Of a DNA stretch of 64,000 nucleotides, positions 1 to 64,000 are shown one piece after another. A program made the position numbers and the translations under genes. Source of the DNA: a virus. Within the stretch, counting starts at the first letter, position 1. Every line of letters begins with the position of its first letter. The stretch covers positions 1-64,000 of the IMG/VR virus record IMGVR_UViG_3300027741_000022; one strand, 5' to 3'. The notes beneath the pieces are model-generated. The model did not search any database. It was not told the DNA's origin and saw only the letters and a list, made by a program, of their open reading frames with translations.

Positions 1-207
1 TCAAGGAACAGTTGGAACTACTGGTAGTCAAGGAACAGTTGGAACTACTGGTAGTCAAGGAACAGTTGGAACTACTGGTAGTCAAGGAACAGTTGGAACT
101 ACTGGTAGTCAAGGAACAGTTGGAACTACTGGTAGTCAAGGAACAGTTGGAACTACTGGTAGTCAAGGAACAGTTGGAACTACTGGTAGTCAAGGAACAG
201 TTGGAAC
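1..207 (+). repeat. 27-bp perfect tandem repeat GGTAGTCAAGGAACAGTTGGAACTACT (about 7.5 copies visible), encoding GSQGTVGTT
   Basis: Read directly; no spacers between units. Confidence 0.95.
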
Positions 208-685
208 TGTAGCCGGAAGCGCAAATCAGGTTGTTTACAAAAACTCAAGCAATATTGCATCTGGAGTTTCTGATTTTGTGTTCGACGGAACTAATTTGGG
301 TGTGGGAATAGCTTCACCAACTAGCAAATTACACGTAGTAGGAAATACTAATTTAGCTGGCACTTTAACTTTTAACGATTTTACAGAAAGTGTTGTAGTT
401 ATTGGTAATAGTTCTACCGCTAAAACAATCGCTTTAACAAACGGAACTGTTCAAACTTGTACTCTTACTGGTAATTGTACATTTACTATGCCAACCGCTA
501 CTGCCGGGAAAAGCTTTACCTTATTTATAAATACTGGGTCTGGTTCTTTTACATCAACTTTTACTAGCGTTAAGTGGTCAGGAGGTTTAGCTCCCACAAT
601 CACTGTAACAGCCAGTAAAGTAGACATTTTAAGCTTTGTTAGTGATGGAACTTCATGGTATGGAGCATATAGTCAAAACTATTAA
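2..685 (+). CDS. Collagen-like tail-fibre/virion protein, C-terminal part (5' truncated by window edge)
   Basis: Frame starting at nt 2 reads (QGTVGTTGS)n, a G-X-Y repeat, and stays open into the tracked ORF 278..685 (same frame). C-terminus has typical phage fibre beta-rich segments (GVGIASPTSKLHVVG, ASKVDILSFVSDGTSWYG). Confidence 0.8.
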   Translation, partial: QGTVGTTGSQGTVGTTGSQGTVGTTGSQGTVGTTGSQGTVGTTGSQGTVGTTGSQGTVGTTGSQGTVGTVAGSANQVVYKNSSNIASGVSDFVFDGTNLGVGIASPTSKLHVVGNTNLAGTLTFNDFTESVVVIGNSSTAKTIALTNGTVQTCTLTGNCTFTMPTATAGKSFTLFINTGSGSFTSTFTSVKWSGGLAPTITVTASKVDILSFVSDGTSWYGAYSQNY

Positions 686-690
686 TCTTT

Positions 691-1356
691 ATGTTTAGCT
701 CTAGATTTAATCACTTTAAGAAAATATCTTTAGTGTCATCACCGACACCAACGCCAACATCTAGTGCTATCCCAGTTACTCCAACGACAACACCAACAAA
801 AACACCCACACCAACACCAACACGAGCTGGTTCTTTTACTCCTGTTGCTTTTGTAATAACTTCCGGCACATCCAGAACTGTACCAACTGGAGCCACAAGC
901 ATGAAAGCTTGGGTTATTGGTGGCGGTGGTGGTGGTGCATACGATAGTAGTGGTTGTCAAGGTAACTCAGATGGATTTGATGGTGGAGAATCTGTAAAAA
1001 CTTATACTGTTACGGGCGGTGCTACTGTATCTTATGTTATAGGAGCAGCAGGAGTAAAGTCAGATTTAAATACATCAAATCCAACCAATGGCGGAAATAC
1101 AACATTAACATACGGAGGAGTTACAATTACAGCTACTGGAGGTTCTCAAGGCGTCACTGCTCCACTTCTAGCAGGTAGCGGTTCAGGTGGAGATTTTAAT
1201 AGAACATTTAATGCCGGAGGTGTTCTTGATTTCCAAGGAAGACTTGCTGCTATTACACTTTCCGGAAGTAGTCTTACTGCTGGATTTAAGGGAGTTTCAA
1301 CCTCAACCTCTGCCACGAACGGATCTCCCGGAGGTTTAGTGTTATACTTTACCTAA
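691..1356 (+). CDS. Pro/Thr-linker + glycine-rich virion-associated protein
   Basis: PTPTPT linker followed by TVPTGATSMKAWVIGGGGGGA, a Gly-rich domain typical of phage tail/fibre accessory proteins. Confidence 0.6.
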   Translation: MFSSRFNHFKKISLVSSPTPTPTSSAIPVTPTTTPTKTPTPTPTRAGSFTPVAFVITSGTSRTVPTGATSMKAWVIGGGGGGAYDSSGCQGNSDGFDGGESVKTYTVTGGATVSYVIGAAGVKSDLNTSNPTNGGNTTLTYGGVTITATGGSQGVTAPLLAGSGSGGDFNRTFNAGGVLDFQGRLAAITLSGSSLTAGFKGVSTSTSATNGSPGGLVLYFT

Positions 1357-2465
1357 TTGGGCAGACAGATATAATCTGGAACACTGGTAAAATTATAAAT
1401 CTTAACTTCTCTAAAAACATCTTGTAAGATTTGATCATCATATAATTCTACCCCAGCTTGTAGCCATGATCGTGTCATAGCAGAATTATTCTGTTCATTA
1501 GATGTGGTCCATTCAGTTGGATTAAGATAATAATAGGCTAAATATTTCATAGCTTTCTTAATACTTCCCTTTCCAGTTTCGTCTTCATAATTCCAAACAT
1601 TAATCCCTAAAGAGTTGGCTATAGTAGCTAAATTTACAAGTAGAGTTAAATTAAAATTACTATAGTGTCTATTTTTTACTCTGTCCATCTCTAATACCTG
1701 CTTACCGTCATTATCTATTTGAGCACTTAATAAAGCTGTTAAATTATTCTCTAAATAAGTTTTCGCCTCAACTTCTTTTCCACAAGCACAAAGATAAGAA
1801 CACAATTGTTTCATGTATGATGTTTTAATGTTGTGACTATAACCAGACTGAAGAACTCCTCTGGGGCTGGTTTTGAACCAATCGCTCAATGAGTCAAACC
1901 ATGAAATCATGCTATTTTCTAATTCTGTTGTCCAATTTACACTTGGTTTCAATAACTCTATTAAATCTGGAAATATAGATAAATTATTGGTATCAATAAT
2001 TGCTCCTCTAATACGCAAATCATCCATACTATTGCCAATGACTATACCGCTATAGGTCAAATCTGGATTCATTCTAGTATTTTCGTCTATAAAAAAAGTA
2101 TTAATAGATGCTATGGCTTTTAGTGCGTAATCTTCATTCTTAGTAAAATAATACAAAAGACATAAAGGGTATAATAAGGAAAACATAGGTCCCAAATACT
2201 TATTATCTGAACTATTACGAGACTCAGTATTTCTTATTCCGTCTATTCTTATGTATGGAAATCCTGTTGACGAATTTGGGTCTGGATGATAATATGGGGC
2301 TAAACTGGTGAAATTATTAATTCCAGTCTTATGTTTTATTTCTGAAGTATTTTGTGTGATACTTGGTAGTTCTAAAGCTAGAATATTTCCACATTGTTGC
2401 TGATAATTAGCAACTTCTTCAAGAGTTAGCTGATCCATTCTTTGTTTATTAAAAATTAATAGCAT
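1353..2465 (-). CDS. Alginate-lyase-family (PF05426-like) protein, paralog 1
   Basis: Motifs APYYHPDP..GFPYIRIDG, TRMNPDLTY, QIDNDGKQVLEMDR..RHYSNFNL match the family pattern; the canonical NNH is replaced by HNI. Confidence 0.75.
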   Translation of the reverse strand: MLLIFNKQRMDQLTLEEVANYQQQCGNILALELPSITQNTSEIKHKTGINNFTSLAPYYHPDPNSSTGFPYIRIDGIRNTESRNSSDNKYLGPMFSLLYPLCLLYYFTKNEDYALKAIASINTFFIDENTRMNPDLTYSGIVIGNSMDDLRIRGAIIDTNNLSIFPDLIELLKPSVNWTTELENSMISWFDSLSDWFKTSPRGVLQSGYSHNIKTSYMKQLCSYLCACGKEVEAKTYLENNLTALLSAQIDNDGKQVLEMDRVKNRHYSNFNLTLLVNLATIANSLGINVWNYEDETGKGSIKKAMKYLAYYYLNPTEWTTSNEQNNSAMTRSWLQAGVELYDDQILQDVFREVKIYNFTSVPDYICLPN

Positions 2466-2485
2466 GATTTTCCTTATATGATTAT

Positions 2486-2499
2486 AACTATATATAGTT
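2486..2499. promoter_or_regulatory. 14-bp palindrome AACTATATATAGTT between divergent genes (candidate bidirectional late promoter)
   Basis: Perfect palindrome in the intergenic gap; analogous palindromes at 18589 and 34850. Confidence 0.45.
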
Positions 2500-2536
2500 T
2501 AAGGTTCTAAGCTTAATTACATAGATAATATACATA

Positions 2537-3481
2537 ATGGGAATATTTATAAATAATAAAAACTCAAAAAGACTTCTCAGAAGATCTGGTGGTAAAAATT
2601 ATATAAAATATAGTGCAGGTAGTGCAACGCCTACACCAACGAATACACCCACTCCCACCCCATCCTCGGCTCCTTCAAGCTTCATAACTCTAGGATATAC
2701 AGCAGGATCCTGGAGTGGAACCGGAACAGCAGCATCAAAATATACAACCAGCAGTGTTTTTTCGCCTCGTCCTTCTGGCGGAGCATCAGAATTGTTGCCA
2801 TTCTCTTTTACAGCAACTTCTAATTGTGAATTCTACCTGAAATGGAGCCACTCTGGTACTAGCGACGATAATTATAGAGCACAAACAACACAAATATTGA
2901 TAAATGGAAGTCCCGTAGATACTGATCCATTGAGTTTTGGGGTTAACGGCGTTGCAACTGACATCCAAGGATTCATTTCCAATTCAGTAGAGTATCCAAT
3001 CTGGTTGACAGCAGGAGATGTCGTTACTGTAAGAGTTTATAGAACCTTGATAGACCATGGCCCCATTGACACATACACCAGCGTGTCGGCATACGCCGTG
3101 GCCAGAACAACATCACCTATCACTCTAGTACAAAATGTTCGGGGAGATCCATCGTGGACTGGATTGGGGAATGTAGATTCTAAGTACTCTATGTCTGGAT
3201 CTTTTATTACATCTTATTTTAGTGCAACTTTACCCAATAAAAAAGCTACTTTTGCAGTCAAAAAAACTGGGACATTTTATGCCACAGCAACAGTTAGCAA
3301 CTATCCAGACGACAATAGTGATGCCTTAGACATTTATAAAAATGGAGTATACTCTGGTCAAACTTTTCCTGAAGGAACAACAGCAGGAACAAGGTCAGTA
3401 TCTGTGTCGATTGGGGATATTATTGAGTTAAGTGGATATGGAAATGCCACGGTATCAAATCTATCAGCATGGGTAGTATAA
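2537..3481 (+). CDS. Pro/Thr-linker beta-rich putative virion protein
   Basis: Long ORF; PTPTNTPTPTP linker then two similar Ser/Thr/Gly-rich beta segments (GSWSGTGTAASKY / PSWTGLGNVDSKY). Confidence 0.5.
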   Translation: MGIFINNKNSKRLLRRSGGKNYIKYSAGSATPTPTNTPTPTPSSAPSSFITLGYTAGSWSGTGTAASKYTTSSVFSPRPSGGASELLPFSFTATSNCEFYLKWSHSGTSDDNYRAQTTQILINGSPVDTDPLSFGVNGVATDIQGFISNSVEYPIWLTAGDVVTVRVYRTLIDHGPIDTYTSVSAYAVARTTSPITLVQNVRGDPSWTGLGNVDSKYSMSGSFITSYFSATLPNKKATFAVKKTGTFYATATVSNYPDDNSDALDIYKNGVYSGQTFPEGTTAGTRSVSVSIGDIIELSGYGNATVSNLSAWVV

Positions 3482-3483
3482 TT

Positions 3484-3984
3484 ATGAATATCAAAATATG
3501 TAATGTAAATCTACCAAATATAAATTATGAATGGATTGAAAAACATTCTACTACTCCTCCATTTCCAGAAATAAATATTGATGATTTTTTGTTGACCAAG
3601 CCACCACAAACTGAAGTTTTTAGGGGTAGAGGTTGTAATACTAATTTCTTTCTTGGTAAAAAAGCTTATGAAACAACAACTAGGAAAATAAGTGGTCGAA
3701 TGATTTATCCTCCAAATGGATATATGAATTGGCACACTAATGGAGATTGCCCCGGCACTAGAATGTATGCTTCTTGGAGTGAAACAGGAGATAGCGGTAT
3801 GATGTTTTTGGATAAAGATGGAATTCCTTATATAGATCAAGATATTCAAGGCTGGAACATTAGAACATTTGACTGTCCAACTTGGCACAACGTGTGGTCA
3901 AGATGCTGGAGAGTTAGTATAGGATGGAATTTAAAGGAGGCCCCAGATGCGATGGAAAATTTGGTATTCCCTACCGAACAATAA
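3484..3984 (+). CDS. Cupin/2OG-Fe(II)-oxygenase-like protein
   Basis: YPPNGYMNWHTN ... WHNVW...RVSIG resembles the HxD/N...H...RxS double-stranded beta-helix layout. Confidence 0.5.
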   Translation: MNIKICNVNLPNINYEWIEKHSTTPPFPEINIDDFLLTKPPQTEVFRGRGCNTNFFLGKKAYETTTRKISGRMIYPPNGYMNWHTNGDCPGTRMYASWSETGDSGMMFLDKDGIPYIDQDIQGWNIRTFDCPTWHNVWSRCWRVSIGWNLKEAPDAMENLVFPTEQ

Positions 3985-4537
3985 AAATTTTTGTTTTACC
4001 AGCAGATCATGCACCTCATCAATAGGGCTGATGGCAGTCAAACAGTTCTATCCAGAACGAATACCGGATCATCCAGTAATAGATGGACAAGGACACCGAC
4101 TAAATGATTATGTAGTGGGAGAAGACCTTCCTGATGGTTGTGCCGTAATGATAAGAAACCCAGTTGAAAGATTTATATCATTATTATGGAGAATGAATAT
4201 CTCTCCCGAAAAAGCTTTTTGTTGGCTATATTGGTTTCATGGTCTGGGAAACAAACCAGAACATATAGACCGACACGATTTAGAATATTGTGGAGGCACT
4301 TCATGGTATCATTTAACTCCAGTAACTCATCTAATAAATGAAAAAAGTAAACTATTTTTATTTCCAGATGTTGCTGGTATGGCTAATTATTTAGAAATTA
4401 AAACTCCAATAGAAAAAATTAATTCTAGTATAACAACAGAAAAAATAACTTTAACACCAGAGCAAGAAGATAAAGTTAGACAAATTTATTGTGATGATAT
4501 GATCTTGCTTCAGGAACTAGAAAACAGGGGGTATTAA
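3947..4537 (+). CDS. Sulfotransferase-like protein (Sulfotransfer_2 type)
   Basis: IRNPVERFISL matches the 3'-PAPS-binding RNP.R..S motif; the N-terminal loop (FTSRSCTSS) is divergent; AAAGGAGG RBS upstream. Confidence 0.55.
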   Translation: MRWKIWYSLPNNKNFCFTSRSCTSSIGLMAVKQFYPERIPDHPVIDGQGHRLNDYVVGEDLPDGCAVMIRNPVERFISLLWRMNISPEKAFCWLYWFHGLGNKPEHIDRHDLEYCGGTSWYHLTPVTHLINEKSKLFLFPDVAGMANYLEIKTPIEKINSSITTEKITLTPEQEDKVRQIYCDDMILLQELENRGY

Positions 4538-4664
4538 TTATTTAGATGTGTGTCTAATTTCTTTAAATAGGGTCATATACTTCATCCACATAACAATGAA
4601 GGGAGTTTTTGTCTGTGTTGTACACTGAGCAAATTTGTTTTAAATTTAATTTATTTTCATTCAT
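4538..4664 (-). pseudogene. 5' remnant of a probable SAM-dependent methyltransferase gene
   Basis: Manual translation MNENKLNLKQICSVYNTDKNSLHCYVDEVYDPI*, and after a 1-nt shift LFKEIRHTSK*, resembling the Y.TDK..HSY..YE.LF..IR N-terminus of phage methyltransferases. Confidence 0.35.
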
Positions 4665-4694
4665 ACTAATATTATATCAAATTTTATGTAATTT

Positions 4695-5903
4695 TCAAGG
4701 AACGGGAGCACTCGACTCACTCCACCCGGAACTATTTATATCTGATGAAAGTTGATTATAGCCTGATGTATTTTGTTTTGTTGTCATATTTTGAATAAAA
4801 CTCGGGGCTGATCCTGTCCATTTAACAAACGTCAAAGATCCATCTGCACTTTTTCTAAGTGTTGTTTCATCTGTTTCAAGAATATAATTAAAATCTATTT
4901 TGTTTATTTCACTTGAATTAAATGCAACAAAGCTTCGATTGGCATAAAGATCTTCGACACATGAAGTTTGACAAGCCGAGCAGTCTGCCGCATTTGCACA
5001 CCCGTTCGCAGATTGATCATATTCGTTGACGTATTGCTTTGAAGGACAAGAACAATTGCCATAACAATCACTGCTTGATAATTGCCATTCATGCAAACTG
5101 TAATTGTAATTATAATTACAATGTCCGCAGTCCGCTAAAGCAGTAAAACCAGTGTTTATTGTTTTTCCCACAGATGCATTGTAATTCTGTAGCACTTCGG
5201 CAGCATTAAGCCCTCTATTATATTGTCTGAATATCATAACCTTTTGCCTAGATGGCTCTAGTGCCGTAGAACTGTTTGCAGATATTCTCAAATTATAATT
5301 ACTTCCGAAATTTACACTATTATTAGCTGTAGCCTGCAGAACACCATTTCTATAAAATTTCATCACCCCAGATGTTCGGGTATACACCAATTGTGTCCAT
5401 GCATTTTTTATTGGTGTTGAATAAAAGAGTTCTGCACTGCTTCCACCTGTTGGCATATATTGCCAAAAAAGACTGCCTGGGAGATAGTGAGTCAACCCGT
5501 TAAAAGCTCCTGTTTTAAAAGTATACAATCCTTTGGAAAAAACTTTGCTCCAAAGATTGCCTCCTGTTTGTAGATAAACCCAAATTTCGTAGGTAAAATT
5601 AGAACTCAAGCAACTATTGATTGTACTGTTATTTGTTATTTCTGCATATTCATCAATTCCATCAAAAACAAAAAACTTTCCATCATGTATAACACCATTG
5701 TAAAGTTTTGCGTTATTGTTATATCCGCTTAAGTCATACCAAGTAATGCTTGCCGAAGCACTTGCGACGTATTGAGTTGAATCTAAATGTACTATTAGTC
5801 CATTTATAACTATATCTTGATTATATAAAATTTTAATAGTACCGGATCCATCCCTGTATATGTAATTTTTCCCATCATTTTTATGTTGTATATTATATGT
5901 CAT
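4695..5903 (-). CDS. LamG/concanavalin-A-like domain virion protein with Cys-rich linker and C-terminal phage domain
   Basis: GLIVHLD...WYDLSGYNNNAKLYNG...FVFDGIDEY and YNRGLNAAEVLQNYNA are typical of T4-like LamG proteins. Confidence 0.75.
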   Translation of the reverse strand: MTYNIQHKNDGKNYIYRDGSGTIKILYNQDIVINGLIVHLDSTQYVASASASITWYDLSGYNNNAKLYNGVIHDGKFFVFDGIDEYAEITNNSTINSCLSSNFTYEIWVYLQTGGNLWSKVFSKGLYTFKTGAFNGLTHYLPGSLFWQYMPTGGSSAELFYSTPIKNAWTQLVYTRTSGVMKFYRNGVLQATANNSVNFGSNYNLRISANSSTALEPSRQKVMIFRQYNRGLNAAEVLQNYNASVGKTINTGFTALADCGHCNYNYNYSLHEWQLSSSDCYGNCSCPSKQYVNEYDQSANGCANAADCSACQTSCVEDLYANRSFVAFNSSEINKIDFNYILETDETTLRKSADGSLTFVKWTGSAPSFIQNMTTKQNTSGYNQLSSDINSSGWSESSAPVP

Positions 5904-5910
5904 ATTTTAT

Positions 5911-8466
5911 TTATTGATTTTGGTAGATAAAACACAGCTCAGAAGTTGAAAAGTTTGTTAAACATTCATCGACTGCTCTTTTCACACCAGGAAAATAATC
6001 ATGTTCTCCAACATAGTAATCATGACCTGCCAATATTCCATTTTTCTTTATTTTTGGCAACCAAGTTTGAATGTCTTTTTTTACATCTTCATATTCGTGT
6101 GAAGCATCTATAAAAACAAAATCTAATGAATTATCTTCAAATTGATTCGAAGCTTCAATCGAATTATTTCTTATTTTTTTATAATACTTATCTAAAGGCT
6201 TCATATTCTCAGTAAAAATATCATACAAAGAGTCTATTTCTTTTGAATCTTTGTGCTCAAAGCTTCCTTGCCATGTGTCTATGCAATAAAATTCTATATT
6301 CTTGTCAGAATTTGCAATTTCCACAGCCATAAAAGCAGAAGATTTCCCTTTCCACGATCCAATTTCAACAAATTTACTCCCAGATGGAAATCTACAAACC
6401 ATATCTCTGTATAAGCTTGGATATGTAAACCAATCTTCTCCGAATTGAGTAGATTGATAAATATGAGGTATTTTTTTAATTATATTTTTAAGACCAACAT
6501 ATTGTCCTTTATTTTTCCACCAATTTATTATCCAGTAATATGATTCCCAGTGGTATTCTCCTTGACCATTTATTTCTGTGGCGTCTTTCCCAAAATATGT
6601 GGATTTTACATTTTTAACGTCTTCGACAAATATAGGAATATTATAAACTTTACCAATACCAGCAAAAAGTATGTTTTCTACTATTGGAATTAGATTTGTT
6701 TCATATATGTCTAAATGAAAACTATTTTCATCGATATAGTACCTGTCTATTATTTCCTTAGCGTATTCTCTTTTTATGACATAAGCGGCAGCGCCCCAAT
6801 CATCCCACTCTCTTTCTCTTAATTCTATATTTTTATTATCAGGTCGAATCCAAGTTAGTTGAACACATTCCCAATCACACGGAAGATTATTAAAAAATTC
6901 TTCCCAAGTAAAATCCCAATAATTTACAGGATCCAGAGACAGATCATCTTCGCAAAAAAATGCATACGCTTCATTTGTTGAATCATACCATTTTTTGATT
7001 GCTTTTATGTGAGATGTTGTAGGTCCTTTACTATTTTCATGCAAACTATCGACAAATCTACCTGTCAAAATATGATCATATTCGTGATATCTTTTAAATA
7101 TATGGGGAGTTAAATTTTTAATTTCGTATGAAGAGAACTGATTTATGAGATTTTCTCTTCTTTCAACTGATTCTTCAATTCCAATAAAATTAACTTTTGG
7201 AAAATTTGCAAGTTTATTTACTTTTTTTTTAAGCATCAAATCTTCCACTAAATTTATGTCGGATGTAGGGTACGATGATAGTTCTTCGAATATAGATTCG
7301 TCAATTAAATCTTTATGAATCCACCAATCTTCGAAGTTTGAACCTTCATTTGGCGCAATATCATTGAAAATAAGTGTATAACCAAGATTCCTCAAATAAC
7401 GCCTAGATTTCTCTCTATATTCTCCTGTTATATCAACATAATGATCATGCTCATAAGTGATTGCTCTAAACTTATATTTATTAAAAGGAATTAATAGCAA
7501 CGCTTCGAATGTGTTCTTAGAAGGCTCTATATCCAACTGCAGATAATCGATAATATTTGAAGAAAAATTTTCATCAAGCATCTTTTCATAATCTAATTTT
7601 AGAGCATTTGCATTTATACATTTGTTTTTTCTTTCTGCTTTGTGCATATCCGCAAGCTCTTGTTTGAATTCTATGCCAACTCCTGTCCAATCAAAATCTC
7701 TTTCCAATAGAGCAGTATTACTATTATGGAATGAATGTGCCGAGCCTACCTCAAGGTAAGTTCCATTTCTTTTTCCATTTAAAGCAGCCAATACAAATAA
7801 ATCTTGGCAAGCTTGAGAAAAATTCTTTTCTATTTTATCACATCCTTCAAATCTAAATCTTAAATCATATTTTGATTTATCATATTTTACTTCACTTTCA
7901 CTTACTGATCCGGAGCCTAAAGTAGATAGGTTATTTTGTACCAAGTGGTAATAATTATCGTTAAGTTTGCTGCCATATTCATCTTTTAATTTTCTGAAAA
8001 GAATCCTGGATTCTTTAGGCTTCCCGTACCACCAAGAGCAAACAGCCTTTTGAAAAATTAACATATATTTTGACTGATATTCAAAAGATGTGTTAAATTT
8101 TGATGGCTCACAATCTGATAAATCCAAACCAAGAGATGCATACAGATAACCATCCATCCAATTTTGTTTTCTTTCGTAGAATTGACTTAGAAAAAAATAC
8201 GCCTCAGGATTCTTCGGCTTTATTTTTAATCCACTTTTTAATAGGTTTTCACATGTGTAATCCCTGTTAGATAAAGAGTAGTAGCATAAATATAGTCTTA
8301 ATAAGCATTCATAAGCTAAATTTTCATCCTTGGTTAGTTCGGCGCATCGCAGATAGTAGCTGCAGGCAGGAGATAGATGTTTTTGACTTTCATACCAATA
8401 TGCCAAATTAAAATTAGCGATATCGTTTTCTGGTTCTTTTATATAATCTGTAAGTTCTTTATTCAT
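5911..8466 (-). CDS. Four-domain fusion: TPR-like + FkbM-like methyltransferase + GT25-like glycosyltransferase + Methyltransf_24-like methyltransferase
   Basis: NFSQACQDLFV..GTYLEVGS..DYLQLDIEP (FkbM-like); SVERRE..SHIKAI..FCEDD (GT25-like); FVEIGSWKGKSS..DFVFIDASHEYEDVKKD..GILAGHDY (MT24-like); helical N-terminus. Confidence 0.75.
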   Translation of the reverse strand: MNKELTDYIKEPENDIANFNLAYWYESQKHLSPACSYYLRCAELTKDENLAYECLLRLYLCYYSLSNRDYTCENLLKSGLKIKPKNPEAYFFLSQFYERKQNWMDGYLYASLGLDLSDCEPSKFNTSFEYQSKYMLIFQKAVCSWWYGKPKESRILFRKLKDEYGSKLNDNYYHLVQNNLSTLGSGSVSESEVKYDKSKYDLRFRFEGCDKIEKNFSQACQDLFVLAALNGKRNGTYLEVGSAHSFHNSNTALLERDFDWTGVGIEFKQELADMHKAERKNKCINANALKLDYEKMLDENFSSNIIDYLQLDIEPSKNTFEALLLIPFNKYKFRAITYEHDHYVDITGEYREKSRRYLRNLGYTLIFNDIAPNEGSNFEDWWIHKDLIDESIFEELSSYPTSDINLVEDLMLKKKVNKLANFPKVNFIGIEESVERRENLINQFSSYEIKNLTPHIFKRYHEYDHILTGRFVDSLHENSKGPTTSHIKAIKKWYDSTNEAYAFFCEDDLSLDPVNYWDFTWEEFFNNLPCDWECVQLTWIRPDNKNIELREREWDDWGAAAYVIKREYAKEIIDRYYIDENSFHLDIYETNLIPIVENILFAGIGKVYNIPIFVEDVKNVKSTYFGKDATEINGQGEYHWESYYWIINWWKNKGQYVGLKNIIKKIPHIYQSTQFGEDWFTYPSLYRDMVCRFPSGSKFVEIGSWKGKSSAFMAVEIANSDKNIEFYCIDTWQGSFEHKDSKEIDSLYDIFTENMKPLDKYYKKIRNNSIEASNQFEDNSLDFVFIDASHEYEDVKKDIQTWLPKIKKNGILAGHDYYVGEHDYFPGVKRAVDECLTNFSTSELCFIYQNQ

Positions 8467-9439
8467 AAGTTTTGAGAATACTTCCTAAAAAGTTTTTGGG
8501 CATTCCTAAAATATATGCCGCATTATCTTGAAATCCGAAAGTTATTAGCAATTTGTCTTGATAATCTGCCATTCCACAACAGAATTCTATTTTGGCTCCC
8601 ATGAATGAAAAAGAATTTGAGACCTCAACAATTTCAAAGTCTTTGTTCCAAACTACAAATCTATGTGTGTATATCGCATTTTTCCTACCAGCTTCTGATT
8701 TATACAATTTTACTTCATGAACTAAAGCCAAATAATGATCATTTAAAAAAATAACCTGTGAACCGCCTCTTAAGTCACTGGTATTTAATTTCTTTTCTTC
8801 TTTTGATATTATTGTTTTACATGTTTTGTTTTCTGGATTAACTTCAACGACTTCTGTTGAATTTGTCCATTTTACATATGTGTATCGCCTGTTTAATACA
8901 GGCATCCAATTTTTTTCACAATAACTACTATCCGCACCGGGAGCGGGTATTCTTAATCTACTTTTTTCAATAACTTTATCTTTCTTGTAAACAATTTCGG
9001 ACAATTCCATTCTTCCAACACCGTTCACAGTCGTGTCTCTTCTTACTCCGCTTAAAAATAATTTGTCATCCCACTCTACCAATCTTCCATCTTCTAATCC
9101 CACGAATTCCCACATAGGATTTTCATCTAAAAATGTTGTATCTATAATTCTGCTGTGTTTTATATCAAAATTTTCATCTAATTTACATAATATATTATTG
9201 GTTACTAATCTTTGGTCATTTTCCTGATGCAAATAACATAGTGGACCCCAACTATGTTCAAAAATACCACTCTCACTGTGATATAGAACGTAGTTTAGAT
9301 TCCTAAGATTAACTAATATCTCCCCAATTTTATTTATGTATATTGTTGGGTTGCTCAATGATGGTCCTATCATTGAGTCTGTTGTTACAAGCAGAGGTTT
9401 TATAAAACCTCCATTTTCTAAACATCTTTTAACTAACAT
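8459..9439 (-). CDS. Predicted five-bladed beta-propeller glycosidase-like protein
   Basis: GLEDGRL, EKNWMP, LRGGS, YTHRF, IEFCCG motifs typical of GH130/GH43-like propellers found beside viral glycosyltransferases. Confidence 0.6.
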   Translation of the reverse strand: MLVKRCLENGGFIKPLLVTTDSMIGPSLSNPTIYINKIGEILVNLRNLNYVLYHSESGIFEHSWGPLCYLHQENDQRLVTNNILCKLDENFDIKHSRIIDTTFLDENPMWEFVGLEDGRLVEWDDKLFLSGVRRDTTVNGVGRMELSEIVYKKDKVIEKSRLRIPAPGADSSYCEKNWMPVLNRRYTYVKWTNSTEVVEVNPENKTCKTIISKEEKKLNTSDLRGGSQVIFLNDHYLALVHEVKLYKSEAGRKNAIYTHRFVVWNKDFEIVEVSNSFSFMGAKIEFCCGMADYQDKLLITFGFQDNAAYILGMPKNFLGSILKTYE

Positions 9440-9445
9440 ATGAAC

Positions 9446-9455
9446 TAATATAGTT
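9446..9455 (-). promoter_or_regulatory. AACTATATTA motif 6 nt upstream of ATG
   Basis: Identical 10-mer also lies 4 nt upstream of the portal ATG (13784..13793). Confidence 0.4.
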
Positions 9456-10572
9456 AAATATCTCTTAAAGATGGTCGGCTGATATATTCTGGTAAGTAAA
9501 TTTTATTTAATTTTACTTTTTCAAATAAATTTAAAAATATTGGATCATCGTAAACATATACGCCAGTATACAACCATCCTCTTGTCATTGGGTCACTGGG
9601 TTTTTTTTCATCTGAGTGTTCCCAATCTTTTTCATAAAAACTAGCCATATGTAACATTGCTTTTCTTATGCTTCCACATCCATTTTCATCTTCATAATTC
9701 CATATATTATGACCTAAATTAGAGCAAATTTTTGCCAGATCACACAATAAAAACAGATTATAATCACAATAGTGTCTGTTTTTAATTCTATCTAGTTCTT
9801 GAACCTGCAGCCCATTTGAATTTATTTGTTTACTCAACAGTTCTTTTATATTTTTTGAAATATAATTTTTTGCATCTTCGACCCTTCCAGCTAAACATAG
9901 ATAAGAAATTAATTGTTTTGAGTAAGATGTTCTTATATTGTGATAATAGCCGCCTTGTCTGATGCCTCTTGGGCTTGTTAAAAACCAATCAGACATATCA
10001 CCGAACCATTGTTTAATGTTTTCTTCGTCTGATCTTCTCCAACCGGGACTAGCTTTTAAAATTTCTATCGTATCTGTTAATATAAAAAGTTTATCTGCAT
10101 CTATTATCAATCCTCTTTCTTTAACATCTTTTTCTCCAACCATTATAATCTGACTATAAGTCAGATTTGGATTCATTTTGGTTTGTTCATTTATAAAAAA
10201 TGATCGTATAATTTTAATTGCTCTCTGAGCATATTCTTCTGATTTTGTTACATAATAAAAAACACTTAAAAGTTTTGTAGATAAAACCATTTTGTGAAGG
10301 TAGATATTATCAGAATATCTTGAAATGTCTCTATTTGCAATTCCATCTTTTCTTATATATGGAAATCCATTTTCTGAATTTGGATTTGGATGGTAATAAG
10401 TTGCAAGGCTTGTATAGTTATTAGCTCCTGTTATCTCTTTTATATGAGATTTGTTGAGAGTTATACTTATTTCACCTTTTTCTATTTTTTCTTCATTTTC
10501 TTTGTTTTCAATAAAAGCACTAATATATTCTTTGGGAATATTTTTCATTCTTTCTTTATTGTAATATATCAT
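9454..10572 (-). CDS. Alginate-lyase-family (PF05426-like) protein, paralog 2
   Basis: ATYYHPNP..GFPYIRKDG, TKMNPNLTY, YYHNIRTSY, RIKNRHYCDYNL; clearly paralogous to 1353..2465. Confidence 0.75.
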   Translation of the reverse strand: MIYYNKERMKNIPKEYISAFIENKENEEKIEKGEISITLNKSHIKEITGANNYTSLATYYHPNPNSENGFPYIRKDGIANRDISRYSDNIYLHKMVLSTKLLSVFYYVTKSEEYAQRAIKIIRSFFINEQTKMNPNLTYSQIIMVGEKDVKERGLIIDADKLFILTDTIEILKASPGWRRSDEENIKQWFGDMSDWFLTSPRGIRQGGYYHNIRTSYSKQLISYLCLAGRVEDAKNYISKNIKELLSKQINSNGLQVQELDRIKNRHYCDYNLFLLCDLAKICSNLGHNIWNYEDENGCGSIRKAMLHMASFYEKDWEHSDEKKPSDPMTRGWLYTGVYVYDDPIFLNLFEKVKLNKIYLPEYISRPSLRDI

Positions 10573-11276
10573 ATGTTTAAGTATTTATAAAAATTGTAAA
10601 TTAATTCACATTTGGTCAATTCTTTGTTTGGGCTATAATTTTTTTTTGATATATTATCTTGCATTTTCTTATTATTTATAAGATTCATAGCTTTCCAATC
10701 TAGATCGGATTTTATATTTCTTGTTGTTTCCTCTTTAGAGTTTAGGATAGCTTCTATTTGACAAGGTGTGTCTATAAATTCATATCCTATTAATTCACAA
10801 CGTAGCTTTAAATCAGTATCATGTTTACCAGCAGGCAAAAATGATTCATCATAACCCCCAACTTTATCAAACACTTCTCTGGAGCATCCTATTCTTCCAT
10901 AAACTCCTTTTCTTAGTACATTGCAGCAAATTCCCTTTGGTCTTAATTTCATTATATTTTCTGTTGCATCTCCTATAAAATTATCAACATCAAGATTAAA
11001 TAAGTAATCTCCGGAACTCAATCTTGCTGAGAAATTTTTTGCTATCGGTATAGAATAATTTTTGAAATTTAACGTTTTATAATAATGAATTCTATTTATA
11101 TGTTTAGGAGATTTTATAAAGTAATTCATAAAATCTGACATTTCATCACACGAATCACAATCTACTATAACCCACTCGGTGTTTTCTTTATTTTTTATTA
11201 TTTCTAAGTTATGGTCAAATGTTTGTTTAAATTGATAGAATCTATTTTTTATTTGAGAGCAATATGATATTAACAT
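10569..11276 (-). CDS. Glycosyltransferase family 2 / galactosyltransferase-like
   Basis: WVIVDCDS, YLFNLDVD (DxD), REVFDKVGGYDESF...HDTDL. Confidence 0.75.
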   Translation of the reverse strand: MLISYCSQIKNRFYQFKQTFDHNLEIIKNKENTEWVIVDCDSCDEMSDFMNYFIKSPKHINRIHYYKTLNFKNYSIPIAKNFSARLSSGDYLFNLDVDNFIGDATENIMKLRPKGICCNVLRKGVYGRIGCSREVFDKVGGYDESFLPAGKHDTDLKLRCELIGYEFIDTPCQIEAILNSKEETTRNIKSDLDWKAMNLINNKKMQDNISKKNYSPNKELTKCELIYNFYKYLNI

Positions 11277-11280
11277 TGCT

Positions 11281-13779
11281 TTAACTCTCTATAGAATAGT
11301 CTGGATTTTCTTCATCCATTTCAGTTTCATAGTCTCTTATTTTTAAACCATACTTCTCTATATCTTCATCACTTGGTTCTGGTAGCGCTTGTGAGTTAGA
11401 TTTCTCTGTGGGGTTTTCTTGTTGATTTTCTTCTGTTGGTTGTTCCTCTGGAGCAGCACCCTCAGTTGAAGGTTCTGTTGGTGCTTCAAGATTTGCGGAA
11501 GGACCACCAGGCTCTGTTCCCAATTCTGTCTCTGAAGAATCTTCTTTTGGAACTCCCACCCCAAGCAACTGTGGATTTTGTGAAAGAACCTGTATTTTCA
11601 ACTCTTCTAACTTTTGTATCTTTAGTCTACCGAGCATTTCGTCCGTTTGATCTTGTGAATACTTCAGCCAATTTATGTATATGTCATAATCTGACATCAA
11701 AACGGCACTCTTTAATTGTGTGGCAACTCCAAGCCTTGCATTAATCACATCTAATCTGCTTAATTCTCTCCAATCACTTGGAGGAGTCATTTTTATTTTA
11801 AGGTCTTTATATAATTCTTGCGGATAGCCTCTTAGAGTTAGATGTCTATCTGCTAATTCATATAATCCATCTTCAAAGCTAGCCTGAAGTCTTTCTATTT
11901 TTCTGGCGAATTTTACATCTTGTGAACTTAGACTCACCTTAGTGATGTTGATATCATCTCCGCTAAAATAATTTTTAGGAAAATTCAAACTCACGAAAAG
12001 TTTAGTTCTGAAATAAATTGCGTCATCTACTTCGCCCAACGATTGAGCACCTGGAAGTGTTTCTATTCTTGTATTGCTTCCTGGTCTGAGAGGAAGCCAA
12101 AAATCCTCATCAACAGCAGGAGGTTGCCATCTTTCATCTACTTTGTCTGCTCCTTCTCCGTATCCTCCTGCAACTTTTCGTTTTCTAAATTGATCCTTCA
12201 TTCGATCCATCAAGGAATCAACTTTGTGTGGAGGTAATTGACCAACATCTATGTAGAAAACTCTTCTTTCGCTTGCTCTTGCAAGTCTATAAACAACCAT
12301 ACTGTCTTCCATCAATCTTAATTGATGAGCAGGACTTCTGGCGGGTTCTATTAAGCTTACTCCATAAGGATAGAATGTTTTTCTATCTTCCCCAATTCTA
12401 AAGTGAATTATTTGATATGGGCTAAATCTTATAGCAGTACTTTTTTCTATATCTTTGGTACTTGTAAGATCTATCGGGTTTGTTAAAGCGCTATAGTCTG
12501 GACCTTCTTTGCTTTGTTGAAATTCAATTAGTTTTCCACGGGTTGTTTCTATTCTGTACATCGTCTCTGCAGGAAGATTTGATGTTTTGTATATACCTTC
12601 TTCTGGATTATCTGGATTGATTATTATTTCTAAAAAGTGATCTCCATTAACACAAAGATTTTTAAACCAACTCCATCCATTTTTATTTAAATTTATCATA
12701 TTTCTGTTAAAAAACAGAAATTCTATTTCATTTCTAATGTCATCACTACCAACAGAAATTGTACAAATATTTCCACTATCGTCTTTTTGACAATTGTGCA
12801 AAACAACACTATCTGTGCAAAAGCATTTATGTTTTTCAACACTAATATCATAAACATCTTCTGGTTCATTTTGTACTATTCCCACAACTCTTCTATAGTC
12901 AGTTTTACGACTTAGTTTTTTGAGCTCTTTTGCTGTAAACCCAGAACCTTCTACTTTGTTTTGCAATCCAACTGTTGTGATACCTAGAGTCTCAGCCACT
13001 TTTTTAACCATTATTCCCTTGCTTAGCATGTGAAGGGCTTTGTGTAAACGCTTTTCTTTTTCATCTGTTTTTCCAAATCTCCACCTATCTACAAAAAATC
13101 TTTCGTGCGTCCACCCAGTGTTGTAAGTGAAAATTCTTGGAAATTGATTTTTTTTGATTTTTGGTTCGTGTGTTACCGGAAGTCTATAAAAAGCCATCAA
13201 TTCATCGCCATCTTTTAGATTTCCTGTTTCTTCCCACTTTCCATTGCGTAATAACACTTTGTGATCTTTGGTGGCTGTGTAGCTACTTCCATCCTCAAGC
13301 ACTATCGTTAGAGTTTCTTCTTTTTTGACAAATCTTGGAGAATATGCCCATCCGAGTGTATGATCTTTTGCTTCTTCATCGAAACAATAAACCAAGAATT
13401 TCTCACTTGATCCTTCATCTACAAGCTCTTTTATTGTTTTGAATCCAAATGGAGTTGCAATTTTTGTACTTGCACTAACGCAAGCTTCGTCTGAAATTAC
13501 CGTCATAACGGTTTCAATTTCAGGTATATTCCTAAGTCTTTCATACTCTTTATATCTTCCACTTCTGTTGGTCAGAGTGGTTATGTCAATCATGTCGTTT
13601 GATTGACGATACGCCATTAATCCTTGAGAACCAGCAGCAACATCGTCACCGCCCATTGTTTGTAGGGCGTCGGGTTGAGACACACCGGCACCAGTCAGGT
13701 TTTTTGGATCCTGACTTCGTGAGTATGGATCTCTTTGAAATCCATATGTAAATAATTTGAAATAGTCGTACCAAGCCAT
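11281..13779 (-). CDS. T4 gp20-like portal vertex protein, intein-containing (about 602 aa after splicing)
   Basis: YRLARASERRVFYIDVG, EDFWLP, IETLPGAQSLGEVDDAIYF match the T4-type portal consensus; acidic C-terminal tail. Confidence 0.92.
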   Translation of the reverse strand: MAWYDYFKLFTYGFQRDPYSRSQDPKNLTGAGVSQPDALQTMGGDDVAAGSQGLMAYRQSNDMIDITTLTNRSGRYKEYERLRNIPEIETVMTVISDEACVSASTKIATPFGFKTIKELVDEGSSEKFLVYCFDEEAKDHTLGWAYSPRFVKKEETLTIVLEDGSSYTATKDHKVLLRNGKWEETGNLKDGDELMAFYRLPVTHEPKIKKNQFPRIFTYNTGWTHERFFVDRWRFGKTDEKEKRLHKALHMLSKGIMVKKVAETLGITTVGLQNKVEGSGFTAKELKKLSRKTDYRRVVGIVQNEPEDVYDISVEKHKCFCTDSVVLHNCQKDDSGNICTISVGSDDIRNEIEFLFFNRNMINLNKNGWSWFKNLCVNGDHFLEIIINPDNPEEGIYKTSNLPAETMYRIETTRGKLIEFQQSKEGPDYSALTNPIDLTSTKDIEKSTAIRFSPYQIIHFRIGEDRKTFYPYGVSLIEPARSPAHQLRLMEDSMVVYRLARASERRVFYIDVGQLPPHKVDSLMDRMKDQFRKRKVAGGYGEGADKVDERWQPPAVDEDFWLPLRPGSNTRIETLPGAQSLGEVDDAIYFRTKLFVSLNFPKNYFSGDDINITKVSLSSQDVKFARKIERLQASFEDGLYELADRHLTLRGYPQELYKDLKIKMTPPSDWRELSRLDVINARLGVATQLKSAVLMSDYDIYINWLKYSQDQTDEMLGRLKIQKLEELKIQVLSQNPQLLGVGVPKEDSSETELGTEPGGPSANLEAPTEPSTEGAAPEEQPTEENQQENPTEKSNSQALPEPSDEDIEKYGLKIRDYETEMDEENPDYSIES
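12793..13482 (-). mobile_element. 230-aa cis intein in the portal gene
   Basis: Begins CVSASTKIATP after DEA; block B TKDH; block F VYDISV; ends VLHN followed by C+1 (CQKD). No LAGLIDADG motif visible. Confidence 0.9.
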
Positions 13780-13783
13780 AATG

Positions 13784-13793
13784 TAATATAGTT
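13784..13793 (-). promoter_or_regulatory. AACTATATTA motif 4 nt upstream of the portal ATG
   Basis: Read directly; no Shine-Dalgarno between motif and ATG. Confidence 0.4.
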
Positions 13794-13839
13794 ATTAACT
13801 TTCAAAGCATTTTTTCGAAAATTTTAACTTAATTATGTT

Positions 13840-14046
13840 GTGAAAACTCAAGAAGATTGCTATTTCTACATAGACTCAACCAAACCGGAAGAAGAAAGAC
13901 ACATCGAAGCCAAATGCTTGGATTGCCAAAAAGAAGAAGATGGTGGCTGGTTTTGGAATGGAAAAATAAAAGGCTATGGTAAATTTGAAATAAAGTGTAG
14001 TGTTTGCGGAAAGATAATTAATGAAGAAAAAGAAAAAACAAATTAA
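13840..14046 (+). CDS. Small CxxC...CxxC zinc-finger-like hypothetical protein
   Basis: CLDC ... CSVC. Confidence 0.45.
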   Translation: MKTQEDCYFYIDSTKPEEERHIEAKCLDCQKEEDGGWFWNGKIKGYGKFEIKCSVCGKIINEEKEKTN

Positions 14047-14782
14047 AATTAGTAAACCAAAAAAAATACAAAAGTTTGATATAATTTCCGAATTCCCAGA
14101 AAATTACAAGGAATTAGTATATTGTGAACCTTTTTGTGGTTGTTGCAGTACATTTTTAAGAAAAGAACAGTCTAAAATTAGTGTTTTAAATGATATTAAT
14201 ATTGGAATATACACTTTAATAAAAACTTTGCAAAGTAACGAAAAGCATTTTTCAAACAAATTGAAATCTATAAAATTCAACCAAACTACTTTTAAAAATG
14301 AAATAAATAAAAAGGAATTCAAAAATGATATTGAGTATTCCATAAATCAATACATCCTATATAGAATGAGTAGAGCGGGACTCTGCAAAACATACAGCTG
14401 GTCCAGCTCTAAGAAAAAACAAACAGACTGCTGCTCTTGGAACACTTCTGTAGATAATTTTTCTTCTATATCCGAAAGATTAAATGGAGTTTTTCTCTAC
14501 AATAGACCACCAATAGAAATATTAAAAAACTTCAATTGCGACAATGTTTTGTTATATTGTGATATGCCTTGTTATTGTGGAAGCAAGTGTATTAAAACAG
14601 CATATAAGCCCGAAATGGATGAAAAAGATCACGTAGAATTTTCTAAATTAGTACTTAAATTTAGCGGTAAGGTTTTAATTCATAATCTTGAGTCTAATTT
14701 TTATAAAAAGTTATATAAAAGTTTAAATAGAAAAAAAATAATAAATAAAAATAGAGTCGAATATATTTGGAAAAACTTCTGA
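14021..14782 (+). CDS. Dam-like DNA adenine methyltransferase homolog with degenerate catalytic motifs
   Basis: YCEPFCGCCSTF, VLNDIN, YCDMPCY (instead of DPPY), EMDEKDH. Confidence 0.7.
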   Translation: MKKKKKQIKISKPKKIQKFDIISEFPENYKELVYCEPFCGCCSTFLRKEQSKISVLNDINIGIYTLIKTLQSNEKHFSNKLKSIKFNQTTFKNEINKKEFKNDIEYSINQYILYRMSRAGLCKTYSWSSSKKKQTDCCSWNTSVDNFSSISERLNGVFLYNRPPIEILKNFNCDNVLLYCDMPCYCGSKCIKTAYKPEMDEKDHVEFSKLVLKFSGKVLIHNLESNFYKKLYKSLNRKKIINKNRVEYIWKNF

Positions 14783-14796
14783 TATATATTTATATC

Positions 14797-15036
14797 ATGA
14801 ATTTTAAAGAATTTATTGAAGGTATGGACGCAAGCATGGTTGGAGATTTGTCCCAGACATTCTCCAACTCGGATAGCGATTTTGAAAAAAGTGGCGCCTC
14901 AAGTAAATACTTTACAAATAGCGTAAGTGCAGATAAATCAAACTTTAATCCTGAGAAAATATATGGGAAAATTCGAAAAATATCTAGAAGAAAAAGAAAT
15001 CAACAACATAATAGAAACTGGCAAAAACATAAATGA
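14797..15036 (+). CDS. Small hypothetical protein with MNFKEFIE N-terminus
   Basis: ORF track frame, start reassigned to the second Met. Confidence 0.5.
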   Translation: MNFKEFIEGMDASMVGDLSQTFSNSDSDFEKSGASSKYFTNSVSADKSNFNPEKIYGKIRKISRRKRNQQHNRNWQKHK

Positions 15037-15220
15037 TAGTTTTTGGGAAGATTTTCTTTTGGTTTTGAATAACAGTAGCGGTTTATCTTCTTTGTTGGGT
15101 GTTCCAAGAAGCAAAATTATCACTTGGAATAAAAAAATAAAAGAAGCTTTGAAAGAAAACAAAGAAAAAGAAACAAATATTTCAAAAAAGCATAAAATAA
15201 TTAAAACCGGTCAACACTAG
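14963..15220 (+). CDS. Small hypothetical protein (MGKFEKYLEE...)
   Basis: ORF track frame, start reassigned. Confidence 0.5.
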   Translation: MGKFEKYLEEKEINNIIETGKNINDSFWEDFLLVLNNSSGLSSLLGVPRSKIITWNKKIKEALKENKEKETNISKKHKIIKTGQH

Positions 15221-17028
15221 GGGCAACTACCAGGTAGAGGCAGATCGTTATCATTTATATCTTGTGTTATCCAAGCCATAATGTTGTTGGCTGCACTTTG
15301 AAATAATACCGGCGAATCGTCCGGATTGTTTGGATCCTGAAGCTGCGTCGCCACATCAGCAATGACAGTGTTGTCAGCCCCGTCGCATAATTCTGCTCGC
15401 AACAGTACGGGTTTTCCCAAATATCCAGAAGGGATATTTATTGACGCTATTTGTTCCGACTGAACACCCACGCCCCAACTCGTACCTCTTATGCGCAGAT
15501 TAATAGTCATTGGGGTTGTTATATCGGCGCACGTTGCCGGCGATGGGGCGCAAGAAAATCTAAATTTCATCGTCAGGTTTAAACAATATTTTTGTTCGCA
15601 GGCGTTAGTGGCTGGGTTATATTTACATATTGTCATGCCAGTCGAAGCAGCATCGTCATACGCATCAGGAATTTCTGTTGTGCATACAATTGTTATTATA
15701 TCTCCATCGTTATAGCCAGCAGGAGGCGTTGCTGTCGGCGTTGCTGTCGGTCCAAGCGTTGCCGTTGGTGTGGCAGTAAGTGTTGGCGTGGCTGTTGGTC
15801 CAAGTGTCGCTGTAGGAGTAGCCGTTGGGCCAAGCGTGACTGTGGGTGTTATTGTGGGGGTGACTGCTGGAGTTTCCGCAGGAGGACATGTTGGACACAA
15901 AGGAGATCTGGTTACATCGACTGTTGATCCTTTTGCATCTATGTTAATTAAAAATCCATCTCCATCCGCTGGTACGGATCCTGCCAAAACTGTTCTTTTT
16001 ATCCACATTGCTAAATAATCCCCGGGATAAAAATGATTCAGAGTTATTCTTCTTGTGATATCAAAAAAAGTAACCGAGGGTGCTGTTTGAGAATCACTAA
16101 ATTCAACAGCAGGATTTATTAAAGCGGAGCTATCTGCTCTTGTGACTCCTGTTGCTGGACCTCCGCGTTTAACAATAACTCCACTTATAGTTAGATTTAA
16201 TGGATTAATATCCGCTCCACTCTCAGCAATAGTTATTGTGTCATTTGCTCTTTGATTTGGTATTATTATTTTAAAAGATCTATCTGTACCACCGATAGAC
16301 TCAACCAAAATTGAGTCTAATTTGTTTAAACTTCTAAGTTTGCTTTGTAACTCTGTTGCTTGGTTAACTATATCATCAACATAATTAACTCGCACAGTTT
16401 GATTTTCATATTGAAGATAAAAATATCCAATCACTCCACTTGGATCAGGTGTTGGAAGCGGAGAAGAATGACTAATTGTAAGAGTTTGTTCTTCGTCTAC
16501 AAATTTAATTGCTGTTTGGCTTGCTACCCCACCGCTACCACCTACATATGCCCCAGTTGCATTGCTGTTAATTGTAAAAGTGTTTGAAGTTACAGATTCA
16601 ATATTGGCTTTCACATTATAGCCGCTTAAGTCAGCACCTGTGATTCCTGTCACCAGCACAGGCTGTCCTGTCACAAATCCATGATTAGTAGCTGTTGTGT
16701 AAATAACATTTATTCCATCTCCCGATACATTAATAATATTTGCCGACGAATTTAATGAATAGACTCCATAAAAACCGTACTCCACATATGAAGGGGTGTA
16801 TTCTGTTATTGAGATTGTAAAATCATTAAATGATTCTGACGGATTACTGTTTTTTAGATATATGCATTTATAATCTACTACACCGTTGGCTAGTTTTGTT
16901 TGTGAGATATCTGTAAATAAAACTTTTCCTGTTATCTCGTTATTATACGTCCCTCCAAGCGACACTTCGTTGCCGCCATTATTACCAATAGAATAATAAA
17001 ATTTTATGTCCGATTCTTGTATAGCCAT
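15217..17028 (-). CDS. Putative virion structural protein with Pro/Thr repeat linker
   Basis: Start MAIQESDIKFYYS; NHGFVTGQPVLVTG beta-sandwich segment; PTATPTATLG repeats; Cys-containing C-terminal domain. Confidence 0.6.
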   Translation of the reverse strand: MAIQESDIKFYYSIGNNGGNEVSLGGTYNNEITGKVLFTDISQTKLANGVVDYKCIYLKNSNPSESFNDFTISITEYTPSYVEYGFYGVYSLNSSANIINVSGDGINVIYTTATNHGFVTGQPVLVTGITGADLSGYNVKANIESVTSNTFTINSNATGAYVGGSGGVASQTAIKFVDEEQTLTISHSSPLPTPDPSGVIGYFYLQYENQTVRVNYVDDIVNQATELQSKLRSLNKLDSILVESIGGTDRSFKIIIPNQRANDTITIAESGADINPLNLTISGVIVKRGGPATGVTRADSSALINPAVEFSDSQTAPSVTFFDITRRITLNHFYPGDYLAMWIKRTVLAGSVPADGDGFLINIDAKGSTVDVTRSPLCPTCPPAETPAVTPTITPTVTLGPTATPTATLGPTATPTLTATPTATLGPTATPTATPPAGYNDGDIITIVCTTEIPDAYDDAASTGMTICKYNPATNACEQKYCLNLTMKFRFSCAPSPATCADITTPMTINLRIRGTSWGVGVQSEQIASINIPSGYLGKPVLLRAELCDGADNTVIADVATQLQDPNNPDDSPVLFQSAANNIMAWITQDINDNDLPLPGSCP

Positions 17029-17112
17029 ATGATTAATATAATTAAAAATTACACAATATATAGAAGATTTCAAATGATATTGATGTTGTATTTTTTGAAT
17101 TTGATGATATAA

Positions 17113-17304
17113 TTGATGAAACTTTTAACCAACAAGGAAATTAATATGAAAATAAATAATTTTTGGGTTCTAAAATCAAAAGAAAAAATAATATTGAAAA
17201 TGTTGGATTGGTGTCACAAAAATGACAAAATAGTAGAAAAAATGGATTATAGTTCCTTATTGGAGGCTCTTAAATCTCCAATAAGGAACACTTCCGGAAT
17301 TTAA
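17113..17304 (+). CDS. Small hypothetical protein
   Basis: ORF filling the gap between divergent/convergent genes; no motif. Confidence 0.35.
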   Translation: MMKLLTNKEINMKINNFWVLKSKEKIILKMLDWCHKNDKIVEKMDYSSLLEALKSPIRNTSGI

Positions 17305-18275
17305 CCCCGTAGCCAACTTTCAAAATGATTTGGATCGATAATTCCAAATCCTTCGAAAAATTTATTTTTCGAAAATTCTGGGTTTTTTAAAGAAATTGTA
17401 TTTTTCTTTAAAATTTTTCTATAGTCTTCATCGTTTTCAAGCTTTATATCTATTTTGTTGTTTCTGACGTAGCTTAAAAGTAACGCTGCACAACCAACAG
17501 CAAATGGATTGCTCATGCTTGTCCCGCTCATATAAGCATACCAGCCTTTTGGAACTGTGCTGAAAATTTTAACCCCAGGAGCCAAGAAATCTAAGTCGCT
17601 ACCTGTACAACTGAATGGAGCTCTTTCTAAATTTTCATCAATTGCTCCAATTCCAATTGTTTCTGGATAATTTGCTGGGTAGTATATTTCATGAGTTTTA
17701 CCAGCATTTCCAGCAGCACAAAATGTTACACATTTTTTACTTAAAGCATAAGAAATAGCTTTTTTCATTGATTCCACTTGATGTGGAGATCCGAGACTCA
17801 TAGTTAGGAGGTCGGCTCCTTGATCTGCAGCCCAAATTATTGCTTCTTCTATGTCTCTTGGATTTCCATTCCCTCTATCATCAAGAGCTTTGATTGGAAT
17901 TACTTTTGATTTTGGAGCCACGCCGATCATTCCAATATCGTTATTTTCAGCACATATCGTGCCTGTTACGTGAGTTCCGTGACTATTTATGTCTATCGGC
18001 TCTTTGTTTCTTTCAACAAAATTTTTACCTTGAAGTAAATTATTTTTTAAATCAGGGTGTTCTAAATCGACGCCTGTGTCAATCACTGCTATTTTTACGC
18101 CCTCTCCCTGACTTAATTTCCATTTATCAGGGAGATTAAAACGTGTTATCTGCCATCCTGCCGCCTGTTGAGCTTCTTGCAGAGAATATACATCTTCTCT
18201 AGTATATGGTAATAAGCTATATGTTTTCTCGTTGTGAGGCATAATTAGACTCCTTTCTATTCCATGTCCCCTCAT
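17301..18275 (-). CDS. Subtilisin-family (S8) serine protease
   Basis: Catalytic triad motifs IAVIDTGVD, NSHGTHVTG, MSGTSMSNP; oxyanion AAGN. Confidence 0.93.
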   Translation of the reverse strand: MRGHGIERSLIMPHNEKTYSLLPYTREDVYSLQEAQQAAGWQITRFNLPDKWKLSQGEGVKIAVIDTGVDLEHPDLKNNLLQGKNFVERNKEPIDINSHGTHVTGTICAENNDIGMIGVAPKSKVIPIKALDDRGNGNPRDIEEAIIWAADQGADLLTMSLGSPHQVESMKKAISYALSKKCVTFCAAGNAGKTHEIYYPANYPETIGIGAIDENLERAPFSCTGSDLDFLAPGVKIFSTVPKGWYAYMSGTSMSNPFAVGCAALLLSYVRNNKIDIKLENDEDYRKILKKNTISLKNPEFSKNKFFEGFGIIDPNHFESWLRG

Positions 18276-18585
18276 TATATTTATGCACTAGAAAATCAAT
18301 AATACTAGAAATCAAAAACTGAATAACAATTACCTTTATAATGCTGTCAAAAGGCTTTAAATATATTGGTAAGTTTTTGCTTATAACCACGTTGTAAATT
18401 GAATAGATTACAGATATTACAACTGCTTTTTTGCTTGCGCCGTCAACTGGAAGATTCTCGGCTTGGTTGATGCTATCATCGACGCACTTCAGCACAAAAG
18501 AAATGCATTCGTTAATGTTTTTTGTGTTGTTTTCTTTGAAATTTGATAAGTATTTTTCAATTAATTCTTTTTTAATGTGCTCCAT
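18217..18585 (-). CDS. Hypothetical helical protein
   Basis: ORF overlapping the S8 start; hydrophobic C-terminal helix. Confidence 0.5.
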   Translation of the reverse strand: MEHIKKELIEKYLSNFKENNTKNINECISFVLKCVDDSINQAENLPVDGASKKAVVISVIYSIYNVVISKNLPIYLKPFDSIIKVIVIQFLISSIIDFLVHKYNEGTWNRKESNYASQRENI

Positions 18586-18588
18586 AAT

Positions 18589-18602
18589 AAGTATATATAC
18601 TT
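18589..18602. promoter_or_regulatory. 14-bp palindrome AAGTATATATACTT between divergent genes
   Basis: Read directly. Confidence 0.4.
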
Positions 18603-18654
18603 ACAAGTTTTACTTAATAAACCTATATACATTTATTCCTTATAAAACAAAAAA

Positions 18655-21600
18655 ATGAAACGCTGCGGAACAAACGAAATAATAAATAGAGATGCTGGGT
18701 TGAAGGCTTTTATAACAAGCCTTAAAAATAAATCAATTTTCTCAAAAGCCTCAATCAATGGCTCTTCTTTAAGTATACCGGTAGTTTTTCATGTTGTGGG
18801 AAATAGTACTGTTCAAAACTATGTGACAAACACCAGGATTCAAAATCAACTTCAAGAATTAAATGTTGATTATTCTGGTGTTAATTCGGATATAACACAT
18901 GTTCCTTCTGTTTTTCAATCGCAAAAAGCAGGCGACATGAAAATCAGTTTTTATACACATCAAATAATAAGAAGAACAACTACTGTAACACTATATTCCG
19001 CAGGATTTGATGCTTTCGGAGGCATGGATCCTTGCCAAGAAAGTATGAAGTATGACTCTTTGGGAGGCTCAAATTCTATAGATCCAGAAAACTACTTCAA
19101 TGTTTGGATATGTAATTTTACAAGCGATGGACAGCCACCAAGCGCCAATAATCAACTTTTAGGATATGCTTATTATCCATACTTTAAAACATTTGGGGGT
19201 TGTTACGCAACAGGAGATGGTGTTGTAATCCTATACAATTCTATAGGAAGCTTATCCAGCCCAGGCTCTAGCGGCTCTCCCTATAACCTGGGGAGGACTT
19301 TGGTTCATGAGACTGGACATTATTTGGGATTACATCACATATGGGATGACTGCCCTGATACCCAGTGTTGTGGAGTTTTGGATCTTCCTCTTCAAGCAGG
19401 TCCAAACGTAGGAAAGCCAACCCATCCTCATAGACTTGGTATATGCAGTTCAACTGGTGATATGTTCATGAATTATATGGATTATGTAGATGATGATACG
19501 TATTGCATGTTCTCAGGTAGTCAAAAAAATTCAATCTACACAGATGCAGAATTATATAGGCAAAGTTTTTTAATTACGCCTACGCCTGGACCAACTTCTA
19601 CACCAACACCAACAGCTACGCCTACCAAGACAGCCACACCAACAGCTACGCCTACCAAGACAGCCACACCAACAGCTACGCCTACCAAGACAGCCACACC
19701 AACAGCTACACCTACTAATACATCCACGCCAACAGCTACACCTACTAATACATCACCACCAACAGCTACACCAACACCTACCAAGACATCACCACCAACA
19801 GCTACACCAACACCAACATGGGCGGGCCCGCCGCCCGGGCGGCCAACACCAACACCTACCAAAACACCAACACTTACTCCCACTCCTACTTCAACACCAA
19901 TTGCCACATCAACCAACATACCAACTAACACACCAGCGCCCACAGTTACTACTACTGGTTGTAATAGGGTTATGGTTTTTTCTATATGCAACGCCAACGC
20001 CGCCCGAGATGATAATTTCGAAATTTATTTAAATGATCATTTATTGGGTATTGCTGATTTATCGAGAGATGATTTAATCGGATCTGTTTTTATAGCCAGC
20101 AATGATACTAACCTTACAATAACAGATCCAGACTTTGTTTGCCCTTTGTCTAAAATGGTAAAATATAATTTTGATCCAAGTTTTGTTCTTGAAGGAACGA
20201 ATACGGTCAAAATGAAAAACATTCAACTTAACAATAATGCTAATTGGGGAATTCTTGGGATTAGGAATTATTCAGTAGATGGCACAAATCTAAAAACTCC
20301 TTGTTACATTAAAAATCTAGAATATGCGGGTGATACTGGTGCTAATTTTGATTTTACTTTTGAATATCTTCAATGTTGCTATGAAGACCCTGGAGATCCA
20401 ACTACTTGTAACATACCATGTTTTAATTTAAAGCTTATAAAATCTGGAGAAAAAACTTGGGAAGGAACAGACGATAGTGGAAATAAAATAACAATAGATT
20501 TGGGGTTAAATGACCTGACAATAAGTGATTCAAAAGGACTAGCATATTGGAACAAGACTATTACAAATTGGAAGTCCAATATAATTAATGGGGTATTATC
20601 TGTTCCTGGTTGTGAGAAAATAAAAATCGGAGGTTTTTGTGATGCCGGAAATAATGACTGCGTAGAAATATTTGAGCAAGGATTCATTGGAGATGATCAA
20701 GAAGGAAATATAAGAAGATATTCTTGGAGCGAAGCAGAAGGATTTTTCTATAAAGATGGATCCAAAGTTAATAAAAGTCCGTGGACAATAAATGGAAATA
20801 AAATAAGGATAGATTTTGAAAATGATATAAATTGCGAAAAATATAATAAAAATATTCAAAAATCAACATGCAAAATATATCTTCAACTGATTTATCCATC
20901 CAATATAACTATAGGATGGGAAGGCAAAGCAGAAGTTCAAGATTCTTGTTATGAACAACTGCAAATAAAGATAAATGGATCTAAGTCTATACTGGCGCAT
21001 TCTGCCGGAGGCAATAAAGGATGCGACCCTGTTGAAGATGTGACGGCTATCCCAGCCAATCCTTATTCTAAAATTCTTCCTAAGGGTTTAAATGTAATTG
21101 AAATTAGTGTTGATACGTTAGATCCATTGTATCATTCGGGTGCTTATTATGAATTTACAATAGATCCCTTCTCTTGCTGTAAGTGTAGCCTTGAAATCCT
21201 GGATGTTATTGAAAAAGAAATTTTAGAAGATGGAAGCAGAGTTTACGAAGTTCGTGTTAGAAACGATTCGGGTAATTGCTGCGGACTTGAGTTTAAGTCT
21301 CATGATGGAACTTGGGTGCAAGTGCCAAGTGATAAGCTTGACTGCTCACTATTAGCAAGTGACAACAAGATAATAGCCACACTTCTAGATAGTTGGGTTT
21401 ATTGTCCAATGCCAACACCTGCGTTAACGGCACCGCCATTTAGCTGTCCTGGTAATTGTGCAAGTAATTTGATACTAAATGGAGATTTTGAACTTGATGC
21501 CCCTCAATCTGATGGTGGCACCTCTCAATACTGGACCGTGTCTAATGTTGATGTTACATCGGTAGAACTAACGGGACCCGATAAAAACGTCTGGATAGAC

Positions 21601-22515
21601 TTAAATTCATGCTCTATGGGTTATATCGAACAGTCTTTCTCAACGGTAGTCGGAAAAAATTATATATTACATTTTAATATGGGGGCTAATAATGGATGTA
21701 CTCCTTCTAATCCATGCAGTGGAAGAAATGATAATACGGAGTCTATTAAAACTTTTAGGGTTTCTGTTTCGGGAGTTGTACAAAACTATTCGTTTGATAT
21801 GACTGGGACTCCAAATTTAACTCCAGGAAGAAAATATGATTATGAGGGAATAGGTTGGATTCCACAATCCTTGGTTTTCAACGCTGTTGATACCACAACA
21901 ACTTTAAGATTTGAAAGCACATGCAGTTCTTGCGGCTGCTTCGGCGCGGCAGTAGATTGTGTTGAAGTTTGTGAGTTTATAGTCCCTACGCCAACAGCTA
22001 CACCAACACCGACAGCCACACAAACTGCCACACCAACACCAACATTGACAGAAACACTTCCTGGCTTCACATATCCACCAACACAAACACCAACACCAAC
22101 ACAAACACCAACACCAACACAAACACCAACATCAACACCAACACCTACCAAGACACCAACATCAACACCAACACCTACCAAGACACCAACATCGACACCA
22201 ACACCTACCAAGACACCAACATCGACACCAACACTTACTAAGACTCCACCACCAACAGCTACACCTACCAAAACTCCAACATCAACAGCTACACCCACCA
22301 AAACTCCAACATCAACACCACCACCACCACCAGGCCCACCACCAACAGCTACATTGACGGCAACTCCAGTGCCAACAGTAACACCAATAACTCCATCTTC
22401 TCAAAACTATAATAGAAGTGGTCAAGTTGGCTGGGATACCACCTCTATCGTAATCGACAATCAGCAAAAAAACTGGGGTTTGCTCAGGTGCCTTTCAGCC
22501 ACCAACCAGTTTTAA
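18655..22515 (+). CDS. M43 (pappalysin/ulilysin-like) zinc metalloprotease with two Pro/Thr linkers and a DUF642-like carbohydrate-binding domain
   Basis: RCGT pro-motif, [11 protein letters not shown] zinc motif, MNYMDY Met-turn; LILNGDFE...IDLN...[13 protein letters not shown]...FNM in the C-terminal domain. Confidence 0.85.
19585..19950 (+). repeat. Pro/Thr coding repeat incl. three exact 30-bp units ACACCAACAGCTACGCCTACCAAGACAGCC
   Basis: Read directly (exact units 19606..19695). Confidence 0.9.
21985..22390 (+). repeat. Second Pro/Thr coding repeat ([16 protein letters not shown] units)
   Basis: Read directly. Confidence 0.9.
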
Positions 22516-22538
22516 CCTTCAACCTTAAGGATATTAAG

Positions 22539-24059
22539 ATGAAAAAATATATAATAACTTTAAAAGATATAAAAGACAAAGATGAGTTTTGTGATCAAAT
22601 GGATAAATCTATGTTTGGTTTATCAAAAGGATTTATTCCACAGAGAAGTTGCGATTGTGTTGTCAAAGGACCTATGAGCAGAAACACAACTTATGTTTTA
22701 AGTGAAGAGGAAGCTTCAATTCTAAAAAATGATGCGAGAATAAAAAGCATCGAATTATCTTTTGAGCAAATTCCTGGTTTCAAAATGGGGCCAGCCATTT
22801 TCACACCGCCAGAATATGAAATAGTTGGTTTAAAAAATTTTCAAGATAATCTGCAAGACAATTTTCAAACACAAGCTGTGGGCGATAAATATGCAACAAT
22901 ATCAAATGTTCCAAACGGAATAGATGTGGATGTAGTGATTGTTGATAATTATGTTGAAGCAAATCATCCTGAATTTGCCAAAAATCCAAACGGAACAGGA
23001 GGAAGCAGAGTCAACAGAATTAATTGGAATATATACGATCTTGAAGTTTTGGGGTATGTTTCTGGTCTTTCGTACGACTACACAGTAGATAATACAGAAT
23101 CACATGGCACACACACTGCTGGAATTACTGCTGGAAATACTCAAGGTTGGGCTAAAAAAGCAAACATATATCACATAAGATATAACACTCCTAACTGGGC
23201 ACAATACATCAGAGCTTTCCACAGAAACAAACCCCTAAAACCTAATGGTACAAAAAATCCAACGGTTACGAATAATTCTTGGGGTTATTTTTACGACCTT
23301 AGTGACCAACCAATAAACAACATAGCCAGTGTGACTTATAGGGGGGTTACAACTAATAGGCCCGCAGGAGGTTGGAATGCAGTAAATGACTTACTTTCAA
23401 AAGGTATATTATCACTTGTGAATGGAAATCTTTATATTTATAGTAATTTTATACCTTCTGTTAATGCTGATGTTGACGATATGGTTGCAGATGGAATAAT
23501 AGTTGCTGCAAGTGCTGGCAACAACTATGCTAAATGTGATGTTTCAGGGGGAGTTGATTATAATAATTATTTTATATTAAATTATAATGGTAGCCCATCT
23601 AATCAGTTTATTTATTATTACCATCGTGGCGCCTCTCCAGCAGCGAGCGACTCGGCAATATCTGTTGGTTCTATAAAAAGTTTGAAAATATCAGGATCTG
23701 AATATAAAACAAATTATAGTAATTGCGGACCAGCCGTCGATGTTTATGCACCTGGAGATGCAATTATTAGCTCTGTTTTGATAGCAGAGGCTAATAGTGT
23801 TGCTGATTCAAGAAATTCTGGATATGGATTGGCTAAATTCACTGGAACAAGCATGTCTGGACCTCAAGTGGCTGGCATGTTGGCTTGTATCTCAAGCACA
23901 AACCCATCATTTAATCAAGCTGCTGCCAAAAGTTATATTTCAACAAATGCAAAAAACACCATTGCTGATACCGGAGGTGGGGTCAGTGATTTTCAATCAT
24001 TGCAAGGATCTCCGAACAAATATCTGTATTATGCCGGATCTTCAGTTACTTATCCGTAA
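22539..24059 (+). CDS. S8 subtilisin-like protease with N-terminal prodomain, T4-like virion type
   Basis: VVIVDN, ESHGTHTAGITAG, ASAGN, FTGTSMSGPQVAG. Confidence 0.9.
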   Translation: MKKYIITLKDIKDKDEFCDQMDKSMFGLSKGFIPQRSCDCVVKGPMSRNTTYVLSEEEASILKNDARIKSIELSFEQIPGFKMGPAIFTPPEYEIVGLKNFQDNLQDNFQTQAVGDKYATISNVPNGIDVDVVIVDNYVEANHPEFAKNPNGTGGSRVNRINWNIYDLEVLGYVSGLSYDYTVDNTESHGTHTAGITAGNTQGWAKKANIYHIRYNTPNWAQYIRAFHRNKPLKPNGTKNPTVTNNSWGYFYDLSDQPINNIASVTYRGVTTNRPAGGWNAVNDLLSKGILSLVNGNLYIYSNFIPSVNADVDDMVADGIIVAASAGNNYAKCDVSGGVDYNNYFILNYNGSPSNQFIYYYHRGASPAASDSAISVGSIKSLKISGSEYKTNYSNCGPAVDVYAPGDAIISSVLIAEANSVADSRNSGYGLAKFTGTSMSGPQVAGMLACISSTNPSFNQAAAKSYISTNAKNTIADTGGGVSDFQSLQGSPNKYLYYAGSSVTYP

Positions 24060-24151
24060 ATTTGTTTCCAAACTCTTTTTAAATTTTTATATATAAAAAT
24101 AATATATACTTATAGTGCAATGAAGCACAATCTTTTTAAAAGGAGTTTGAT

Positions 24152-24958
24152 ATGTTGAATAATTTAACAGTAGTTACCGGTGAGCACGGATACGGATACG
24201 ATGCTTACTATCTTGCTAGAAAAAACGAATCTTTGGCTTTCCCCTCAAACACAGATATAGCGAGCTCTTTGGGGGCAATAAACTATAAAATAAAAACAGT
24301 TAATTTTCCTGTTGATATGACTGTTAATGGAACTTTGATGAGTTTTTCAGAAACACCAACCGGTTACTTAGCTAAAGTGGCTAAGCATTTTCCTGTAATG
24401 GATGAGGTTATTTTGCGTGAAATTGGTGGAACTAGTGTGGAATATGTTCTAGTTAACACCCCAACAGTCGGAAATTTAGATAATTATATAAGAGGAACCA
24501 TTTATGATGGTACGACCGCGATTCAAACTTTTACAGTCGCTAGGGGCTCAACAACTCTTGTTATTGAAAAAATCGGAGCATCACAACCAACAATTAGAGC
24601 TACAACTGGCTTCATGACAATAGAAGACAAAAAAATTACACTGACCTGGAATCAAGATCCAGGTGCCAGCTCTATTGTTGTTGATTATGAATATATGAGC
24701 TCGGAAGCCACATCAGTTTTAAGTAAAGTTAAGCCAGTTGCTGATCAGTATGAAAATGTTTCTGTTTATGGATCAACTTCGATCAAAACAAAGTATATTA
24801 AAATTATGACTAACTTTAAGTGCAAGACACCACTAGGATATACTTATACCGAAAGCAGAGTTTTTTATACCAGATGTAAATATAAAAGTAATTCTTGCTC
24901 ATCTAACAGCAATGCTATTGTTCCTGCAATAACAGTTTGCAATCAAAAATTGTTCTAA
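24152..24958 (+). CDS. Hypothetical beta-rich (probably structural) protein
   Basis: Long ORF with RBS AAGGAG; no recognised motif. Confidence 0.55.
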   Translation: MLNNLTVVTGEHGYGYDAYYLARKNESLAFPSNTDIASSLGAINYKIKTVNFPVDMTVNGTLMSFSETPTGYLAKVAKHFPVMDEVILREIGGTSVEYVLVNTPTVGNLDNYIRGTIYDGTTAIQTFTVARGSTTLVIEKIGASQPTIRATTGFMTIEDKKITLTWNQDPGASSIVVDYEYMSSEATSVLSKVKPVADQYENVSVYGSTSIKTKYIKIMTNFKCKTPLGYTYTESRVFYTRCKYKSNSCSSNSNAIVPAITVCNQKLF

Positions 24959-24982
24959 TTAAATTGAACCTAAAGTTTGGTT

Positions 24983-25018
24983 ACAACCCCCGAATAAAAT
25001 CGGGGGTTGTTTTTTTTT
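24983..25018 (+). terminator. Intrinsic terminator
   Basis: ACAACCCCCGA-ataaaa-TCGGGGGTTGT followed by a T run. Confidence 0.85.
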
Positions 25019-25071
25019 GAAATTTTAAACTCTAATATTTTTGGCAAGGAAATTATTAGAAAGGAAACTAT

Positions 25072-25254
25072 ATGCTAGTGCTAAGTAGAAAAAAAGACGA
25101 GACCATTCTTTTAAAGACATCCAACAACGAGGATATTAAAATAACCGTTGTTAAAATTGATAATAAGAATAAAGTAAGAATAGGAATAGAAGCTCCAAGG
25201 GAAGTTACAGTAGTAAGATCAGAATTAATTACCAAGGAAATCAACGGACTCTAA
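25072..25254 (+). CDS. csrA: Carbon storage regulator CsrA/RsmA homolog
   Basis: MLVLSRKKDETI...ITVV...VRIGIEAPREVTVVRSEL matches the CsrA consensus; AAAGGA RBS. Confidence 0.92.
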   Translation: MLVLSRKKDETILLKTSNNEDIKITVVKIDNKNKVRIGIEAPREVTVVRSELITKEINGL

Positions 25255-25297
25255 AAAATCTTTTTTATACGCCCTTCTCAGAGACCGGCGGTATGTG

Positions 25298-26866
25298 TCA
25301 AGTGTACACTATGATCATTCCGCAGGGTTGTCTGCCCGATATATGTGATGGATCAAATCCATCATTAGGACAGCCTAAGTCGTAAGTTCCCGGTGAGCAC
25401 ACGCAATCCCGGCAAGCGTCAGGATTACCATCTCCGTTGTAATCTACCGTTGCGGAACATTGATTATAATCATCTCCTATTCTTCTTTTGCTTATTGCAT
25501 AATTTGGAGGGTTGGAGCAATCAAACGCGTCTATCTCCACCAAGAAATAATATTGTTCATTTGGAGTTGAAGTTATATTAAACAAATTCAGCAAGATGGA
25601 ACTGCTCACCTCGGTGCAGACAGTCCCGGTAAATGGCAAGCCGGTCTCAGTATTTATTGCTGCAGCACAAACTGCAGGTGAAGTTGACCAATTAAAACCA
25701 GGTCCAATAGATTGCAACACTTTGGTGGCTACTTGCCCCCAATTAGTATTGGTGCCATAATATGTAACATTAACCACTCCTTGAATTCTGGCTCCGTTTA
25801 AATCTGACGGTGATCCTGTATTCCAAGACACAGATATTAAATCAATATTATTATATGGACTGCTGTTTCCTGTTCCATTGCCTAATCTTATCCCTAAATG
25901 TGGGAAGCTAGATGTAGCGGTAGTGTTTACGCCTAATTGTATGTCACAGCCCCCCGGCGAAGGGCAACCAAGGCAAAGCTCTCCTGCAACAGATCCTGAG
26001 CCACCACATGATAATATTCCATCAAATGCTGGTGTTGCACTTGGTGTTGGTCCTGGCGTAGCTGTGGGCGTAGCTGTGGGCGTAGCTGTGGGCGTAGCTG
26101 TGGGTGTGGCTGTGGGTCCAAGTGTAGCTGTAGGTCCAGGTGTAGATGTTGGTCCAATTGTTGCCGTCGCCGCCGGCGTAGCTGTCGGTGTAGCTGTTGG
26201 TGTAGCGGTAGAGGTCGGAGTAGGTGTTGGTGTCGGAAAACTATATAGTACCCAATTTGGATCGCTACCGCCAGGAAGAGTAGATATAAAAACATACGAC
26301 TGATTCGGTACCAGTTGCCTTAAAAGATTCATTCCATTTGATGCGGCATTCCAACTTATAAAGCCAGTGCCAGCAGTGTTAGTTCCAAATATAGTATCAA
26401 CTTTATTATCACGTATAAACGGTAAGTCATTGTTGATTGTCACAGGCATAGTACTATTATTATTAATTGATCCCGCATGACCTGCAGTTCCTGGTTTTCC
26501 ATCTCCTCTAAACATTGCTATTTGTTTTTGGTACGTTATAGTTTTTGCATAAGGAAGTTGGGATGTTTCTGTGTATAGCGTATAAGATCCCGTTCCTGGA
26601 TTATTTCTTATATAATATCCATAATATTCTGTGAATTCTTTGAGCTTATCGTTTAAAGGCGTGTTGGTCCAAGATTTATAATTATTTGCTTTGCGTGTTC
26701 CTGGAAATGCGGCGTCTGTTGTTAGGCTAAGACCATAAACTATTTTTGCGTTGCTCAAATTTGGAAAATTCGTCAAATCGATAGATGTGCCCTTTACAGA
26801 GGGGTTTCTGGTGAGAGGTGAGCCAGAGAAATACTCAAATATAACGATTTTTTTATCTATATTCAT
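25298..26866 (-). CDS. Pro/Thr/Ala-repeat protein with Cys-rich C-terminal domain (putative virion protein)
   Basis: [18 protein letters not shown]... linker (12-bp units at about 26053..26110). Confidence 0.55.
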   Translation of the reverse strand: MNIDKKIVIFEYFSGSPLTRNPSVKGTSIDLTNFPNLSNAKIVYGLSLTTDAAFPGTRKANNYKSWTNTPLNDKLKEFTEYYGYYIRNNPGTGSYTLYTETSQLPYAKTITYQKQIAMFRGDGKPGTAGHAGSINNNSTMPVTINNDLPFIRDNKVDTIFGTNTAGTGFISWNAASNGMNLLRQLVPNQSYVFISTLPGGSDPNWVLYSFPTPTPTPTSTATPTATPTATPAATATIGPTSTPGPTATLGPTATPTATPTATPTATPTATPGPTPSATPAFDGILSCGGSGSVAGELCLGCPSPGGCDIQLGVNTTATSSFPHLGIRLGNGTGNSSPYNNIDLISVSWNTGSPSDLNGARIQGVVNVTYYGTNTNWGQVATKVLQSIGPGFNWSTSPAVCAAAINTETGLPFTGTVCTEVSSSILLNLFNITSTPNEQYYFLVEIDAFDCSNPPNYAISKRRIGDDYNQCSATVDYNGDGNPDACRDCVCSPGTYDLGCPNDGFDPSHISGRQPCGMIIVYT

Positions 26867-26967
26867 TTTTGTTATTCGTTAAAAATTGCAATGTATTATA
26901 TATGTTGTAATTTTTGAATATTTTTACAAATTAACTACATTAGATTAAACTTTAAAGGATTAATTTA

Positions 26968-28215
26968 ATGAAAAATTCCATATTTGTGCAGATTGCAGCA
27001 TACAGAGACAGTCAGCTTACTCCTACTTTAAGAGATATGATTGAAAAAGCTGAAAACCCTCAAAATTTAAAAATATGTATATGTTGGCAGCATTCTAAAG
27101 ATGATGCTTGGGATAATTTGGATGAATTTAAAAACGATGATAGATTTATAATATTAGATACAAATTATAAAGATAGCTTGGGTGTTTGTTGGGCAAGAAA
27201 TGCAGTTCAACAGAAATATAATGGAGAAGACTACACCCTGCAAATAGACAGCCACCACAGGTTTGTTGAAAATTGGGATACTGAATGTATAAAGATGTTG
27301 GATCAACTTAAAGAAAAGGGTCATAAAAAACCATTATTAACATCATATGTCCCCAGTTATGATCCTGATAATGACCCAAAAGGTAGAGTTCAAGAACCGT
27401 GGAGAATGAACTTTGATAGGTTTATTCCAGAAGGTGCAATATTCTTTTTACCAGGACATATAGAAAATTGGAAGAATTTAACTGAACCAATTCATGCAAG
27501 ATTCTATAGTGCTCATTTCTGCTTCGCCCCAGGATCATTTTGTGTAGAAGTTCCTCATGATCCAAATTATTATTTTCATGGAGAAGAAATCAGTGTTGCA
27601 GTAAGAGCTTATACTTGGGGTTATGACCTTTTTCATCCACATAAAATAATATGCTGGCATGAATACACAAGAAAAAATAGAACAAAACAGTGGGATGATG
27701 ATAAAAAGTGGTATGAAAAAAATGAAAGATGTCACCTAAGAAACAGAAAACTTTTCGAAATGGATGGAGAAAAGAAGGATATAGACTTTGGAATATATGA
27801 TTTTGGAAAAGAAAGAACTGTTCAAGATTACGAAAGGTATGCTGGCATCAACTTTAAATTAAGAGCCATACAAAAACACACTCTTGATTTAAATAACCCA
27901 CCAAACCCAATAATAGCAGATGAAAAAGAATATTTGGATTCTTTTCTTAAAATATTTAAGCACTGTATAGATATTCAACACGATCAGTTAAAATATGGTG
28001 ATTATGATTTTTGGGTTGTTTCTTTTGAGTTAAATGACGGTACTGTAATCAACAGAAAAGATGCTGATGAAAATGAAATCAGATCTATAAGAAGTGACCC
28101 CAGCTATTGTAAGGTTTGGAGAGAATTTTCGTGCGAAAGAAAGCCTGAGAAGTGGGTTGTTTGGACGCACGGAAAAGATGGTGAGTGGAAAGAGAGATAT
28201 GAAGGAAAACTGTGA
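26968..28215 (+). CDS. GT60 / PF11397-like (Gnt1-type) GlcNAc transferase
   Basis: SIFVQIAAYRD, GVCWAR, LQIDSHHRF, FYSAHFCF, VPHDP..YFHGEEI, WHEY. Confidence 0.82.
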   Translation: MKNSIFVQIAAYRDSQLTPTLRDMIEKAENPQNLKICICWQHSKDDAWDNLDEFKNDDRFIILDTNYKDSLGVCWARNAVQQKYNGEDYTLQIDSHHRFVENWDTECIKMLDQLKEKGHKKPLLTSYVPSYDPDNDPKGRVQEPWRMNFDRFIPEGAIFFLPGHIENWKNLTEPIHARFYSAHFCFAPGSFCVEVPHDPNYYFHGEEISVAVRAYTWGYDLFHPHKIICWHEYTRKNRTKQWDDDKKWYEKNERCHLRNRKLFEMDGEKKDIDFGIYDFGKERTVQDYERYAGINFKLRAIQKHTLDLNNPPNPIIADEKEYLDSFLKIFKHCIDIQHDQLKYGDYDFWVVSFELNDGTVINRKDADENEIRSIRSDPSYCKVWREFSCERKPEKWVVWTHGKDGEWKERYEGKL

Positions 28216-28448
28216 TTGACGAATACGACCTTTTGTTTTATACAGCAATGACATTTTTGCTTAGTTTTTGGTTTGCGGTATACCAAATATCCGCCTATAT
28301 CAAAGAAAATAAAGAACTAAACGACAAAATAGATAATTTTGATAAAATGATAAGTGCTGCCTCTTACACCATAATCAAGCTTGAAATGGAAAACAGAAAG
28401 CTTTTGAAACTCCTTTCACAAATACAAACTGGACACGATCACCATTAG
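28212..28448 (+). CDS. Small membrane-anchored coiled-coil protein
   Basis: N-terminal hydrophobic helix LLFYTAMTFLLSFWFAVYQI. Confidence 0.55.
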   Translation: MIDEYDLLFYTAMTFLLSFWFAVYQISAYIKENKELNDKIDNFDKMISAASYTIIKLEMENRKLLKLLSQIQTGHDHH

Positions 28449-28454
28449 GATGGT

Positions 28455-29468
28455 ATGATCGGTGTCATGCTCAAGGAAGCTTTCGATAAATATTCTGAAG
28501 ATGGGTGGATAATTTCCAAAAGACACCCGATATTTCCAATTACAATATATAATTATTCAATTAAAACCCAATACGAAGAACATTGGGATGATATAACCTT
28601 GCAAGCACGAGGGTTAGTGCTTGATGACTATGGCGAAGTAGTCGCAAGACCTTTTCGCAAATTTTTTAACCTCAACCAAGGTCGTTTTGTTCCCACAAAT
28701 GAATTTGAAGTTTATGAAAAATATGACGGATCTCTTGGTATTGTTTTTTATTATGAAAATAATTGGCACATAGCTACAAGAGGATCTTTCACTTCAGAAC
28801 AGTCTGTTTTGGGCAAAAGCTTTTTAAATCGATACGACCTGGCTACCCTAGAAACAGACAAAACCTATTTATTCGAAATAGTAGGTAAAAACAATAGAAT
28901 TGTAGTTGACTATGGTGACCTTGAAGACTTAGTTTTATTGTCTGCGTTTGATAACAAGAGTGGAAAAGAAATTCATCGCAAAGAATTAGAGAACATTGGT
29001 TTTAGACTGTGTGAAAAGTATGATGGCATAAATGACTACGGAACTCTTGCAGACACAATAGGGCAGAATAGGGAAGGATACGTAGTAAGATTTTCAAACG
29101 GACACAGAGCGAAAATAAAAGGCACAGAATACCTCAGACTCCACAAAATTATCACAAATCTTTCTACAACCGCTATTTGGGAAACAATATCTACCGGTAA
29201 AAGCGTTCTCGAATTGCTTGAGGGTTTCCCAGATGAGTTTTACAATAAAGTAAAACAGTATGAAGGGGAATTGTTGTCCAAATATAAAGAATTGAAAGAT
29301 TTTTATACAAAATTATTTGATGAAATTAATGAAAAAGAGAATAGAAAGCTATTTGCAGAAACTGCCAAAAAATATGAAAAACCTTCTATCCTCTTCTCAT
29401 TACTAGATAAAAAAGACATATCCCAAATGATATGGGATTATATCAAGCCGGAATTTTCAAAGATCTAG
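28455..29468 (+). CDS. T4 Rnl1-like RNA ligase
   Basis: ARGLVLD, RPFRKFFN, motif I EKYDGS, FEIV, EGYVVRF, AKIKGTEYLRLH. Confidence 0.88.
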   Translation: MIGVMLKEAFDKYSEDGWIISKRHPIFPITIYNYSIKTQYEEHWDDITLQARGLVLDDYGEVVARPFRKFFNLNQGRFVPTNEFEVYEKYDGSLGIVFYYENNWHIATRGSFTSEQSVLGKSFLNRYDLATLETDKTYLFEIVGKNNRIVVDYGDLEDLVLLSAFDNKSGKEIHRKELENIGFRLCEKYDGINDYGTLADTIGQNREGYVVRFSNGHRAKIKGTEYLRLHKIITNLSTTAIWETISTGKSVLELLEGFPDEFYNKVKQYEGELLSKYKELKDFYTKLFDEINEKENRKLFAETAKKYEKPSILFSLLDKKDISQMIWDYIKPEFSKI

Positions 29469-29893
29469 CTGCCTAGCCAATTAAGAAACTCTTTAGATCC
29501 CATATAACCGGAAGATCTTTTAACTGTATCTTCGTTTTTATCAATTATTAAAAAGCTTGGCAAAGTTTTTACCTTAAACTTTTCTTTTACATCTTTGAAT
29601 TTTTTATCATCCACATCTATCTTTAGGACCACAAAGTTTTTAACCAGATATTTCTCTACATCTTTATCTTTGAATGTAGTGTTTTTCATTTTAACACAAT
29701 AGCCGCACCAGTCAGCTCCAAAGTAAACAAAAACTTTTGTGTTCGTAGATTTGGAAAGATCCAATGCATCTTCGTATGTTTCAACCTCTCCAGGACCCAT
29801 TTTTACAACTGATACTATCTCATCTTCTGCAAAGCACAATACGCTTGCCATTATAATAAAAGACGTTGCTAATATTATCATTAAATTTTTCAT
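29465..29893 (-). CDS. Exported thioredoxin-family protein
   Basis: Signal-like N-terminus; FGADWCGYCVKM; VKTLPSF. Confidence 0.85.
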   Translation of the reverse strand: MKNLMIILATSFIIMASVLCFAEDEIVSVVKMGPGEVETYEDALDLSKSTNTKVFVYFGADWCGYCVKMKNTTFKDKDVEKYLVKNFVVLKIDVDDKKFKDVKEKFKVKTLPSFLIIDKNEDTVKRSSGYMGSKEFLNWLGS

Positions 29894-29978
29894 ATAATCC
29901 TCCTTAATTAAGTGTTTTAATACATCCCTGTATAGTATTTAGTTGTTATTTTATATTTTAAACAAGCTAAATATATTC

Positions 29979-31826
29979 ATGTTGTTCAAAGAATGGTTAT
30001 TATTAAACGAAAATATAGAATCAAATTTCGATACCTACCTATCTAATTTGGTTAAATACGCTAAGCCTGAAGAGAAAAATCAATTAGATTCTCATCGTAA
30101 AATTTCTGCATACTTACAAACCCCAGAACAAGAAAGACCAAATTTACTTTGGTTTCAAAAATCTATTATAATTCAAGTTTTAAAAGAAAAACACCTTGAA
30201 AATTTTAATTGGTTCAGCTTTAGTATTGGATATTTATTATCTAAAGTTAGCATGTTTAAAGAAGATCTTGAATTAGCCATAGATGTCACTAAAAAAAGAA
30301 TAGACAGCAGAGAGTTGCCAAAAAGTGAAATAGGCTCTAAGGGTTGGTTTAAAATTGGACAAGAATCTAAAGAAAAAGTTGAAGAATACATAAAAGCAAG
30401 TCAAGAATTAAGTAATAGACAAGAACGAAAATTAAGAAAAAGCGGAGAAACCTTAGAAGATGATAATAAATTAATACAGTTGGTAGCCACAGATGAAAAT
30501 TTAAAACTTTATTTCCTCCCTGCAATCGGGAGCGGAACAGAATACGGGCTTCCAAAAGATGAAAATGAAATTAAATCTAGAAAAAGAGTTTTATGTAGCT
30601 ATGGCAAGGGAACAAAATGGTGTACAGCAGTTCCAGATGGTGATTGGCATGAAAGTTATTTGGGCAATAACATTTATATAATTCACGAAAATGATAAGCC
30701 AAAATATCAATTTGTAAATTGTTTAGATGAAGGCGAAGACAATCATCAATTTATGGATGCCGAAGACAATCCCGTTAAAGAATTAGACATAAAGTATTAT
30801 AACTTCTTGAAAAAATATGCACCTGGGGCAAGCCATTGTTATGAAATTAAGGTGAAGTTTGGTATATCAAATTTTTTGAATTCAACAATTAGTGATGATA
30901 TCAAAAAAGAAATATCAGGTAAAAATCTGGCGGAATTGCTTAATGTTTCCTACAGAAATGATTTTGAAAAAATAACATCAATTGTCAAAAATCTTAATAT
31001 TTCTTTTGACAGCGACAGCATTTTTAACTTTCTTTGGAGTGTAAGTCCATTACACACAAGCGATCCTATTATTCGTAATTTGATTGCTAAAAATATCAAT
31101 AAATTAAGTGGCGCGGAAATCCATGATTTAATCACTCATTCTCCACCAATAGGATATGAGGAAACTTATTCTAATAAAACAAGATTAACAACAGATGAAA
31201 TGATAGAAATATTGGGTCATAAAAATTTAATGAAACTCAGTTCATCTCTTATAATTTCTATTTTATCTAATTCCACAAATAGATCAGAAATGGCAAAATT
31301 ATTGGGAAAAGAAGTTTTGAATAATATTAGAATATTTGATATTACAAATTGGATGATTCACGCAGTAGGTGATATAAAAGAAATACTGGACATTTTCAAG
31401 CCAAATTCTTTGAAAGCATTAACATCAAGCCATATTGATGTTATATTCATAAGTGAGTATCTTAGAGCGAAACATTCTCAAGAAGATATGGAGTATTTGG
31501 TTAAGGAATTAATGGATGTAGGTGTAGAATTCGGCGTGAGGTCAGTTGATGCAATACTTCTTAATACAAAAACTGGTAAAGATGATTATATTGAAAGAAT
31601 GATTAAAATACTTGGTAAGAAAAATGTAAGTAAACTATGGTACGAGTCTGTTCATAATTTATTTGATGAAATTTTTGCCAAAAAAGGATTTAGAGGACAA
31701 AAAGAATTGGCTGAATTATTGAAAGATTATTATGTTCACCCTGAATTATCTGGCGAGGATACGACCGTTGGTAAAATGGCAGACTGGGCAAGAATAGACA
31801 ATCTAATCAACAAGCACCTAGACTAA
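29979..31826 (+). CDS. Large hypothetical phage protein (MLFKEWLLLNE start; CSYGKGTKWC motif; helical repeats)
   Basis: ORF track; start reassigned to the second Met. Confidence 0.6.
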   Translation: MLFKEWLLLNENIESNFDTYLSNLVKYAKPEEKNQLDSHRKISAYLQTPEQERPNLLWFQKSIIIQVLKEKHLENFNWFSFSIGYLLSKVSMFKEDLELAIDVTKKRIDSRELPKSEIGSKGWFKIGQESKEKVEEYIKASQELSNRQERKLRKSGETLEDDNKLIQLVATDENLKLYFLPAIGSGTEYGLPKDENEIKSRKRVLCSYGKGTKWCTAVPDGDWHESYLGNNIYIIHENDKPKYQFVNCLDEGEDNHQFMDAEDNPVKELDIKYYNFLKKYAPGASHCYEIKVKFGISNFLNSTISDDIKKEISGKNLAELLNVSYRNDFEKITSIVKNLNISFDSDSIFNFLWSVSPLHTSDPIIRNLIAKNINKLSGAEIHDLITHSPPIGYEETYSNKTRLTTDEMIEILGHKNLMKLSSSLIISILSNSTNRSEMAKLLGKEVLNNIRIFDITNWMIHAVGDIKEILDIFKPNSLKALTSSHIDVIFISEYLRAKHSQEDMEYLVKELMDVGVEFGVRSVDAILLNTKTGKDDYIERMIKILGKKNVSKLWYESVHNLFDEIFAKKGFRGQKELAELLKDYYVHPELSGEDTTVGKMADWARIDNLINKHLD

Positions 31827-32668
31827 TGTTTTTTAGGAAAAAATTTGCCTATAAAGTTGTGATATGGACATTTTGGTTTGTCTTCTCCATTTAACAACCT
31901 CTTTTTTTCTCTAAAATAAGTTGTTGAATCTTTTGTTAGCGACCCATCTGATGACAATAACTGTTTTCCGCCATTTTCAAATTTTTTCTTGTTATAATTT
32001 AGCCAATATTTGAACACATAGTTTGCTTTTTTTGTATTTCTGTTTATATGCTCTTCTTTTATATCCCAGTCTTTTGTTGATTCTCTTTTAACTGGTATTA
32101 ACTGCGCTATTGGCAATTCTTTTGTTATTGTTATTTGTTTGTCGTTAGCATCACAGATTAAATTTATCCATATATCATAATGCATCCAATCTGTTTCCAA
32201 AATTGCTTCCATCACATGGTAATCTGTCCTTGGAAAATTTATCGGGCTTCTTATTTGTAAGCAATATCCTGGTGGTGTTTCAAAAATAAGACCTGTCCAT
32301 ATTTGAACTACGTTTTGTTCGGCAGCTCCCCAGGTGAATTTTGTCCTACCTGTGTCCGGCATACACCACTTTTCCACAACAGATTTATCAGAAGGTTTAA
32401 CCAAAGATTTAATTGTAGCGTAATCTTCGTTTGAATATTTTTCTGTATCATAAATAAATCTATTCCCATCGTATACAAAATGCATGTCCACAGGAGGATA
32501 CAACCAAAAACCGAATTGATTTGCGGATGTGTATGGTCCACACCATTTAACCGCAGCTTCGTTTGCGGTTCCCAAACAAGTTTTCTCGGCTTGTTTTATT
32601 TTGCAAGCTTGGGAATGAACTCTCCAAACATTGAGATTATTCATGTAATTTCTCAGAGGGTTGATCAT
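31823..32668 (-). CDS. DUF6065-like hypothetical protein
   Basis: CLGTANE...GFWLYPPVD...FETPPGY...EAILETDW pattern. Confidence 0.5.
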   Translation of the reverse strand: MINPLRNYMNNLNVWRVHSQACKIKQAEKTCLGTANEAAVKWCGPYTSANQFGFWLYPPVDMHFVYDGNRFIYDTEKYSNEDYATIKSLVKPSDKSVVEKWCMPDTGRTKFTWGAAEQNVVQIWTGLIFETPPGYCLQIRSPINFPRTDYHVMEAILETDWMHYDIWINLICDANDKQITITKELPIAQLIPVKRESTKDWDIKEEHINRNTKKANYVFKYWLNYNKKKFENGGKQLLSSDGSLTKDSTTYFREKKRLLNGEDKPKCPYHNFIGKFFPKKH

Positions 32669-32715
32669 AGTTTACAGAGATTGTATAATTGAATCCAACT
32701 AGGGAATTAAAAATT

Positions 32716-33786
32716 ATGATAATTGACCAAGAAACAAAGCTAGATTTCGATCATGTGAGAATTGTGCCACAGAGAACTACTCTCGAAAGCAGAAGCGAAG
32801 TCTCACTTGAGAGAAATTTTAAGTTTTACCACAGTCCCAGAACTTGGAGTGGAATACCAATAATTTGTTCCAATATGGTTCCTTTGACATCAAAAAAAAT
32901 GGCTGTCAAGCTTGCTGAGCATAAAATTGTGACCGCTCTGCATAAGTATTATAAGACTGATGAATTGACAAATATAATTAAAGCTGCTGGAGTCGATTAT
33001 GCTTGGGTTAGTATTGGTAAGTCTGATGAAGATATAAATAAATTAAAAGAAATTAAAGAAATAATTGGCACTTCTCCCAACATTGTGATAGATGTTCCCA
33101 ATGGCTATATGGAAAGTTTTGTTAAATTTTGTGAAAAGGTGAGAAATGAATTCCCGGAAAGCATAATTTGTGCTGGTAATGTCACCACTCCCGAAATTTG
33201 CGAAGAGCTTGTTATTCATGGTAAGGTTGATATTTGTAAGATTCAAATAGGACCAGGTTCTCAATGCGAAACCAGAAAAATGACTGGTGTTGGTTATGGA
33301 ACATTTTCATGTGTCTCAGAGTGTGCCCATGCCGCCCACGGGCTAAGAGCTGCTTCTGGTAGGTTGGGACTAATAATGAGCGATGGAGGCTGTAAAGACC
33401 CAGGAGACATTTGTAAAGCAATTTGTGGAGGAGCTGATTGGGTCATGATAGGTGGAATGTTTGCAGGAACTGATGAGTGTGAGGGCGAATGGGAGTATGA
33501 ATACGAACCCAACGCAGAATTTAATCTGAACAACTCATCTTGCACTAAAAAAACTTATCTTACTTTTTATGGAATGAGTAGTCATTATGCTCAAGAAAAA
33601 CACGGAGTTGGTAAGAAAAAATATAGAGCATCAGAAGGAAAGATTTCTAAAATTCCTTACAAGGGACCAGTAGAAGATGCTGTTCAAGAAATACTTGGTG
33701 GAATAAGAAGCTGCGGTGCGTACATTGGCGCAAAGCACCTAAAAGATTTCAGTAAATGTGCAAAGTTTGTCAAGATAGCCAGGTAA
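32716..33786 (+). CDS. guaC: GMP reductase
   Basis: KLDFDHV, IDVPNGY, IGPGSQCETRKMTGVG, SDGGC..PGD..KA..GGADWVMIGGMFAG, FYGMSS, YRASEG. Confidence 0.92.
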   Translation: MIIDQETKLDFDHVRIVPQRTTLESRSEVSLERNFKFYHSPRTWSGIPIICSNMVPLTSKKMAVKLAEHKIVTALHKYYKTDELTNIIKAAGVDYAWVSIGKSDEDINKLKEIKEIIGTSPNIVIDVPNGYMESFVKFCEKVRNEFPESIICAGNVTTPEICEELVIHGKVDICKIQIGPGSQCETRKMTGVGYGTFSCVSECAHAAHGLRAASGRLGLIMSDGGCKDPGDICKAICGGADWVMIGGMFAGTDECEGEWEYEYEPNAEFNLNNSSCTKKTYLTFYGMSSHYAQEKHGVGKKKYRASEGKISKIPYKGPVEDAVQEILGGIRSCGAYIGAKHLKDFSKCAKFVKIAR

Positions 33787-33788
33787 TT

Positions 33789-34499
33789 ATGAGTAATGCA
33801 GTTGTTTATTTATTAAACAATAATAATGTCTATTTAAAAATGGCTTCTAATAGCATTTCTATGCTTAGAAGTTTTAATGATAAAATCAAAATAGTTTGTT
33901 TGTGTACCTCAAAAATAAATCTACCAGAGTCTCTAGATGTAGAATTGATTGAGGTCAAGGACATAGATCCTGAATATATTCATGTCAACAGACAACATAT
34001 GGGCAGTCTTGAATTTGAAAATATCCTATACATTGATAGTGATACCTTTATTTTTGATGATGTTCAAAAAATATTTGATTACTATCAAAAAGATTTTGTT
34101 GGCTGTGAAAATAGTTGGGCATATAAACAGAACTTTAATTTGTTTAAGCCGACCAACGGTGGCGTTCTTTTATTTAAAAATTTTGCTCACAAAAAAATAT
34201 ACGAAGACTTTAGTTATAAGCTAAAGTATATGAATATTCTCTACAAAGATATTTGGGATTGGATGGTCTCTATCAATAACACATACGTCAGAGAAGAATT
34301 TTTAATAAGCAAGATAGTAGAAGAAGAAAAAATAAATAGATGTTTTTTTGAAAAACAACATGTTAAAATTCCTGAAGAACACAAGGATGTTAAAAACATC
34401 AACACAATAATATTTCATACATTTACAAGCAATTGGTCCATTGTAAATAGAGAAGTTTTTGGAATTAAAATCAAAAAAATAAAACCTAGATTAGTTTGA
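33789..34499 (+). CDS. GT-A fold (GT8-like) nucleotide-sugar transferase
   Basis: ILYIDSDTFIFDDV (DxD), NGGVLLF. Confidence 0.65.
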   Translation: MSNAVVYLLNNNNVYLKMASNSISMLRSFNDKIKIVCLCTSKINLPESLDVELIEVKDIDPEYIHVNRQHMGSLEFENILYIDSDTFIFDDVQKIFDYYQKDFVGCENSWAYKQNFNLFKPTNGGVLLFKNFAHKKIYEDFSYKLKYMNILYKDIWDWMVSINNTYVREEFLISKIVEEEKINRCFFEKQHVKIPEEHKDVKNINTIIFHTFTSNWSIVNREVFGIKIKKIKPRLV

Positions 34500-34851
34500 T
34501 GCCAAGCTTTTCTCTCCAAATTTTTGCATCTTCTACTATGTTTGGATTGTGTTTTGTCCAATTTTTTAAATGCCCGAAAAATAAATGACAATTAAAGCTT
34601 CCTTCACATAATGTGATAAGATTGTCCCCGTCCAGTTCCTTTTCTGGGTCTGTGTGGAATGGCAATATATGGTGTGGAACTAAATCTTTAGTGTTTCCAC
34701 AAATCATACAAAAAGGCTGTTTTTTTAGATGCTCTTCTCTGGTTTTTTTCCATTTCGAGGATCTTGGCAGCCCCAAGATTTGTATTTCTTCGAAAGATAA
34801 ACTGCTTATTTTATTGTCAAAAATGAATAGTTTTTTTATAACACCCCACAT
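34486..34851 (-). CDS. HNH endonuclease
   Basis: CMICG...HHILPF...NLITLC...CHLFFGH. Confidence 0.85.
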   Translation of the reverse strand: MWGVIKKLFIFDNKISSLSFEEIQILGLPRSSKWKKTREEHLKKQPFCMICGNTKDLVPHHILPFHTDPEKELDGDNLITLCEGSFNCHLFFGHLKNWTKHNPNIVEDAKIWREKLGIKLI

Positions 34852-34863
34852 AGATATATCTAT
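34850..34863. promoter_or_regulatory. 14-bp palindrome ATAGATATATCTAT between head-to-head start codons
   Basis: Read directly. Confidence 0.4.
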
Positions 34864-34864
34864 C

Positions 34865-35896
34865 ATGAATTTTAAACTATTTTTTGAAATATTCGGCGCA
34901 TTTAATTATTTTGTTCCACCGGATAAAGAAAAGCAAATGTATGACTTTTATATGCTTGCTAACCTTAGAGGTGTTGCAAATAAAAGAAGCGCGACTCAAT
35001 TTGGTGGAGTAGCTGGTGTTAAGCCGTTTTATGAACCTGGAGATTTTGAACCAGGAAATCTTGAAAGTGACGAAAAACAAGCAGATTATATGCTTGAAGA
35101 AGTTTCTGATAAACTTCTTCCTTATTTGAAAAAAGAGTTTTTATCTGTTTTACTTCAAAGTGTTGCGGGTGAAGTTAAAGACGCTCTTTATTTCAACGAG
35201 CTATATATCTTGCAGTTGTTAATGCAAAAAGAAAGCCCTCAGGAATCAGAAGCCTTCTCTGATTTTGTAGATGAGTTGGCGTCAACTATGCACCCTTCAA
35301 ACGATGATTCATTTGATTTTTATGGTGATAATAAAGATACCTACCGAAACAAAAAATGGTCAGATAGTGATATTAAAAGTATCTCAGACGAAGATGATTA
35401 TCAAAATTGGCATAAAAGAAGATTCGGTCATGAGCACCAGCATGTTAAATATCAAAGAGACATAGACAGCGCCTCTGTTTTAAAAATTGCTATGAAATAC
35501 TTCAGCAAACATTCATTCATGAGAATAGCAAAAATTTTATTTCTAAAAGCGGATTGGAATGAAAGTTATGGCGGTAAAAGCTGGGCTGATATAGCTGATG
35601 CTTATGGAAGGCTTGACTCTGCAACAAACAAAAATCAACTTATAGTCGCTATAGATCATGTTTATGACTTACAGCACAACAATGGCTCCGTATTTACAAA
35701 AAATTCTGATTATGCTAAAAAGACAACCGTCATATCTTCTATGGGTTATAAATCAGAAAAATTAGATTTTAGTTGGATACAAAAAGCCCTAGATTTTAAG
35801 AGAGATTTAAAGTCTATGACAGAGTTATTAGACAAAGTTTCTCCCCAAATGAAAAAACTAGCGGCAAGAGTTATAAAGATTAAAGGCATGTCGTAA
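34865..35896 (+). CDS. Hypothetical protein (MNFKLFFE start), paralog of 50075..50671
   Basis: Shares YDFY and W..IAD...L......IDH..HNNG motifs with 50075..50671. Confidence 0.6.
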   Translation: MNFKLFFEIFGAFNYFVPPDKEKQMYDFYMLANLRGVANKRSATQFGGVAGVKPFYEPGDFEPGNLESDEKQADYMLEEVSDKLLPYLKKEFLSVLLQSVAGEVKDALYFNELYILQLLMQKESPQESEAFSDFVDELASTMHPSNDDSFDFYGDNKDTYRNKKWSDSDIKSISDEDDYQNWHKRRFGHEHQHVKYQRDIDSASVLKIAMKYFSKHSFMRIAKILFLKADWNESYGGKSWADIADAYGRLDSATNKNQLIVAIDHVYDLQHNNGSVFTKNSDYAKKTTVISSMGYKSEKLDFSWIQKALDFKRDLKSMTELLDKVSPQMKKLAARVIKIKGMS

Positions 35897-35941
35897 AAAA
35901 GAAGAAGCCCACCTAAAAGATGGGCTTTACATTCTTCTTTT

Positions 35942-36172
35942 TCATTTTTTAATTGATACTACTTTGACATTATCGTCTCCTATTGATAATATCTTGTATT
36001 TTTTCATTACATTACCCTTCATGACGAAAGCAGCAATATTTCCATTTGCTGGCCAAGGTAATTTTTCATTTATTCTTGATATGTAATACACTTCATTTTC
36101 ATCGTCTTCGCTAAAATCAATAATTTCTAAATTTTTGTTCATAGTTCTTCCTCCTTGAAAGTTTGAACACAA
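35942..36172 (-). CDS. Small hypothetical protein
   Basis: ORF with GGAGG RBS before the internal Met. Confidence 0.4.
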   Translation of the reverse strand: MCSNFQGGRTMNKNLEIIDFSEDDENEVYYISRINEKLPWPANGNIAAFVMKGNVMKKYKILSIGDDNVKVVSIKK

Positions 36173-36273
36173 ATATATTTATTATTCTCGCTAACATATT
36201 TAAAAAATAATAAAAACAATTATGTATTTTGAAATTTTTGTGGTATATATTATTGTCAAATTTGGAGTTAAAA

Positions 36274-36618
36274 ATGAAAAAAAATAAAGATATTTTGAAA
36301 CTAAGTGGCGTTACCGAAAAAGAAACTCTTAAGAGTTTTGCCAATAAAAGAAAATCTTCTGCCATGGCGATTGTTATGGCAGCAAAAGAAAAGGGAGGCA
36401 TAGCTGTATTAACCCAAAAGCATTTTGAGGTTAAATTGCCGATATACGACAAAGCTTTTAAGTCTTTTGATAAAGAAGAAGTCAAAAAACAATATAAAGC
36501 CTTGGTAGAAGAATTGAGCTCCAAAGATGTAGAAAATATGAAGCAAATTGATTTTCAAATGCTTGTTGGCAAAATAGAAGTTACTGGGGAGCTTTTAATT
36601 AAAAGCGAAGACGAGTAA
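36274..36618 (+). CDS. Hypothetical protein
   Basis: GGAG RBS before MKKNKDIL. Confidence 0.5.
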   Translation: MKKNKDILKLSGVTEKETLKSFANKRKSSAMAIVMAAKEKGGIAVLTQKHFEVKLPIYDKAFKSFDKEEVKKQYKALVEELSSKDVENMKQIDFQMLVGKIEVTGELLIKSEDE

Positions 36619-37011
36619 TCACTTTAAGTTTTTTAGTTTGTATAAAGTTCTATAAGTTAAAGCCACTACTTCATCTAATATATTTTTAAGATGACTGTCT
36701 GATTCTTTTAAAGAATCTCTTCCTGTTATAAATATTTTTGCTGCATCTTCAAGATATTCTACTATATCTTCGATTGGTGAAACTTGAATACCTTCATATC
36801 CAGTGAGTATTCCATATTCACCTTGCCATGTTTCTACAAAAGTGTCAATAAATTCAAGCAAATCATCATAATAAGAGTTTAAAGCTTTATGAGCACTGTA
36901 GCTCTTTGTTTGTAGATGAAAATTATGGCTTGTTTGACGAACTTCAAACATTTTCTCTACAAGCTTTTTTACGCTTTTTGCATCTTTATAATCTTTTAAA
37001 CTCATTACCAT
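36619..37011 (-). CDS. Ferritin/Dps-like four-helix protein (DUF5856-like)
   Basis: SHNFHLQTKSYSAHKALNSYYD...IDTFVETWQGEYG. Confidence 0.7.
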   Translation of the reverse strand: MVMSLKDYKDAKSVKKLVEKMFEVRQTSHNFHLQTKSYSAHKALNSYYDDLLEFIDTFVETWQGEYGILTGYEGIQVSPIEDIVEYLEDAAKIFITGRDSLKESDSHLKNILDEVVALTYRTLYKLKNLK

Positions 37012-37064
37012 AGTAGACCTTTCTTCAAAATATATAGATTAAAAGAGTTGATTTCGTTTAATTT

Positions 37065-37427
37065 TTGGATATAATTATGTGCATGAAATGCCCTATATGT
37101 CATCAAAAATCCGATTTGTTTGTAACTTCTCATAAGAACAAGCCTTTTGTGGATAATAAACTTTATCCAAAAATATGCTTCACTTGTTTTTCTGCTCCAA
37201 AAACCACACTACAGAAATATAAAGAAGATGGATCTTTAAAAGAAGAAATAGAGTTAGAGTATTCTGTTGAGAACTTGCACTCTGCCAGAGAACTTTTTGA
37301 AGCTGGTTCTGCAGACAACCTAAATCAAGCTAAAAATTGCGTAAAAGCTATAAAAGAACTCCAGGTAGAATCAAATAAAAATATTTTAAAGAAAACTAAG
37401 CCTAAAATGGAATTATACTTGAATTGA
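37065..37427 (+). CDS. Zinc-finger-like hypothetical protein
   Basis: CPIC ... CFTC. Confidence 0.5.
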   Translation: MDIIMCMKCPICHQKSDLFVTSHKNKPFVDNKLYPKICFTCFSAPKTTLQKYKEDGSLKEEIELEYSVENLHSARELFEAGSADNLNQAKNCVKAIKELQVESNKNILKKTKPKMELYLN

Positions 37428-37445
37428 AAGTTTCTCGGTTTGTTT

Positions 37446-37463
37446 GTTTCTTCCCGGTACGCT
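37446..37463 (+). promoter_or_regulatory. 18-bp motif copy 1 GTTTCTTCCCGGTACGCT
   Basis: Recurrent intergenic motif (9 copies). Confidence 0.7.
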
Positions 37464-37485
37464 ACTGTTCTGGCAAGCTGGGTAG

Positions 37486-37514
37486 TTGACAAGTCTGGTT
37501 TGCTATGCTACGAT
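37486..37514 (+). promoter_or_regulatory. Sigma70-type promoter TTGACA-17-TACGAT
   Basis: Consensus -35 with exact 17-bp spacer. Confidence 0.6.
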
Positions 37515-37577
37515 TGGTGGATTGGTCGGATATTCTAAATATTATAATCGGATTTTACAGAAAAAGTTAACCCGAGA

Positions 37578-37595
37578 AGTTTCTTCTCGGTACGA
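37578..37595 (+). promoter_or_regulatory. 18-bp motif copy 2 GTTTCTTCTCGGTACGAT
   Basis: Recurrent motif; overlaps palindrome CCGAGAAG-ttt-CTTCTCGG. Confidence 0.65.
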
Positions 37596-37640
37596 TGTGC
37601 TTCTGCGACAGCCCATAGACTGCTATAGAAGGAGAGATTC

Positions 37641-38735
37641 TTGATACCCCAGCAAGAGAGTATTTTTTTCCAAAAAGGAACAACACCAGACTCAGACAAG
37701 CTTAAAAAGTTCAAAAGACTTGTAGATCCTGAGTGCGAAGAGTCTCCATTTAATAAATTTGTAGGAAACAGAAAAGCTATCTCTAAACTTTCTGTAGTGG
37801 CTTTTAATGCCCTTCAAAGATACAACCATGTGTGCAGTGACATTTCTTTTGCTTTAACTGGACCTGCAAGTAGTGGAAAAACAACTCTTGTTAGACTGTT
37901 TGCCGAAATTTTAAAGCTACCACTTGCTGAGATTAGTCCGAAAAGCTTGGGTTCTCTTGATGATCTAATGCAACAGATTGCTGACGCGGCAGAAGAAAAG
38001 AATGTTCCTCTTGTTGAGTGTGGTGACGAGTTTTACGTTCTACCTCCATGTATCATTTTCATAGATGAGGTTCATGCTCTTAAAAACAGCATCGTTCAAG
38101 GACTGTTGAAAGCCACAGAGCCTAAAGATGCACAGCTTGTAACTGAATCTGGTTTGAAAGTAAATTGTTTTAATGCTTGTTGGATTATTGCCACAACAGA
38201 TATTGGCAAGGTCTTCGACGCATTCAGATCAAGATTCAGCACTATTGAATTAAAGTATTTGAGCAAAAAAGATATCTCCAAGATTGTTAAGAGTAACTTC
38301 CCTCAATTAGATGAGGAAGCCTGTGATTTAATTGCTCACTACAACCCTCAGATTCCGAGAAAAGCACTAGAGTTTGCAAGGTATGTTATTCTTTATGGAA
38401 ACATGGAGAAAGAAGGATCGTGGGAAGAAATTTGCGAAAAGGTTGCGGAAAACGAAGGAATTGACAAATATGGAATGCATGAGTCAAGTCTCGCTCTATT
38501 GAAGGTTTTGTCTAAACACAAAACTGTTCCGATGAAGAGAATTCCTTATTTTTTGAATAAAAAGATTGAAGAGATTGAAAATTATATCCTGCCGTGCCTG
38601 GTGAGCGATACTGATGAACAACCTTCTTTGGTTTCCGTAACACCAAGAGGTCTTTGTTTAACCGAAGCTGGTATGCAAGAATTAATTAAGAGAGATTTGA
38701 TTGAAGAGTCCGACATCATGGAGGAAATAGCTTGA
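37641..38735 (+). CDS. ruvB: RuvB-like AAA+ ATPase (Holliday-junction branch-migration helicase type)
   Basis: GPASSGKT, IIFIDEVH, IIATT, FRSRF, PRKA, C-terminal winged helix with TPRG..LT..G. Confidence 0.75.
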   Translation: MIPQQESIFFQKGTTPDSDKLKKFKRLVDPECEESPFNKFVGNRKAISKLSVVAFNALQRYNHVCSDISFALTGPASSGKTTLVRLFAEILKLPLAEISPKSLGSLDDLMQQIADAAEEKNVPLVECGDEFYVLPPCIIFIDEVHALKNSIVQGLLKATEPKDAQLVTESGLKVNCFNACWIIATTDIGKVFDAFRSRFSTIELKYLSKKDISKIVKSNFPQLDEEACDLIAHYNPQIPRKALEFARYVILYGNMEKEGSWEEICEKVAENEGIDKYGMHESSLALLKVLSKHKTVPMKRIPYFLNKKIEEIENYILPCLVSDTDEQPSLVSVTPRGLCLTEAGMQELIKRDLIEESDIMEEIA

Positions 38736-38896
38736 AAAAATTCGACATTGGAGAAGTTGTGGTAGATTTAAAAACCGGTGAGATGGGCATCGTGTTTGAT
38801 TCAGAAATTGGATGCAATGCAGTTTTGGTAAATGTTGACGGTGAATTACAGGTATGGTTGCATAAAAACATTGACAAATATATTATTAATGCATAA
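38732..38896 (+). CDS. 54-aa hypothetical protein (TTG start; not in ORF track)
   Basis: GGAGG RBS; MKKFDIGEVVVDLKTGEMGIV... SH3/KOW-like beta pattern. Confidence 0.5.
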   Translation: MKKFDIGEVVVDLKTGEMGIVFDSEIGCNAVLVNVDGELQVWLHKNIDKYIINA

Positions 38897-38903
38897 ATAA
38901 TGT

Positions 38904-39080
38904 ATGCAGAACATTAGTTTTAAAAAATGGCTTGAAACAGCCGGTTCATTTGGAATTGTTTCTTGCAAAGATTTAAATAATCCAAATTTTCAAATTTGGG
39001 GCGCATTATCTGACCTTAATTGTAAAAGATCAAATAAAAAGCACAAACAACAAAGACGGTTGACTAGAAGTAAAAAATGA
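38904..39080 (+). CDS. 58-aa basic protein MQNISFKKWLE... (not in ORF track)
   Basis: Manual translation. Confidence 0.45.
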   Translation: MQNISFKKWLETAGSFGIVSCKDLNNPNFQIWGALSDLNCKRSNKKHKQQRRLTRSKK

Positions 39081-39117
39081 TTATATTTCTCCTGTTAATT
39101 CCACAGGAGAAATTTCT

Positions 39118-39402
39118 ATGTCTTCCCCGATGATTGAAGGTGTCCTTCTTTGTAAAAAGAAAAAGTATAGACCAAACACAGCGCTTGCTGTTGTTGCTGT
39201 TATGATGTGTGGAAGAGATTTGTCCACAAACGAAGAGCTTTTGAGTTATTGTGATGGTTGGATTGAAGAATTTGGTGCTCCGACATATAAAAAGATTTTG
39301 ACTTTTGCGAAAAATCTAGGTTACATTAGAGAAATATCCGAGATATCTTTAAACTTAAATTGGAAAGAAAGACCCGATGGAATGCCAGACGGATTTGTCT
39401 GA
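39118..39402 (+). CDS. Hypothetical protein
   Basis: RBS GGAG lies in an 11-bp hairpin arm. Confidence 0.5.
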   Translation: MSSPMIEGVLLCKKKKYRPNTALAVVAVMMCGRDLSTNEELLSYCDGWIEEFGAPTYKKILTFAKNLGYIREISEISLNLNWKERPDGMPDGFV

Positions 39403-40621
39403 TAAGAATATTCACGTTTTTTATATTCAAAGATTGAATGGAAAAAACACAAATATATCTAAGATTGAAGAACAGGTAGACTTTATTGTAGAAAAATCTG
39501 TAAAGTCTTCTTCTGGTTTTTCCTTCTTGGAAAAAGTAAAAATACTTGATGGTAAAAAAACAAAAGAAGGGCTTTGGCTGTATAAGTATGAGATTTCTTT
39601 CAAATACAATAGAAAGCAATCAAGCCTTGAAGAGTTAAAGGCAGCCTTGTCTGAGAAAATTTCTTTTTATTGCAATTATTCTTCTTTTGGAAAGTTTCCT
39701 TGGTCAATCACAACTAAGGATAATAAAATTGAGTTTTCTGAAGAACCTGAAAAAGAAGAAGAATCATCCCATCATTTAAATATCGAAGATATCAAACACA
39801 TAGCTCCAGGCGAAGCTGATGTGCCTGATTGGGAAGATTTAAGTTTTCCAGAACAGTTATTGTATGATGATCGTCTTTTATCTAATCACGAATCCTTTAA
39901 AAACATTTATGGTTTAAACGCTCAAATAAGAACAATATTATCTAGTGTTAAATCTGCCATAGATACAAAAGGACACAGAAGAAATCACACTGTTTTATGG
40001 GGAAAGCCCGCTTGTGGCAAAACACAGGTTATGCTTGCTCTTGAGAACCTTTTGGGTCCGAATTCCGTACTGAGATTGGACGCTACCAGCACCACAAGAG
40101 CTGGGCTTGAAAAGCTTTTCTTTAAAGATCTTGTGAAGATACCACCAATTGTTGTTTGTGAAGAAATGGAAAAAGCCAAAGAAGAATGGCTTCAAATCTG
40201 GCTCGGAGCCTTGGACGATCGCGGCGAGATAAGAAAAATCAACTTCCGCACTTGCCTCGTTCGTGAAGTTCGTATATTATTCATTTGTACGGTTAACGAT
40301 AAGAATCTTTTCGACAAAATGATGGGTGGTGACGGTTCAAGTAAACCTGGAGCCCTAAGTTCCAGATGTGTTAATGATGTTTACTTTCCCAGACCAGATA
40401 TAAATATTTTGAAATCTATTTTGAAGAAAGATATTCTTTCAAAAGGCGGCAGATTAGAATACATCGAGCCTTGTATACAATTGTCTGAAAAACTCAATAT
40501 TAATGATCCAAGAAAGGTTTTAAGCTTTCTTTCTGGTGGTGAAAGACTTTTGACTGGTGAGTATCAAAAAGATTTGCTTGATATATTTGAATCTCAATCT
40601 ATAGGAGGAGACGAAGATTAA
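39377..40621 (+). CDS. Second, divergent RuvB-like AAA+ ATPase with N-terminal extension
   Basis: GKPACGKT, VVCEEME (Walker B variant), CTVN, LSSRC, DPRKV. Confidence 0.7.
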   Translation: MECQTDLSDKNIHVFYIQRLNGKNTNISKIEEQVDFIVEKSVKSSSGFSFLEKVKILDGKKTKEGLWLYKYEISFKYNRKQSSLEELKAALSEKISFYCNYSSFGKFPWSITTKDNKIEFSEEPEKEEESSHHLNIEDIKHIAPGEADVPDWEDLSFPEQLLYDDRLLSNHESFKNIYGLNAQIRTILSSVKSAIDTKGHRRNHTVLWGKPACGKTQVMLALENLLGPNSVLRLDATSTTRAGLEKLFFKDLVKIPPIVVCEEMEKAKEEWLQIWLGALDDRGEIRKINFRTCLVREVRILFICTVNDKNLFDKMMGGDGSSKPGALSSRCVNDVYFPRPDINILKSILKKDILSKGGRLEYIEPCIQLSEKLNINDPRKVLSFLSGGERLLTGEYQKDLLDIFESQSIGGDED

Positions 40622-40717
40622 AACGTAAAAATTAAGGGTTCTTTTTCTCAACTTGTTTAACTAAAACGGAACTTTTAGTTATTTTAATTTAATGGATTCT
40701 TTGGAAAGGTTTGAAAT

Positions 40718-41056
40718 ATGATTAACAGAAATTACAAGGCTAAGGACGATTACAAGAGTCGGGATGATTACAAGAGTCGTGATGATTTTTATACTCGTGA
40801 AAAGATGCCAGCTTTTCAGCTTCATAAATTTCAGAGTGAATTTAATTTGAGTATGAATAAGGAAATGGCAAAAGTTCTTTCTTATGCTTTACAAAAGCAT
40901 GAGCAAATTACACAAGATCATGGAAAGAGTGTTCCTACTTGCTTATATGCTCTTTTAAGCAAACTTGAGGATGTTCAAAAGCCTCGAAATTATGATGAAT
41001 ATGATAATAAAGAGTCGCAAGATGATTATGAAGATTCTTGCGAATATAGAAGCTAA
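40718..41056 (+). CDS. Hypothetical protein with N-terminal DDYKSR repeats
   Basis: ORF track. Confidence 0.55.
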   Translation: MINRNYKAKDDYKSRDDYKSRDDFYTREKMPAFQLHKFQSEFNLSMNKEMAKVLSYALQKHEQITQDHGKSVPTCLYALLSKLEDVQKPRNYDEYDNKESQDDYEDSCEYRS

Positions 41057-41067
41057 TTCTAGCCGTC

Positions 41068-41107
41068 CCAGTCTCCGTCAAGCACTAAAAATCTTGACGG
41101 AGACTGG
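41068..41107. repeat. Perfect 15-bp inverted repeat CCAGTCTCCGTCAAG / CTTGACGGAGACTGG with 10-nt loop
   Basis: Read directly. Confidence 0.85.
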
Positions 41108-41186
41108 AAAGCTGGATAACTTATGATGATTGGATAATCGTATTATTTATAGAAAAATTTATCCAAAAATTTTTTGAATTTTTTAG

Positions 41187-41214
41187 TTGACTTTTTCTTT
41201 GCGGCGGATATGAT
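41187..41214 (+). promoter_or_regulatory. Sigma70-like promoter TTGACT-16-TATGAT
   Basis: Near-consensus hexamers. Confidence 0.45.
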
Positions 41215-41243
41215 CGCCCATCGCACGGGGGAATAAGCCCCTT

Positions 41244-41261
41244 GTTTCTTCGTGGTACGCT
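41244..41261 (+). promoter_or_regulatory. 18-bp motif copy 3 GTTTCTTCGTGGTACGCT
   Basis: Recurrent motif. Confidence 0.7.
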
Positions 41262-41308
41262 CATAAGGCGTAGTCATTTTCGTAGTCCAATAACAATAGG
41301 AGATTCTT

Positions 41309-42166
41309 ATGTCAAAGGACGGCAAGGACGGCAGAGGTAGAAAAGAACATCAGTTAAAAACTCTCCTCAGAGAAAACGCAGAAGCAAGAAAAGCTTTTGC
41401 CAGTCTAGTTGATAGTTTGGGGAAGATGCAGACGATAGCATCTCATTTAGTCAATGAAGGTTTGAAGTTTGGGAAAAATTCTGTTGCTATAGATAGCATC
41501 AGTGTGCCAACCCTGGCTTTGATTATCAAGGAGAATGGTCATTCTTTGAGAAAGGGCAGACCGACTGCAAGCGGCAGCACTGTTTGGAAAAATAAACCCC
41601 AAGCAATTCAAGCTGTTTGTGATGTTTTAAGAGATCATGGTCTTCACAAGGGAAGAGATTATCTTTTAAATAATGGTGTAACCTACACCAATGAAAATGG
41701 TGAAAAAGAGCATTTCACTTTTTCGGCAAATGGAAAGAAGTTGTTGTCAATCACAACTCTTTCAAAGGTAGCAAGAGAAAATGAAATCAAATTCATGGTT
41801 GGACCAAGAAAGGTTCGAACCAAGTCACTTATTACTTCTGACGAACAAAAAGAGATCAACAAAGCTTCAAAAGAAGATGAAGTTGTTGATGAGTCTGTAG
41901 ATGAAGTCGAAGAAGTTATTGAAGATGAAGATGAAGTTGTTGATCAAATAGTCGATGAGGATGAGGATGAGGATGAGGATGAGGATGAGGATGAGGATGA
42001 GGATGAGGATGAGGATGAGGATGAGGATGAGGATGAGGATGAGGATGAGGATGAGGATGAGGATGAGGATGAAGAAATAGAGGACGATGAAGATGAGGAT
42101 GAGGATGAAGATGAAGATTTTGATGACGAAATAGAAGACCTTGAGGAAGAGGATGACGAAGACTAA
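41309..42166 (+). CDS. Basic N-terminal domain + extremely acidic (Asp/Glu) C-terminal tail protein
   Basis: AGGAG RBS; last about 100 aa almost entirely D/E. Confidence 0.75.
   Translation: MSKDGKDGRGRKEHQLKTLLRENAEARKAFASLVDSLGKMQTIASHLVNEGLKFGKNSVAIDSISVPTLALIIKENGHSLRKGRPTASGSTVWKNKPQAIQAVCDVLRDHGLHKGRDYLLNNGVTYTNENGEKEHFTFSANGKKLLSITTLSKVARENEIKFMVGPRKVRTKSLITSDEQKEINKASKEDEVVDESVDEVEEVIEDEDEVVDQIVDEDEDEDEDEDEDEDEDEDEDEDEDEDEDEDEDEDEDEDEEIEDDEDEDEDEDEDFDDEIEDLEEEDDED
41954..42070 (+). repeat. Perfect microsatellite (GATGAG)19 + GAT encoding poly(DE)
   Basis: Read directly, 117 bp. Confidence 0.95.
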
Positions 42167-42185
42167 ATCCTGCCCGTGCCGCCAT

Positions 42186-42203
42186 CTTTCTTTGTGGTAC
42201 GCT
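42186..42203 (+). promoter_or_regulatory. 18-bp motif copy 4 CTTTCTTTGTGGTACGCT
   Basis: Recurrent motif. Confidence 0.65.
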
Positions 42204-42206
42204 CAC

Positions 42207-42243
42207 ACTCCAGAGGCGGGAGAACCGCCTCTGGAGTTTTTAT
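42207..42243 (+). terminator. Intrinsic terminator
   Basis: ACTCCAGAGGCGG-gagaa-CCGCCTCTGGAGT + T run. Confidence 0.85.
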
Positions 42244-42258
42244 TCCTAGGAACAAAAG

Positions 42259-42630
42259 ATGAAAAAAGTTTTGGTCATCAAAGATTATGATAAGTTTGTT
42301 AAAAAAATGAAAGAAAACACGGTAAACTTGTTGGAAAATTTCTCCGACAGTTTGAGCAACGATTTGTCAGGTTTGTTCTTAAGAGAGCTCAAGATTAGTT
42401 TGTCAAATCAAGATTTCTCCAAGATGATTTCAGACTCTGAGGTAAAGTCTATTATTTCTGGTTATACAAAAGAAATTGATGGCAACCTTGTAATCAGACA
42501 CAAAGATCTGGAGAAATGCAATGATTCTTTGAGAGAACGGTTTGCAAGCAATCTTGTTTCTTTTCTGGTAAAGAATAACTATGTAGAACAAGGGTACGAC
42601 GAAGAGCAAAACAATTTTTGCTTTTTCTGA
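42259..42630 (+). CDS. Hypothetical protein
   Basis: ORF in a co-oriented operon. Confidence 0.55.
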   Translation: MKKVLVIKDYDKFVKKMKENTVNLLENFSDSLSNDLSGLFLRELKISLSNQDFSKMISDSEVKSIISGYTKEIDGNLVIRHKDLEKCNDSLRERFASNLVSFLVKNNYVEQGYDEEQNNFCFF

Positions 42631-43043
42631 TAATGCAAATATCTCTTTTACTGAAAACAGATGGTCTTACTCCAATTGATGATTCTTTAATTTTTAAAAT
42701 TAAGAAGCCTCATAAATATTGGCAATTGGAAGATCCTGTTTCTGTAATGGCGAGCTACAAAGATGTCTCTGATCCAACTTTTATCAAAGAAATTTTGAAA
42801 TTAGACTTCATAGAAAAAGAGATTGGTTTTCTTTCTGTTTGTAATAATTTTGAATACAGATCAAAAGTTTTAAAAGAATCTGGGGCATTTTCTCTTTATT
42901 CTTTTTGGGCTAGATCTTTGCATTATTGGAAATTGTACAAAACATATTCTTTTGATTCTGAGGATGATTGTTTTGACCAAATGTTGGCAGACTATAATTT
43001 CTTAGAAAAAAGAAGCCTTCTGGATGCATTTAAGAATGATTGA
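42618..43043 (+). CDS. Hypothetical protein
   Basis: ORF in a co-oriented operon. Confidence 0.55.
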   Translation: MLFLIMQISLLLKTDGLTPIDDSLIFKIKKPHKYWQLEDPVSVMASYKDVSDPTFIKEILKLDFIEKEIGFLSVCNNFEYRSKVLKESGAFSLYSFWARSLHYWKLYKTYSFDSEDDCFDQMLADYNFLEKRSLLDAFKND

Positions 43044-43302
43044 AAAATTTGAATCTGAGGCTAATAAGTTTTTTATAGAACAGACTTTAGGAGATTGTTT
43101 CTTAATGTCTGACGAAGAAACTATAAATTTTATTGAAGCTTGTGAGTTCAATATAAATAAATTAAGAAATGTCTGCGATAATAAAGAAGATGCCAAGGTT
43201 ATTTATTGCGTTGAGGTTTTCATCAGGTCTATGTGTTGCCGTCTTTTGAATGTAAATAGAGCCGGCAGGTTAATGCAAGGCAAGTTATGCGATCAGTCCT
43301 AA
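43024..43302 (+). CDS. Hypothetical protein
   Basis: ORF in a co-oriented operon. Confidence 0.5.
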   Translation: MHLRMIEKFESEANKFFIEQTLGDCFLMSDEETINFIEACEFNINKLRNVCDNKEDAKVIYCVEVFIRSMCCRLLNVNRAGRLMQGKLCDQS

Positions 43303-43778
43303 TTTTGTTATTTGTTTGTAACATCTCTTTTGCCGCAGACAGAATTTTAGTTGTACAAAATCCAAATTGTATTTACAACAACGTTCTGGACTCTATTGTA
43401 AAATCTATTAATGAAGAGAATTTAGAAGAATATTCAAAAAACTTCATGTCTTTTACAAAAAAAGACAGGTTGAATATGTCGTTGTTTTTTTTAAGACATG
43501 AGCCGACTGTACTTATTTTTGAAAAACACATCTTGCAAGAAACAGATTCAAAAGTTGAATTGGCAGTTTCCTATCAGATTACTTGCGATAATGACCAAAA
43601 GCATTACAAGTTTTCATCAATCATAACTATGAAAAAAGTTGGTGACATTTGGAAGTTTTCAAAAGAAAAAATAATATCTCTCAATTCTGTAGATAAAGAT
43701 TGTTCAAGTTGTTCTGTTGAACAAAATGAAAACGAAGATGGTCTTGTGTGCTTTGGAGGACAATGCAATCTCAAATAA
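43287..43778 (+). CDS. Exported NTF2-like hypothetical protein
   Basis: Signal-like N-terminus; MKKVGDIWKF C-terminal strand pattern. Confidence 0.45.
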   Translation: MRSVLILLFVCNISFAADRILVVQNPNCIYNNVLDSIVKSINEENLEEYSKNFMSFTKKDRLNMSLFFLRHEPTVLIFEKHILQETDSKVELAVSYQITCDNDQKHYKFSSIITMKKVGDIWKFSKEKIISLNSVDKDCSSCSVEQNENEDGLVCFGGQCNLK

Positions 43779-44589
43779 TATTCTTTCCTTAAGAAATGTT
43801 TTGAAAATACCATCTTTCTCTACAAGAGAAGAATTGGTCGTAGACTACATAGAAAATTATTGTATAGACAACAGTTTGCTATATAGAAAAGATTCAAAAA
43901 ATAATATTTATGTTGTTAAGGGAAAATTGAACGAAGATGAATATTTTCCTTGTGCTGTGGCACACACCGACACTGTTCATAGAGACCAGATTGATTTGAT
44001 TGAATCTGGCACAAGTCTTGATATTTTTGAAGAAAAGCAAGACGGTAAGACAATCCTCACAGCCATAGATCCAATAAAAAACACAAGAACTGGTATTGGC
44101 GGCGATGACAAATGCGGTGTATACATATGCTTGAAACTTTTGGAGAAGATGGATAATATCAAGTGCGCATTCTTCGTAGAAGAAGAAATAGGTATGAAGG
44201 GCTCAACATTATGCGACCTTGAATTTTTTGATGACGTTGGATATGCTGTACAGTTCGATGCTCCTACTAATGATTGGTTCAGCGAAAGTTGCAGCGGTCA
44301 CAAGCTTTGGTCTGAAGAATATTTTGAATCAATACAAGATGTTCTTGCCAAGTATGGTGTGAAAAACATATCTACCGATCCGTTCACAGATGTTGTTCAG
44401 TTACGAAAGAAATTTGATTTTTGTTGTAGCGTTCTTCCCACAGGCTACTACAATCAGCACTCTAAGTATGAATATGTGATTGAAGAAGAAACAGAAGATT
44501 GTGTGAGATTAGCCATTGACTTCATAGAAAAACTTGGCTACAAAAAATACTATTTCAAAAAAGGTAGCTCAGCACAGAGCGTGTTTTAA
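43717..44589 (+). CDS. M28/M20-clan zinc peptidase-like protein (start uncertain)
   Basis: VAHTDTVH, GIGGDDKCG, FFVEEEIGMKGS, QFDAP, GYYNQHS. Confidence 0.8.
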   Translation: MNKMKTKMVLCALEDNAISNNILSLRNVLKIPSFSTREELVVDYIENYCIDNSLLYRKDSKNNIYVVKGKLNEDEYFPCAVAHTDTVHRDQIDLIESGTSLDIFEEKQDGKTILTAIDPIKNTRTGIGGDDKCGVYICLKLLEKMDNIKCAFFVEEEIGMKGSTLCDLEFFDDVGYAVQFDAPTNDWFSESCSGHKLWSEEYFESIQDVLAKYGVKNISTDPFTDVVQLRKKFDFCCSVLPTGYYNQHSKYEYVIEEETEDCVRLAIDFIEKLGYKKYYFKKGSSAQSVF

Positions 44590-44634
44590 TCTTAGAACAA
44601 ATTGTGCTATTTGTTCTGTTCAAGGAGGATTGTT

Positions 44635-45018
44635 ATGTATTCTAAGAATTTGATTCTTGCCGTCGTGGCTGTTTTGTTTGTTTCAAATTATTCTGATGCT
44701 GCCCCAAGGAAGAGATATAATTATTCAACCCCAACCTATTCTTCTGTTCCATCCGAAAAGGTTTATTCATACACCAATTCTGTTCCAAATTCTCAGGGAA
44801 ATAGTGATCAAGAAAGATGTCAGGCAGAAGCCAATCATATGGCTGCAAATAACATCACTGGTCACGTTTGGAGCTGTATTGGTAGTTTTGAGGGTGTTGG
44901 CTATGGATCTTCTCCAAATTGCAACACCTGCACGCCCAGCGGTAGAATGAGCTTAACAGGTGATGCCAGTGCTCAGGGTAGAAATGGCATGTGGTATCGT
45001 GTTCGCTCTTGGCGATAA
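44635..45018 (+). CDS. Small secreted protein, reduced CAP/SCP-like
   Basis: Signal peptide; CQAEANHMAA...GHV...EGVG...C...WYRVRSW. Confidence 0.5.
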   Translation: MYSKNLILAVVAVLFVSNYSDAAPRKRYNYSTPTYSSVPSEKVYSYTNSVPNSQGNSDQERCQAEANHMAANNITGHVWSCIGSFEGVGYGSSPNCNTCTPSGRMSLTGDASAQGRNGMWYRVRSWR

Positions 45019-45022
45019 GTTA

Positions 45023-45066
45023 AACACCCGGAGAGGATTTTATTCCTCTCCGGGTGTTCTTTTGTT
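45023..45066 (+). terminator. Intrinsic terminator
   Basis: AACACCCGGAGAGGA / TCCTCTCCGGGTGTT stem followed by a T-rich tract. Confidence 0.85.
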
Positions 45067-45086
45067 TGATTACACAGGTGAGGAAA

Positions 45087-45233
45087 ATGGAATACATTAT
45101 TCTTGCAGTGTTGGTTGTTGTTTTTTTAAACGCTTGGTATAATCCCGATACAAGCTCCACTTCTTATAGACTTGGAAGAGGAGTTGGGAATAAAACCAGA
45201 AAACTTGGTGAATGGTTGATGAAAGATGATTGA
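45087..45233 (+). CDS. 48-aa membrane peptide MEYIILAVLVVVFLNAWY... (not in ORF track)
   Basis: GAGGA RBS; one hydrophobic helix. Confidence 0.5.
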   Translation: MEYIILAVLVVVFLNAWYNPDTSSTSYRLGRGVGNKTRKLGEWLMKDD

Positions 45234-45274
45234 AGTTTCACTCATTTTGTTTTGTTTAATTAAAGGAGTTGATT

Positions 45275-45598
45275 ATGTCTGAAGAAAAGAAAGTTTCAAA
45301 GACAAAGATGGTCAAGGAAATTCTTGAACAAAATCCATCTTTAAAGCCAATGGACATAGTTAAGATTATGTCCGAAAAAGGTATTGAAATTGATAATAAG
45401 TATGTGAGTATTATCAAGAGTAAAATTAAGACTGGTAACAAGAAGCCCATTTCTGTTGCTAAAAGAAGAATGAGTGGACACAAATCAAATGTGTCTGATT
45501 CTTTTGAAGATCTTATTGCTGTTAAGAACCTTTATGACACCATGGGTGCAGACAGAATTATTTCTGCTGTAAAGGCTATCGAAAAGATCACTAAGTAG
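45275..45598 (+). CDS. Small basic DNA-binding-like protein
   Basis: KTKMVKEILEQNPSLKPMDIVKIMSEKGIEI...VSIIKSK; AAGGAG RBS. Confidence 0.55.
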   Translation: MSEEKKVSKTKMVKEILEQNPSLKPMDIVKIMSEKGIEIDNKYVSIIKSKIKTGNKKPISVAKRRMSGHKSNVSDSFEDLIAVKNLYDTMGADRIISAVKAIEKITK

Positions 45599-45610
45599 TT
45601 TTTATTCTTA

Positions 45611-45648
45611 CACGGGGGGATAGTTCAATATCCCCCCGTGTATTTTTT
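45611..45648 (+). terminator. Intrinsic terminator
   Basis: CACGGGGGGATA / TATCCCCCCGTG + T run. Confidence 0.85.
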
Positions 45649-45665
45649 TAAAGAAATATATTATT

Positions 45666-46469
45666 ATGATTTTAAAACAAGTCAAACAGTTAGTAGATGA
45701 ATTAAAGGCAACCTCTAGTTCTCTTGAGAAAAAAGAGATTCTCAAAAAACACCTTGCCGACAATGAAAATTTAAAAAATATTGTTTATTATACATACAAT
45801 CCATTTTATCAATTTTATATAACAAGTGATGTTTGTGAAAAAAACATTCATCTCTCTGGCAAACAGTTTGAATGTATATTTGAATTACTAGATTCTTTGA
45901 GGTTAAGGAAATTAACTGGACACGACGCAGTTGGAGCAGTTAATGCATACATCAAAAAGAATGAAGAGTACAAAGAAATTATCTACACAATTATAGACAA
46001 AGATCTTAAAACAAGAACTGCAGAAAAGACAATCAATTCTGCAATTAGAAACTTAATACCTGAATTTGAAGTAGCTTTAGCCGATAAATATGATGAAAAG
46101 AATGTAAACTTTAAAGACACTTGGTATGCCAGCCAAAAAATGGACGGCTGCGTAGACTATAATACTGTTGTGGAATTCAAAGATGGTAAAAAACTTCCCA
46201 TAGGCTATGTGGTAGACAATAAAATTTTAGGAGAAGTTAAGTGTTATGATCACAAAAATAAAAAGATTGAGTATAAGCGTATTTTGAATTATATGAAAAA
46301 TACCGAAGATATTTCGGAAAATAAAAATGAAACTAATTGGTATGAAATAGAGTTGGAGAATGGGCATAAATTGAATATCACAGGAAATGATACAATCTAT
46401 CTCCCAGAGCTTAAATGCTATAGAAAAGTTGAAGAATTAAGAGGAGATGAAAAAGTTTTGTTTGATTAA
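45666..46469 (+). CDS. lig: ATP-dependent DNA ligase N-terminal half (ends at KMDG) fused to split-intein N-fragment
   Basis: LKATSSSLEKKEIL, YTYNPF, IIDKDLK, ALADKY, WYASQKMDG then CVDYNTVV...; stop TAA at 46467-46469. Confidence 0.9.
   Translation: MILKQVKQLVDELKATSSSLEKKEILKKHLADNENLKNIVYYTYNPFYQFYITSDVCEKNIHLSGKQFECIFELLDSLRLRKLTGHDAVGAVNAYIKKNEEYKEIIYTIIDKDLKTRTAEKTINSAIRNLIPEFEVALADKYDEKNVNFKDTWYASQKMDGCVDYNTVVEFKDGKKLPIGYVVDNKILGEVKCYDHKNKKIEYKRILNYMKNTEDISENKNETNWYEIELENGHKLNITGNDTIYLPELKCYRKVEELRGDEKVLFD
46149..46466 (+). mobile_element. Split intein N-fragment (106 aa)
   Basis: C1 at 46149; block A CVDYNTVVEF; block B YEIELENGHKLNITGND; KVEELRGDEKV. Confidence 0.85.
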
Positions 46470-46484
46470 AATGTCCGTCTAATT

Positions 46485-46520
46485 TTTTGCTTCCTGTTCA
46501 TATATAAACAGGAGGCAAAA
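46485..46520 (+). promoter_or_regulatory. Hairpin sequestering the AGGAGG RBS of the endonuclease gene, with TATATA in the loop
   Basis: TTTTGCTTCCTGTT-catatata-AACAGGAGGCAAAA. Confidence 0.65.
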
Positions 46521-47435
46521 ATGATTAAGTGTGAATTTTGTAAAAAAGCTAAGTTTTCAACAAATAATCAATTGCGTGGACACAAAGCCAAATGCCAGGA
46601 TTACATTAATTTTATTACAGAATATCGTAATAAAATTTTAACTAAAAAGTATTTAAAAAAACAACTGGTTGATTTAGGTCATTCTTGTTATCATTTGGAA
46701 TTGGAATTAAATGATCCAAGAATTAAAACATGTGATATAATAGCCAAAGCAAAAGAGTTAGGTTTGCCGACACAAACAATTAAAGAGGCTGCAAACAATC
46801 CGCTAACTAAACAAAAAAGAATACAATCGAATCTTAAAAAACATGGCTATAAAAATAATTTTCAATCAAAAAAAACAATCAAAACTTTAAAGAAAAAATA
46901 TGGCAAAAATATTACAAATGTTTTTCAGTTAGATTTTGTCAAAGAAAAAAGCAAAAAAACTATGGTGGAAAGATACGGGGTTGAAAACCCTGTGTTTCTT
47001 CCCAACTACAGAAGAAATGTCGGCAATATATCCTGGCAGCATAGATCAATAGAAAAAATCTTGGATAAATATGAAGTTGTTTACGATAGCGAAAATAAAC
47101 AGAGAATATCTTTTGGTAAGTATAACAAAAAATTAAAAAGAAACTACAATCCCAGACCAGATATTATTTTACATAAAGAGAAAATTATTTTTGAAATTTA
47201 TGGTGATTATTATCATGCTAATCCCAAAAAATATAAACCAAATGATTTGTTGGTAACATGGGCTGGAGAGCTTAAGGCTTTGGATATATGGGAAAAAGAC
47301 AAAAATAGAATGAATCATTTAAAAAGCTTTGGCTATAAAGTTTATGTTTTTTGGGGCTCTGACATTCGTTCCGATTCAAAAAAAGTAGAAAGAAGAATAT
47401 GCAGGCTATTAAAATTAAAAAAATCACCAGAATAG
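46521..47435 (+). mobile_element. Free-standing homing endonuclease (Vsr/DUF559-like PD-(D/E)xK) between the split-intein halves
   Basis: N-terminal CEFC..H..C finger, YG-V-EN-type repeats, RPDIIL...FEIYGDYYH...D..R...L...GYKV..FW. Confidence 0.8.
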
Positions 47436-47509
47436 AAAATAGAGATAAATACGAACTAGAAGTTGAAGATAATTCAAATTTTTTCACCAATGGTATTCTT
47501 AAACATAAT
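47399..47509 (+). mobile_element. Split intein C-fragment (37 aa)
   Basis: Block F YELEV, NFFTNGIL, terminal HN followed by Cys+1 at 47510. Confidence 0.88.
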
Positions 47510-48304
47510 TGTCGGTGTGCTTGTGTTGTTGATGAAAACGGTAAAGTTACAAGCTACAGCCGTCAAGGCAAGATATTTACAACCCTTGGTGTTGTTGAAA
47601 AAGAAATAGAAGCTCTAGGTTTAAAAAATGTTGTTTTTGATGGAGAGTTGTGTTCAATTAAAAACGGCATAGAAGATTTTCAATCAATAATGAAGTTGAT
47701 CAGGAAGAAGGACTACACAATACCTAATCCTGCTTATAAAATTTTTGATATGATTGATATCAATGATTTTTTTAATAAGAAGAGTAAGGATAAATTATCC
47801 ACAAGACTGCAGAAGCTAAAAGAAACAATACCAGAGAAAAACAAATACCTCCAGCTTTTAAAGCAAACCGTAGTTAAAGACAAGGATCACTTTGCCGAAC
47901 TATTGAAAGAAGCAAGTGATAAAAATTGGGAAGGGTTGATGCTTAGACGAGACTCTGCGTATGAAGGAAAAAGATCAAGAAGTCTTTTGAAAGTAAAAAC
48001 CTTCTTTGACGCAGAGTATAAAGTGGTTGATGTTGAGAATGGTCCCTTCCGCTTAGTAGTAGACGGCAAGGAAGTAGAGGAAACCATGCTTTCGTGCGTA
48101 ACAATCAAACACAAGGGATTTCCCGTTCGTGTTGGTTCAGGATGGACAATCGAAGACCGAAAGTTATATTATAAGAATCCAGAGAAAATTATTGGGAAAA
48201 TAATTTCTGTACAATATTTCTCTGAATCTTTTAATGAAAAAGGTGAAACTTCTCTAAGATTCCCCACTGTTAAATTTGTTCACGGAGAAAAAAGAGATAC
48301 ATAA
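47399..48304 (+). CDS. lig: Split-intein C-fragment fused to DNA ligase C-terminal half (adenylation + OB domains)
   Basis: MQAIKIKKITR...YELEVEDNSNFFTNGILKHN|CRC...SRQGK, FDGEL, IFDMI, EGLMLR, YEGKRS..LLKVK, VGSGW, SLRFP. Confidence 0.9.
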   Translation: MQAIKIKKITRIENRDKYELEVEDNSNFFTNGILKHNCRCACVVDENGKVTSYSRQGKIFTTLGVVEKEIEALGLKNVVFDGELCSIKNGIEDFQSIMKLIRKKDYTIPNPAYKIFDMIDINDFFNKKSKDKLSTRLQKLKETIPEKNKYLQLLKQTVVKDKDHFAELLKEASDKNWEGLMLRRDSAYEGKRSRSLLKVKTFFDAEYKVVDVENGPFRLVVDGKEVEETMLSCVTIKHKGFPVRVGSGWTIEDRKLYYKNPEKIIGKIISVQYFSESFNEKGETSLRFPTVKFVHGEKRDT

Positions 48305-48315
48305 AAGGAGTATTT

Positions 48316-49251
48316 GTGGGCAAACTAGGGCTTTGCTGTATATCTTTGATTCTTCAAGAGCGTGACCCGCCTTTAAAGTTTCAGAAAATGACCAAGACAC
48401 GCTTTCTTGCTTTGCCAAAAGATGAAGCAAGAAAGATTCTTGGAGAGCGAATTCTGAATAATATGATGGTGACCAATGAGGCTATCAAATATTGTTATGA
48501 AAATGATTATTGCTATCGAGTTAGTAGCGATCTTTTTCCGCTGATTACCTGTGATGAAGTTGGAACAGAACTCAAGGACTTAGTTAATTATAATGAAATT
48601 GAAATGGCTTTTGATCAAATTAAAGAAACTATATCCAATACCAATGTACGTGTTTCTGCTCACCCTAGTGAATTTAATGTGTTGGCTTCAACCAATATTC
48701 CCGCTGTCGAAAAAACAATTAAAGAACTTAACTTCTACAGTGAATTTTTCGACCGGATCGGCTGTGAAGCAAGTCATGTTAATCCCATGAATTTGCATAT
48801 TAACAACAAATTGGGATCTGATGATGAAGTGATTGAACGGTTTTTAAATAGTTTTGAAAAACTGGATGCTAACTGCAAGGCTCGATTGGTAATTGAGAAT
48901 GATGATAAACTAAATTGTTGGAGTGTTCGACAATTAAAGTATTTTCACGAGAAAACCAGTTTGCCAATTACTTTTGATTATCTTCATCATGCTTGTCATC
49001 CCGACAATATGAGTGAAGAAGAAGCTATTCATGTTTGTTTTGATACTTGGGATACAAAACCATTGTTTCATTACAGCGAGAGCAGAGAGGGAAATAATCC
49101 TCGCGCTCACGCTGATTATGCAAGCAAAAAGTTCGATAACCATGAGCTAGATTTTGACTGCGACCTGGAACTAAAGCAAAAAGACAAAGCTATACAAGCT
49201 TTTAATGAACAATTTATAAACACAAACGAGCTTAATAAAGGTGCCGCTTGA
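48316..49251 (+). CDS. uvsE: UV-damage endonuclease
   Basis: LGLCC, YRVSSDLFP, RVSAHP, LVIENDD, ITFDYLHH, PLFHYSE, RAHADY, ELKQKD. Confidence 0.9.
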   Translation: MGKLGLCCISLILQERDPPLKFQKMTKTRFLALPKDEARKILGERILNNMMVTNEAIKYCYENDYCYRVSSDLFPLITCDEVGTELKDLVNYNEIEMAFDQIKETISNTNVRVSAHPSEFNVLASTNIPAVEKTIKELNFYSEFFDRIGCEASHVNPMNLHINNKLGSDDEVIERFLNSFEKLDANCKARLVIENDDKLNCWSVRQLKYFHEKTSLPITFDYLHHACHPDNMSEEEAIHVCFDTWDTKPLFHYSESREGNNPRAHADYASKKFDNHELDFDCDLELKQKDKAIQAFNEQFINTNELNKGAA

Positions 49252-49553
49252 TCAGCCTTAATAAAGAATGCTTTGATATAAAAATCGAAGTTAGACATGG
49301 CAAAATAACAGCAGGCAATCCAGTTTTGTATTCTGGTGCTGTTATCGCTTTAAAGGTTGATTTGGATGCTGATGCGAAAATAGCAGCCGTATCTAATCTA
49401 ATAAAACCTTCAGTCATATTGTACGCAGGAGATATTGAGGATATTGATAATTATACGAGAATTATTTTTTCTGATTATGAAGGATTTGAAGTTTTTGCAT
49501 GTGAAGTATATAAAAAACAACTTAATGTATGCCTAGTTAAAAACGAGATCTGA
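49248..49553 (+). CDS. Hypothetical protein
   Basis: ORF overlapping the uvsE stop (TTGA). Confidence 0.45.
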   Translation: MISLNKECFDIKIEVRHGKITAGNPVLYSGAVIALKVDLDADAKIAAVSNLIKPSVILYAGDIEDIDNYTRIIFSDYEGFEVFACEVYKKQLNVCLVKNEI

Positions 49554-49561
49554 TCAGATAA

Positions 49562-49579
49562 GTTTCCTCCCGGTACGCT
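49562..49579 (+). promoter_or_regulatory. 18-bp motif copy 5 GTTTCCTCCCGGTACGCT
   Basis: Recurrent motif, 8 nt before an ATG. Confidence 0.7.
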
Positions 49580-49587
49580 ACCTTGTT

Positions 49588-50082
49588 ATGGTAAACAAAG
49601 CGAAAAAGGTTAGTCAAGATTATTTGGTGGAGAGTCGCTATGAACACGCAAAGCGTGTTGTGAACATTCTTTGCAAATATGAAAAGCCGTCTGATGTGGA
49701 AATAGTTGCTGCATATCTGCACGATATTTTCGAAGACACATATCTTTCCGAAGAATATATTCTCGAAGAATTTGGTCAAGAAGTGGTTAGTTTGGTGAAA
49801 GAATTAACAAATCCAATAGATCATTGCTTAGACAGATCTTTTGAGCATATGACTAAAGCTTCTAAAAAGGCTAAAAGAATAAAGCTATGCGATAGAATTG
49901 ACAATATGTCTAAAAGAATACACTCTATAAACGAATACAAGAAAAAGAAGATTCTTTCTTACATTGAAGAGTCAAAGAATTTATTTGAAATGTTAAAAAA
50001 TTCTGACGAAGAATTATCAAATCTATATCTTGAGACCCTCGGATCCCTAGAGGAAGCCTGTAGAAAAAATTGTTTTGAATAA
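49588..50082 (+). CDS. HD-domain protein of the RelA/SpoT hydrolase (small alarmone hydrolase / Mesh1-like) type
   Basis: HAKRV, AAYLHDIFEDT, EEFGQEVVSLVKELT, IKLCDRIDN. Confidence 0.8.
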   Translation: MVNKAKKVSQDYLVESRYEHAKRVVNILCKYEKPSDVEIVAAYLHDIFEDTYLSEEYILEEFGQEVVSLVKELTNPIDHCLDRSFEHMTKASKKAKRIKLCDRIDNMSKRIHSINEYKKKKILSYIEESKNLFEMLKNSDEELSNLYLETLGSLEEACRKNCFE

Positions 50083-50671
50083 TAATATATATTCGGTGAA
50101 AACCTTTGCAGAATTTACACATAGTGCTTCTTCTTGGAATTTATCTCCAAGAGATGTTTACAATTTTTATTATATTTTTTCTGCTTATTCTTATGGTAAA
50201 TTATACGATGAGGATAAAAATAAAGCAGAATTTATTTTAAATGAAATAAAACAAAAATATCTTAAAAATTTTAAGTTATTACTAATTCAACAGTTAGAGA
50301 AATATGTTTCTCTAAATAGAGTTGATGACGACTTTAGTAATGAAGAATTATCCGAAGATATGAGTTTTCAAACAATTAAAGCATTGATGTCAAAAACATA
50401 TCGTAGCGATATGCAAAGAAGAAATGCTAATTGGAATTCTCTTGCGGATTATTGTGAAAGTTTAAACAAAACAAACAGCTTTGACAAGCTATGTTTTTTC
50501 ATCGATAGAATAAACAATACGATTCATAATACCGGCGGACCCATACTAGATAAACTACCAAACGGTATAGAATTACTTAATTCTTTTGAAACAGTGCATT
50601 TGGCACAAAGTCCAAAACAGTATGCTAAATATGTAGGGTCAGAAGTTAGAAAGATAGCAAGGTGGGTTTAA
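50075..50671 (+). CDS. Hypothetical protein, paralog of 34865..35896
   Basis: YNFY, W..LAD...L......IDR..HNTG. Confidence 0.55.
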   Translation: MNNNIYSVKTFAEFTHSASSWNLSPRDVYNFYYIFSAYSYGKLYDEDKNKAEFILNEIKQKYLKNFKLLLIQQLEKYVSLNRVDDDFSNEELSEDMSFQTIKALMSKTYRSDMQRRNANWNSLADYCESLNKTNSFDKLCFFIDRINNTIHNTGGPILDKLPNGIELLNSFETVHLAQSPKQYAKYVGSEVRKIARWV

Positions 50672-50938
50672 ATGGAAGAAAACAGAAAAACATTTGAAGT
50701 TAAAATGAGACCCGCCAAGGGCGGCGGAATTGAAAAAGCTATATTTATTGATGGAGAGCTTCTTGATTGGCAGGTTGATATTGAATCTCTTATGGAAGCC
50801 ATGAAAATGGGTCCTATGTATTACAAAGAAATCCAAAGAGATATTGAAAAACACTTTGTTGAAAGTGTATCAGACACTATAGGTAGAAAAGTCACTGCCG
50901 AAGAAATAAAAAATGCCATTAAAAATGGCTACATCTAG
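50672..50938 (+). CDS. Hypothetical protein
   Basis: ORF track. Confidence 0.55.
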   Translation: MEENRKTFEVKMRPAKGGGIEKAIFIDGELLDWQVDIESLMEAMKMGPMYYKEIQRDIEKHFVESVSDTIGRKVTAEEIKNAIKNGYI

Positions 50939-50954
50939 GAAATTGGTCGAAGAA

Positions 50955-50972
50955 GTTTCTTCTTGGTACGCT
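50955..50972 (+). promoter_or_regulatory. 18-bp motif copy 6 GTTTCTTCTTGGTACGCT
   Basis: Recurrent motif. Confidence 0.7.
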
Positions 50973-51031
50973 GTGCTGCTGTGGGGGCATCTACGCCCTT
51001 GTTTTCTTTACTTAAAAACGGAGTATATACC

Positions 51032-51223
51032 GTGAAGATTTTTACTATTGAGGATGTCGTTAGCAGTATTCTTAACGCAGATATCAATCCTGCTTATAAG
51101 GCTCATGCCACTCGCCGCCTCAATTCTTATGTTAAGAGGCGTTGCATTGAAATTAACGCCAAGCCTACTCAAGTTATGGCTGCTGTCAAGGCTGCTGTTA
51201 CCAAGCGTAAGTCTAAGTCTTGA
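51032..51223 (+). CDS. Small basic protein (GTG start)
   Basis: GGAG RBS; Ala/Lys-rich C-terminus. Confidence 0.55.
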   Translation: MKIFTIEDVVSSILNADINPAYKAHATRRLNSYVKRRCIEINAKPTQVMAAVKAAVTKRKSKS

Positions 51224-51233
51224 TTATCAAATT

Positions 51234-51280
51234 TTACAATCGGCTAGGCGCGAAGCCTAGCCGATTGTAATTTCTTTTTT
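51234..51280 (+). terminator. Intrinsic terminator with 16-bp stem
   Basis: TTACAATCGGCTAGGC-gcgaa-GCCTAGCCGATTGTAA + T run. Confidence 0.85.
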
Positions 51281-51287
51281 GTATAAT

Positions 51288-52028
51288 ATGCCAAGTAAAC
51301 AACCTCTTTATTGTAAGTCTACTACCAAATATATGGCAAGAGAGTTGCACATATCAACTCTATATCCATTGTTTACTGGTTTTTTCTCTATACCCGAGCC
51401 AAAGCAATATTGGTTTCTATGCAGTTTACAGGAAAATACAGACACAAGCGAAATACACCAATTAACAAAACAAAGATATTTTGGTTTGTTTGTGCCAATG
51501 GAAAGAATATATGGCGTAGATCGAGATAAGGATATAATCAAAGAAAATAAAAAACACTACGCAGAAGTAAAATGGCTTGCTGGCGATTGGGAAAAAACAA
51601 TACGTTTAGCAGCCGGTAAGCAAAACAAATACTTTGATCCCGCTCTTGTGTATTTAGATACAACTTCTTTTGGTATAAAAGAGCCTGCGGTAGATATTTT
51701 AAAAGAAACTCTAAATTTTTGCCAAAAGAACACTTTGGTAATTTGTAATGTTATGATGAATAATCCAAGAGCCGGTCTTGGAGAGGTTTATTATGACCCA
51801 GATATTGTTATAGACAATTTACTTGAAAGTGATAACGAAGAAGCCTTTAAAGATTGGAATATTTCCCCGGACGATAAAGATGAAAAAGTATTTCACAGTT
51901 ATCAATATCAAACAAGCTGCACTGTGATGCGGAGTTATATATTTTTCAAGGGAGTTTTTCCAAAAGATTCTGATTTGTTTAATGCTTTTGAAAAGCACAA
52001 AGAATGGTGTGATTTAACGTTTATTTGA
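51288..52028 (+). CDS. Hypothetical protein with degenerate Rossmann methyltransferase-like strand pattern
   Basis: IYGVDRD, WLAGDW, LVYLD, LVICNV in MTase strand order; no clear glycine-rich motif I. Confidence 0.4.
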   Translation: MPSKQPLYCKSTTKYMARELHISTLYPLFTGFFSIPEPKQYWFLCSLQENTDTSEIHQLTKQRYFGLFVPMERIYGVDRDKDIIKENKKHYAEVKWLAGDWEKTIRLAAGKQNKYFDPALVYLDTTSFGIKEPAVDILKETLNFCQKNTLVICNVMMNNPRAGLGEVYYDPDIVIDNLLESDNEEAFKDWNISPDDKDEKVFHSYQYQTSCTVMRSYIFFKGVFPKDSDLFNAFEKHKEWCDLTFI

Positions 52029-52041
52029 TAGAAAGAGCAAT

Positions 52042-54231
52042 ATGGACGCAAAAGATTTTAATACATCATACGTTTTTAATAAAAGCAAAAGGCACAACCC
52101 AAAGTCTCCTCACGATTGGCTTGTCAAAAAGATCAAACCCAAGGGTGTTGCTAACTATATTAGTCTCAAGCTTTGGCAAAATGAAGCCTATCTTATTCTT
52201 AAAGACGCCCGTAGAGGCTTTATTAAGGCTTTCTGCGGCTCTGGTAAAACTATTGCGGCACGAAGCATTGGTGCTTATAAAGCTCAAAAATATGGACTGA
52301 CTCAAGTTTATTGTGTCCCGAGAACAGACATTGGACTTGATGGATTCGGTAGTTTTTGCAATATCCAAGTTCCAACCGAAAATGGCTATGAAATCATTAA
52401 GTGTAACACACCGCTTAATTTTTGCAAGTCTACAAAAGAAAAAATTCAAGGTTTTATTGACATAATGACTAATGAGCCCGATCACGATAGCGGAGATAAC
52501 GTATCTGCTTATAGACAGATTGTTGTCACGCATCAGTGTATGTCTTTGGCTATCAAGAAGCTTAGGAAAAAGAAAAACCCAGAACTTCTTCGTAAATTTT
52601 TTGACAATAAGACTTTTTGGATTGATGAAGGTCATCACATTAAGGGATCCAAGGCAGAACAACAAAAAATTATCAGAAATCATCTTGGTGATTTCATTGG
52701 ATATATTTTTGATAATGCTGATGATCTAACGTCAGAAGTTTTTATTATGACTGCCACTCCCTATAGAGCAGATCATGGTTGTATTGTTTCCGAGGAACAA
52801 GCTGCTGATTTTGTAACATATTCGCTTGATTTTCTTAGGCATTTTAATACTCTTGGGATTGAGCGAGTTGATATGAATCTTGAAGAGTATAAGAACACAA
52901 AAGATTTGTTTAAGAGACTTGGGGAGAATTTACGCAAAGAAATCAAAACTAATAAGCACTTTGTTTTTGTTCCTCCTACTCGTAAAAAGTGGCGAATAAA
53001 AAATGAAGATGTGTACAAGCTGTTTGATGTTATTTATACAGTTATAATGGAAGAATATAACGTAAGCCTTGAAGTTGCTAAAAGCATGGTCAATGATTTG
53101 GTCACAAAAAAAACTCAGCACCATAATGATAAACTGTTGAGGCAAGAGCCAAAAAGCGGGCAATCTCATGCAAGTAAATATGTTGTAGTAGTGGCTTGTA
53201 TGAAGTGCCGTGAAGGTAGTGATTGGTGTCCTGGTGATAGGCTTCACAACACTTCAATGGAAAACAGTCCCCCACTAAGTTTCCAGACAAATGGAAGATT
53301 GTTTCGCCAATTTCCAGGCAAAGATAATGTTAAGATTTGCTATTATGTCAAGGAATTTCTGACAAAAAATAAGACTAAGAGAGAGTTTGTTTCAGACACA
53401 GTGAATTCTATGCTTCACTACATGCTGATGGACGATCTTTTTAATCCCATTATGGTAGATATTCCATATTTTGCTCCAAAAAATAAAAATGAAAATAAAA
53501 ATGAAAAAATTGAAAACAAGAAAACTAAAACAACCCTTGCAGATCACTTTGGTTTGAATTATTTTGATGCCAAAAAGGTTCTATTGAATTATTTCGAAGA
53601 CTGCAGTTTGAATGATCAAAATGCAGATATACTCATATCCAGGGTTATAAACAAGTACTTGCCCAATAAAGAGAGATACGACAAGAAGCATATCACAGAA
53701 ATTAAAAATGCTTGGAAAGTATTTTTAATTAGAGTTGCTTCTAAGAATATGCGAGACAAGGGCGTTGACATTTCTTATATTCGAAAGAATGGCTTTGATA
53801 CCATTGTTGAAAAAGAAGGAATTTCTGGAAACATTTTCGCATCTCATTTGACACCAGCAGAGATGAAGAGATTTCGTCAAGTCTGCAGGCTAAAGAATTG
53901 GGATGATGAAACACAGAATAAAAAGAAAGCTTATCTTTTGAAGTTTGCAGAAAAGAAACTAGGCAGGAAAATCAATAAGTCTAAAATTGCTGATGACTAT
54001 GAGGCAATGCACTTGATGGATGCTGAGCTGAAAAAGTTTAAAAAGTTTAACGATAAGATCAATCAACTTGCAAAAAAGAAAAGAAATAATTTTTCTATCA
54101 AGGAAATTGCGGCTTCTTTGAATTTTTCAGAATTTGAATTAAAGAAACAGGTGGAAATCTGGAGTAGTAATTTTCTTCCAAACAATTGGAAGGATGATCT
54201 TAGCCATCCAAGTTGGAATTTCATAGCATGA
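52042..54231 (+). CDS. Superfamily 2 helicase/ATPase (DExH; restriction-enzyme Res-like)
   Basis: AFCGSGKT, FWIDEGHH, MTATPYRAD, CREGSDW, QTNGRLFR. Confidence 0.8.
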   Translation: MDAKDFNTSYVFNKSKRHNPKSPHDWLVKKIKPKGVANYISLKLWQNEAYLILKDARRGFIKAFCGSGKTIAARSIGAYKAQKYGLTQVYCVPRTDIGLDGFGSFCNIQVPTENGYEIIKCNTPLNFCKSTKEKIQGFIDIMTNEPDHDSGDNVSAYRQIVVTHQCMSLAIKKLRKKKNPELLRKFFDNKTFWIDEGHHIKGSKAEQQKIIRNHLGDFIGYIFDNADDLTSEVFIMTATPYRADHGCIVSEEQAADFVTYSLDFLRHFNTLGIERVDMNLEEYKNTKDLFKRLGENLRKEIKTNKHFVFVPPTRKKWRIKNEDVYKLFDVIYTVIMEEYNVSLEVAKSMVNDLVTKKTQHHNDKLLRQEPKSGQSHASKYVVVVACMKCREGSDWCPGDRLHNTSMENSPPLSFQTNGRLFRQFPGKDNVKICYYVKEFLTKNKTKREFVSDTVNSMLHYMLMDDLFNPIMVDIPYFAPKNKNENKNEKIENKKTKTTLADHFGLNYFDAKKVLLNYFEDCSLNDQNADILISRVINKYLPNKERYDKKHITEIKNAWKVFLIRVASKNMRDKGVDISYIRKNGFDTIVEKEGISGNIFASHLTPAEMKRFRQVCRLKNWDDETQNKKKAYLLKFAEKKLGRKINKSKIADDYEAMHLMDAELKKFKKFNDKINQLAKKKRNNFSIKEIAASLNFSEFELKKQVEIWSSNFLPNNWKDDLSHPSWNFIA

Positions 54232-54674
54232 TTACTAAAACAAAAACTAGAAAATCTGATATGGTTGATTTTTTTGGCGTAGGTAAAATCCCTCGATCTA
54301 GCGATCTTAATAAGCACGAATTGATTAAGATTGCAAATAGTAACGGGAAAAGACCATCTCAAAAAACAAAATTGGGTAGACGTTTAAGCGACTATACAAA
54401 AAAATCAAGCAGCAATTTTGATGCTAAGTTTTATGAAACAATCAGTAGGCTCAGACCTGATTGGTTTTTGTCTCAAAAAGAGGGCGCTTCTCAAAAGAAG
54501 AAAAAGCTAATAGAAATGGCAAAGAATGGTGAGAATAGACCCAGCGAGGGGCATTACAGCAGAACAGGAATAGGTCAAGCATTAAGCAACTACACTAGAA
54601 AATCTTCATGTGTGTATGATGCTGAGTTTGATAAGTTAATCAGGGAATTAAGACCGGATTGGTTTATAAAATGA
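54228..54674 (+). CDS. Basic protein with two ~63-aa repeats
   Basis: K.ELI..A..G..RP...T.LG..LS.YT.KSS..D..F...I..LRPDWF x2. Confidence 0.7.
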   Translation: MITKTKTRKSDMVDFFGVGKIPRSSDLNKHELIKIANSNGKRPSQKTKLGRRLSDYTKKSSSNFDAKFYETISRLRPDWFLSQKEGASQKKKKLIEMAKNGENRPSEGHYSRTGIGQALSNYTRKSSCVYDAEFDKLIRELRPDWFIK

Positions 54675-55288
54675 TTACCAAAACAATGACTAGTCGCTAT
54701 GATCTATCTAATTTTTTTGGAGTAGCTCGACTGCCTAGATCGAGTATTCGTAATAAGCGAGAACTCATTCAGATAGCAAATAAAGGTGGAGATAGACCTA
54801 GCCGTAAAACAAAATTGGGAAGAGTTTTAAGCAACTATACATGCAAACTTTCCGGTTCATACTGCCCAAAGTTTGATAAAACCATCAGAGAGCTAGCACC
54901 ACATTGGTTTTTATCTCGAATGAAAATCGCCAATCAAAAAAGACAAAAACTGATTAAGATGGCGAAGAATGGCAAAGATAAGCCGCACTGGAAGTCGAAA
55001 CTCTTTCAATATTTTAAAAGCTATATAACCAAATCATCAGGCAGTTATTGCCCAAAATTTTATAGAACTATCAAAAAATTTGCACCAAGTTGGTTATTAT
55101 CTCGCAAACAAGTTTCTAATCAAAAGAAACAAGAATTGATACGAATGGCAAATAGCGGTGAAAATAGACCAAAGCAAAAAACAAAAATTGGGTGTGCTTT
55201 GAGTAGTTATACAAAAAAATCCTCACTAGCGTATGACCCAGTATTCGATAAACTAATCAGAAAGCTTAGACCTGATTGGTTCGAGTAA
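54671..55288 (+). CDS. Tandem paralog with three ~63-aa repeats
   Basis: Same leader (MITKT...FFGV..PRSS) and same repeat x3. Confidence 0.7.
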   Translation: MITKTMTSRYDLSNFFGVARLPRSSIRNKRELIQIANKGGDRPSRKTKLGRVLSNYTCKLSGSYCPKFDKTIRELAPHWFLSRMKIANQKRQKLIKMAKNGKDKPHWKSKLFQYFKSYITKSSGSYCPKFYRTIKKFAPSWLLSRKQVSNQKKQELIRMANSGENRPKQKTKIGCALSSYTKKSSLAYDPVFDKLIRKLRPDWFE

Positions 55289-55300
55289 TAGTTTTTGAAA

Positions 55301-55318
55301 GTTTCCTCCCGGTACGCT
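55301..55318 (+). promoter_or_regulatory. 18-bp motif copy 7 GTTTCCTCCCGGTACGCT
   Basis: Identical to copy 5. Confidence 0.7.
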
Positions 55319-55356
55319 CTTTGTGTGGTCGCACCCAAGGCTCTTGAGGTTTTACG

Positions 55357-55590
55357 ATGATTTCTGATGTTCTTTCCGATGCTGTTTCTGATATAGAAGA
55401 ATACTTGCAAGATCCAAGGGATTATTCTAAGGAAAGAGATTGGATTAAAAATCTCGTTGCACGAATGACAGCGTTGCGTGTTTATCTTGATTGTCCCCCC
55501 AATACAGATCCCCAATTTCTGGAGGATTTGAAAAGAGTCGAAAGCCAACATATGCTTGATCAAGTTTTAAATCAACGTATTCAACGATAA
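55357..55590 (+). CDS. Hypothetical protein
   Basis: GAGG RBS; ORF track. Confidence 0.55.
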   Translation: MISDVLSDAVSDIEEYLQDPRDYSKERDWIKNLVARMTALRVYLDCPPNTDPQFLEDLKRVESQHMLDQVLNQRIQR

Positions 55591-55605
55591 TAAAGGAACT
55601 ATATA

Positions 55606-56691
55606 ATGTCTGTAATTGAATCTGCTAATCTTTACTACAAAGAAGGCGCCAGCGATAAAGTTTATCACGCCACTATTGAAGATATTGGCGGCAACTATGT
55701 TGTCAATTTTGCTTATGGTCGAAGGGGAAGTGCTTTAAAGACCGGAAGCAAGACAAATTCGCCCACTTCACTAAATGAAGCAAAATCTATTTTCAATAGT
55801 CTTATCAAGGAAAAGACGGGAAAGGGCTACCAATATATTGACAAGGCTTCTAATGAAGCAATCAATGTTGTGAGCGATGATTTGCCCGACACTCCCACAG
55901 AAATTCAATGTGTGTTGCTCAATCCTATTGAACAGGATGAAGCAGAGCAGCTTATCGATAATGATGATTGGGCTTTGCAGCATAAACTTGATGGAGTTAG
56001 GTTTATGCTTGGTAAAAAAGAAAAAGAATCTCTCAATGCGTTTAATCGCAAGGGCAAAAGAACCAACATCCCCACTGTTATCTGGAATTCCATAAACAGT
56101 TTACAACACAGCTTTTTTATTGATGGGGAATTAATCGGAGAAACTTTCCATGTATTTGATATTCTTGAATATCAAGGAGAGTGTTTGCGTAAAAAGAGCT
56201 TTATTGAAAGAATGAAGCATCTTAAGACTTTGTTTAAGCATATTTCTTCTGAGCATATTGTCTTAACTCCTTTTTATACTGATAAAAAGGAAAAGCGTAA
56301 AATCTACGAAAATCTATTGGCAGGCAATCAAGAGGGTGTTGTATTCAAACATATTGATGCACACTATTATGTTGGTCGCCCTGCAAGTGGTGGTAAGTAT
56401 CTTAAGTATAAATTCTACAGCACATGTAGCTGCGTTGTAACAGCCATTAACAAAAAGCGTAGTGCCGCATTGGGTCTTTACAAGGGCAAGAAGCTTGTAA
56501 AGGCTGGCAACGTCACCATCTCTGTAAATTTCGATATTCCAGAAGTTGGTGATGTGGTTGAAGTAAAGTATCTTTATGCAAGAAAGCAATCTGGTGCTTT
56601 ATATCAGCCCATCTATCTTGGAAAAAGAACAGACGTAAATACCGAAGAGTGTCAGCAAAATCAACTTAAGTTTAAGGCAGAAGAAGAGTGA
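55606..56691 (+). CDS. WGR-domain + ATP-dependent DNA ligase (intact)
   Basis: SDKVYH..FAYGRRG (WGR-like); HKLDGVR, IDGELI, VFDIL, EGVVFK, LKYKF; OB domain. Confidence 0.85.
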   Translation: MSVIESANLYYKEGASDKVYHATIEDIGGNYVVNFAYGRRGSALKTGSKTNSPTSLNEAKSIFNSLIKEKTGKGYQYIDKASNEAINVVSDDLPDTPTEIQCVLLNPIEQDEAEQLIDNDDWALQHKLDGVRFMLGKKEKESLNAFNRKGKRTNIPTVIWNSINSLQHSFFIDGELIGETFHVFDILEYQGECLRKKSFIERMKHLKTLFKHISSEHIVLTPFYTDKKEKRKIYENLLAGNQEGVVFKHIDAHYYVGRPASGGKYLKYKFYSTCSCVVTAINKKRSAALGLYKGKKLVKAGNVTISVNFDIPEVGDVVEVKYLYARKQSGALYQPIYLGKRTDVNTEECQQNQLKFKAEEE

Positions 56692-57194
56692 TGCGTTTAA
56701 ACGCTGACTATATTCGTCTTAATTTGTCGAATGTTTGTGATTTTCCGCAAATGTTTATCGATAAATCAAAAGAATTTTATGACACAGACATTTTAAATCT
56801 AACAATAGATGTTAAGTATTACGATCATGTTTCAAACAGTCATGGCTGCCCAATAAATGGTGTGATTAATTGGGGCGGCAGAATAGAAGGCGCTCCAAGA
56901 AATTATCCCGGCTGGCAGGGTCATATTTCTTTTTTTGCACAAAACAATAAGAATACACATGTAGATTGTGCATCAAATATGCTTTTCAATTCGTATGGAT
57001 ATGGATTTAGAGGATTTCACACAAGTGGTGGATGCCCAGGCAGAATTAATGAATATCCAGTCAGTATTGGCTTTTATTTCTTTTTGGAAGACTTTCCAAA
57101 TTTAGTTAAGAGTAAAGAAAAGTGGAATTTGCTTAAAACCTTTAATAACAAACAGGAATCTTGGGATTCTTTTTCAGCCTTGAAATATTCCTGA
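56688..57194 (+). CDS. Hypothetical protein
   Basis: ORF track. Confidence 0.5.
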   Translation: MMRLNADYIRLNLSNVCDFPQMFIDKSKEFYDTDILNLTIDVKYYDHVSNSHGCPINGVINWGGRIEGAPRNYPGWQGHISFFAQNNKNTHVDCASNMLFNSYGYGFRGFHTSGGCPGRINEYPVSIGFYFFLEDFPNLVKSKEKWNLLKTFNNKQESWDSFSALKYS

Positions 57195-57214
57195 TATTCT
57201 GACTAAATACAGTC

Positions 57215-58147
57215 ATGTTAAAGTTTTTTATTATTTTTGTTGTCTTGATTTTTTCAAGCCCTATTTTCGCCCAAGATAAAACAGGGTTTGCGATAGATGT
57301 TAATGCAAACAATATAGCCGGTCTGTTCACAATGACAGATGAAGGTGGCAGATTAAGAAATTTGGATTTGATGGAAGGCGTGTTTAAAGACGGATCTCTT
57401 GGTTTTAAATCAGAGAGATATCACAACGTTCCATCTAATTTCATATATTCAAAAATGGCTGATATGGCTTCAAAACTTGATGATAATGGAACACTACTTC
57501 TTTATCTGAATAGCCATGGAGGAGGAAGTGGAAATAGATTTATAATGACTTCTTCTGATGGCAATTTTAGATTTAGTAAAGCAATTGCAGCAATAGCTAA
57601 GGTTAAAACTGTTAGAAGATTGGTGTTTTTAGTTGATACTTGTCATGCCGCCGGAAGTATTCAAGAAAGCTTAAAAGAAGACGGACAGCTTTTAAGAGAT
57701 ATTCAAATAGCCACACCCACAGATTATCTGCCCGAAATGCCCAATAGATTTTCATTTAAAATTAAGCCTTTTGCTGGAATATTCAGCTTGAAGAATGATG
57801 AAATAGATTTTTGTGAAGACAGTGGTGCTTATGAAGAAATTCTTATTATTAGCTCTTCAAGTGTTGAAGATCTTTCAACAAGAGGAGTTTTTGCCTCAAG
57901 GTTATCTGCTACATTCAATGCTGTTAAAGAAAACAAAGAAATAACCTTAGCCCAATTCTTAAAGAAGTTTGCAGATAGTCATGGAAATAGCGGGCAGCAA
58001 CCATATTATAAGGTTTTACCAAATAGATCCATGTTGAGTGAGTTTTTATTTGGTCCATTGCCGGCACAGCAAATACCAGTTAAAAATTACTCTTCAGATG
58101 GCTTAAAAGATTTTTCTCCAAATTACATTCTCTATCCAGCAAAATAG
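57215..58147 (+). CDS. Exported caspase/legumain-fold (clan CD) cysteine peptidase-like protein
   Basis: Signal peptide; LLLYLNSHGGG (His-Gly) and VFLVDTCHAAG (D.CH) dyad motifs. Confidence 0.7.
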   Translation: MLKFFIIFVVLIFSSPIFAQDKTGFAIDVNANNIAGLFTMTDEGGRLRNLDLMEGVFKDGSLGFKSERYHNVPSNFIYSKMADMASKLDDNGTLLLYLNSHGGGSGNRFIMTSSDGNFRFSKAIAAIAKVKTVRRLVFLVDTCHAAGSIQESLKEDGQLLRDIQIATPTDYLPEMPNRFSFKIKPFAGIFSLKNDEIDFCEDSGAYEEILIISSSSVEDLSTRGVFASRLSATFNAVKENKEITLAQFLKKFADSHGNSGQQPYYKVLPNRSMLSEFLFGPLPAQQIPVKNYSSDGLKDFSPNYILYPAK

Positions 58148-58174
58148 CAAATATATCTTCGAAAATATATTATC

Positions 58175-58381
58175 ATGATGATTGGCGAAATCAAAAAGTG
58201 GGCTAAATCTTTGGAATATGATGTCAAAAATTCTAAAGAAGGCGGATATAGCTGGAAATATATTGGCGATGAAGAATATTCGCGTTCAGAAGATGTGGAC
58301 TCTTTAGCCAAAGATATTTTTAACCATCTAACAAAAGGCAAGTGGAAAGACTACCAAGAAAAGTTCCAGAAACTTGCTTGA
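58175..58381 (+). CDS. Small hypothetical protein
   Basis: ORF track. Confidence 0.5.
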   Translation: MMIGEIKKWAKSLEYDVKNSKEGGYSWKYIGDEEYSRSEDVDSLAKDIFNHLTKGKWKDYQEKFQKLA

Positions 58382-58452
58382 CAACTACTTGCCTACTACC
58401 TTAGTATGTGCGTTTGTGTTCTTTTGTTTTGTTCTAACCCGAGGAGACGATT

Positions 58453-58752
58453 GTGAAGACTAAGCTTTCCAAAACCGATATGACAGCTAGAAACAAGCAG
58501 ATTTTTGAGATGCGTAAGAATGGTGCTACTCAAAACGAGATAGCAGAAAAGTTCGGAGTATCAGCCCCCAGAATCGGGCAAATACTTTCTGATTACAAAA
58601 AGCCTTATAAAAGCATGAAGAAAAAGGCTTTGTCGGTTATTGATGAGGTTACATCTAAGAAGAAGCAGAACAATGTAGATCTTGTTTCTGCTATTATTAA
58701 GTGTGATATGGATGCTAATGCTAAACTGGAACTTTTGAAGAATTTCTTCTAA
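58453..58752 (+). CDS. HTH DNA-binding protein
   Basis: RNKQIFEMRKNGATQNEIAEKFGVSAPRIGQIL. Confidence 0.75.
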   Translation: MKTKLSKTDMTARNKQIFEMRKNGATQNEIAEKFGVSAPRIGQILSDYKKPYKSMKKKALSVIDEVTSKKKQNNVDLVSAIIKCDMDANAKLELLKNFF

Positions 58753-58772
58753 ATTTTAGGAAAGGATTTCCT

Positions 58773-59357
58773 GTGAAAGATAAAAGAACTTTATCAGACT
58801 TGGGTAAATCCCTATCCATAGATTGTAGTGATGTTGTTTTAGAAAGCGAACAAGATTTAAATGATTTGCTTTCTGAAAAGGATTTGATTTTTGTGAAACA
58901 ATATCTGCTCCAAAAAGGAGCTAAAGATATTAAAGAAACTCCAAACGAGGATGAAGATATGAATGCTTTGAAGATTTGCAAACGAGGAATTACTGGTGCT
59001 CAGAATAGAAAAGAAGTTTATAATCTGGTTGAGTCCATGATTAGAGACAATCCTTTAAAACCCGGCTTTAAAACTGGATATAAGGAAGCAGCTTCTTATA
59101 TCAACAAGCAGGGATATAGGGATTCGAATGGTTTTAAGTGGAAGGTAAAAACTTTGGTTGATTTTTATCATCATTACAATGAAAGAAGCACGGCAACTAA
59201 AACTAAGGTTGCTTCAACCAAGATTAGTGCTGCTGTCAAGTCGGTTGTTGAAACAAAGTCTGCACACAATATTCGGGATCTTGTTAAGTGTATAATTGAC
59301 TGCAATCTGGACAGTGATTTGAAGTTAAAGCTTATTCCACTTGTTTTGAAAGGATGA
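58773..59357 (+). CDS. Putative DNA-binding protein (recombinase-like DNA-binding segment)
   Basis: YKEAASYINKQGYRDSNGFKWKVKTL; C-terminus similar to 58453..58752. Confidence 0.5.
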   Translation: MKDKRTLSDLGKSLSIDCSDVVLESEQDLNDLLSEKDLIFVKQYLLQKGAKDIKETPNEDEDMNALKICKRGITGAQNRKEVYNLVESMIRDNPLKPGFKTGYKEAASYINKQGYRDSNGFKWKVKTLVDFYHHYNERSTATKTKVASTKISAAVKSVVETKSAHNIRDLVKCIIDCNLDSDLKLKLIPLVLKG

Positions 59358-59375
59358 AGTATAGAGTAGATTAAA

Positions 59376-59663
59376 ATGTCAAAAGAAGAAGTCGATCACA
59401 TTGTTGAAAATGTGTTCGAAGATAATATCAAAAATGAAGCCATGGAAATTATAGAGGCAGTTTTTAAAACAAAGAAATATGAAAATCACTTTAAGTTTAT
59501 TCAAAACCACTATAGTCTTGGTGGAGAAAATTCTCTTCAACAGATTAGAATCAGAATTGATTACATTAAATCATTATTGATCAAAGAAGGTTTGATGCAG
59601 AGTGACAGCAAAGCTTATTTTGGAAAAATGGAAATATTAAACTCTGACTCAGCAGACCTATAG
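59376..59663 (+). CDS. Hypothetical protein
   Basis: ORF track. Confidence 0.5.
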   Translation: MSKEEVDHIVENVFEDNIKNEAMEIIEAVFKTKKYENHFKFIQNHYSLGGENSLQQIRIRIDYIKSLLIKEGLMQSDSKAYFGKMEILNSDSADL

Positions 59664-59812
59664 TTTGTCTGAGAAACAAAAAATTATTCCATGTTGCAAA
59701 AAATATTTCTACCAGTCTCTTGCCTTTTGTTTTTGAGCGTATATGTTTGAAACAGAAGACAAGATCAAATGTTGGTCTTGCGGGAAAGAAACCGACACTG
59801 TGAGAAACCAAG

Positions 59813-60073
59813 ATGGCAACTGTCAAAAAAGCCGGTTCTGAAAAAAGGTCATATGTTTCGATAGAAGATTTCGTTCGTGCGTATGAAGATACTCGAAACG
59901 AGACTATATCGGACGTTGCAGAGCAGTTAGGAATCAAGCCGCCAGCAGTTAGCCTTCGTGCAAGCAAGCTGCGTAAAGAAGGTGTTGAGTTGAGAAAATT
60001 TGCCCGAGGCGGTCGTCCAAGTGTCGTTGAAAAAGCCAAGGAAATTCTTGCTCAAATTCGCCGGGGCAAGTGA
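59813..60073 (+). CDS. HTH DNA-binding protein
   Basis: TISDVAEQLGIKPPAVSLRASKLRKEGV. Confidence 0.7.
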   Translation: MATVKKAGSEKRSYVSIEDFVRAYEDTRNETISDVAEQLGIKPPAVSLRASKLRKEGVELRKFARGGRPSVVEKAKEILAQIRRGK

Positions 60074-60094
60074 TTCTTTCGGTATCATGCTTTC

Positions 60095-60136
60095 AAAACC
60101 CCTGCTGGAGCCTAAAGTGTCCAGCAGGGGTTTTTT
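60095..60136 (+). terminator. Intrinsic terminator
   Basis: AAAACCCCTGCTGGA / TCCAGCAGGGGTTTT. Confidence 0.8.
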
Positions 60137-60144
60137 ATTGCCAT

Positions 60145-60162
60145 GTTTCTTTGTGGTACGCT
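60145..60162 (+). promoter_or_regulatory. 18-bp motif copy 8 GTTTCTTTGTGGTACGCT
   Basis: Recurrent motif. Confidence 0.7.
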
Positions 60163-60179
60163 CGGTGTCTGGAGGATTT

Positions 60180-60359
60180 ATGAAAAAGGAAGAGTTGAAA
60201 GAATCAAAGACAACACAAGAAGATATTGAAAAAGCAAAGATTCAAATTGAAGAAAATGAATATCTAAATCATATTTGTGAACAACATGAATCTTGTGTGC
60301 TGTACGATGAATACAGTAATGATGAAGAAGGATATGTTCAAAAGTTTAGCAAAAAGTAA
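60180..60359 (+). CDS. Small acidic hypothetical protein
   Basis: GGAGG RBS before MKKEELKES. Confidence 0.5.
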   Translation: MKKEELKESKTTQEDIEKAKIQIEENEYLNHICEQHESCVLYDEYSNDEEGYVQKFSKK

Positions 60360-60363
60360 ACAT

Positions 60364-60392
60364 TTGACAAATTTTTGAAAAAACGGTATAAT
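60364..60392 (+). promoter_or_regulatory. Perfect sigma70 consensus promoter TTGACA-17-TATAAT
   Basis: Read directly; AAGGAG RBS and ATG 60413 downstream. Confidence 0.85.
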
Positions 60393-60412
60393 ATTTTGCA
60401 AGGAGTGCTAAA

Positions 60413-60745
60413 ATGCCATATATCGATAAAAAAAGACGAGAAAAACTTGATGGGGCTATTTTATTTTTAAGATCTGCTCTTGAGAACCAATCAAGTAGTG
60501 AATCAAATAAAAATATTTCCTGTGGTCTATCACCAGAACAGATTTTGGAAATATCTGGTGATTTGAATTATTGCATAAGCAGGATTTGTGCTGGATTAAT
60601 TGGTTCGCCTTCTTATAAGAAGATTGCAGTAGTCACAGGCGTTCTTGAGAACGTTAATCAAGAACTGTATAGAAGACTCGCCAGCACTTATGAAGATGAA
60701 AAAATAGAATCAAACGGCGATATTCCGGAATATAAAAATTACTGA
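60413..60745 (+). CDS. DUF6899-like phage protein
   Basis: MPYI...GDLNYCI...GVLE....ELYRR....YEDEKI..NGD. Confidence 0.6.
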   Translation: MPYIDKKRREKLDGAILFLRSALENQSSSESNKNISCGLSPEQILEISGDLNYCISRICAGLIGSPSYKKIAVVTGVLENVNQELYRRLASTYEDEKIESNGDIPEYKNY

Positions 60746-60750
60746 TGGAA

Positions 60751-60768
60751 GTTTCTTTGTGGTACGCT
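60751..60768 (+). promoter_or_regulatory. 18-bp motif copy 9 GTTTCTTTGTGGTACGCT
   Basis: Identical to copy 8. Confidence 0.7.
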
Positions 60769-60808
60769 GTTCGGTTGTACGAGAGAGCCGATAATAACAG
60801 GAAATAAG

Positions 60809-60919
60809 ATGCCAGCAACCGCCCCCCCGCCGGTAAAAACCCCGGCAAAGACGCCACAGACGCCCACAAGCCCCTTTAAGGCACCCCGCCCTGCGGTCAT
60901 GCCGGAGCCTAAGAACTGA
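60809..60919 (+). CDS. 36-aa Pro-rich peptide MPATAPPPVKTPAKTPQTPTSPFKAPRPAVMPEPKN (not in ORF track)
   Basis: AGGA RBS; TGATG overlap with the next gene. Confidence 0.5.
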   Translation: MPATAPPPVKTPAKTPQTPTSPFKAPRPAVMPEPKN

Positions 60920-61974
60920 TGTATAGCAACAGCCTGCACGTTAATCCGAAGATTAGAAATTTTTGGAGAGATTTGAAGAAGAACGAAGGCGAGTTTCATG
61001 TTTTTAAGAAAAACAGGAATCTTGTTTACTTTGGTGATGATCTTTCCAAGAAGAGCTATGAGTTTGTTGATGATCGAATCAAGAATCTTGGGATCAATTT
61101 TGATTTTAATTCTTTGACAAACAAGTTTATTGCTGCTCTTCAAGAAGAAAGCGGAAATGAAGATGTTCTCAAGGAACTTGCAATAAAGGCTGTGAGCGAG
61201 GCTTTTGAAATTCCAGAAGATATTTTGGAAGCTCATCTCAACAAAGAAGACATTGATGTTAATTCGACTGATGAGTCGTTTCCAGAAGAAGACTATGATT
61301 ATGATTCGCTTTCGCAATCTTTGAAGGACAGCATCAACAAAAGAATTCTTTTGAATTGCATTACTCAAGGCGCGAGCATTCACGCCTTTTATACAATGCA
61401 CCACCTTGTCAGAAATGACCTGGAAAAGATTTCAGAAGATATAATCGGGATTTATGATGAGGTGAGTGTTGGAACTGTTTACACATATTGGAAGATTGAT
61501 TATTCTTCTATGCTTGAAAGTTCTGCCAATTTGGATATGCTGGTTCAGGGCAGTTCAAAAGTAGAGTATGGTGAGAATGAAAATGATAATCCAAAAGTAG
61601 TGGCAAAAGCAAGGACGTTTGTTGTTCTTTGTCAAGAGCTTGTTAAAGGTGCCATCGAACTGATTAACCTTAATGGTTTGAAAGATTTGGATGAGGAAGA
61701 ACTCAGAACGATATATGCCTTTGCAGACAAGCGTGTAGACGAACCCAGGTATATTCAAATCTCAAGTGAAATTTGGCGTAAAGTTCTTGCTTTCATCAAG
61801 GTTTATAAGGATGAGGTTGGAAAGATTTCAATCCCCGATCTTCTTATGAAGATCAGTTTGTTGAATCCGAAAGATATTGAAGATTTCTTTGAACATATGA
61901 TTTCTGGCGATAATACTCAGGCAATTAATTTTCTCAATACTAACGAAGGAGTTATTTCTAATGAAGATTTCTAA
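60919..61974 (+). CDS. Conserved-looking hypothetical phage protein (KRILLNCITQGA motif)
   Basis: Long ORF, helical/acidic. Confidence 0.6.
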   Translation: MYSNSLHVNPKIRNFWRDLKKNEGEFHVFKKNRNLVYFGDDLSKKSYEFVDDRIKNLGINFDFNSLTNKFIAALQEESGNEDVLKELAIKAVSEAFEIPEDILEAHLNKEDIDVNSTDESFPEEDYDYDSLSQSLKDSINKRILLNCITQGASIHAFYTMHHLVRNDLEKISEDIIGIYDEVSVGTVYTYWKIDYSSMLESSANLDMLVQGSSKVEYGENENDNPKVVAKARTFVVLCQELVKGAIELINLNGLKDLDEEELRTIYAFADKRVDEPRYIQISSEIWRKVLAFIKVYKDEVGKISIPDLLMKISLLNPKDIEDFFEHMISGDNTQAINFLNTNEGVISNEDF

Positions 61975-64000
61975 TAACGGTTCTGTTCTCGATACCAATA
62001 ACAATAACGCAGATAGCCTTGAATTCGGTATCGGTGATGTTAGCACCATCATTGATATTCTTCGAAACAGGCTTTATTCAAATCCAATTCGCACTTTGAC
62101 TCAAGAATATCTTTGCAATGGCAGAGATAGTCATCGTGATGCAGGCAGCGCCAATACTCCTTTGAGGGTCACTCTCCCAACAAAGCTTGATAGTGTTCTT
62201 AAAATCAGAGATTTTGGAACGGGTTTGTCGCCAGATCGTGTTAAGGATGTTTTCGTTCTTTACGGAAGCAGCACAAAGCGTAAGGATAATGTTCAAACTG
62301 GTGGTTTCGGTATTGGTGCAAAAAGTGCGTGGGCTTACACCGATAGCTTTGTTGTTGTGAGCTACCATGACGGTAAGTGTCGAACTTATATTGCTCATAC
62401 TGGTAAGAATAGCAACGGCACTCTTGAACTTATCAATGAAGTTGATTCGACCGAACCCAACGGTGTTGAAATTCAGGTTCCAGTAAAGGAGTGTGATATC
62501 GAGCAGTTTGTTTCTGCCGTTTATCGTTGCACTTATTTTTGGGATGTTAAGCCTGAGTTGAAGGGAATTACAAACATTGAAATTCCTGCTTCTTGGACTG
62601 CAGGAAGCGATAAGATTCTTTACAAGAAGGATAATTGGTTTCTCCTTGAAAAGGATGATCTTGTTAAGCGTCTTTTCGACTCATACAACCAGGACATTTA
62701 TGTTCTGATTGACAAGATCCCATATAGCATCAATAAGTTTTCTCGGGAATGTCCTGAGGTTGAAAAGCTTAAGTCTGCTTCATATGCCGCTCACATGAGC
62801 TTTATTGAAGTTGGCAACGGTGTTCTTGAAGTCTCTGCCACTAGGGAAAGCATTTCCGATAAGGAAGGCAGCAAGCACAAGGTTAATGAAATTTGTGAAG
62901 AGGCAAGAAAGTCTCTTTATTCTTGTGTGGAAGAGCAGTTTGAAAAAGATTTCAAGGACATTCCATCTTATATTAACTTCTACTTTAAGCTTAAGGCTAC
63001 ATTCAATCTTGCGAATTTTCCTAAGACTTTGGATGTTGCTTTCAAGAAGAATGGATGTGCTTACAAGCTTCTTCCCAATGGAAAGATTGAATCAACTAGC
63101 TTTAATGGTTGTGCTGTTGAGCGATACAATATCAAGCGCCAAAAGTCTAGGCGAATTCTTAATCGTGTTGGAAATGCGGAAATTCATTTTGGTGAAGAAA
63201 AGGTTAAATTTGTTCTTGTCAATGAAGATAAGAATGGAAGGCATGTTCCTGAATATGTTTTCAAGGAAAAGATCAAGAAGCTTTTCTATGATGATGAAAC
63301 CTTGTCCTATGTCTATGTGATCAATCACTACACAGAGGAGCAAAGGAATAATCTCAAGGATCATCTTGAAGCTATCTACATCACAGATATTCAGCTCGAT
63401 AAGCCTGCGTATAAAGCCAAGAAGGAAAGCGGCACGGTCAGCATCAGGTACATTAAGCCTGCCGATCATCGATATGGATATAGGCATGGCAAGCTTGAGT
63501 CTGATAGCAAGGAAGATGTAACCCTGGAATCAATCGAGTCCAGTGCTCATAATTATATTTCTGTACCTTTTTCAGGCTCAGAAGAATATGATTTCGATAA
63601 CCCTATCTTTGTTGAAAACATCAAGTTTCTTATTGAGCATGGTGATTACAAAATTATCAAGCTAAGTAAGCGAGATTATGATGCCGTGAATACTCTTGAT
63701 AATGTCATGGAATATTCTGAGGTTGCTGAATCTATCAGTGATCATGTTGAAATTGATGATAAGATTATTGAGGACTTTGTTTTCAAGCAGGCAAGCAACA
63801 CCTTTGAGCCATTGAGGAAGTCTCTCGACAAGATCAAGTGTGATAAGATTGCAGAATATTTCCGAATCAAGGGTCAGGCTCCTGCTGAGAATAGAAGGAA
63901 TGCAACCACTATTCCGGATAGGATTCTTGCAATGTATCCCTACTATTCTAAGGTCAACGATAACGTAAAGAAGATTGCAAAGCTTGAAGAGGAAATCACT
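61961..64000 (+). CDS. rIIA: rIIA-like protein (N-terminal GHKL ATPase), 3' truncated by window; missing from ORF track
   Basis: Manual translation: ILRNRLYSNPIRTLTQEYLCNGRDSH, IRDFGTGLS, YGSSTK, GGFGIGAKSAWAYTDSF; frame is consistent through nt 64000; GAAGGAG RBS. Confidence 0.85.
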   Translation, partial: MKISNNGSVLDTNNNNADSLEFGIGDVSTIIDILRNRLYSNPIRTLTQEYLCNGRDSHRDAGSANTPLRVTLPTKLDSVLKIRDFGTGLSPDRVKDVFVLYGSSTKRKDNVQTGGFGIGAKSAWAYTDSFVVVSYHDGKCRTYIAHTGKNSNGTLELINEVDSTEPNGVEIQVPVKECDIEQFVSAVYRCTYFWDVKPELKGITNIEIPASWTAGSDKILYKKDNWFLLEKDDLVKRLFDSYNQDIYVLIDKIPYSINKFSRECPEVEKLKSASYAAHMSFIEVGNGVLEVSATRESISDKEGSKHKVNEICEEARKSLYSCVEEQFEKDFKDIPSYINFYFKLKATFNLANFPKTLDVAFKKNGCAYKLLPNGKIESTSFNGCAVERYNIKRQKSRRILNRVGNAEIHFGEEKVKFVLVNEDKNGRHVPEYVFKEKIKKLFYDDETLSYVYVINHYTEEQRNNLKDHLEAIYITDIQLDKPAYKAKKESGTVSIRYIKPADHRYGYRHGKLESDSKEDVTLESIESSAHNYISVPFSGSEEYDFDNPIFVENIKFLIEHGDYKIIKLSKRDYDAVNTLDNVMEYSEVAESISDHVEIDDKIIEDFVFKQASNTFEPLRKSLDKIKCDKIAEYFRIKGQAPAENRRNATTIPDRILAMYPYYSKVNDNVKKIAKLEEEIT

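Follow-up and report, generated by a model that had tools for sequence, protein, structure and literature searches.

A GT60-family glycosyltransferase is coupled with Pro-Thr repeat genes in many phages and probably glycosylates phage proteins

Genes at the structural end of the phage

The window analyzed here is a 64,000-nucleotide stretch (positions 1 to 64,000 of IMG/VR record IMGVR_UViG_3300027741_000022) and forms the structural end of an uncultured jumbo phage from fresh water, with a 187.6-kb contig that is about 75% complete. A T4-type portal protein split by an intein (11281-13779, minus strand; PF07230 6.8e-72, PF14890 2.4e-12) marks the structural region. The contig begins within the repeat of a collagen-like tail-fibre gene represented by its 3' part (2-685, plus strand; PF01391 Collagen 2.2e-9). 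The Thr/Ser-rich product matches PHROG tail fibre families (best 1.7e-14) and its GTVGTTGSQ repeat is a perfect 27-nt DNA repeat in 7.7 copies, which identifies the collagen fibre named in an earlier note on this DNA as real. The same region holds two alginate-lyase-family genes (1353-2465, minus strand, PF05426 9e-52, soluble with neither a TM segment nor a signal peptide; and 9454-10572, minus strand, PF05426 1.8e-46) and a ConA-like lectin/glucanase of the Laminin_G_3 type with a Cys-rich C-terminal part (4695-5903, minus strand; PF13385 1.3e-11). A 326-residue protein (8459-9439, minus strand) had no family match in Pfam and NCBIfam searches; its homologue in another phage (L022) is 57% identical and lies within 8 kb of GT60.

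The gene at 26968-28215 (plus strand) encodes a soluble GT60-family glycosyltransferase (PF11397 1.7e-75, 255 bits with the cutoff at 21; PHROG 24687 2.9e-172). A GT-A catalytic domain (residues 1 to ~330) is followed by a C-terminal FN3-like β-sandwich of ~90 residues, and the DxH-type motif Asp94-Ser95-His96 is invariant in an alignment of 31 homologues. The predicted structure has a pLDDT of 92.5. Foldseek searches with this model returned ppGalNAc-T entries at all ranks from 1 to 47, and VIA-align Z scores were 21.5 for GalNAc-T1 and 20.4 for TgGalNAc-T3 compared to 16.3 for the best generic GT-A enzyme. The C-terminal domain resembles a small β-sandwich (best structural Z of 7). The GT60 catalytic domain is the bacterial and phage equivalent of the enzymes that initiate mucin-type O-glycosylation. 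Neither the present phage nor any prokaryotic or phage GT60 has a known glycan, glycopeptide, or enzyme activity.

Tandem-repeat tracts of the PT(A/K/x)T type, with the linker form (T-P-T-x)n, occur in five window ORFs and in two further genes of the contig (contig 97830-98798, minus strand; contig 171339-171950, plus strand). The tracts are DNA tandem repeats with periods of 12, 30, or 90 nt, and PT-rich 20-residue segments numbered 335 in the real proteome versus 0 across 20 proteome shuffles. The linkers, carried by at least five window proteins (seven in the contig), amount to 573 tract residues, of which about 213 are Thr. The protein at 691-1356 (plus strand) carries its tract at residues 15-53 and a glycine-rich C-terminal domain (PF21722 Gly_rich_2 2.9e-6), and the protein at 2537-3481 (plus strand) has a tract at residues 27-51 and a β-rich domain lacking Pfam or PHROG matches. 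The gene at 15217-17073 (minus strand) encodes tracts within residues 391-454, flanked by an N-terminal domain and a C-terminal one rich in Cys. The largest product, of 1286 residues (18655-22515, plus strand), consists of an M43 metallopeptidase (PF05572), a PT tract, middle domains, DUF642 (PF04862), and a long PT tract; its three tracts total 258 residues with 105 Thr. The fifth gene (25298-26866, minus strand; tract at residues 205-282) is divergent from GT60 and encodes a Cys-rich, fast-evolving C-terminal domain; only 5 relatives were found among 1.8 billion representatives. The 101-nt gap between the two genes (26867-26967) contains a TATATA element and is a putative shared divergent promoter region. 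The five PT-repeat genes and the divergent GT60 neighbor described in the earlier note were all recovered. Solid tail-fibre matches make the collagen-like ORF the one secure virion-type protein, and 15217-17073 has a weak PHROG tail-fibre match (3.7e-4); virion linker is a candidate role for the window PT proteins.

The candidate tailoring genes fared unevenly. A four-part fusion (5911-8466, minus strand), assigned by Pfam, PHROG, and homologues, joins a TPR region, an FkbM-like methyltransferase, a GT25-type glycosyltransferase (residues ~414-669), and a Methyltransf_24 O-methyltransferase (residues 700-817). The GT25 domain itself has no Pfam match and was identified by PHROG 2835 glucosyltransferase (5.4e-38) and by homologues with PF01755. 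One of the two methyltransferase domains claimed previously, Methyltransf_24, is clear and the FkbM-like one is weak (E = 0.098). Stand-alone homologues of the fusion's parts lie beside GT60 in four loci (L022, L051, L075, L011), and in the first of these the homologue of the N-terminal part adjoins that of 8459-9439. The GT2-like glycosyltransferase (10569-11276, minus strand; PF10111 1.8e-9) is soluble and has no TM segment. The tailoring set is therefore partly supported, by the GT25-methyltransferase fusion and the GT2-like gene. The sulfotransferase-like and GT8-like genes are leads from protein-atlas neighbors, and neither has a Pfam or NCBIfam match. The former (3947-4537, plus strand) neighbors viral Sulfotransfer_2 clusters (score 0.96, structure TM 0.68-0.70). 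The latter, a possible GT-A nucleotide-sugar transferase of the GT8/PF03407 type (33756-34499, plus strand; score 0.96), has atlas neighbors of which some carry PF03407 or PF01501, and a homologue lies near GT60 in one locus (L007). No oxygenase-like gene was found. The ORF possibly meant by that claim (3469-3984, plus strand) encodes a conserved small protein with an invariant WHTN...H motif and 12 homologues, none with Pfam domains; it has no Pfam, NCBIfam, or PHROG match, and a profile search of the PDB was empty. The prolyl hydroxylase family PF13640 was absent from the contig and was detected in control genomes. No TM segments or signal peptides were predicted for GT60, the PT proteins, or the neighboring enzymes.

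GT60 is coupled with PT-repeat genes

Co-occurrence was measured by counting TPTxTPT in coding sequences, with the reversed pattern as a control that gave near-zero counts. All four cultured GT60 phages contained the motif, with 51 (XacN1), 51 (Xoo-sp13), 22 (CM1), and 22 (RAS14) copies. It was present in 39 of 47 IMG/VR contigs with GT60, including 20 of the 21 longer than 100 kb. Among GT60-negative genomes, eight cultured large phages, LR756511, and 8 of 9 portal relatives lacked it. The sample, in which many contigs are related or incomplete, gives TPTxTPT in 44/52 GT60-positive versus 1/18 GT60-negative genomes (Fisher p = 2e-9). The contigs of the closest portal relatives (G048, G049) stop where GT60 would lie. 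In the reverse direction, IMG/VR records chosen solely by a (TPTx)4 DNA pattern encoded GT60 in 17/38 cases (12/18 above 100 kb), compared to a background of only 4 in 50,697 phage records. PT linkers do not need GT60, because 7/11 near-complete PT-repeat phages lack it.

The coupling is also positional. In 24-27 of 80 phage loci, the first gene upstream of GT60 is PT-rich, compared to about 8% of the other genes nearby (p = 2e-8), and these PT-rich upstream genes represent at least 13 homology groups unrelated to one another. PT-rich genes make up 8/121 direct neighbors of bacterial GT60 (8/66 loci) versus 5/684 others (p = 1.4e-4), and several of them bear twin-arginine leaders. GT60 has no directly adjoining PT gene in 58 of 66 bacterial loci and, according to how PT genes are defined, in 53-56 of 80 phage loci. 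The nearest relatives (L006, L007) keep the divergent PT-gene/GT60 pair with only 27% identity in the globular part of the PT protein. A DNA polymerase and a carbamoyltransferase are found close to GT60 in XacN1-like loci, a context that also fits other targets. Overall, the data show a statistical and positional coupling between GT60 and PT-repeat genes across many phages and in some bacteria, and the coupling evidence is correlative. No paper describing a phage GT60/PT-linker pairing was found, and the comparative test of the pairing is new.

Proposed function and alternative targets

Because the GT60/PT pairing recurs in many phages and in some bacteria, this phage probably adds sugars to its own proteins. 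The reading we favor, with somewhat better than even confidence, is that cytoplasmic GT60 O-glycosylates Thr residues of the PT linkers. Late in infection, GT60 would transfer a sugar to many Thr in the (T-P-T-x)n linkers in the host cytoplasm; judging from other members of the family, this would be α-GlcNAc taken from host UDP-GlcNAc. Glycosylation would precede assembly of the PT proteins or their release at lysis, and the sugars would stiffen the linkers and shield them from proteases. The GT25/O-methyltransferase fusion and the GT2-like, possible GT-A, and sulfotransferase-like genes may build on or modify this first sugar. We infer the acceptor (Thr of the PT tracts), the donor sugar, the extension and tailoring, the virion location, and the benefit. 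The earlier proposal of O-glycan priming by GT60 on PT linkers of the same phage gains substantial comparative support from the two-way co-occurrence, the repeated adjacency to unrelated PT proteins, the ppGalNAc-T-like structure, and the PAS-positive virions of XacN1.

Phage glycosyltransferase clusters are usually read as acting on a non-protein glycan (PMC7824862). GT60 and its companions might likewise build or modify host capsule, LPS, or exopolysaccharide for superinfection exclusion, receptor masking, or release, leaving the PT tracts as unmodified flexible spacers. The two alginate-lyase-family genes and the lectin-like gene of the cluster fit this explanation, as do complete phages with PT linkers that lack GT60 and the majority of GT60 loci, which have no directly adjacent PT gene. 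We consider it unlikely: it leaves unexplained both the two-way genome-wide coupling and the placement of GT60 beside PT proteins of at least 13 unrelated families, the GT60 fold is specifically nearest to polypeptide GalNAc-transferases, and the characterized GT60 enzymes in PMC8724618 are all protein-directed. TM prediction, as distinct from searches for named flippase, polymerase, or polyprenyl-phosphate transferase families, gave no segment in any ORF of the glycosyltransferase cluster. Rather less likely is a different protein target, such as the Thr/Ser-rich collagen-like fibre, the capsid or tail tube, or a host protein. PMC12619734 cites a precedent in mycobacteriophages, whose glycans are located at the C-termini of capsid and tail-tube proteins, and the XacN1 glycoprotein bands are not assigned to proteins. 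However, the statistical link is specific to PT-repeat genes, collagen-like genes not being a covariate, and the PT tracts match the kind of Thr/Pro-rich acceptor used by protist GT60 and GT27 enzymes (PMC8724618).

The Dictyostelium enzyme Gnt1 is a cytoplasmic GT60 that acts on Hyp (PMC8724618) and the tracts are rich in Pro, which would suit hydroxylation of tract prolines followed by GlcNAc transfer to hydroxyproline. The absence of PF13640 from the about 75% complete contig and the missing oxygenase signal in ORF 3469-3984 make this chemistry improbable. We give the least credence to glycosylation of modified bases in phage DNA as a means of evading restriction. The family-B DNA polymerase and carbamoyltransferase a few genes from GT60 in XacN1-like loci point that way, as does a weak TAGT-like match (E = 0.0024) in a common partner protein of GT60. 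Against it, the contig has no thymidylate-synthase/dCMP-hydroxymethylase homologue, BssHII, NaeI, and SpeI cut XacN1 DNA, the window GT60 is placed among structural genes, and its fold is nearest to polypeptide transferases.

Comparison with known glycosylation systems

Virus-encoded enzymes glycosylate the fibres of Mimivirus. The proposed Thr glycosylation of PT linkers resembles this host-independent cytoplasmic modification of virion proteins by giant viruses, which infect eukaryotes and use other glycosyltransferase families and acceptor sites. The PBCV-1 capsid protein is a further case of virus-encoded glycosylation, according to work cited in PMC5852040. Mycobacteriophages likewise encode glycosyltransferases that modify their own structural proteins in the cytoplasm; the sites given for Freeman et al. 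2023, as cited in PMC12619734, are capsid and tail-tube C-termini, whereas the candidates here are internal PT linkers in fibre-like and enzyme-bearing proteins. The Xanthomonas jumbo phage XacN1 encodes a 47% identical GT60 homologue (ORF334) and at least 12 large proteins with TPTxTPT linkers. Its virions have at least two Schiff-positive (PAS) glycoprotein bands, for which proteins were not named and no ORF334 link was made, and its authors drew no link between ORF334 and PT repeats (PMC5852040). XacN1 is distant and has another gene order, with GT60 adjoining the carbamoyltransferase and lying near the DNA polymerase.

GT60 enzymes are polypeptide α-GlcNAc-transferases related to GT27, and all the characterized ones named in PMC8724618 act on proteins. 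The phage enzyme shares PF11397, the GT-A fold, and the DxH-type motif with the protist enzymes of Dictyostelium and the Trypanosoma cruzi mucin initiators (PMC8724618), and its probable acceptors are likewise Thr/Pro-rich repeat domains. The protist enzymes are Golgi membrane proteins of the secretory pathway, whereas the phage GT60 is soluble, must act in the bacterial cytoplasm, and has the extra conserved C-terminal FN3-like domain outside the Pfam model. The Skp1 pathway of Dictyostelium and Toxoplasma (PhyA and Gnt1) also employs a soluble cytoplasmic GT60, whose protein substrate is modified ahead of its arrival at the site where it acts; the pathway differs in needing a prolyl 4-hydroxylase, not found in the contig, and in having one acceptor residue rather than long repeats. 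The animal GT27 enzymes (GalNAc-T1, T2, T4, and others) are the best structural matches (Foldseek E about 1e-10) and have the same type of metal-binding motif. Sequence identity is only 11-14%, the donor sugar and compartment differ, and GT27 enzymes carry a ricin-type lectin domain in place of the small β-sandwich-like domain of the phage protein. GT27 enzymes initiate dense O-glycans on Ser/Thr/Pro repeats, the feature that the modeled phage GT60 is proposed to share.

Fold and family of the GT60 enzyme

The ORF at 26968-28215 (+) scores 255.2 bits (E = 1.7e-75) with PF11397 (GlcNAc), the Pfam family of CAZy GT60, whose curated cutoff is 21 bits; it also matches PHROG 24687 (E = 2.9e-172). 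Mean column identity in an alignment of 31 GT60 homologues is 73%, and D94-S95-H96 is invariant. The AlphaFold model (pLDDT 92.5) contains a GT-A catalytic domain, and metal binding is predicted from this modeled fold and its DxD/DxH motif.

Polypeptide GalNAc-transferases (GT27) are the animal initiators of mucin-type O-glycosylation. They occupy ranks 1-47 of the Foldseek PDB list for the model. VIA-align paired the model with GalNAc-T1 at Z = 21.5 (281 residues, 3.5 Å) and with Toxoplasma GalNAc-T3 at Z = 20.4; the next match, a generic GT-A, had Z = 16.3, four to five Z units below the polypeptide GalNAc-transferases. The modeled structure points to kinship of the window enzyme with GT27. 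A sequence search against PDB chains returned nothing useful, the best match being beta-lactoglobulin (E = 0.15). The last ~90 residues of the enzyme are conserved and lie beyond the Pfam model. They are modeled as a small β sandwich with weak FN3-like matches only (Z up to 7.0), and a ricin fold is not among the matches listed in this weak search (best Z 7.0). No membrane segment or signal peptide was predicted in GT60, the Pro-Thr (PT) repeat proteins or the neighboring enzymes, so any modification must take place in the host cytoplasm.

Pro-Thr repeat proteins and their co-occurrence with GT60

The window covers the first 64 kb of an IMG/VR virus contig that is linear and 187,644 bp long, with a GC content of 35% and a CheckV completeness estimate of 75%. 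An intein (PF14890, residues 115-329) interrupts the T4-type portal gene at 11281-13779 (-) before the region coding for the conserved portal core. Of all entries in the phage collection, the 595 kb uncultured phage LR756511 is the nearest, with a portal identity of 50%. The contig begins within a perfect 27-nt collagen-type repeat (window 1-208). Repeat-rich fiber and PT genes seem to interrupt assemblies in this part of the genome, masking the GT60 status of relatives.

Five PT repeat genes reported in the earlier note were recovered at 691, 2537, 15217, 18655 and 25298, and the divergent arrangement that it described for GT60 and one of them was borne out, with 101 nt between GT60 and the PT gene 25298-26866. 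Two PT-linker proteins are encoded outside the window at contig positions 97830-98798 (-) and 171339-171950 (+), and their tracts span 34 and 85 residues. At the DNA level, the (T-P-T-x)n tracts are tandem repeats whose periods are 12, 30 and 90 nt. Thr makes up 213 of the 573 tract residues in seven proteins of the contig, which have the dense Thr/Pro tandem repeats of mucin-type systems, and the proteome contains 335 PT-rich 20-residue windows compared to 0 in 20 shuffles. Solid tail-fiber matches were obtained for the collagen-like ORF 2-685 only, and the five PT proteins are putative virion proteins. No kinship was detected between 25298-26866 and 15217-17073 in their Cys-rich C-terminal domains. 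A TATATA-centered, partly palindromic element in the divergent promoter regions of late genes (for example 2466-2536, 18586-18654 and 26867-26967) may be a late promoter element. It precedes GT60 and four PT genes but also about 30 of the 292 contig genes, and is therefore too weak to serve as an argument for co-regulation.

Co-occurrence of GT60 with PT repeats, proposed in the earlier note as a check, was analyzed in both directions, and the two were found to be coupled. GT60 is rare in phages: of 50,697 phage records, tblastn located it in four, those of the cultured phages XacN1 (a Xanthomonas jumbo phage), Xoo-sp13, CM1 and RAS14. The TPTxTPT coding pattern has 51, 51, 22 and 22 matches in these four genomes, respectively, and the reversed pattern has none. 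The XacN1 tracts are distributed over at least 12 large proteins, several of which adjoin the tail sheath gene. A portal-based GT60-negative set from IMG/VR consisted mostly of short contigs with 5 usable, and cultured large phages were then taken as controls. There were no TPTxTPT matches in eight cultured GT60-negative large phages (2.0 Mb, including the nearest XacN1 sheath relatives), and LR756511 also has none. Close GT60 relatives are present in at least 135 IMG/VR contigs. The pattern occurs in 39 of the 47 IMG/VR GT60 contigs searched whole, including 20 of 21 above 100 kb and 5 of 5 that are near-complete; nine GT60-negative portal relatives (56-262 kb) contain one match in total. The pattern is present in 44/52 GT60-positive versus 1/18 GT60-negative genomes (Fisher p = 2e-9), a value that overstates independence because many contigs are related or incomplete. 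The contigs of the closest large portal relatives (G048 and G049) contain PT tracts but not GT60 and at first resembled counter-examples. They were set aside as uninformative because each ends 10 to 13 kb from the portal, on the flank occupied by GT60 in the window.

The reversed pattern has 15 matches in the window's contig. These do not stem from the PT tracts: the ORF at 41309-42166 (+) encodes a 285-aa protein with a long perfect C-terminal (Glu-Asp)n tract, an unrelated repeat specified by (GAGGAT)n at ~41960-42070, which accounts for them.

For the reverse test, IMG/VR records were chosen by the (TPTx)4 DNA pattern alone. GT60 is encoded by 17 of the 38 records selected in this way and by 12 of the 18 longer than 100 kb, and these enzymes are 29% to 64% identical to the window enzyme. 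Seven of 11 near-complete PT-repeat records are without GT60, showing that PT linkers can occur without it. Genetic coupling of GT60 with the repeat proteins is strong, but linkage does not by itself prove that they are enzyme and substrate.

Gene neighborhoods in phages and bacteria

Of 80 phage loci, 58 have a PT- or PS-rich gene no more than 10 kb from GT60. PT-rich genes are directly upstream of GT60 in 24 to 27 of the 80 loci compared to ~8% of other nearby genes (p = 2e-8), and never directly downstream. Outside the repeats, the upstream PT proteins resolve into at least 13 groups between which no similarity was detected, and loci other than the two nearest relatives (L006 and L007) have almost nothing but GT60 in common with the window; the pairing is therefore not one inherited block. 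GT60 in L006 and L007 is 81 to 82% identical to the window enzyme and the divergent PT-gene/GT60 pair is retained, with the globular part of the PT protein down to 27% identity to that of 25298-26866. The globular domain of 25298-26866 has five relatives only among 1.8 billion representative proteins. A thioredoxin-like protein whose N-terminus has a hydrophobic anchor or signal is encoded two genes from GT60 (29465-29893 (-)), a position that it also holds in L006 and L007; it may be connected with the phage's many Cys-rich late proteins. A DUF6065 protein (PF19541, 4.7e-15) is also located near GT60 at 31823-32668 (-), and a 73% identical homologue has the same place in L006.

GT60 homologues are found in bacterial genomes of many phyla. 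Direct neighbors of bacterial GT60 are PT-rich in 8 of 121 genes (8 of 66 loci) versus 5 of 684 other genes (p = 1.4e-4). Twin-arginine (Tat-like) leaders, NRRKALKTILG for instance, form the N-termini of the PT-rich neighbors in L112, L117, L135, L153 and L167. Such leaders would fit a protein that is exported once it has been modified in the cytoplasm, and suggest this order for these bacterial PT proteins.

The commonest GT60 companion, seen in XacN1-like loci, is a 557-aa HtrL_YibB-type putative glycosyltransferase present in 71 of the 80 phage loci. It consists of an HtrL_YibB domain and a weak TAGT-like part (for example L035:14133-15806; loci L008-L085). XacN1-like loci also contain PLOD-type glycosyltransferase domains and carbamoyltransferases, and a family-B DNA polymerase is a few genes away. 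The 557-aa companion is often accompanied by the PLOD-type domains and a carbamoyltransferase, and together they make up a conserved glycosylation island close to the polymerase gene. The HtrL_YibB-type protein and the carbamoyltransferase, usual GT60 partners in other phages, are absent or unclear in the window phage; a PF09612 (HtrL_YibB) search, run without a positive control, had no match in the contig.

The set of tailoring enzymes listed in the earlier note held in part. The GT2-like gene stands, as does the fusion protein at 5911-8466 (-), which combines a TPR, an FkbM-like methyltransferase, a GT25-type glycosyltransferase and a Methyltransf_24 (MT24) domain, with the FkbM-like part weak (E = 0.098). 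The sulfotransferase-like (3947-4537) and GT8-like (33756-34499) genes have protein-atlas neighbors but no Pfam or NCBIfam match and are leads only. The middle domain of the fusion matches PHROG 2835 (5e-38), and its homologues have PF01755 (GT25), often joined to FkbM or MT24 methyltransferases. The GT25 assignment derives from these homologues and PHROG 2835 and not from a direct match to the PF01755 profile, which had none in the contig. Pfam and NCBIfam at permissive thresholds and PHROGs returned nothing for 3469-3984, 3947-4537, 8459-9439 and 33756-34499, and nothing beyond trivial matches came from PDB sequence searches with 3469-3984 (in profile form), 8459-9439 and 31823-32668. Parts of the fusion exist as separate genes beside GT60 in other phages. 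A GT25-like stand-alone gene is directly downstream of GT60 in L051 and L075. In L022, GT60 and a PT gene have the N-terminal part of the fusion at most 8 kb away, together with a homologue that is 57% identical to 8459-9439. There is moderate support for linkage of GT60 with the glycosyltransferase cluster at 5.9-11.3 kb, which does not imply that they jointly build one glycan. Alginate-lyase-family paralogues (PF05426) without signal peptides are located on either side of the glycosyltransferase cluster (1353-2465 (-) and 9454-10572 (-)), with depolymerase or glycan trimming as candidate roles.

Candidate targets and known systems

The likeliest mechanism, favored with somewhat better than even confidence, is the O-glycosylation of Thr residues of the PT linkers by GT60 in the cytoplasm. 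GT60 would transfer a sugar onto Thr of the linkers in the host cytoplasm, the sugar would probably be GlcNAc by family precedent, and neighboring enzymes could possibly extend or decorate this primer. Purified XacN1 virions have at least two Schiff-positive glycoprotein bands, and ORF328 or ORF334 was proposed as the maker of the glycoproteins (PMC5852040). ORF334 is the GT60 homologue, and the PAS-positive bands bear only indirectly on the presence of O-glycans on the repeats. Virion glycosylation is known from mycobacteriophages, as cited in PMC12619734. No paper on a phage or prokaryotic GT60 that acts on PT repeats emerged from the literature searches.

GT60 acting on a non-protein glycan, with the PT linkers left unmodified, is unlikely, and its acting on a protein other than the PT proteins is rather less likely again. 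Skp1-type chemistry, in which GlcNAc is added to hydroxyproline following prolyl hydroxylation, is improbable. The prolyl-hydroxylase family PF13640 has no match in the ~75% complete contig, whereas control genomes give matches, and the oxygenase-like gene of the earlier note was not upheld: ORF 3469-3984 has no oxygenase signal and is one of a small family that shares an invariant WHTN...H motif and matches no library entry or solved structure. Modification of DNA by GT60 is the least credible of the alternatives. XacN1 DNA is cleaved by BssHII, NaeI and SpeI, and PF00303 (ThyA-type hydroxymethylase) has no match in the contig with controls that give matches, and both observations count against DNA glycosylation; the PF12851 (TET/JBP) profile matched no control and hence carries no information.

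Thr glycosylation of the PT linkers leads to a broader proposal, to which even chances are given. Phages and bacteria of several phyla would possess a cytoplasmic mucin-type O-glycosylation in which a soluble GT60 with its own FN3-like docking domain sugar-coats the (T-P-T-x)n linkers of phage fiber or accessory proteins and, in bacteria, of Tat-exported proteins. The eukaryotic GT60/GT27 mucin initiators would thereby have a prokaryotic counterpart, which could be their evolutionary source. If true, PT linkers, generally regarded as inert spacers, are glycosylation cassettes, and large environmental phages routinely glycosylate their own proteins via a mucin-type initiator. O-glycosylation sites would be flagged by Pro-Thr linkers, which abound in the surface proteins of phages and bacteria, and GT60/GT27-type polypeptide glycosylation would be no eukaryotic speciality. 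The proposal would also bear on phage stability, adhesion and the immune recognition of therapeutic phages, on virion proteomics, where standard searches miss glycopeptides, and on the origin of mucin-type glycosylation.

GT60 enzymes are polypeptide α-GlcNAc-transferases related to GT27; they initiate mucin-type glycans in Dictyostelium and Trypanosoma cruzi, and a cytosolic member modifies Skp1 (PMC8724618). The protist GT60 enzymes have no ricin-type lectin domain (PMC8724618), and the window GT60 has an added C-terminal domain with weak FN3-like matches.

Follow-up and report, generated by a model that had tools for sequence, protein, structure and literature searches.

Fractured genes were described in 2009 by Dassa, London, Stoddard, Schueler-Furman and Pietrokovski, and since one of their examples is a DNA ligase from Lake Gatun (PMC2677866), the kind of locus reported here is known. 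These genes consist of three co-oriented ORFs, i.e. the N-terminal part of a host protein fused to the N-part of an intein (IntN), a free-standing gene for a Vsr-like endonuclease, and the C-part of the intein (IntC) fused to the remainder of the host protein; they are of freshwater phage origin and variants without endonuclease exist. We report that a 64,000-nucleotide window (the whole stretch of DNA that was analysed) from a 187,644-bp freshwater phage contig carries a DNA ligase gene that is broken in two at the catalytic lysine motif, its parts separated by a gene for an endonuclease; the locus is alike in layout and origin and constitutes a new example of this class.

Specifically, the spacer (51 nt) and the endonuclease/IntC overlap (37 nt) lie within the published ranges of 27-51 nt and 6-69 bp, respectively (PMC2677866). 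The Lake Gatun ligase, compared with the window locus by its published description, is not among the five loci of that study assembled with both host termini and is followed by a 5'-3' exonuclease gene (PMC2677866), whereas the ligase gene in the window is complete and has a UvdE gene downstream. Moreover, the inteins reported in 2009 are stated to possess the full set of five catalytic residues, the block-B His among them (PMC2677866), while the window intein has Asp at this position. This His to Asp change, and a large intein family associated with the ligase KxxG motif (428 clusters), go beyond the 2009 paper.

Architecture of the split ligase gene

The features of the locus are as follows.

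45609..45642, plus strand: intrinsic-terminator-like hairpin (14-bp stem and T run) that closes the upstream gene, 24 nt 5' of the start of the ligase N-half
45666..46469, plus strand: ligase N-half ORF (N-extein and IntN), 267 aa
45666..46148, plus strand: ligase N-extein, 161 aa; comprises the N-terminal DNA-binding domain and the first part of the adenylation domain, up to motif I K158-M-D-G161
46149..46469, plus strand: IntN, 106 aa (nt 46149..46466), and TAA stop at 46467; Cys1, block B T-G-N-D
46470..46520, plus strand: spacer, 51 nt, with a hairpin over the endonuclease Shine-Dalgarno sequence (folding energy compared with shuffles)
46521..47435, plus strand: free-standing homing-endonuclease gene, 304 aa (Pfam, profile, AF2 and Foldseek)
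47399..48304, plus strand: ligase C-half ORF (IntC and C-extein), 301 aa, in another frame than the N-half
47399..47509, plus strand: IntC, 37 aa; block F KYELEVEDNSNFF, block G GILKHN; Pfam Intein_splicing
47510..48304, plus strand: ligase C-extein, 264 aa; +1 Cys (CRCACVV), then the remaining adenylation domain and the OB domain

Rechecking of coordinates and junction residues confirmed the original prediction that the N-half ends with WYASQKMDG followed by a Cys-led IntN of 106 aa and a stop, and the separate endonuclease ORF claimed between the halves is present. The C-half has, as predicted, its own Met in another frame and a 37-aa IntC ending with HN followed by CRC; its ATG is the first possible start 3' of an in-frame TGA at 47360, and the 3' end of the endonuclease gene overlaps the start of IntC in a different frame. 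The description of IntC as basic is only partly apt, with a net charge of +1 (+4 over the first 18 residues and -3 over the remainder); the net charge of IntN is -3. No second copy of the endonuclease or of IntN was found elsewhere in the 187,644-bp genome. Searching 50,697 phage records with the locus (blastn) gave no match, and with the C-half (tblastn) only ligases with <40% identity, none covering IntC.

The PHROG_114 ligase profile is covered by the N-half from position 87 to 250 (E 9e-35) and by the C-half from 250 to 502, i.e. the break falls at the single position 250. The N-extein is 93% identical to the unsplit ligases P0005/L001, while the C-extein matches Pfam DNA_ligase_A_M (1e-17) and DNA_ligase_OB_2 and contains the adenylation-domain motifs FDGEL, EGLMLR and LLKVK. 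Among PDB entries the C-half matched the ligase 6rau (4e-16), and an unsplit relative aligns with this solved ligase over its full length, KLDGVR opposite KLDGVR. Conceptual splicing bears out the predicted rebuilding of motif I as KMDGCR (KxDGxR), and the product has motif I, the other adenylation motifs and the OB domain of an ATP-dependent DNA ligase. The joined exteins (1275 nt) have the size of the unsplit L001 ligase gene, with 90% nucleotide identity and no indel. The genome also encodes a second, intact ATP-dependent ligase (WGR and ligase domain; 55606..56691). Hence, the suggestion that active ligase can arise only by trans-splicing stands for the split gene but not for the genome. 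The second ligase could relax selection on the split one, which counts against the explanation that we favour below.

The TAA and the frame offset recur in other data. In Logan contigs (X3, X4 and X6) whose runs belong by their listing to other samples and studies, but may partly share one sampling campaign, the TAA and both frame changes are crossed with no indel, and a 95%-identical N-half of equal length (P0001) is present in other data sets. Judged from the sequences, the split is due neither to chance nor to an assembly error, because the ligase profile is covered by both halves and independent contigs are free of indels.

A natural empty allele was found in one independent freshwater metagenome contig (X5; n = 1), where position 46147 is joined to 47514 with TGTAA in between, a net loss of exactly 1361 nt. 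It reads KMDG/VRCACVV (the slash marks the insertion site) and its flanks are 99% and 96% identical to the window; the insertion is thus precise and in frame, and removal of the cassette restores conserved ligase sequence. The residue at +1 is Cys in occupied and Val in empty alleles. With such a near-identical empty allele the homing site is directly readable. Substitutions are clustered at the junction in the comparison with L001, and a co-conversion tract was considered; the idea was dropped because the closer X5 allele shares the upstream flank of the window and departs from it only at codons +1 and +2.

The intein, its family and the loss of the block-B His

Used as a profile, the IntN family matches Npu DnaE (2e-11), NrdJ-1 (4e-11) and DnaB mini-inteins (1e-6) in the PDB, so that alignment with known split inteins agrees with the original assignment (E about 1e-11 for Npu DnaE and NrdJ-1). 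The family profile was needed for this, since IntN alone in a pairwise phmmer search against the PDB found no intein. IntC corresponds to positions 121-155 of Pfam Intein_splicing (E 6e-6). The best solved relatives of the IntN family, NrdJ-1 and Npu/Ssp DnaE (PDB 8ubs, 4lx3, 4kl5 and 1zd7; E 2e-11 to 4e-11), share the split point (IntN of ~100-105 aa and IntC of ~35 aa), Cys1 and the block-G HN, and DnaE also the +1 Cys; they differ in host protein, insertion site and block B. IntN and IntC represent halves of one domain, because contiguous mini-intein relatives (P0150 and P0154), which occupy the same site in other ligases, join both parts. A word-based search missed such contiguous intein-containing ligases, and these two came from an exhaustive search of representatives.

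With respect to catalytic residues, Cys1 is Cys162 of the N-half, IntC ends with H36-N37, and Cys follows at +1. In block B (T-x-x-H) the Thr is kept while the His is replaced by Asp, and TGND aligns in the profile alignment opposite TKDH/TPDH of DnaE and NrdJ-1. In block F, the Asp of relatives is replaced by Glu, and a position that is His in some of them is Ser. In the window clade the block-B Asp is accompanied by Val2, Ile before block B, the block-F Glu and a block-G Lys. Compensation by block B/block F covariation was considered, given that the TGND clade pairs the His to Asp change with block-F Asp to Glu and the block-G Lys. It was set aside: the changes are taken as a clade signature and not as shown compensation because the IntC of the TGNN lineage keeps YDL and ILIHN.

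The block-B His normally promotes the N-S acyl shift. Since a small group of natural inteins without it is known to splice (PMC6333167), the Asp weakens membership in class 1 but does not exclude it. The Tko CDC21-1-type inteins cited there are similarly natural, class-1-like and without block-B His, presumably with compensating residues, but they are contiguous, archaeal and have a bulky Leu at -1 (PMC6333167), whereas the window intein is split, has Gly at -1 and carries Asp for His. Conservation suggests that the window intein is competent for splicing with the block-B Asp, although this is not guaranteed.

With 428 related clusters, the IntN family is large; its members lie nearly always at the C-terminus of the protein, and their sites are almost exclusively KxxG motifs in DNA or RNA ligases. 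Among 140 relatives mapped from the best 150 matches, the block-B residue is His in 107, Asn in 20, Asp in 12 and Gln in one, and in all 33 clusters without His the Cys1 is intact. The TGND form is common to a whole clade (the window, L002-L005 and about 20 metagenomic N-halves). Related phage ligase loci also exist: besides the window, seven or more viral or metagenomic contigs have the N-half/endonuclease/C-half layout (L002, L003, L004, L006, L008, L082 and L084), while L085 is without endonuclease and L005 keeps only a remnant of it. IntC is conserved in L002-L008, L082, L084 and L085, and the endonuclease/IntC overlap is 37, 37, 28, 28 and 8 nt in L002, L003, L004, L006 and L008, respectively.

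Between the window and L002-L004 the exteins are 48-58% identical, IntN 63-67%, the endonuclease 63-68% and IntC 70-76%; that the cassette is more conserved than the exteins is an incongruence as expected for a mobile cassette. Among L002-L004, dN/dS is 0.12-0.27 for exteins, IntN and endonuclease and 0.00-0.27 for IntC, values that are approximate because dS is near saturation. These ratios indicate that all parts of cassette and ligase are under purifying selection, and for IntC a low dS is in keeping with dual coding where it overlaps the 3' end of the endonuclease gene.

These data bear on whether the intein is a relic, in which loss of the block-B His crippled splicing, the halves stay unjoined and ligase is supplied by the WGR-type second ligase or the host. 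The TGND in place of TxxH and the intact second ligase would fit such a relic, as would the coexistence in nature of a 96-99% identical empty allele, from which the insertion may be recent. However, TGND is kept across a clade whose exteins remain intact down to 48-58% identity, the dN/dS values of exteins, IntN and IntC are low, and the other catalytic residues (Cys1, block-B Thr, His-Asn and +1 Cys) are present. Together with the His-less clusters with intact Cys1 among the mapped matches and the His-less inteins known to splice (PMC6333167), this makes a relic unlikely.

Fragments of split inteins bind tightly to each other, and weakening of block B could make association without any chemistry more likely, such that the intein fragments merely hold the ligase halves together non-covalently as a HINT fold and no peptide bond is made. 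A HINT domain of ~143 residues would then sit wedged in motif I beside the adenylated lysine. Moreover, every paired locus conserves Asn37, the His before it and the +1 Cys, a conservation that only splicing calls for, and +1 is Val in empty alleles; we therefore consider non-covalent assembly very improbable. Phage genes are often interrupted by group I introns that bear endonuclease genes, but neither a frameshift from assembly nor a group I/II intron with the endonuclease gene inside has more than a negligible chance of explaining the locus, given the indel-free contigs and the P0001 N-half described above, HINT blocks encoded in frame with both exteins, and an Rfam scan of 45000..49000 that even at E<=1 identified no family and gave sub-threshold chance matches only (RAGATH-22 with 25.9 bits versus a gathering score of 120, ctRNA and mir-3914).

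The endonuclease and its hairpin

The endonuclease has a CxxC...H...C zinc finger at its N-terminus and DUF7487 helical repeats, and its C-terminal nuclease domain is Vsr-like (EDxHD-type); Pfam matches are to DUF7487, DUF559 and, weakly, Vsr. Across 36 aligned homologues D214, E225 and H232 do not vary and conservation of D260 is at least 90%; D214, H232 and D260 align with the Asp of the Vsr RPD motif, the His of the WH motif and the Asp of the ERD motif. The predicted Vsr-like nature was recovered both by profile (1vsr/1cw0, E about 1e-3) and by fold, where the AF2 model (pLDDT 90.9) gave Vsr 1cw0, I-Bth0305I 3r3p and 1vsr as top Foldseek matches with probability 1.0. The nuclease domain is alike in fold to I-Bth0305I (PDB 3r3p; PMC3384342; TM 0.67 on target, 24% identity) and has, as in the EDxHD enzymes, the Vsr-type Asp, His and Asp and an extra conserved acidic residue (PMC3384342). 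I-Bth0305I is, however, encoded in a group I intron (PMC3384342), whereas the window endonuclease is free-standing inside a split intein and has a zinc finger and a DUF7487 repeat region of its own.

In the spacer, a core stem (46485-46498 paired with 46507-46520) sequesters the AGGAGG Shine-Dalgarno sequence (46510-46515) of the endonuclease gene; its folding energy is -20.1 kcal/mol (z -4.6) and none of 200 shuffles was as stable. Hairpins of differing sequence that sequester the Shine-Dalgarno are present in L002, L003, L004, L081 and L008, while the L082 hairpin covers the start codon instead. The fractured genes of 2009 have an RBS hairpin with a T4-late-promoter-like element (PMC2677866), and looking for such an element we found TATATAAA in the window loop, which is not identical to the exact T4 consensus, the exact TATAAATA in L082 and CATAAATA in L008. 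According to the 2009 study, a stem buries the Shine-Dalgarno in T4 I-TevI and the Aeh1 nrdA endonuclease, with a TATAAATA-like element in or near the loop (PMC2677866), and the stem in the window is alike in burying the Shine-Dalgarno.

Proposed mechanism and implications

The explanation that we favour, and consider highly probable, is a fractured ligase gene in which a mobile cassette carries a class-1-type intein, split by a Vsr-like endonuclease gene, and trans-splicing restores the ligase. This reading is directly supported by the anatomy of the locus, the homology of its three proteins, co-linearity with unsplit ligases, the empty allele seen in nature, the recurring layout and the purifying selection on its parts; splicing activity, endonuclease specificity and late expression are what it predicts. 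The cassette of exactly 1361 nt would have inserted between Gly161 and the next motif I residue (K-M-D-G/x-R), the intein itself being split by the free-standing EDxHD-type homing-endonuclease gene. Two polypeptides, N-extein-IntN (267 aa) and IntC-C-extein (301 aa), would be made, and IntN and IntC would associate into one HINT domain. In the trans-splicing reaction Cys1 would form the thioester, the +1 Cys attack it and Asn37 cyclise, giving a 425-aa ligase with motif I KMDGCR. The RBS-burying hairpin would repress the endonuclease, which is probably translated only from a late transcript starting inside the hairpin. The exact presence/absence polymorphism and the higher conservation of the cassette relative to the exteins are indirect signs that the endonuclease may cleave the empty allele (homing); it would cut intein-less ligase alleles of co-infecting relatives, and repair would copy in the whole cassette.

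As an example of a fractured DNA ligase, the locus is complete and well supported, and the phage contig that bears it is full-length. Use of the intein pair as an orthogonal split-intein tool, as originally proposed, is plausible from its sequence: the pair is short (106 + 37 aa), distant from the tool inteins (none found pairwise) and could extend the orthogonal set, with the caveat that it has no block-B His and may require Gly at -1 and Cys at +1.

Finally, the family data raise the wider proposal that the window intein is one of a large lineage of naturally split inteins, as yet undescribed, whose specific homing target is the K-x-[D/H/N/E]-G nucleotidylation motif throughout the ligase superfamily, and that about a quarter of this lineage (ITGN[D/N], Val2) splices without block-B His, for which we see the balance as even. 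Its hosts would be ATP-dependent DNA ligases, WGR-ligases and, by the KxHG/T junction, probably Rnl2-like RNA ligases. The family has many natural His-less variants, useful for mechanistic work, and one intein lineage shows every stage of gene breaking set out in 2009, i.e. the contiguous mini-intein, the split form with its endonuclease, the form in which the endonuclease decays and the split form that has none. If the proposal is true, nature would offer a series of split inteins that have diverged from one another, may be orthogonal and activate the N-terminal scissile bond in a non-canonical way.

Anatomy of the split ligase and its empty allele

The locus has three ORFs, and their coordinates and junction residues are exactly as in the original prediction, which is confirmed as to what was observed and supported as to its interpretation.

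Features of the ligase locus and its surroundings (window coordinates)
45666..46469: ligase N-half ORF, 267 aa; ligase part (N-extein) up to residue 161, ...WYASQKMDG
46149..46466: IntN (N-terminal split-intein fragment), 106 aa, first residue Cys; stop TAA at 46467
51 bases between the N-half stop and the endonuclease ORF: non-coding spacer
46521..47435: endonuclease ORF, 304 aa
47399..48304: ligase C-half ORF, 301 aa; frame differs from that of the preceding ORF
48316-49251 (+): UvdE (UV-damage endonuclease), Pfam 1e-41; 11 nt downstream of the C-half
55606..56691 (+): second ATP-dependent DNA ligase, intact; Pfam WGR 6e-8 (N-terminal) and DNA_ligase_A_M 6e-16

The C-half begins at the first start codon possible downstream of the in-frame stop and overlaps the endonuclease ORF by 37 nt. 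IntC, the C-terminal intein fragment, comprises its first 37 residues, ending ...GILKHN, and is followed by CRCACVV; its description as basic holds for the first 18 residues (+4) and not for the whole, with a net charge of only +1 (IntN, -3).

Together the halves cover one ligase: the N-half matches positions 87-250 and the C-half positions 250-502 of a PHROG ligase profile, and the N-extein is 88-93% identical to the unsplit ligases P0005, P0009 and P0011 (425-430 aa). The joined exteins (1275 nt) have the length of the unsplit L001 ligase, with 90% DNA identity and no indel, and motif I in unsplit relatives reads K-[LMI]-D-G-[VA]-R. The TAA at 46467 and the frame offset were reproduced in Logan contigs from samples X3, X4 and X6, which have 0 inserted or missing letters across the stop codon, the spacer and the overlap of endonuclease and IntC (X3 and X4 are freshwater metagenomes, X6 is labelled only "metagenome"; the runs are listed under other samples/studies). 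No RNA family, intron or other, was detectable at the locus.

One contig from a further metagenome (X5) links 46147 to 47514 with TGTAA in between, a net loss of exactly 1361 nt corresponding to the cassette 46149..47509 (IntN, spacer, endonuclease gene and IntC). Its translation is ...SQKMDG/VRCACVVDENG (slash, insertion point), its flanks share 99% and 96% identity with the window, and the +1/+2 codons, TGT CGG (Cys-Arg) when the cassette is present, are GTA AGG (Val-Arg). Since exactly the cassette is lacking, occupied and empty alleles coexist among closely related phages and differ only in the cassette and these two codons.

The split intein, its block B and the middle gene

IntN alone as query gave no match in the PDB. 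Its relatives form 428 clusters at E<=1e-3 in a representative library of 1.8 billion proteins, and a profile of short-extein members matches Npu DnaE (2e-11), NrdJ-1 (4e-11) and also DnaB mini-inteins in the PDB; for IntC, the match is to the C-terminal blocks of Pfam Intein_splicing, and the split-intein claim is upheld by these profile matches. In two WGR-type ligases, P0150 (523 aa) and P0154 (513 aa), IntN-like and IntC-like parts are connected by a short linker into a contiguous mini-intein at KLDG/C...VHN/CR. Judged by these sequences IntN and IntC are halves of one intein, and the ligase halves would be joined by trans-splicing.

The weak point of the splicing case is block B, which reads T-G-N-D in the window (46380-46391) and its clade vs the usual T-x-x-H; in the profile search the TxxH of the Npu DnaE, NrdJ-1 and DnaB inteins aligns on this T-G-N-D. 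In ligase relatives further away the motif is TGNH or TSNH, and among 140 mapped IntN clusters the last residue is His in 107 and another in 33 (20 Asn, 12 Asp, 1 Gln). Of these, the 32 clusters with Asp or Asn have a signature of Val at intein position 2 (91% vs 26%) and Ile directly before block B (97% vs 16%), which suggests one old His-less sub-lineage spread across DNA- and RNA-ligase hosts. IntC of the TGND clade carries KYELEV and GILKHN, that of TGNH relatives YD[LI] and [VI]L[VI]HN; covariation with block B as proven compensation was dropped, because the TGNN lineage retains YDL/ILIHN, and we regard it as the signature of a single clade. That intact exteins have long persisted behind TGND inteins is good but indirect evidence that these splice.

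The middle gene product matches Pfam DUF7487, DUF559 at threshold and Vsr weakly. Its 36 homologues share an N-terminal CxxC...H...C finger and a PD...E..G..H.NP...D pattern with invariant D214, E225 and H232 and near-invariant D260, and their profile matches E. coli Vsr across 87 residues (E about 1e-3). The top Foldseek matches of the AlphaFold2 model (pLDDT 90.9) are Vsr (1cw0, 1vsr) and the I-Bth0305I catalytic domain (3r3p), with probability 1.0. By profile and model, the gene encodes a Vsr-like, presumably site-specific homing endonuclease of the EDxHD family; this family was initially predicted from fractured genes (PMC2677866; PMC3384342).

Insertion site, recurrence and expression signals

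Among the 140 mapped IntN relatives (proteins P0121-P0269; loci L161-L178), 129 are located directly behind K-x-[D/H/N/E]-G in ligase-type enzymes and 133 end <=12 residues from the IntN end, i.e. are split. The hosts are DNA ligases, WGR-ligases and KxHG proteins resembling Rnl2-type RNA ligases, which, given the T4 Rnl2 motif EKIHGTN, are probably Rnl2-like. The +1 residue (first of the C-extein) is Cys in ATP-dependent DNA ligases like that of the window and Thr or Ser in KxHG hosts (KxHG/TS in TGNN loci, /S in two TGNH loci). Gaps between halves of about 0.8-1.1 kb fit an intervening endonuclease gene; in L170 and L178 they are only about 90-100 nt. In the literature collection searched, no paper describes this family-wide confinement to the ligase motif beyond a single 2009 ligase locus.

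The three-gene layout recurs in the IMG/VR and metagenome contigs L002, L003, L004, L006, L008, L082 and L084; L005 has an endonuclease remnant only and L085 is split without endonuclease. Among L002-L004, dN/dS for IntC is 0.00-0.27, and for each of the other parts (N-extein, IntN, endonuclease, C-extein) it is 0.12-0.27, all approximate with dS near saturation. Identities between the window and L002-L004 are 48-58% (exteins), 63-67% (IntN), 63-68% (endonuclease) and 70-76% (IntC), and among L002-L004 themselves the extein-vs-cassette order is reversed, an incongruence as would be expected from a horizontally moving cassette. Contig L009 may hold a fractured locus that was rearranged or uncoupled: its ligase N-half is followed by a gene for a Vsr-like endonuclease in the opposite orientation (5821-6669, minus strand), and the last 2.2 kb of the contig showed no C-half.

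Immediately 5' of the endonuclease ATG, AGGAGG is paired in a 14-bp stem (-20.1 kcal/mol, z -4.6). L002, L003, L004, L081 and L008 have equivalent SD-sequestering stems of different sequence, the hairpin of L082 lies over the start codon rather than the SD, and the loops contain TATAAATA-like strings. The overlap of endonuclease and IntC is conserved at 8-37 nt, in keeping with how unusually little IntC diverges at synonymous sites. Both the hairpin at the ribosome binding site and the overlap are given for fractured genes in PMC2677866; the endonuclease would be expressed late. Further upstream, a strong terminator-like hairpin (45609-45665 region) ends only 24 nt 5' of the N-half ATG, with neither a Shine-Dalgarno nor a sigma-70-like promoter in between; at the same position L002-L004 have a GGAG site and clear promoters of the TTGACA/TATACT type.

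Genome context and relation to known fractured genes

The window corresponds to the initial 64 kb of one 187,644-bp contig (35% G+C) and contains a phage portal gene; every sequencing run with a named habitat is a freshwater metagenome. In the portal ORF (11281-13779, minus strand, 831 aa) the portal profile begins only at residue 345, and a partial match to a terminase-large-subunit PHROG family covers residues 93-333. The ligase and the adjacent UvdE suggest a small repair module. WGR-type ligases host the IntN family in other phages; motif I of the window's WGR ligase is unoccupied.

Fractured genes of this kind are already known, since Dassa et al. 2009 (PMC2677866) list DNA ligase among the hosts and the architectural details of the window locus match their description. 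New here are the complete locus, the natural empty allele, the Asp in block B, and how large and site-specific the intein family is. With the contiguous P0150/P0154, L085 and L005, every stage of the gene-breaking model of 2009 is represented within one intein family.
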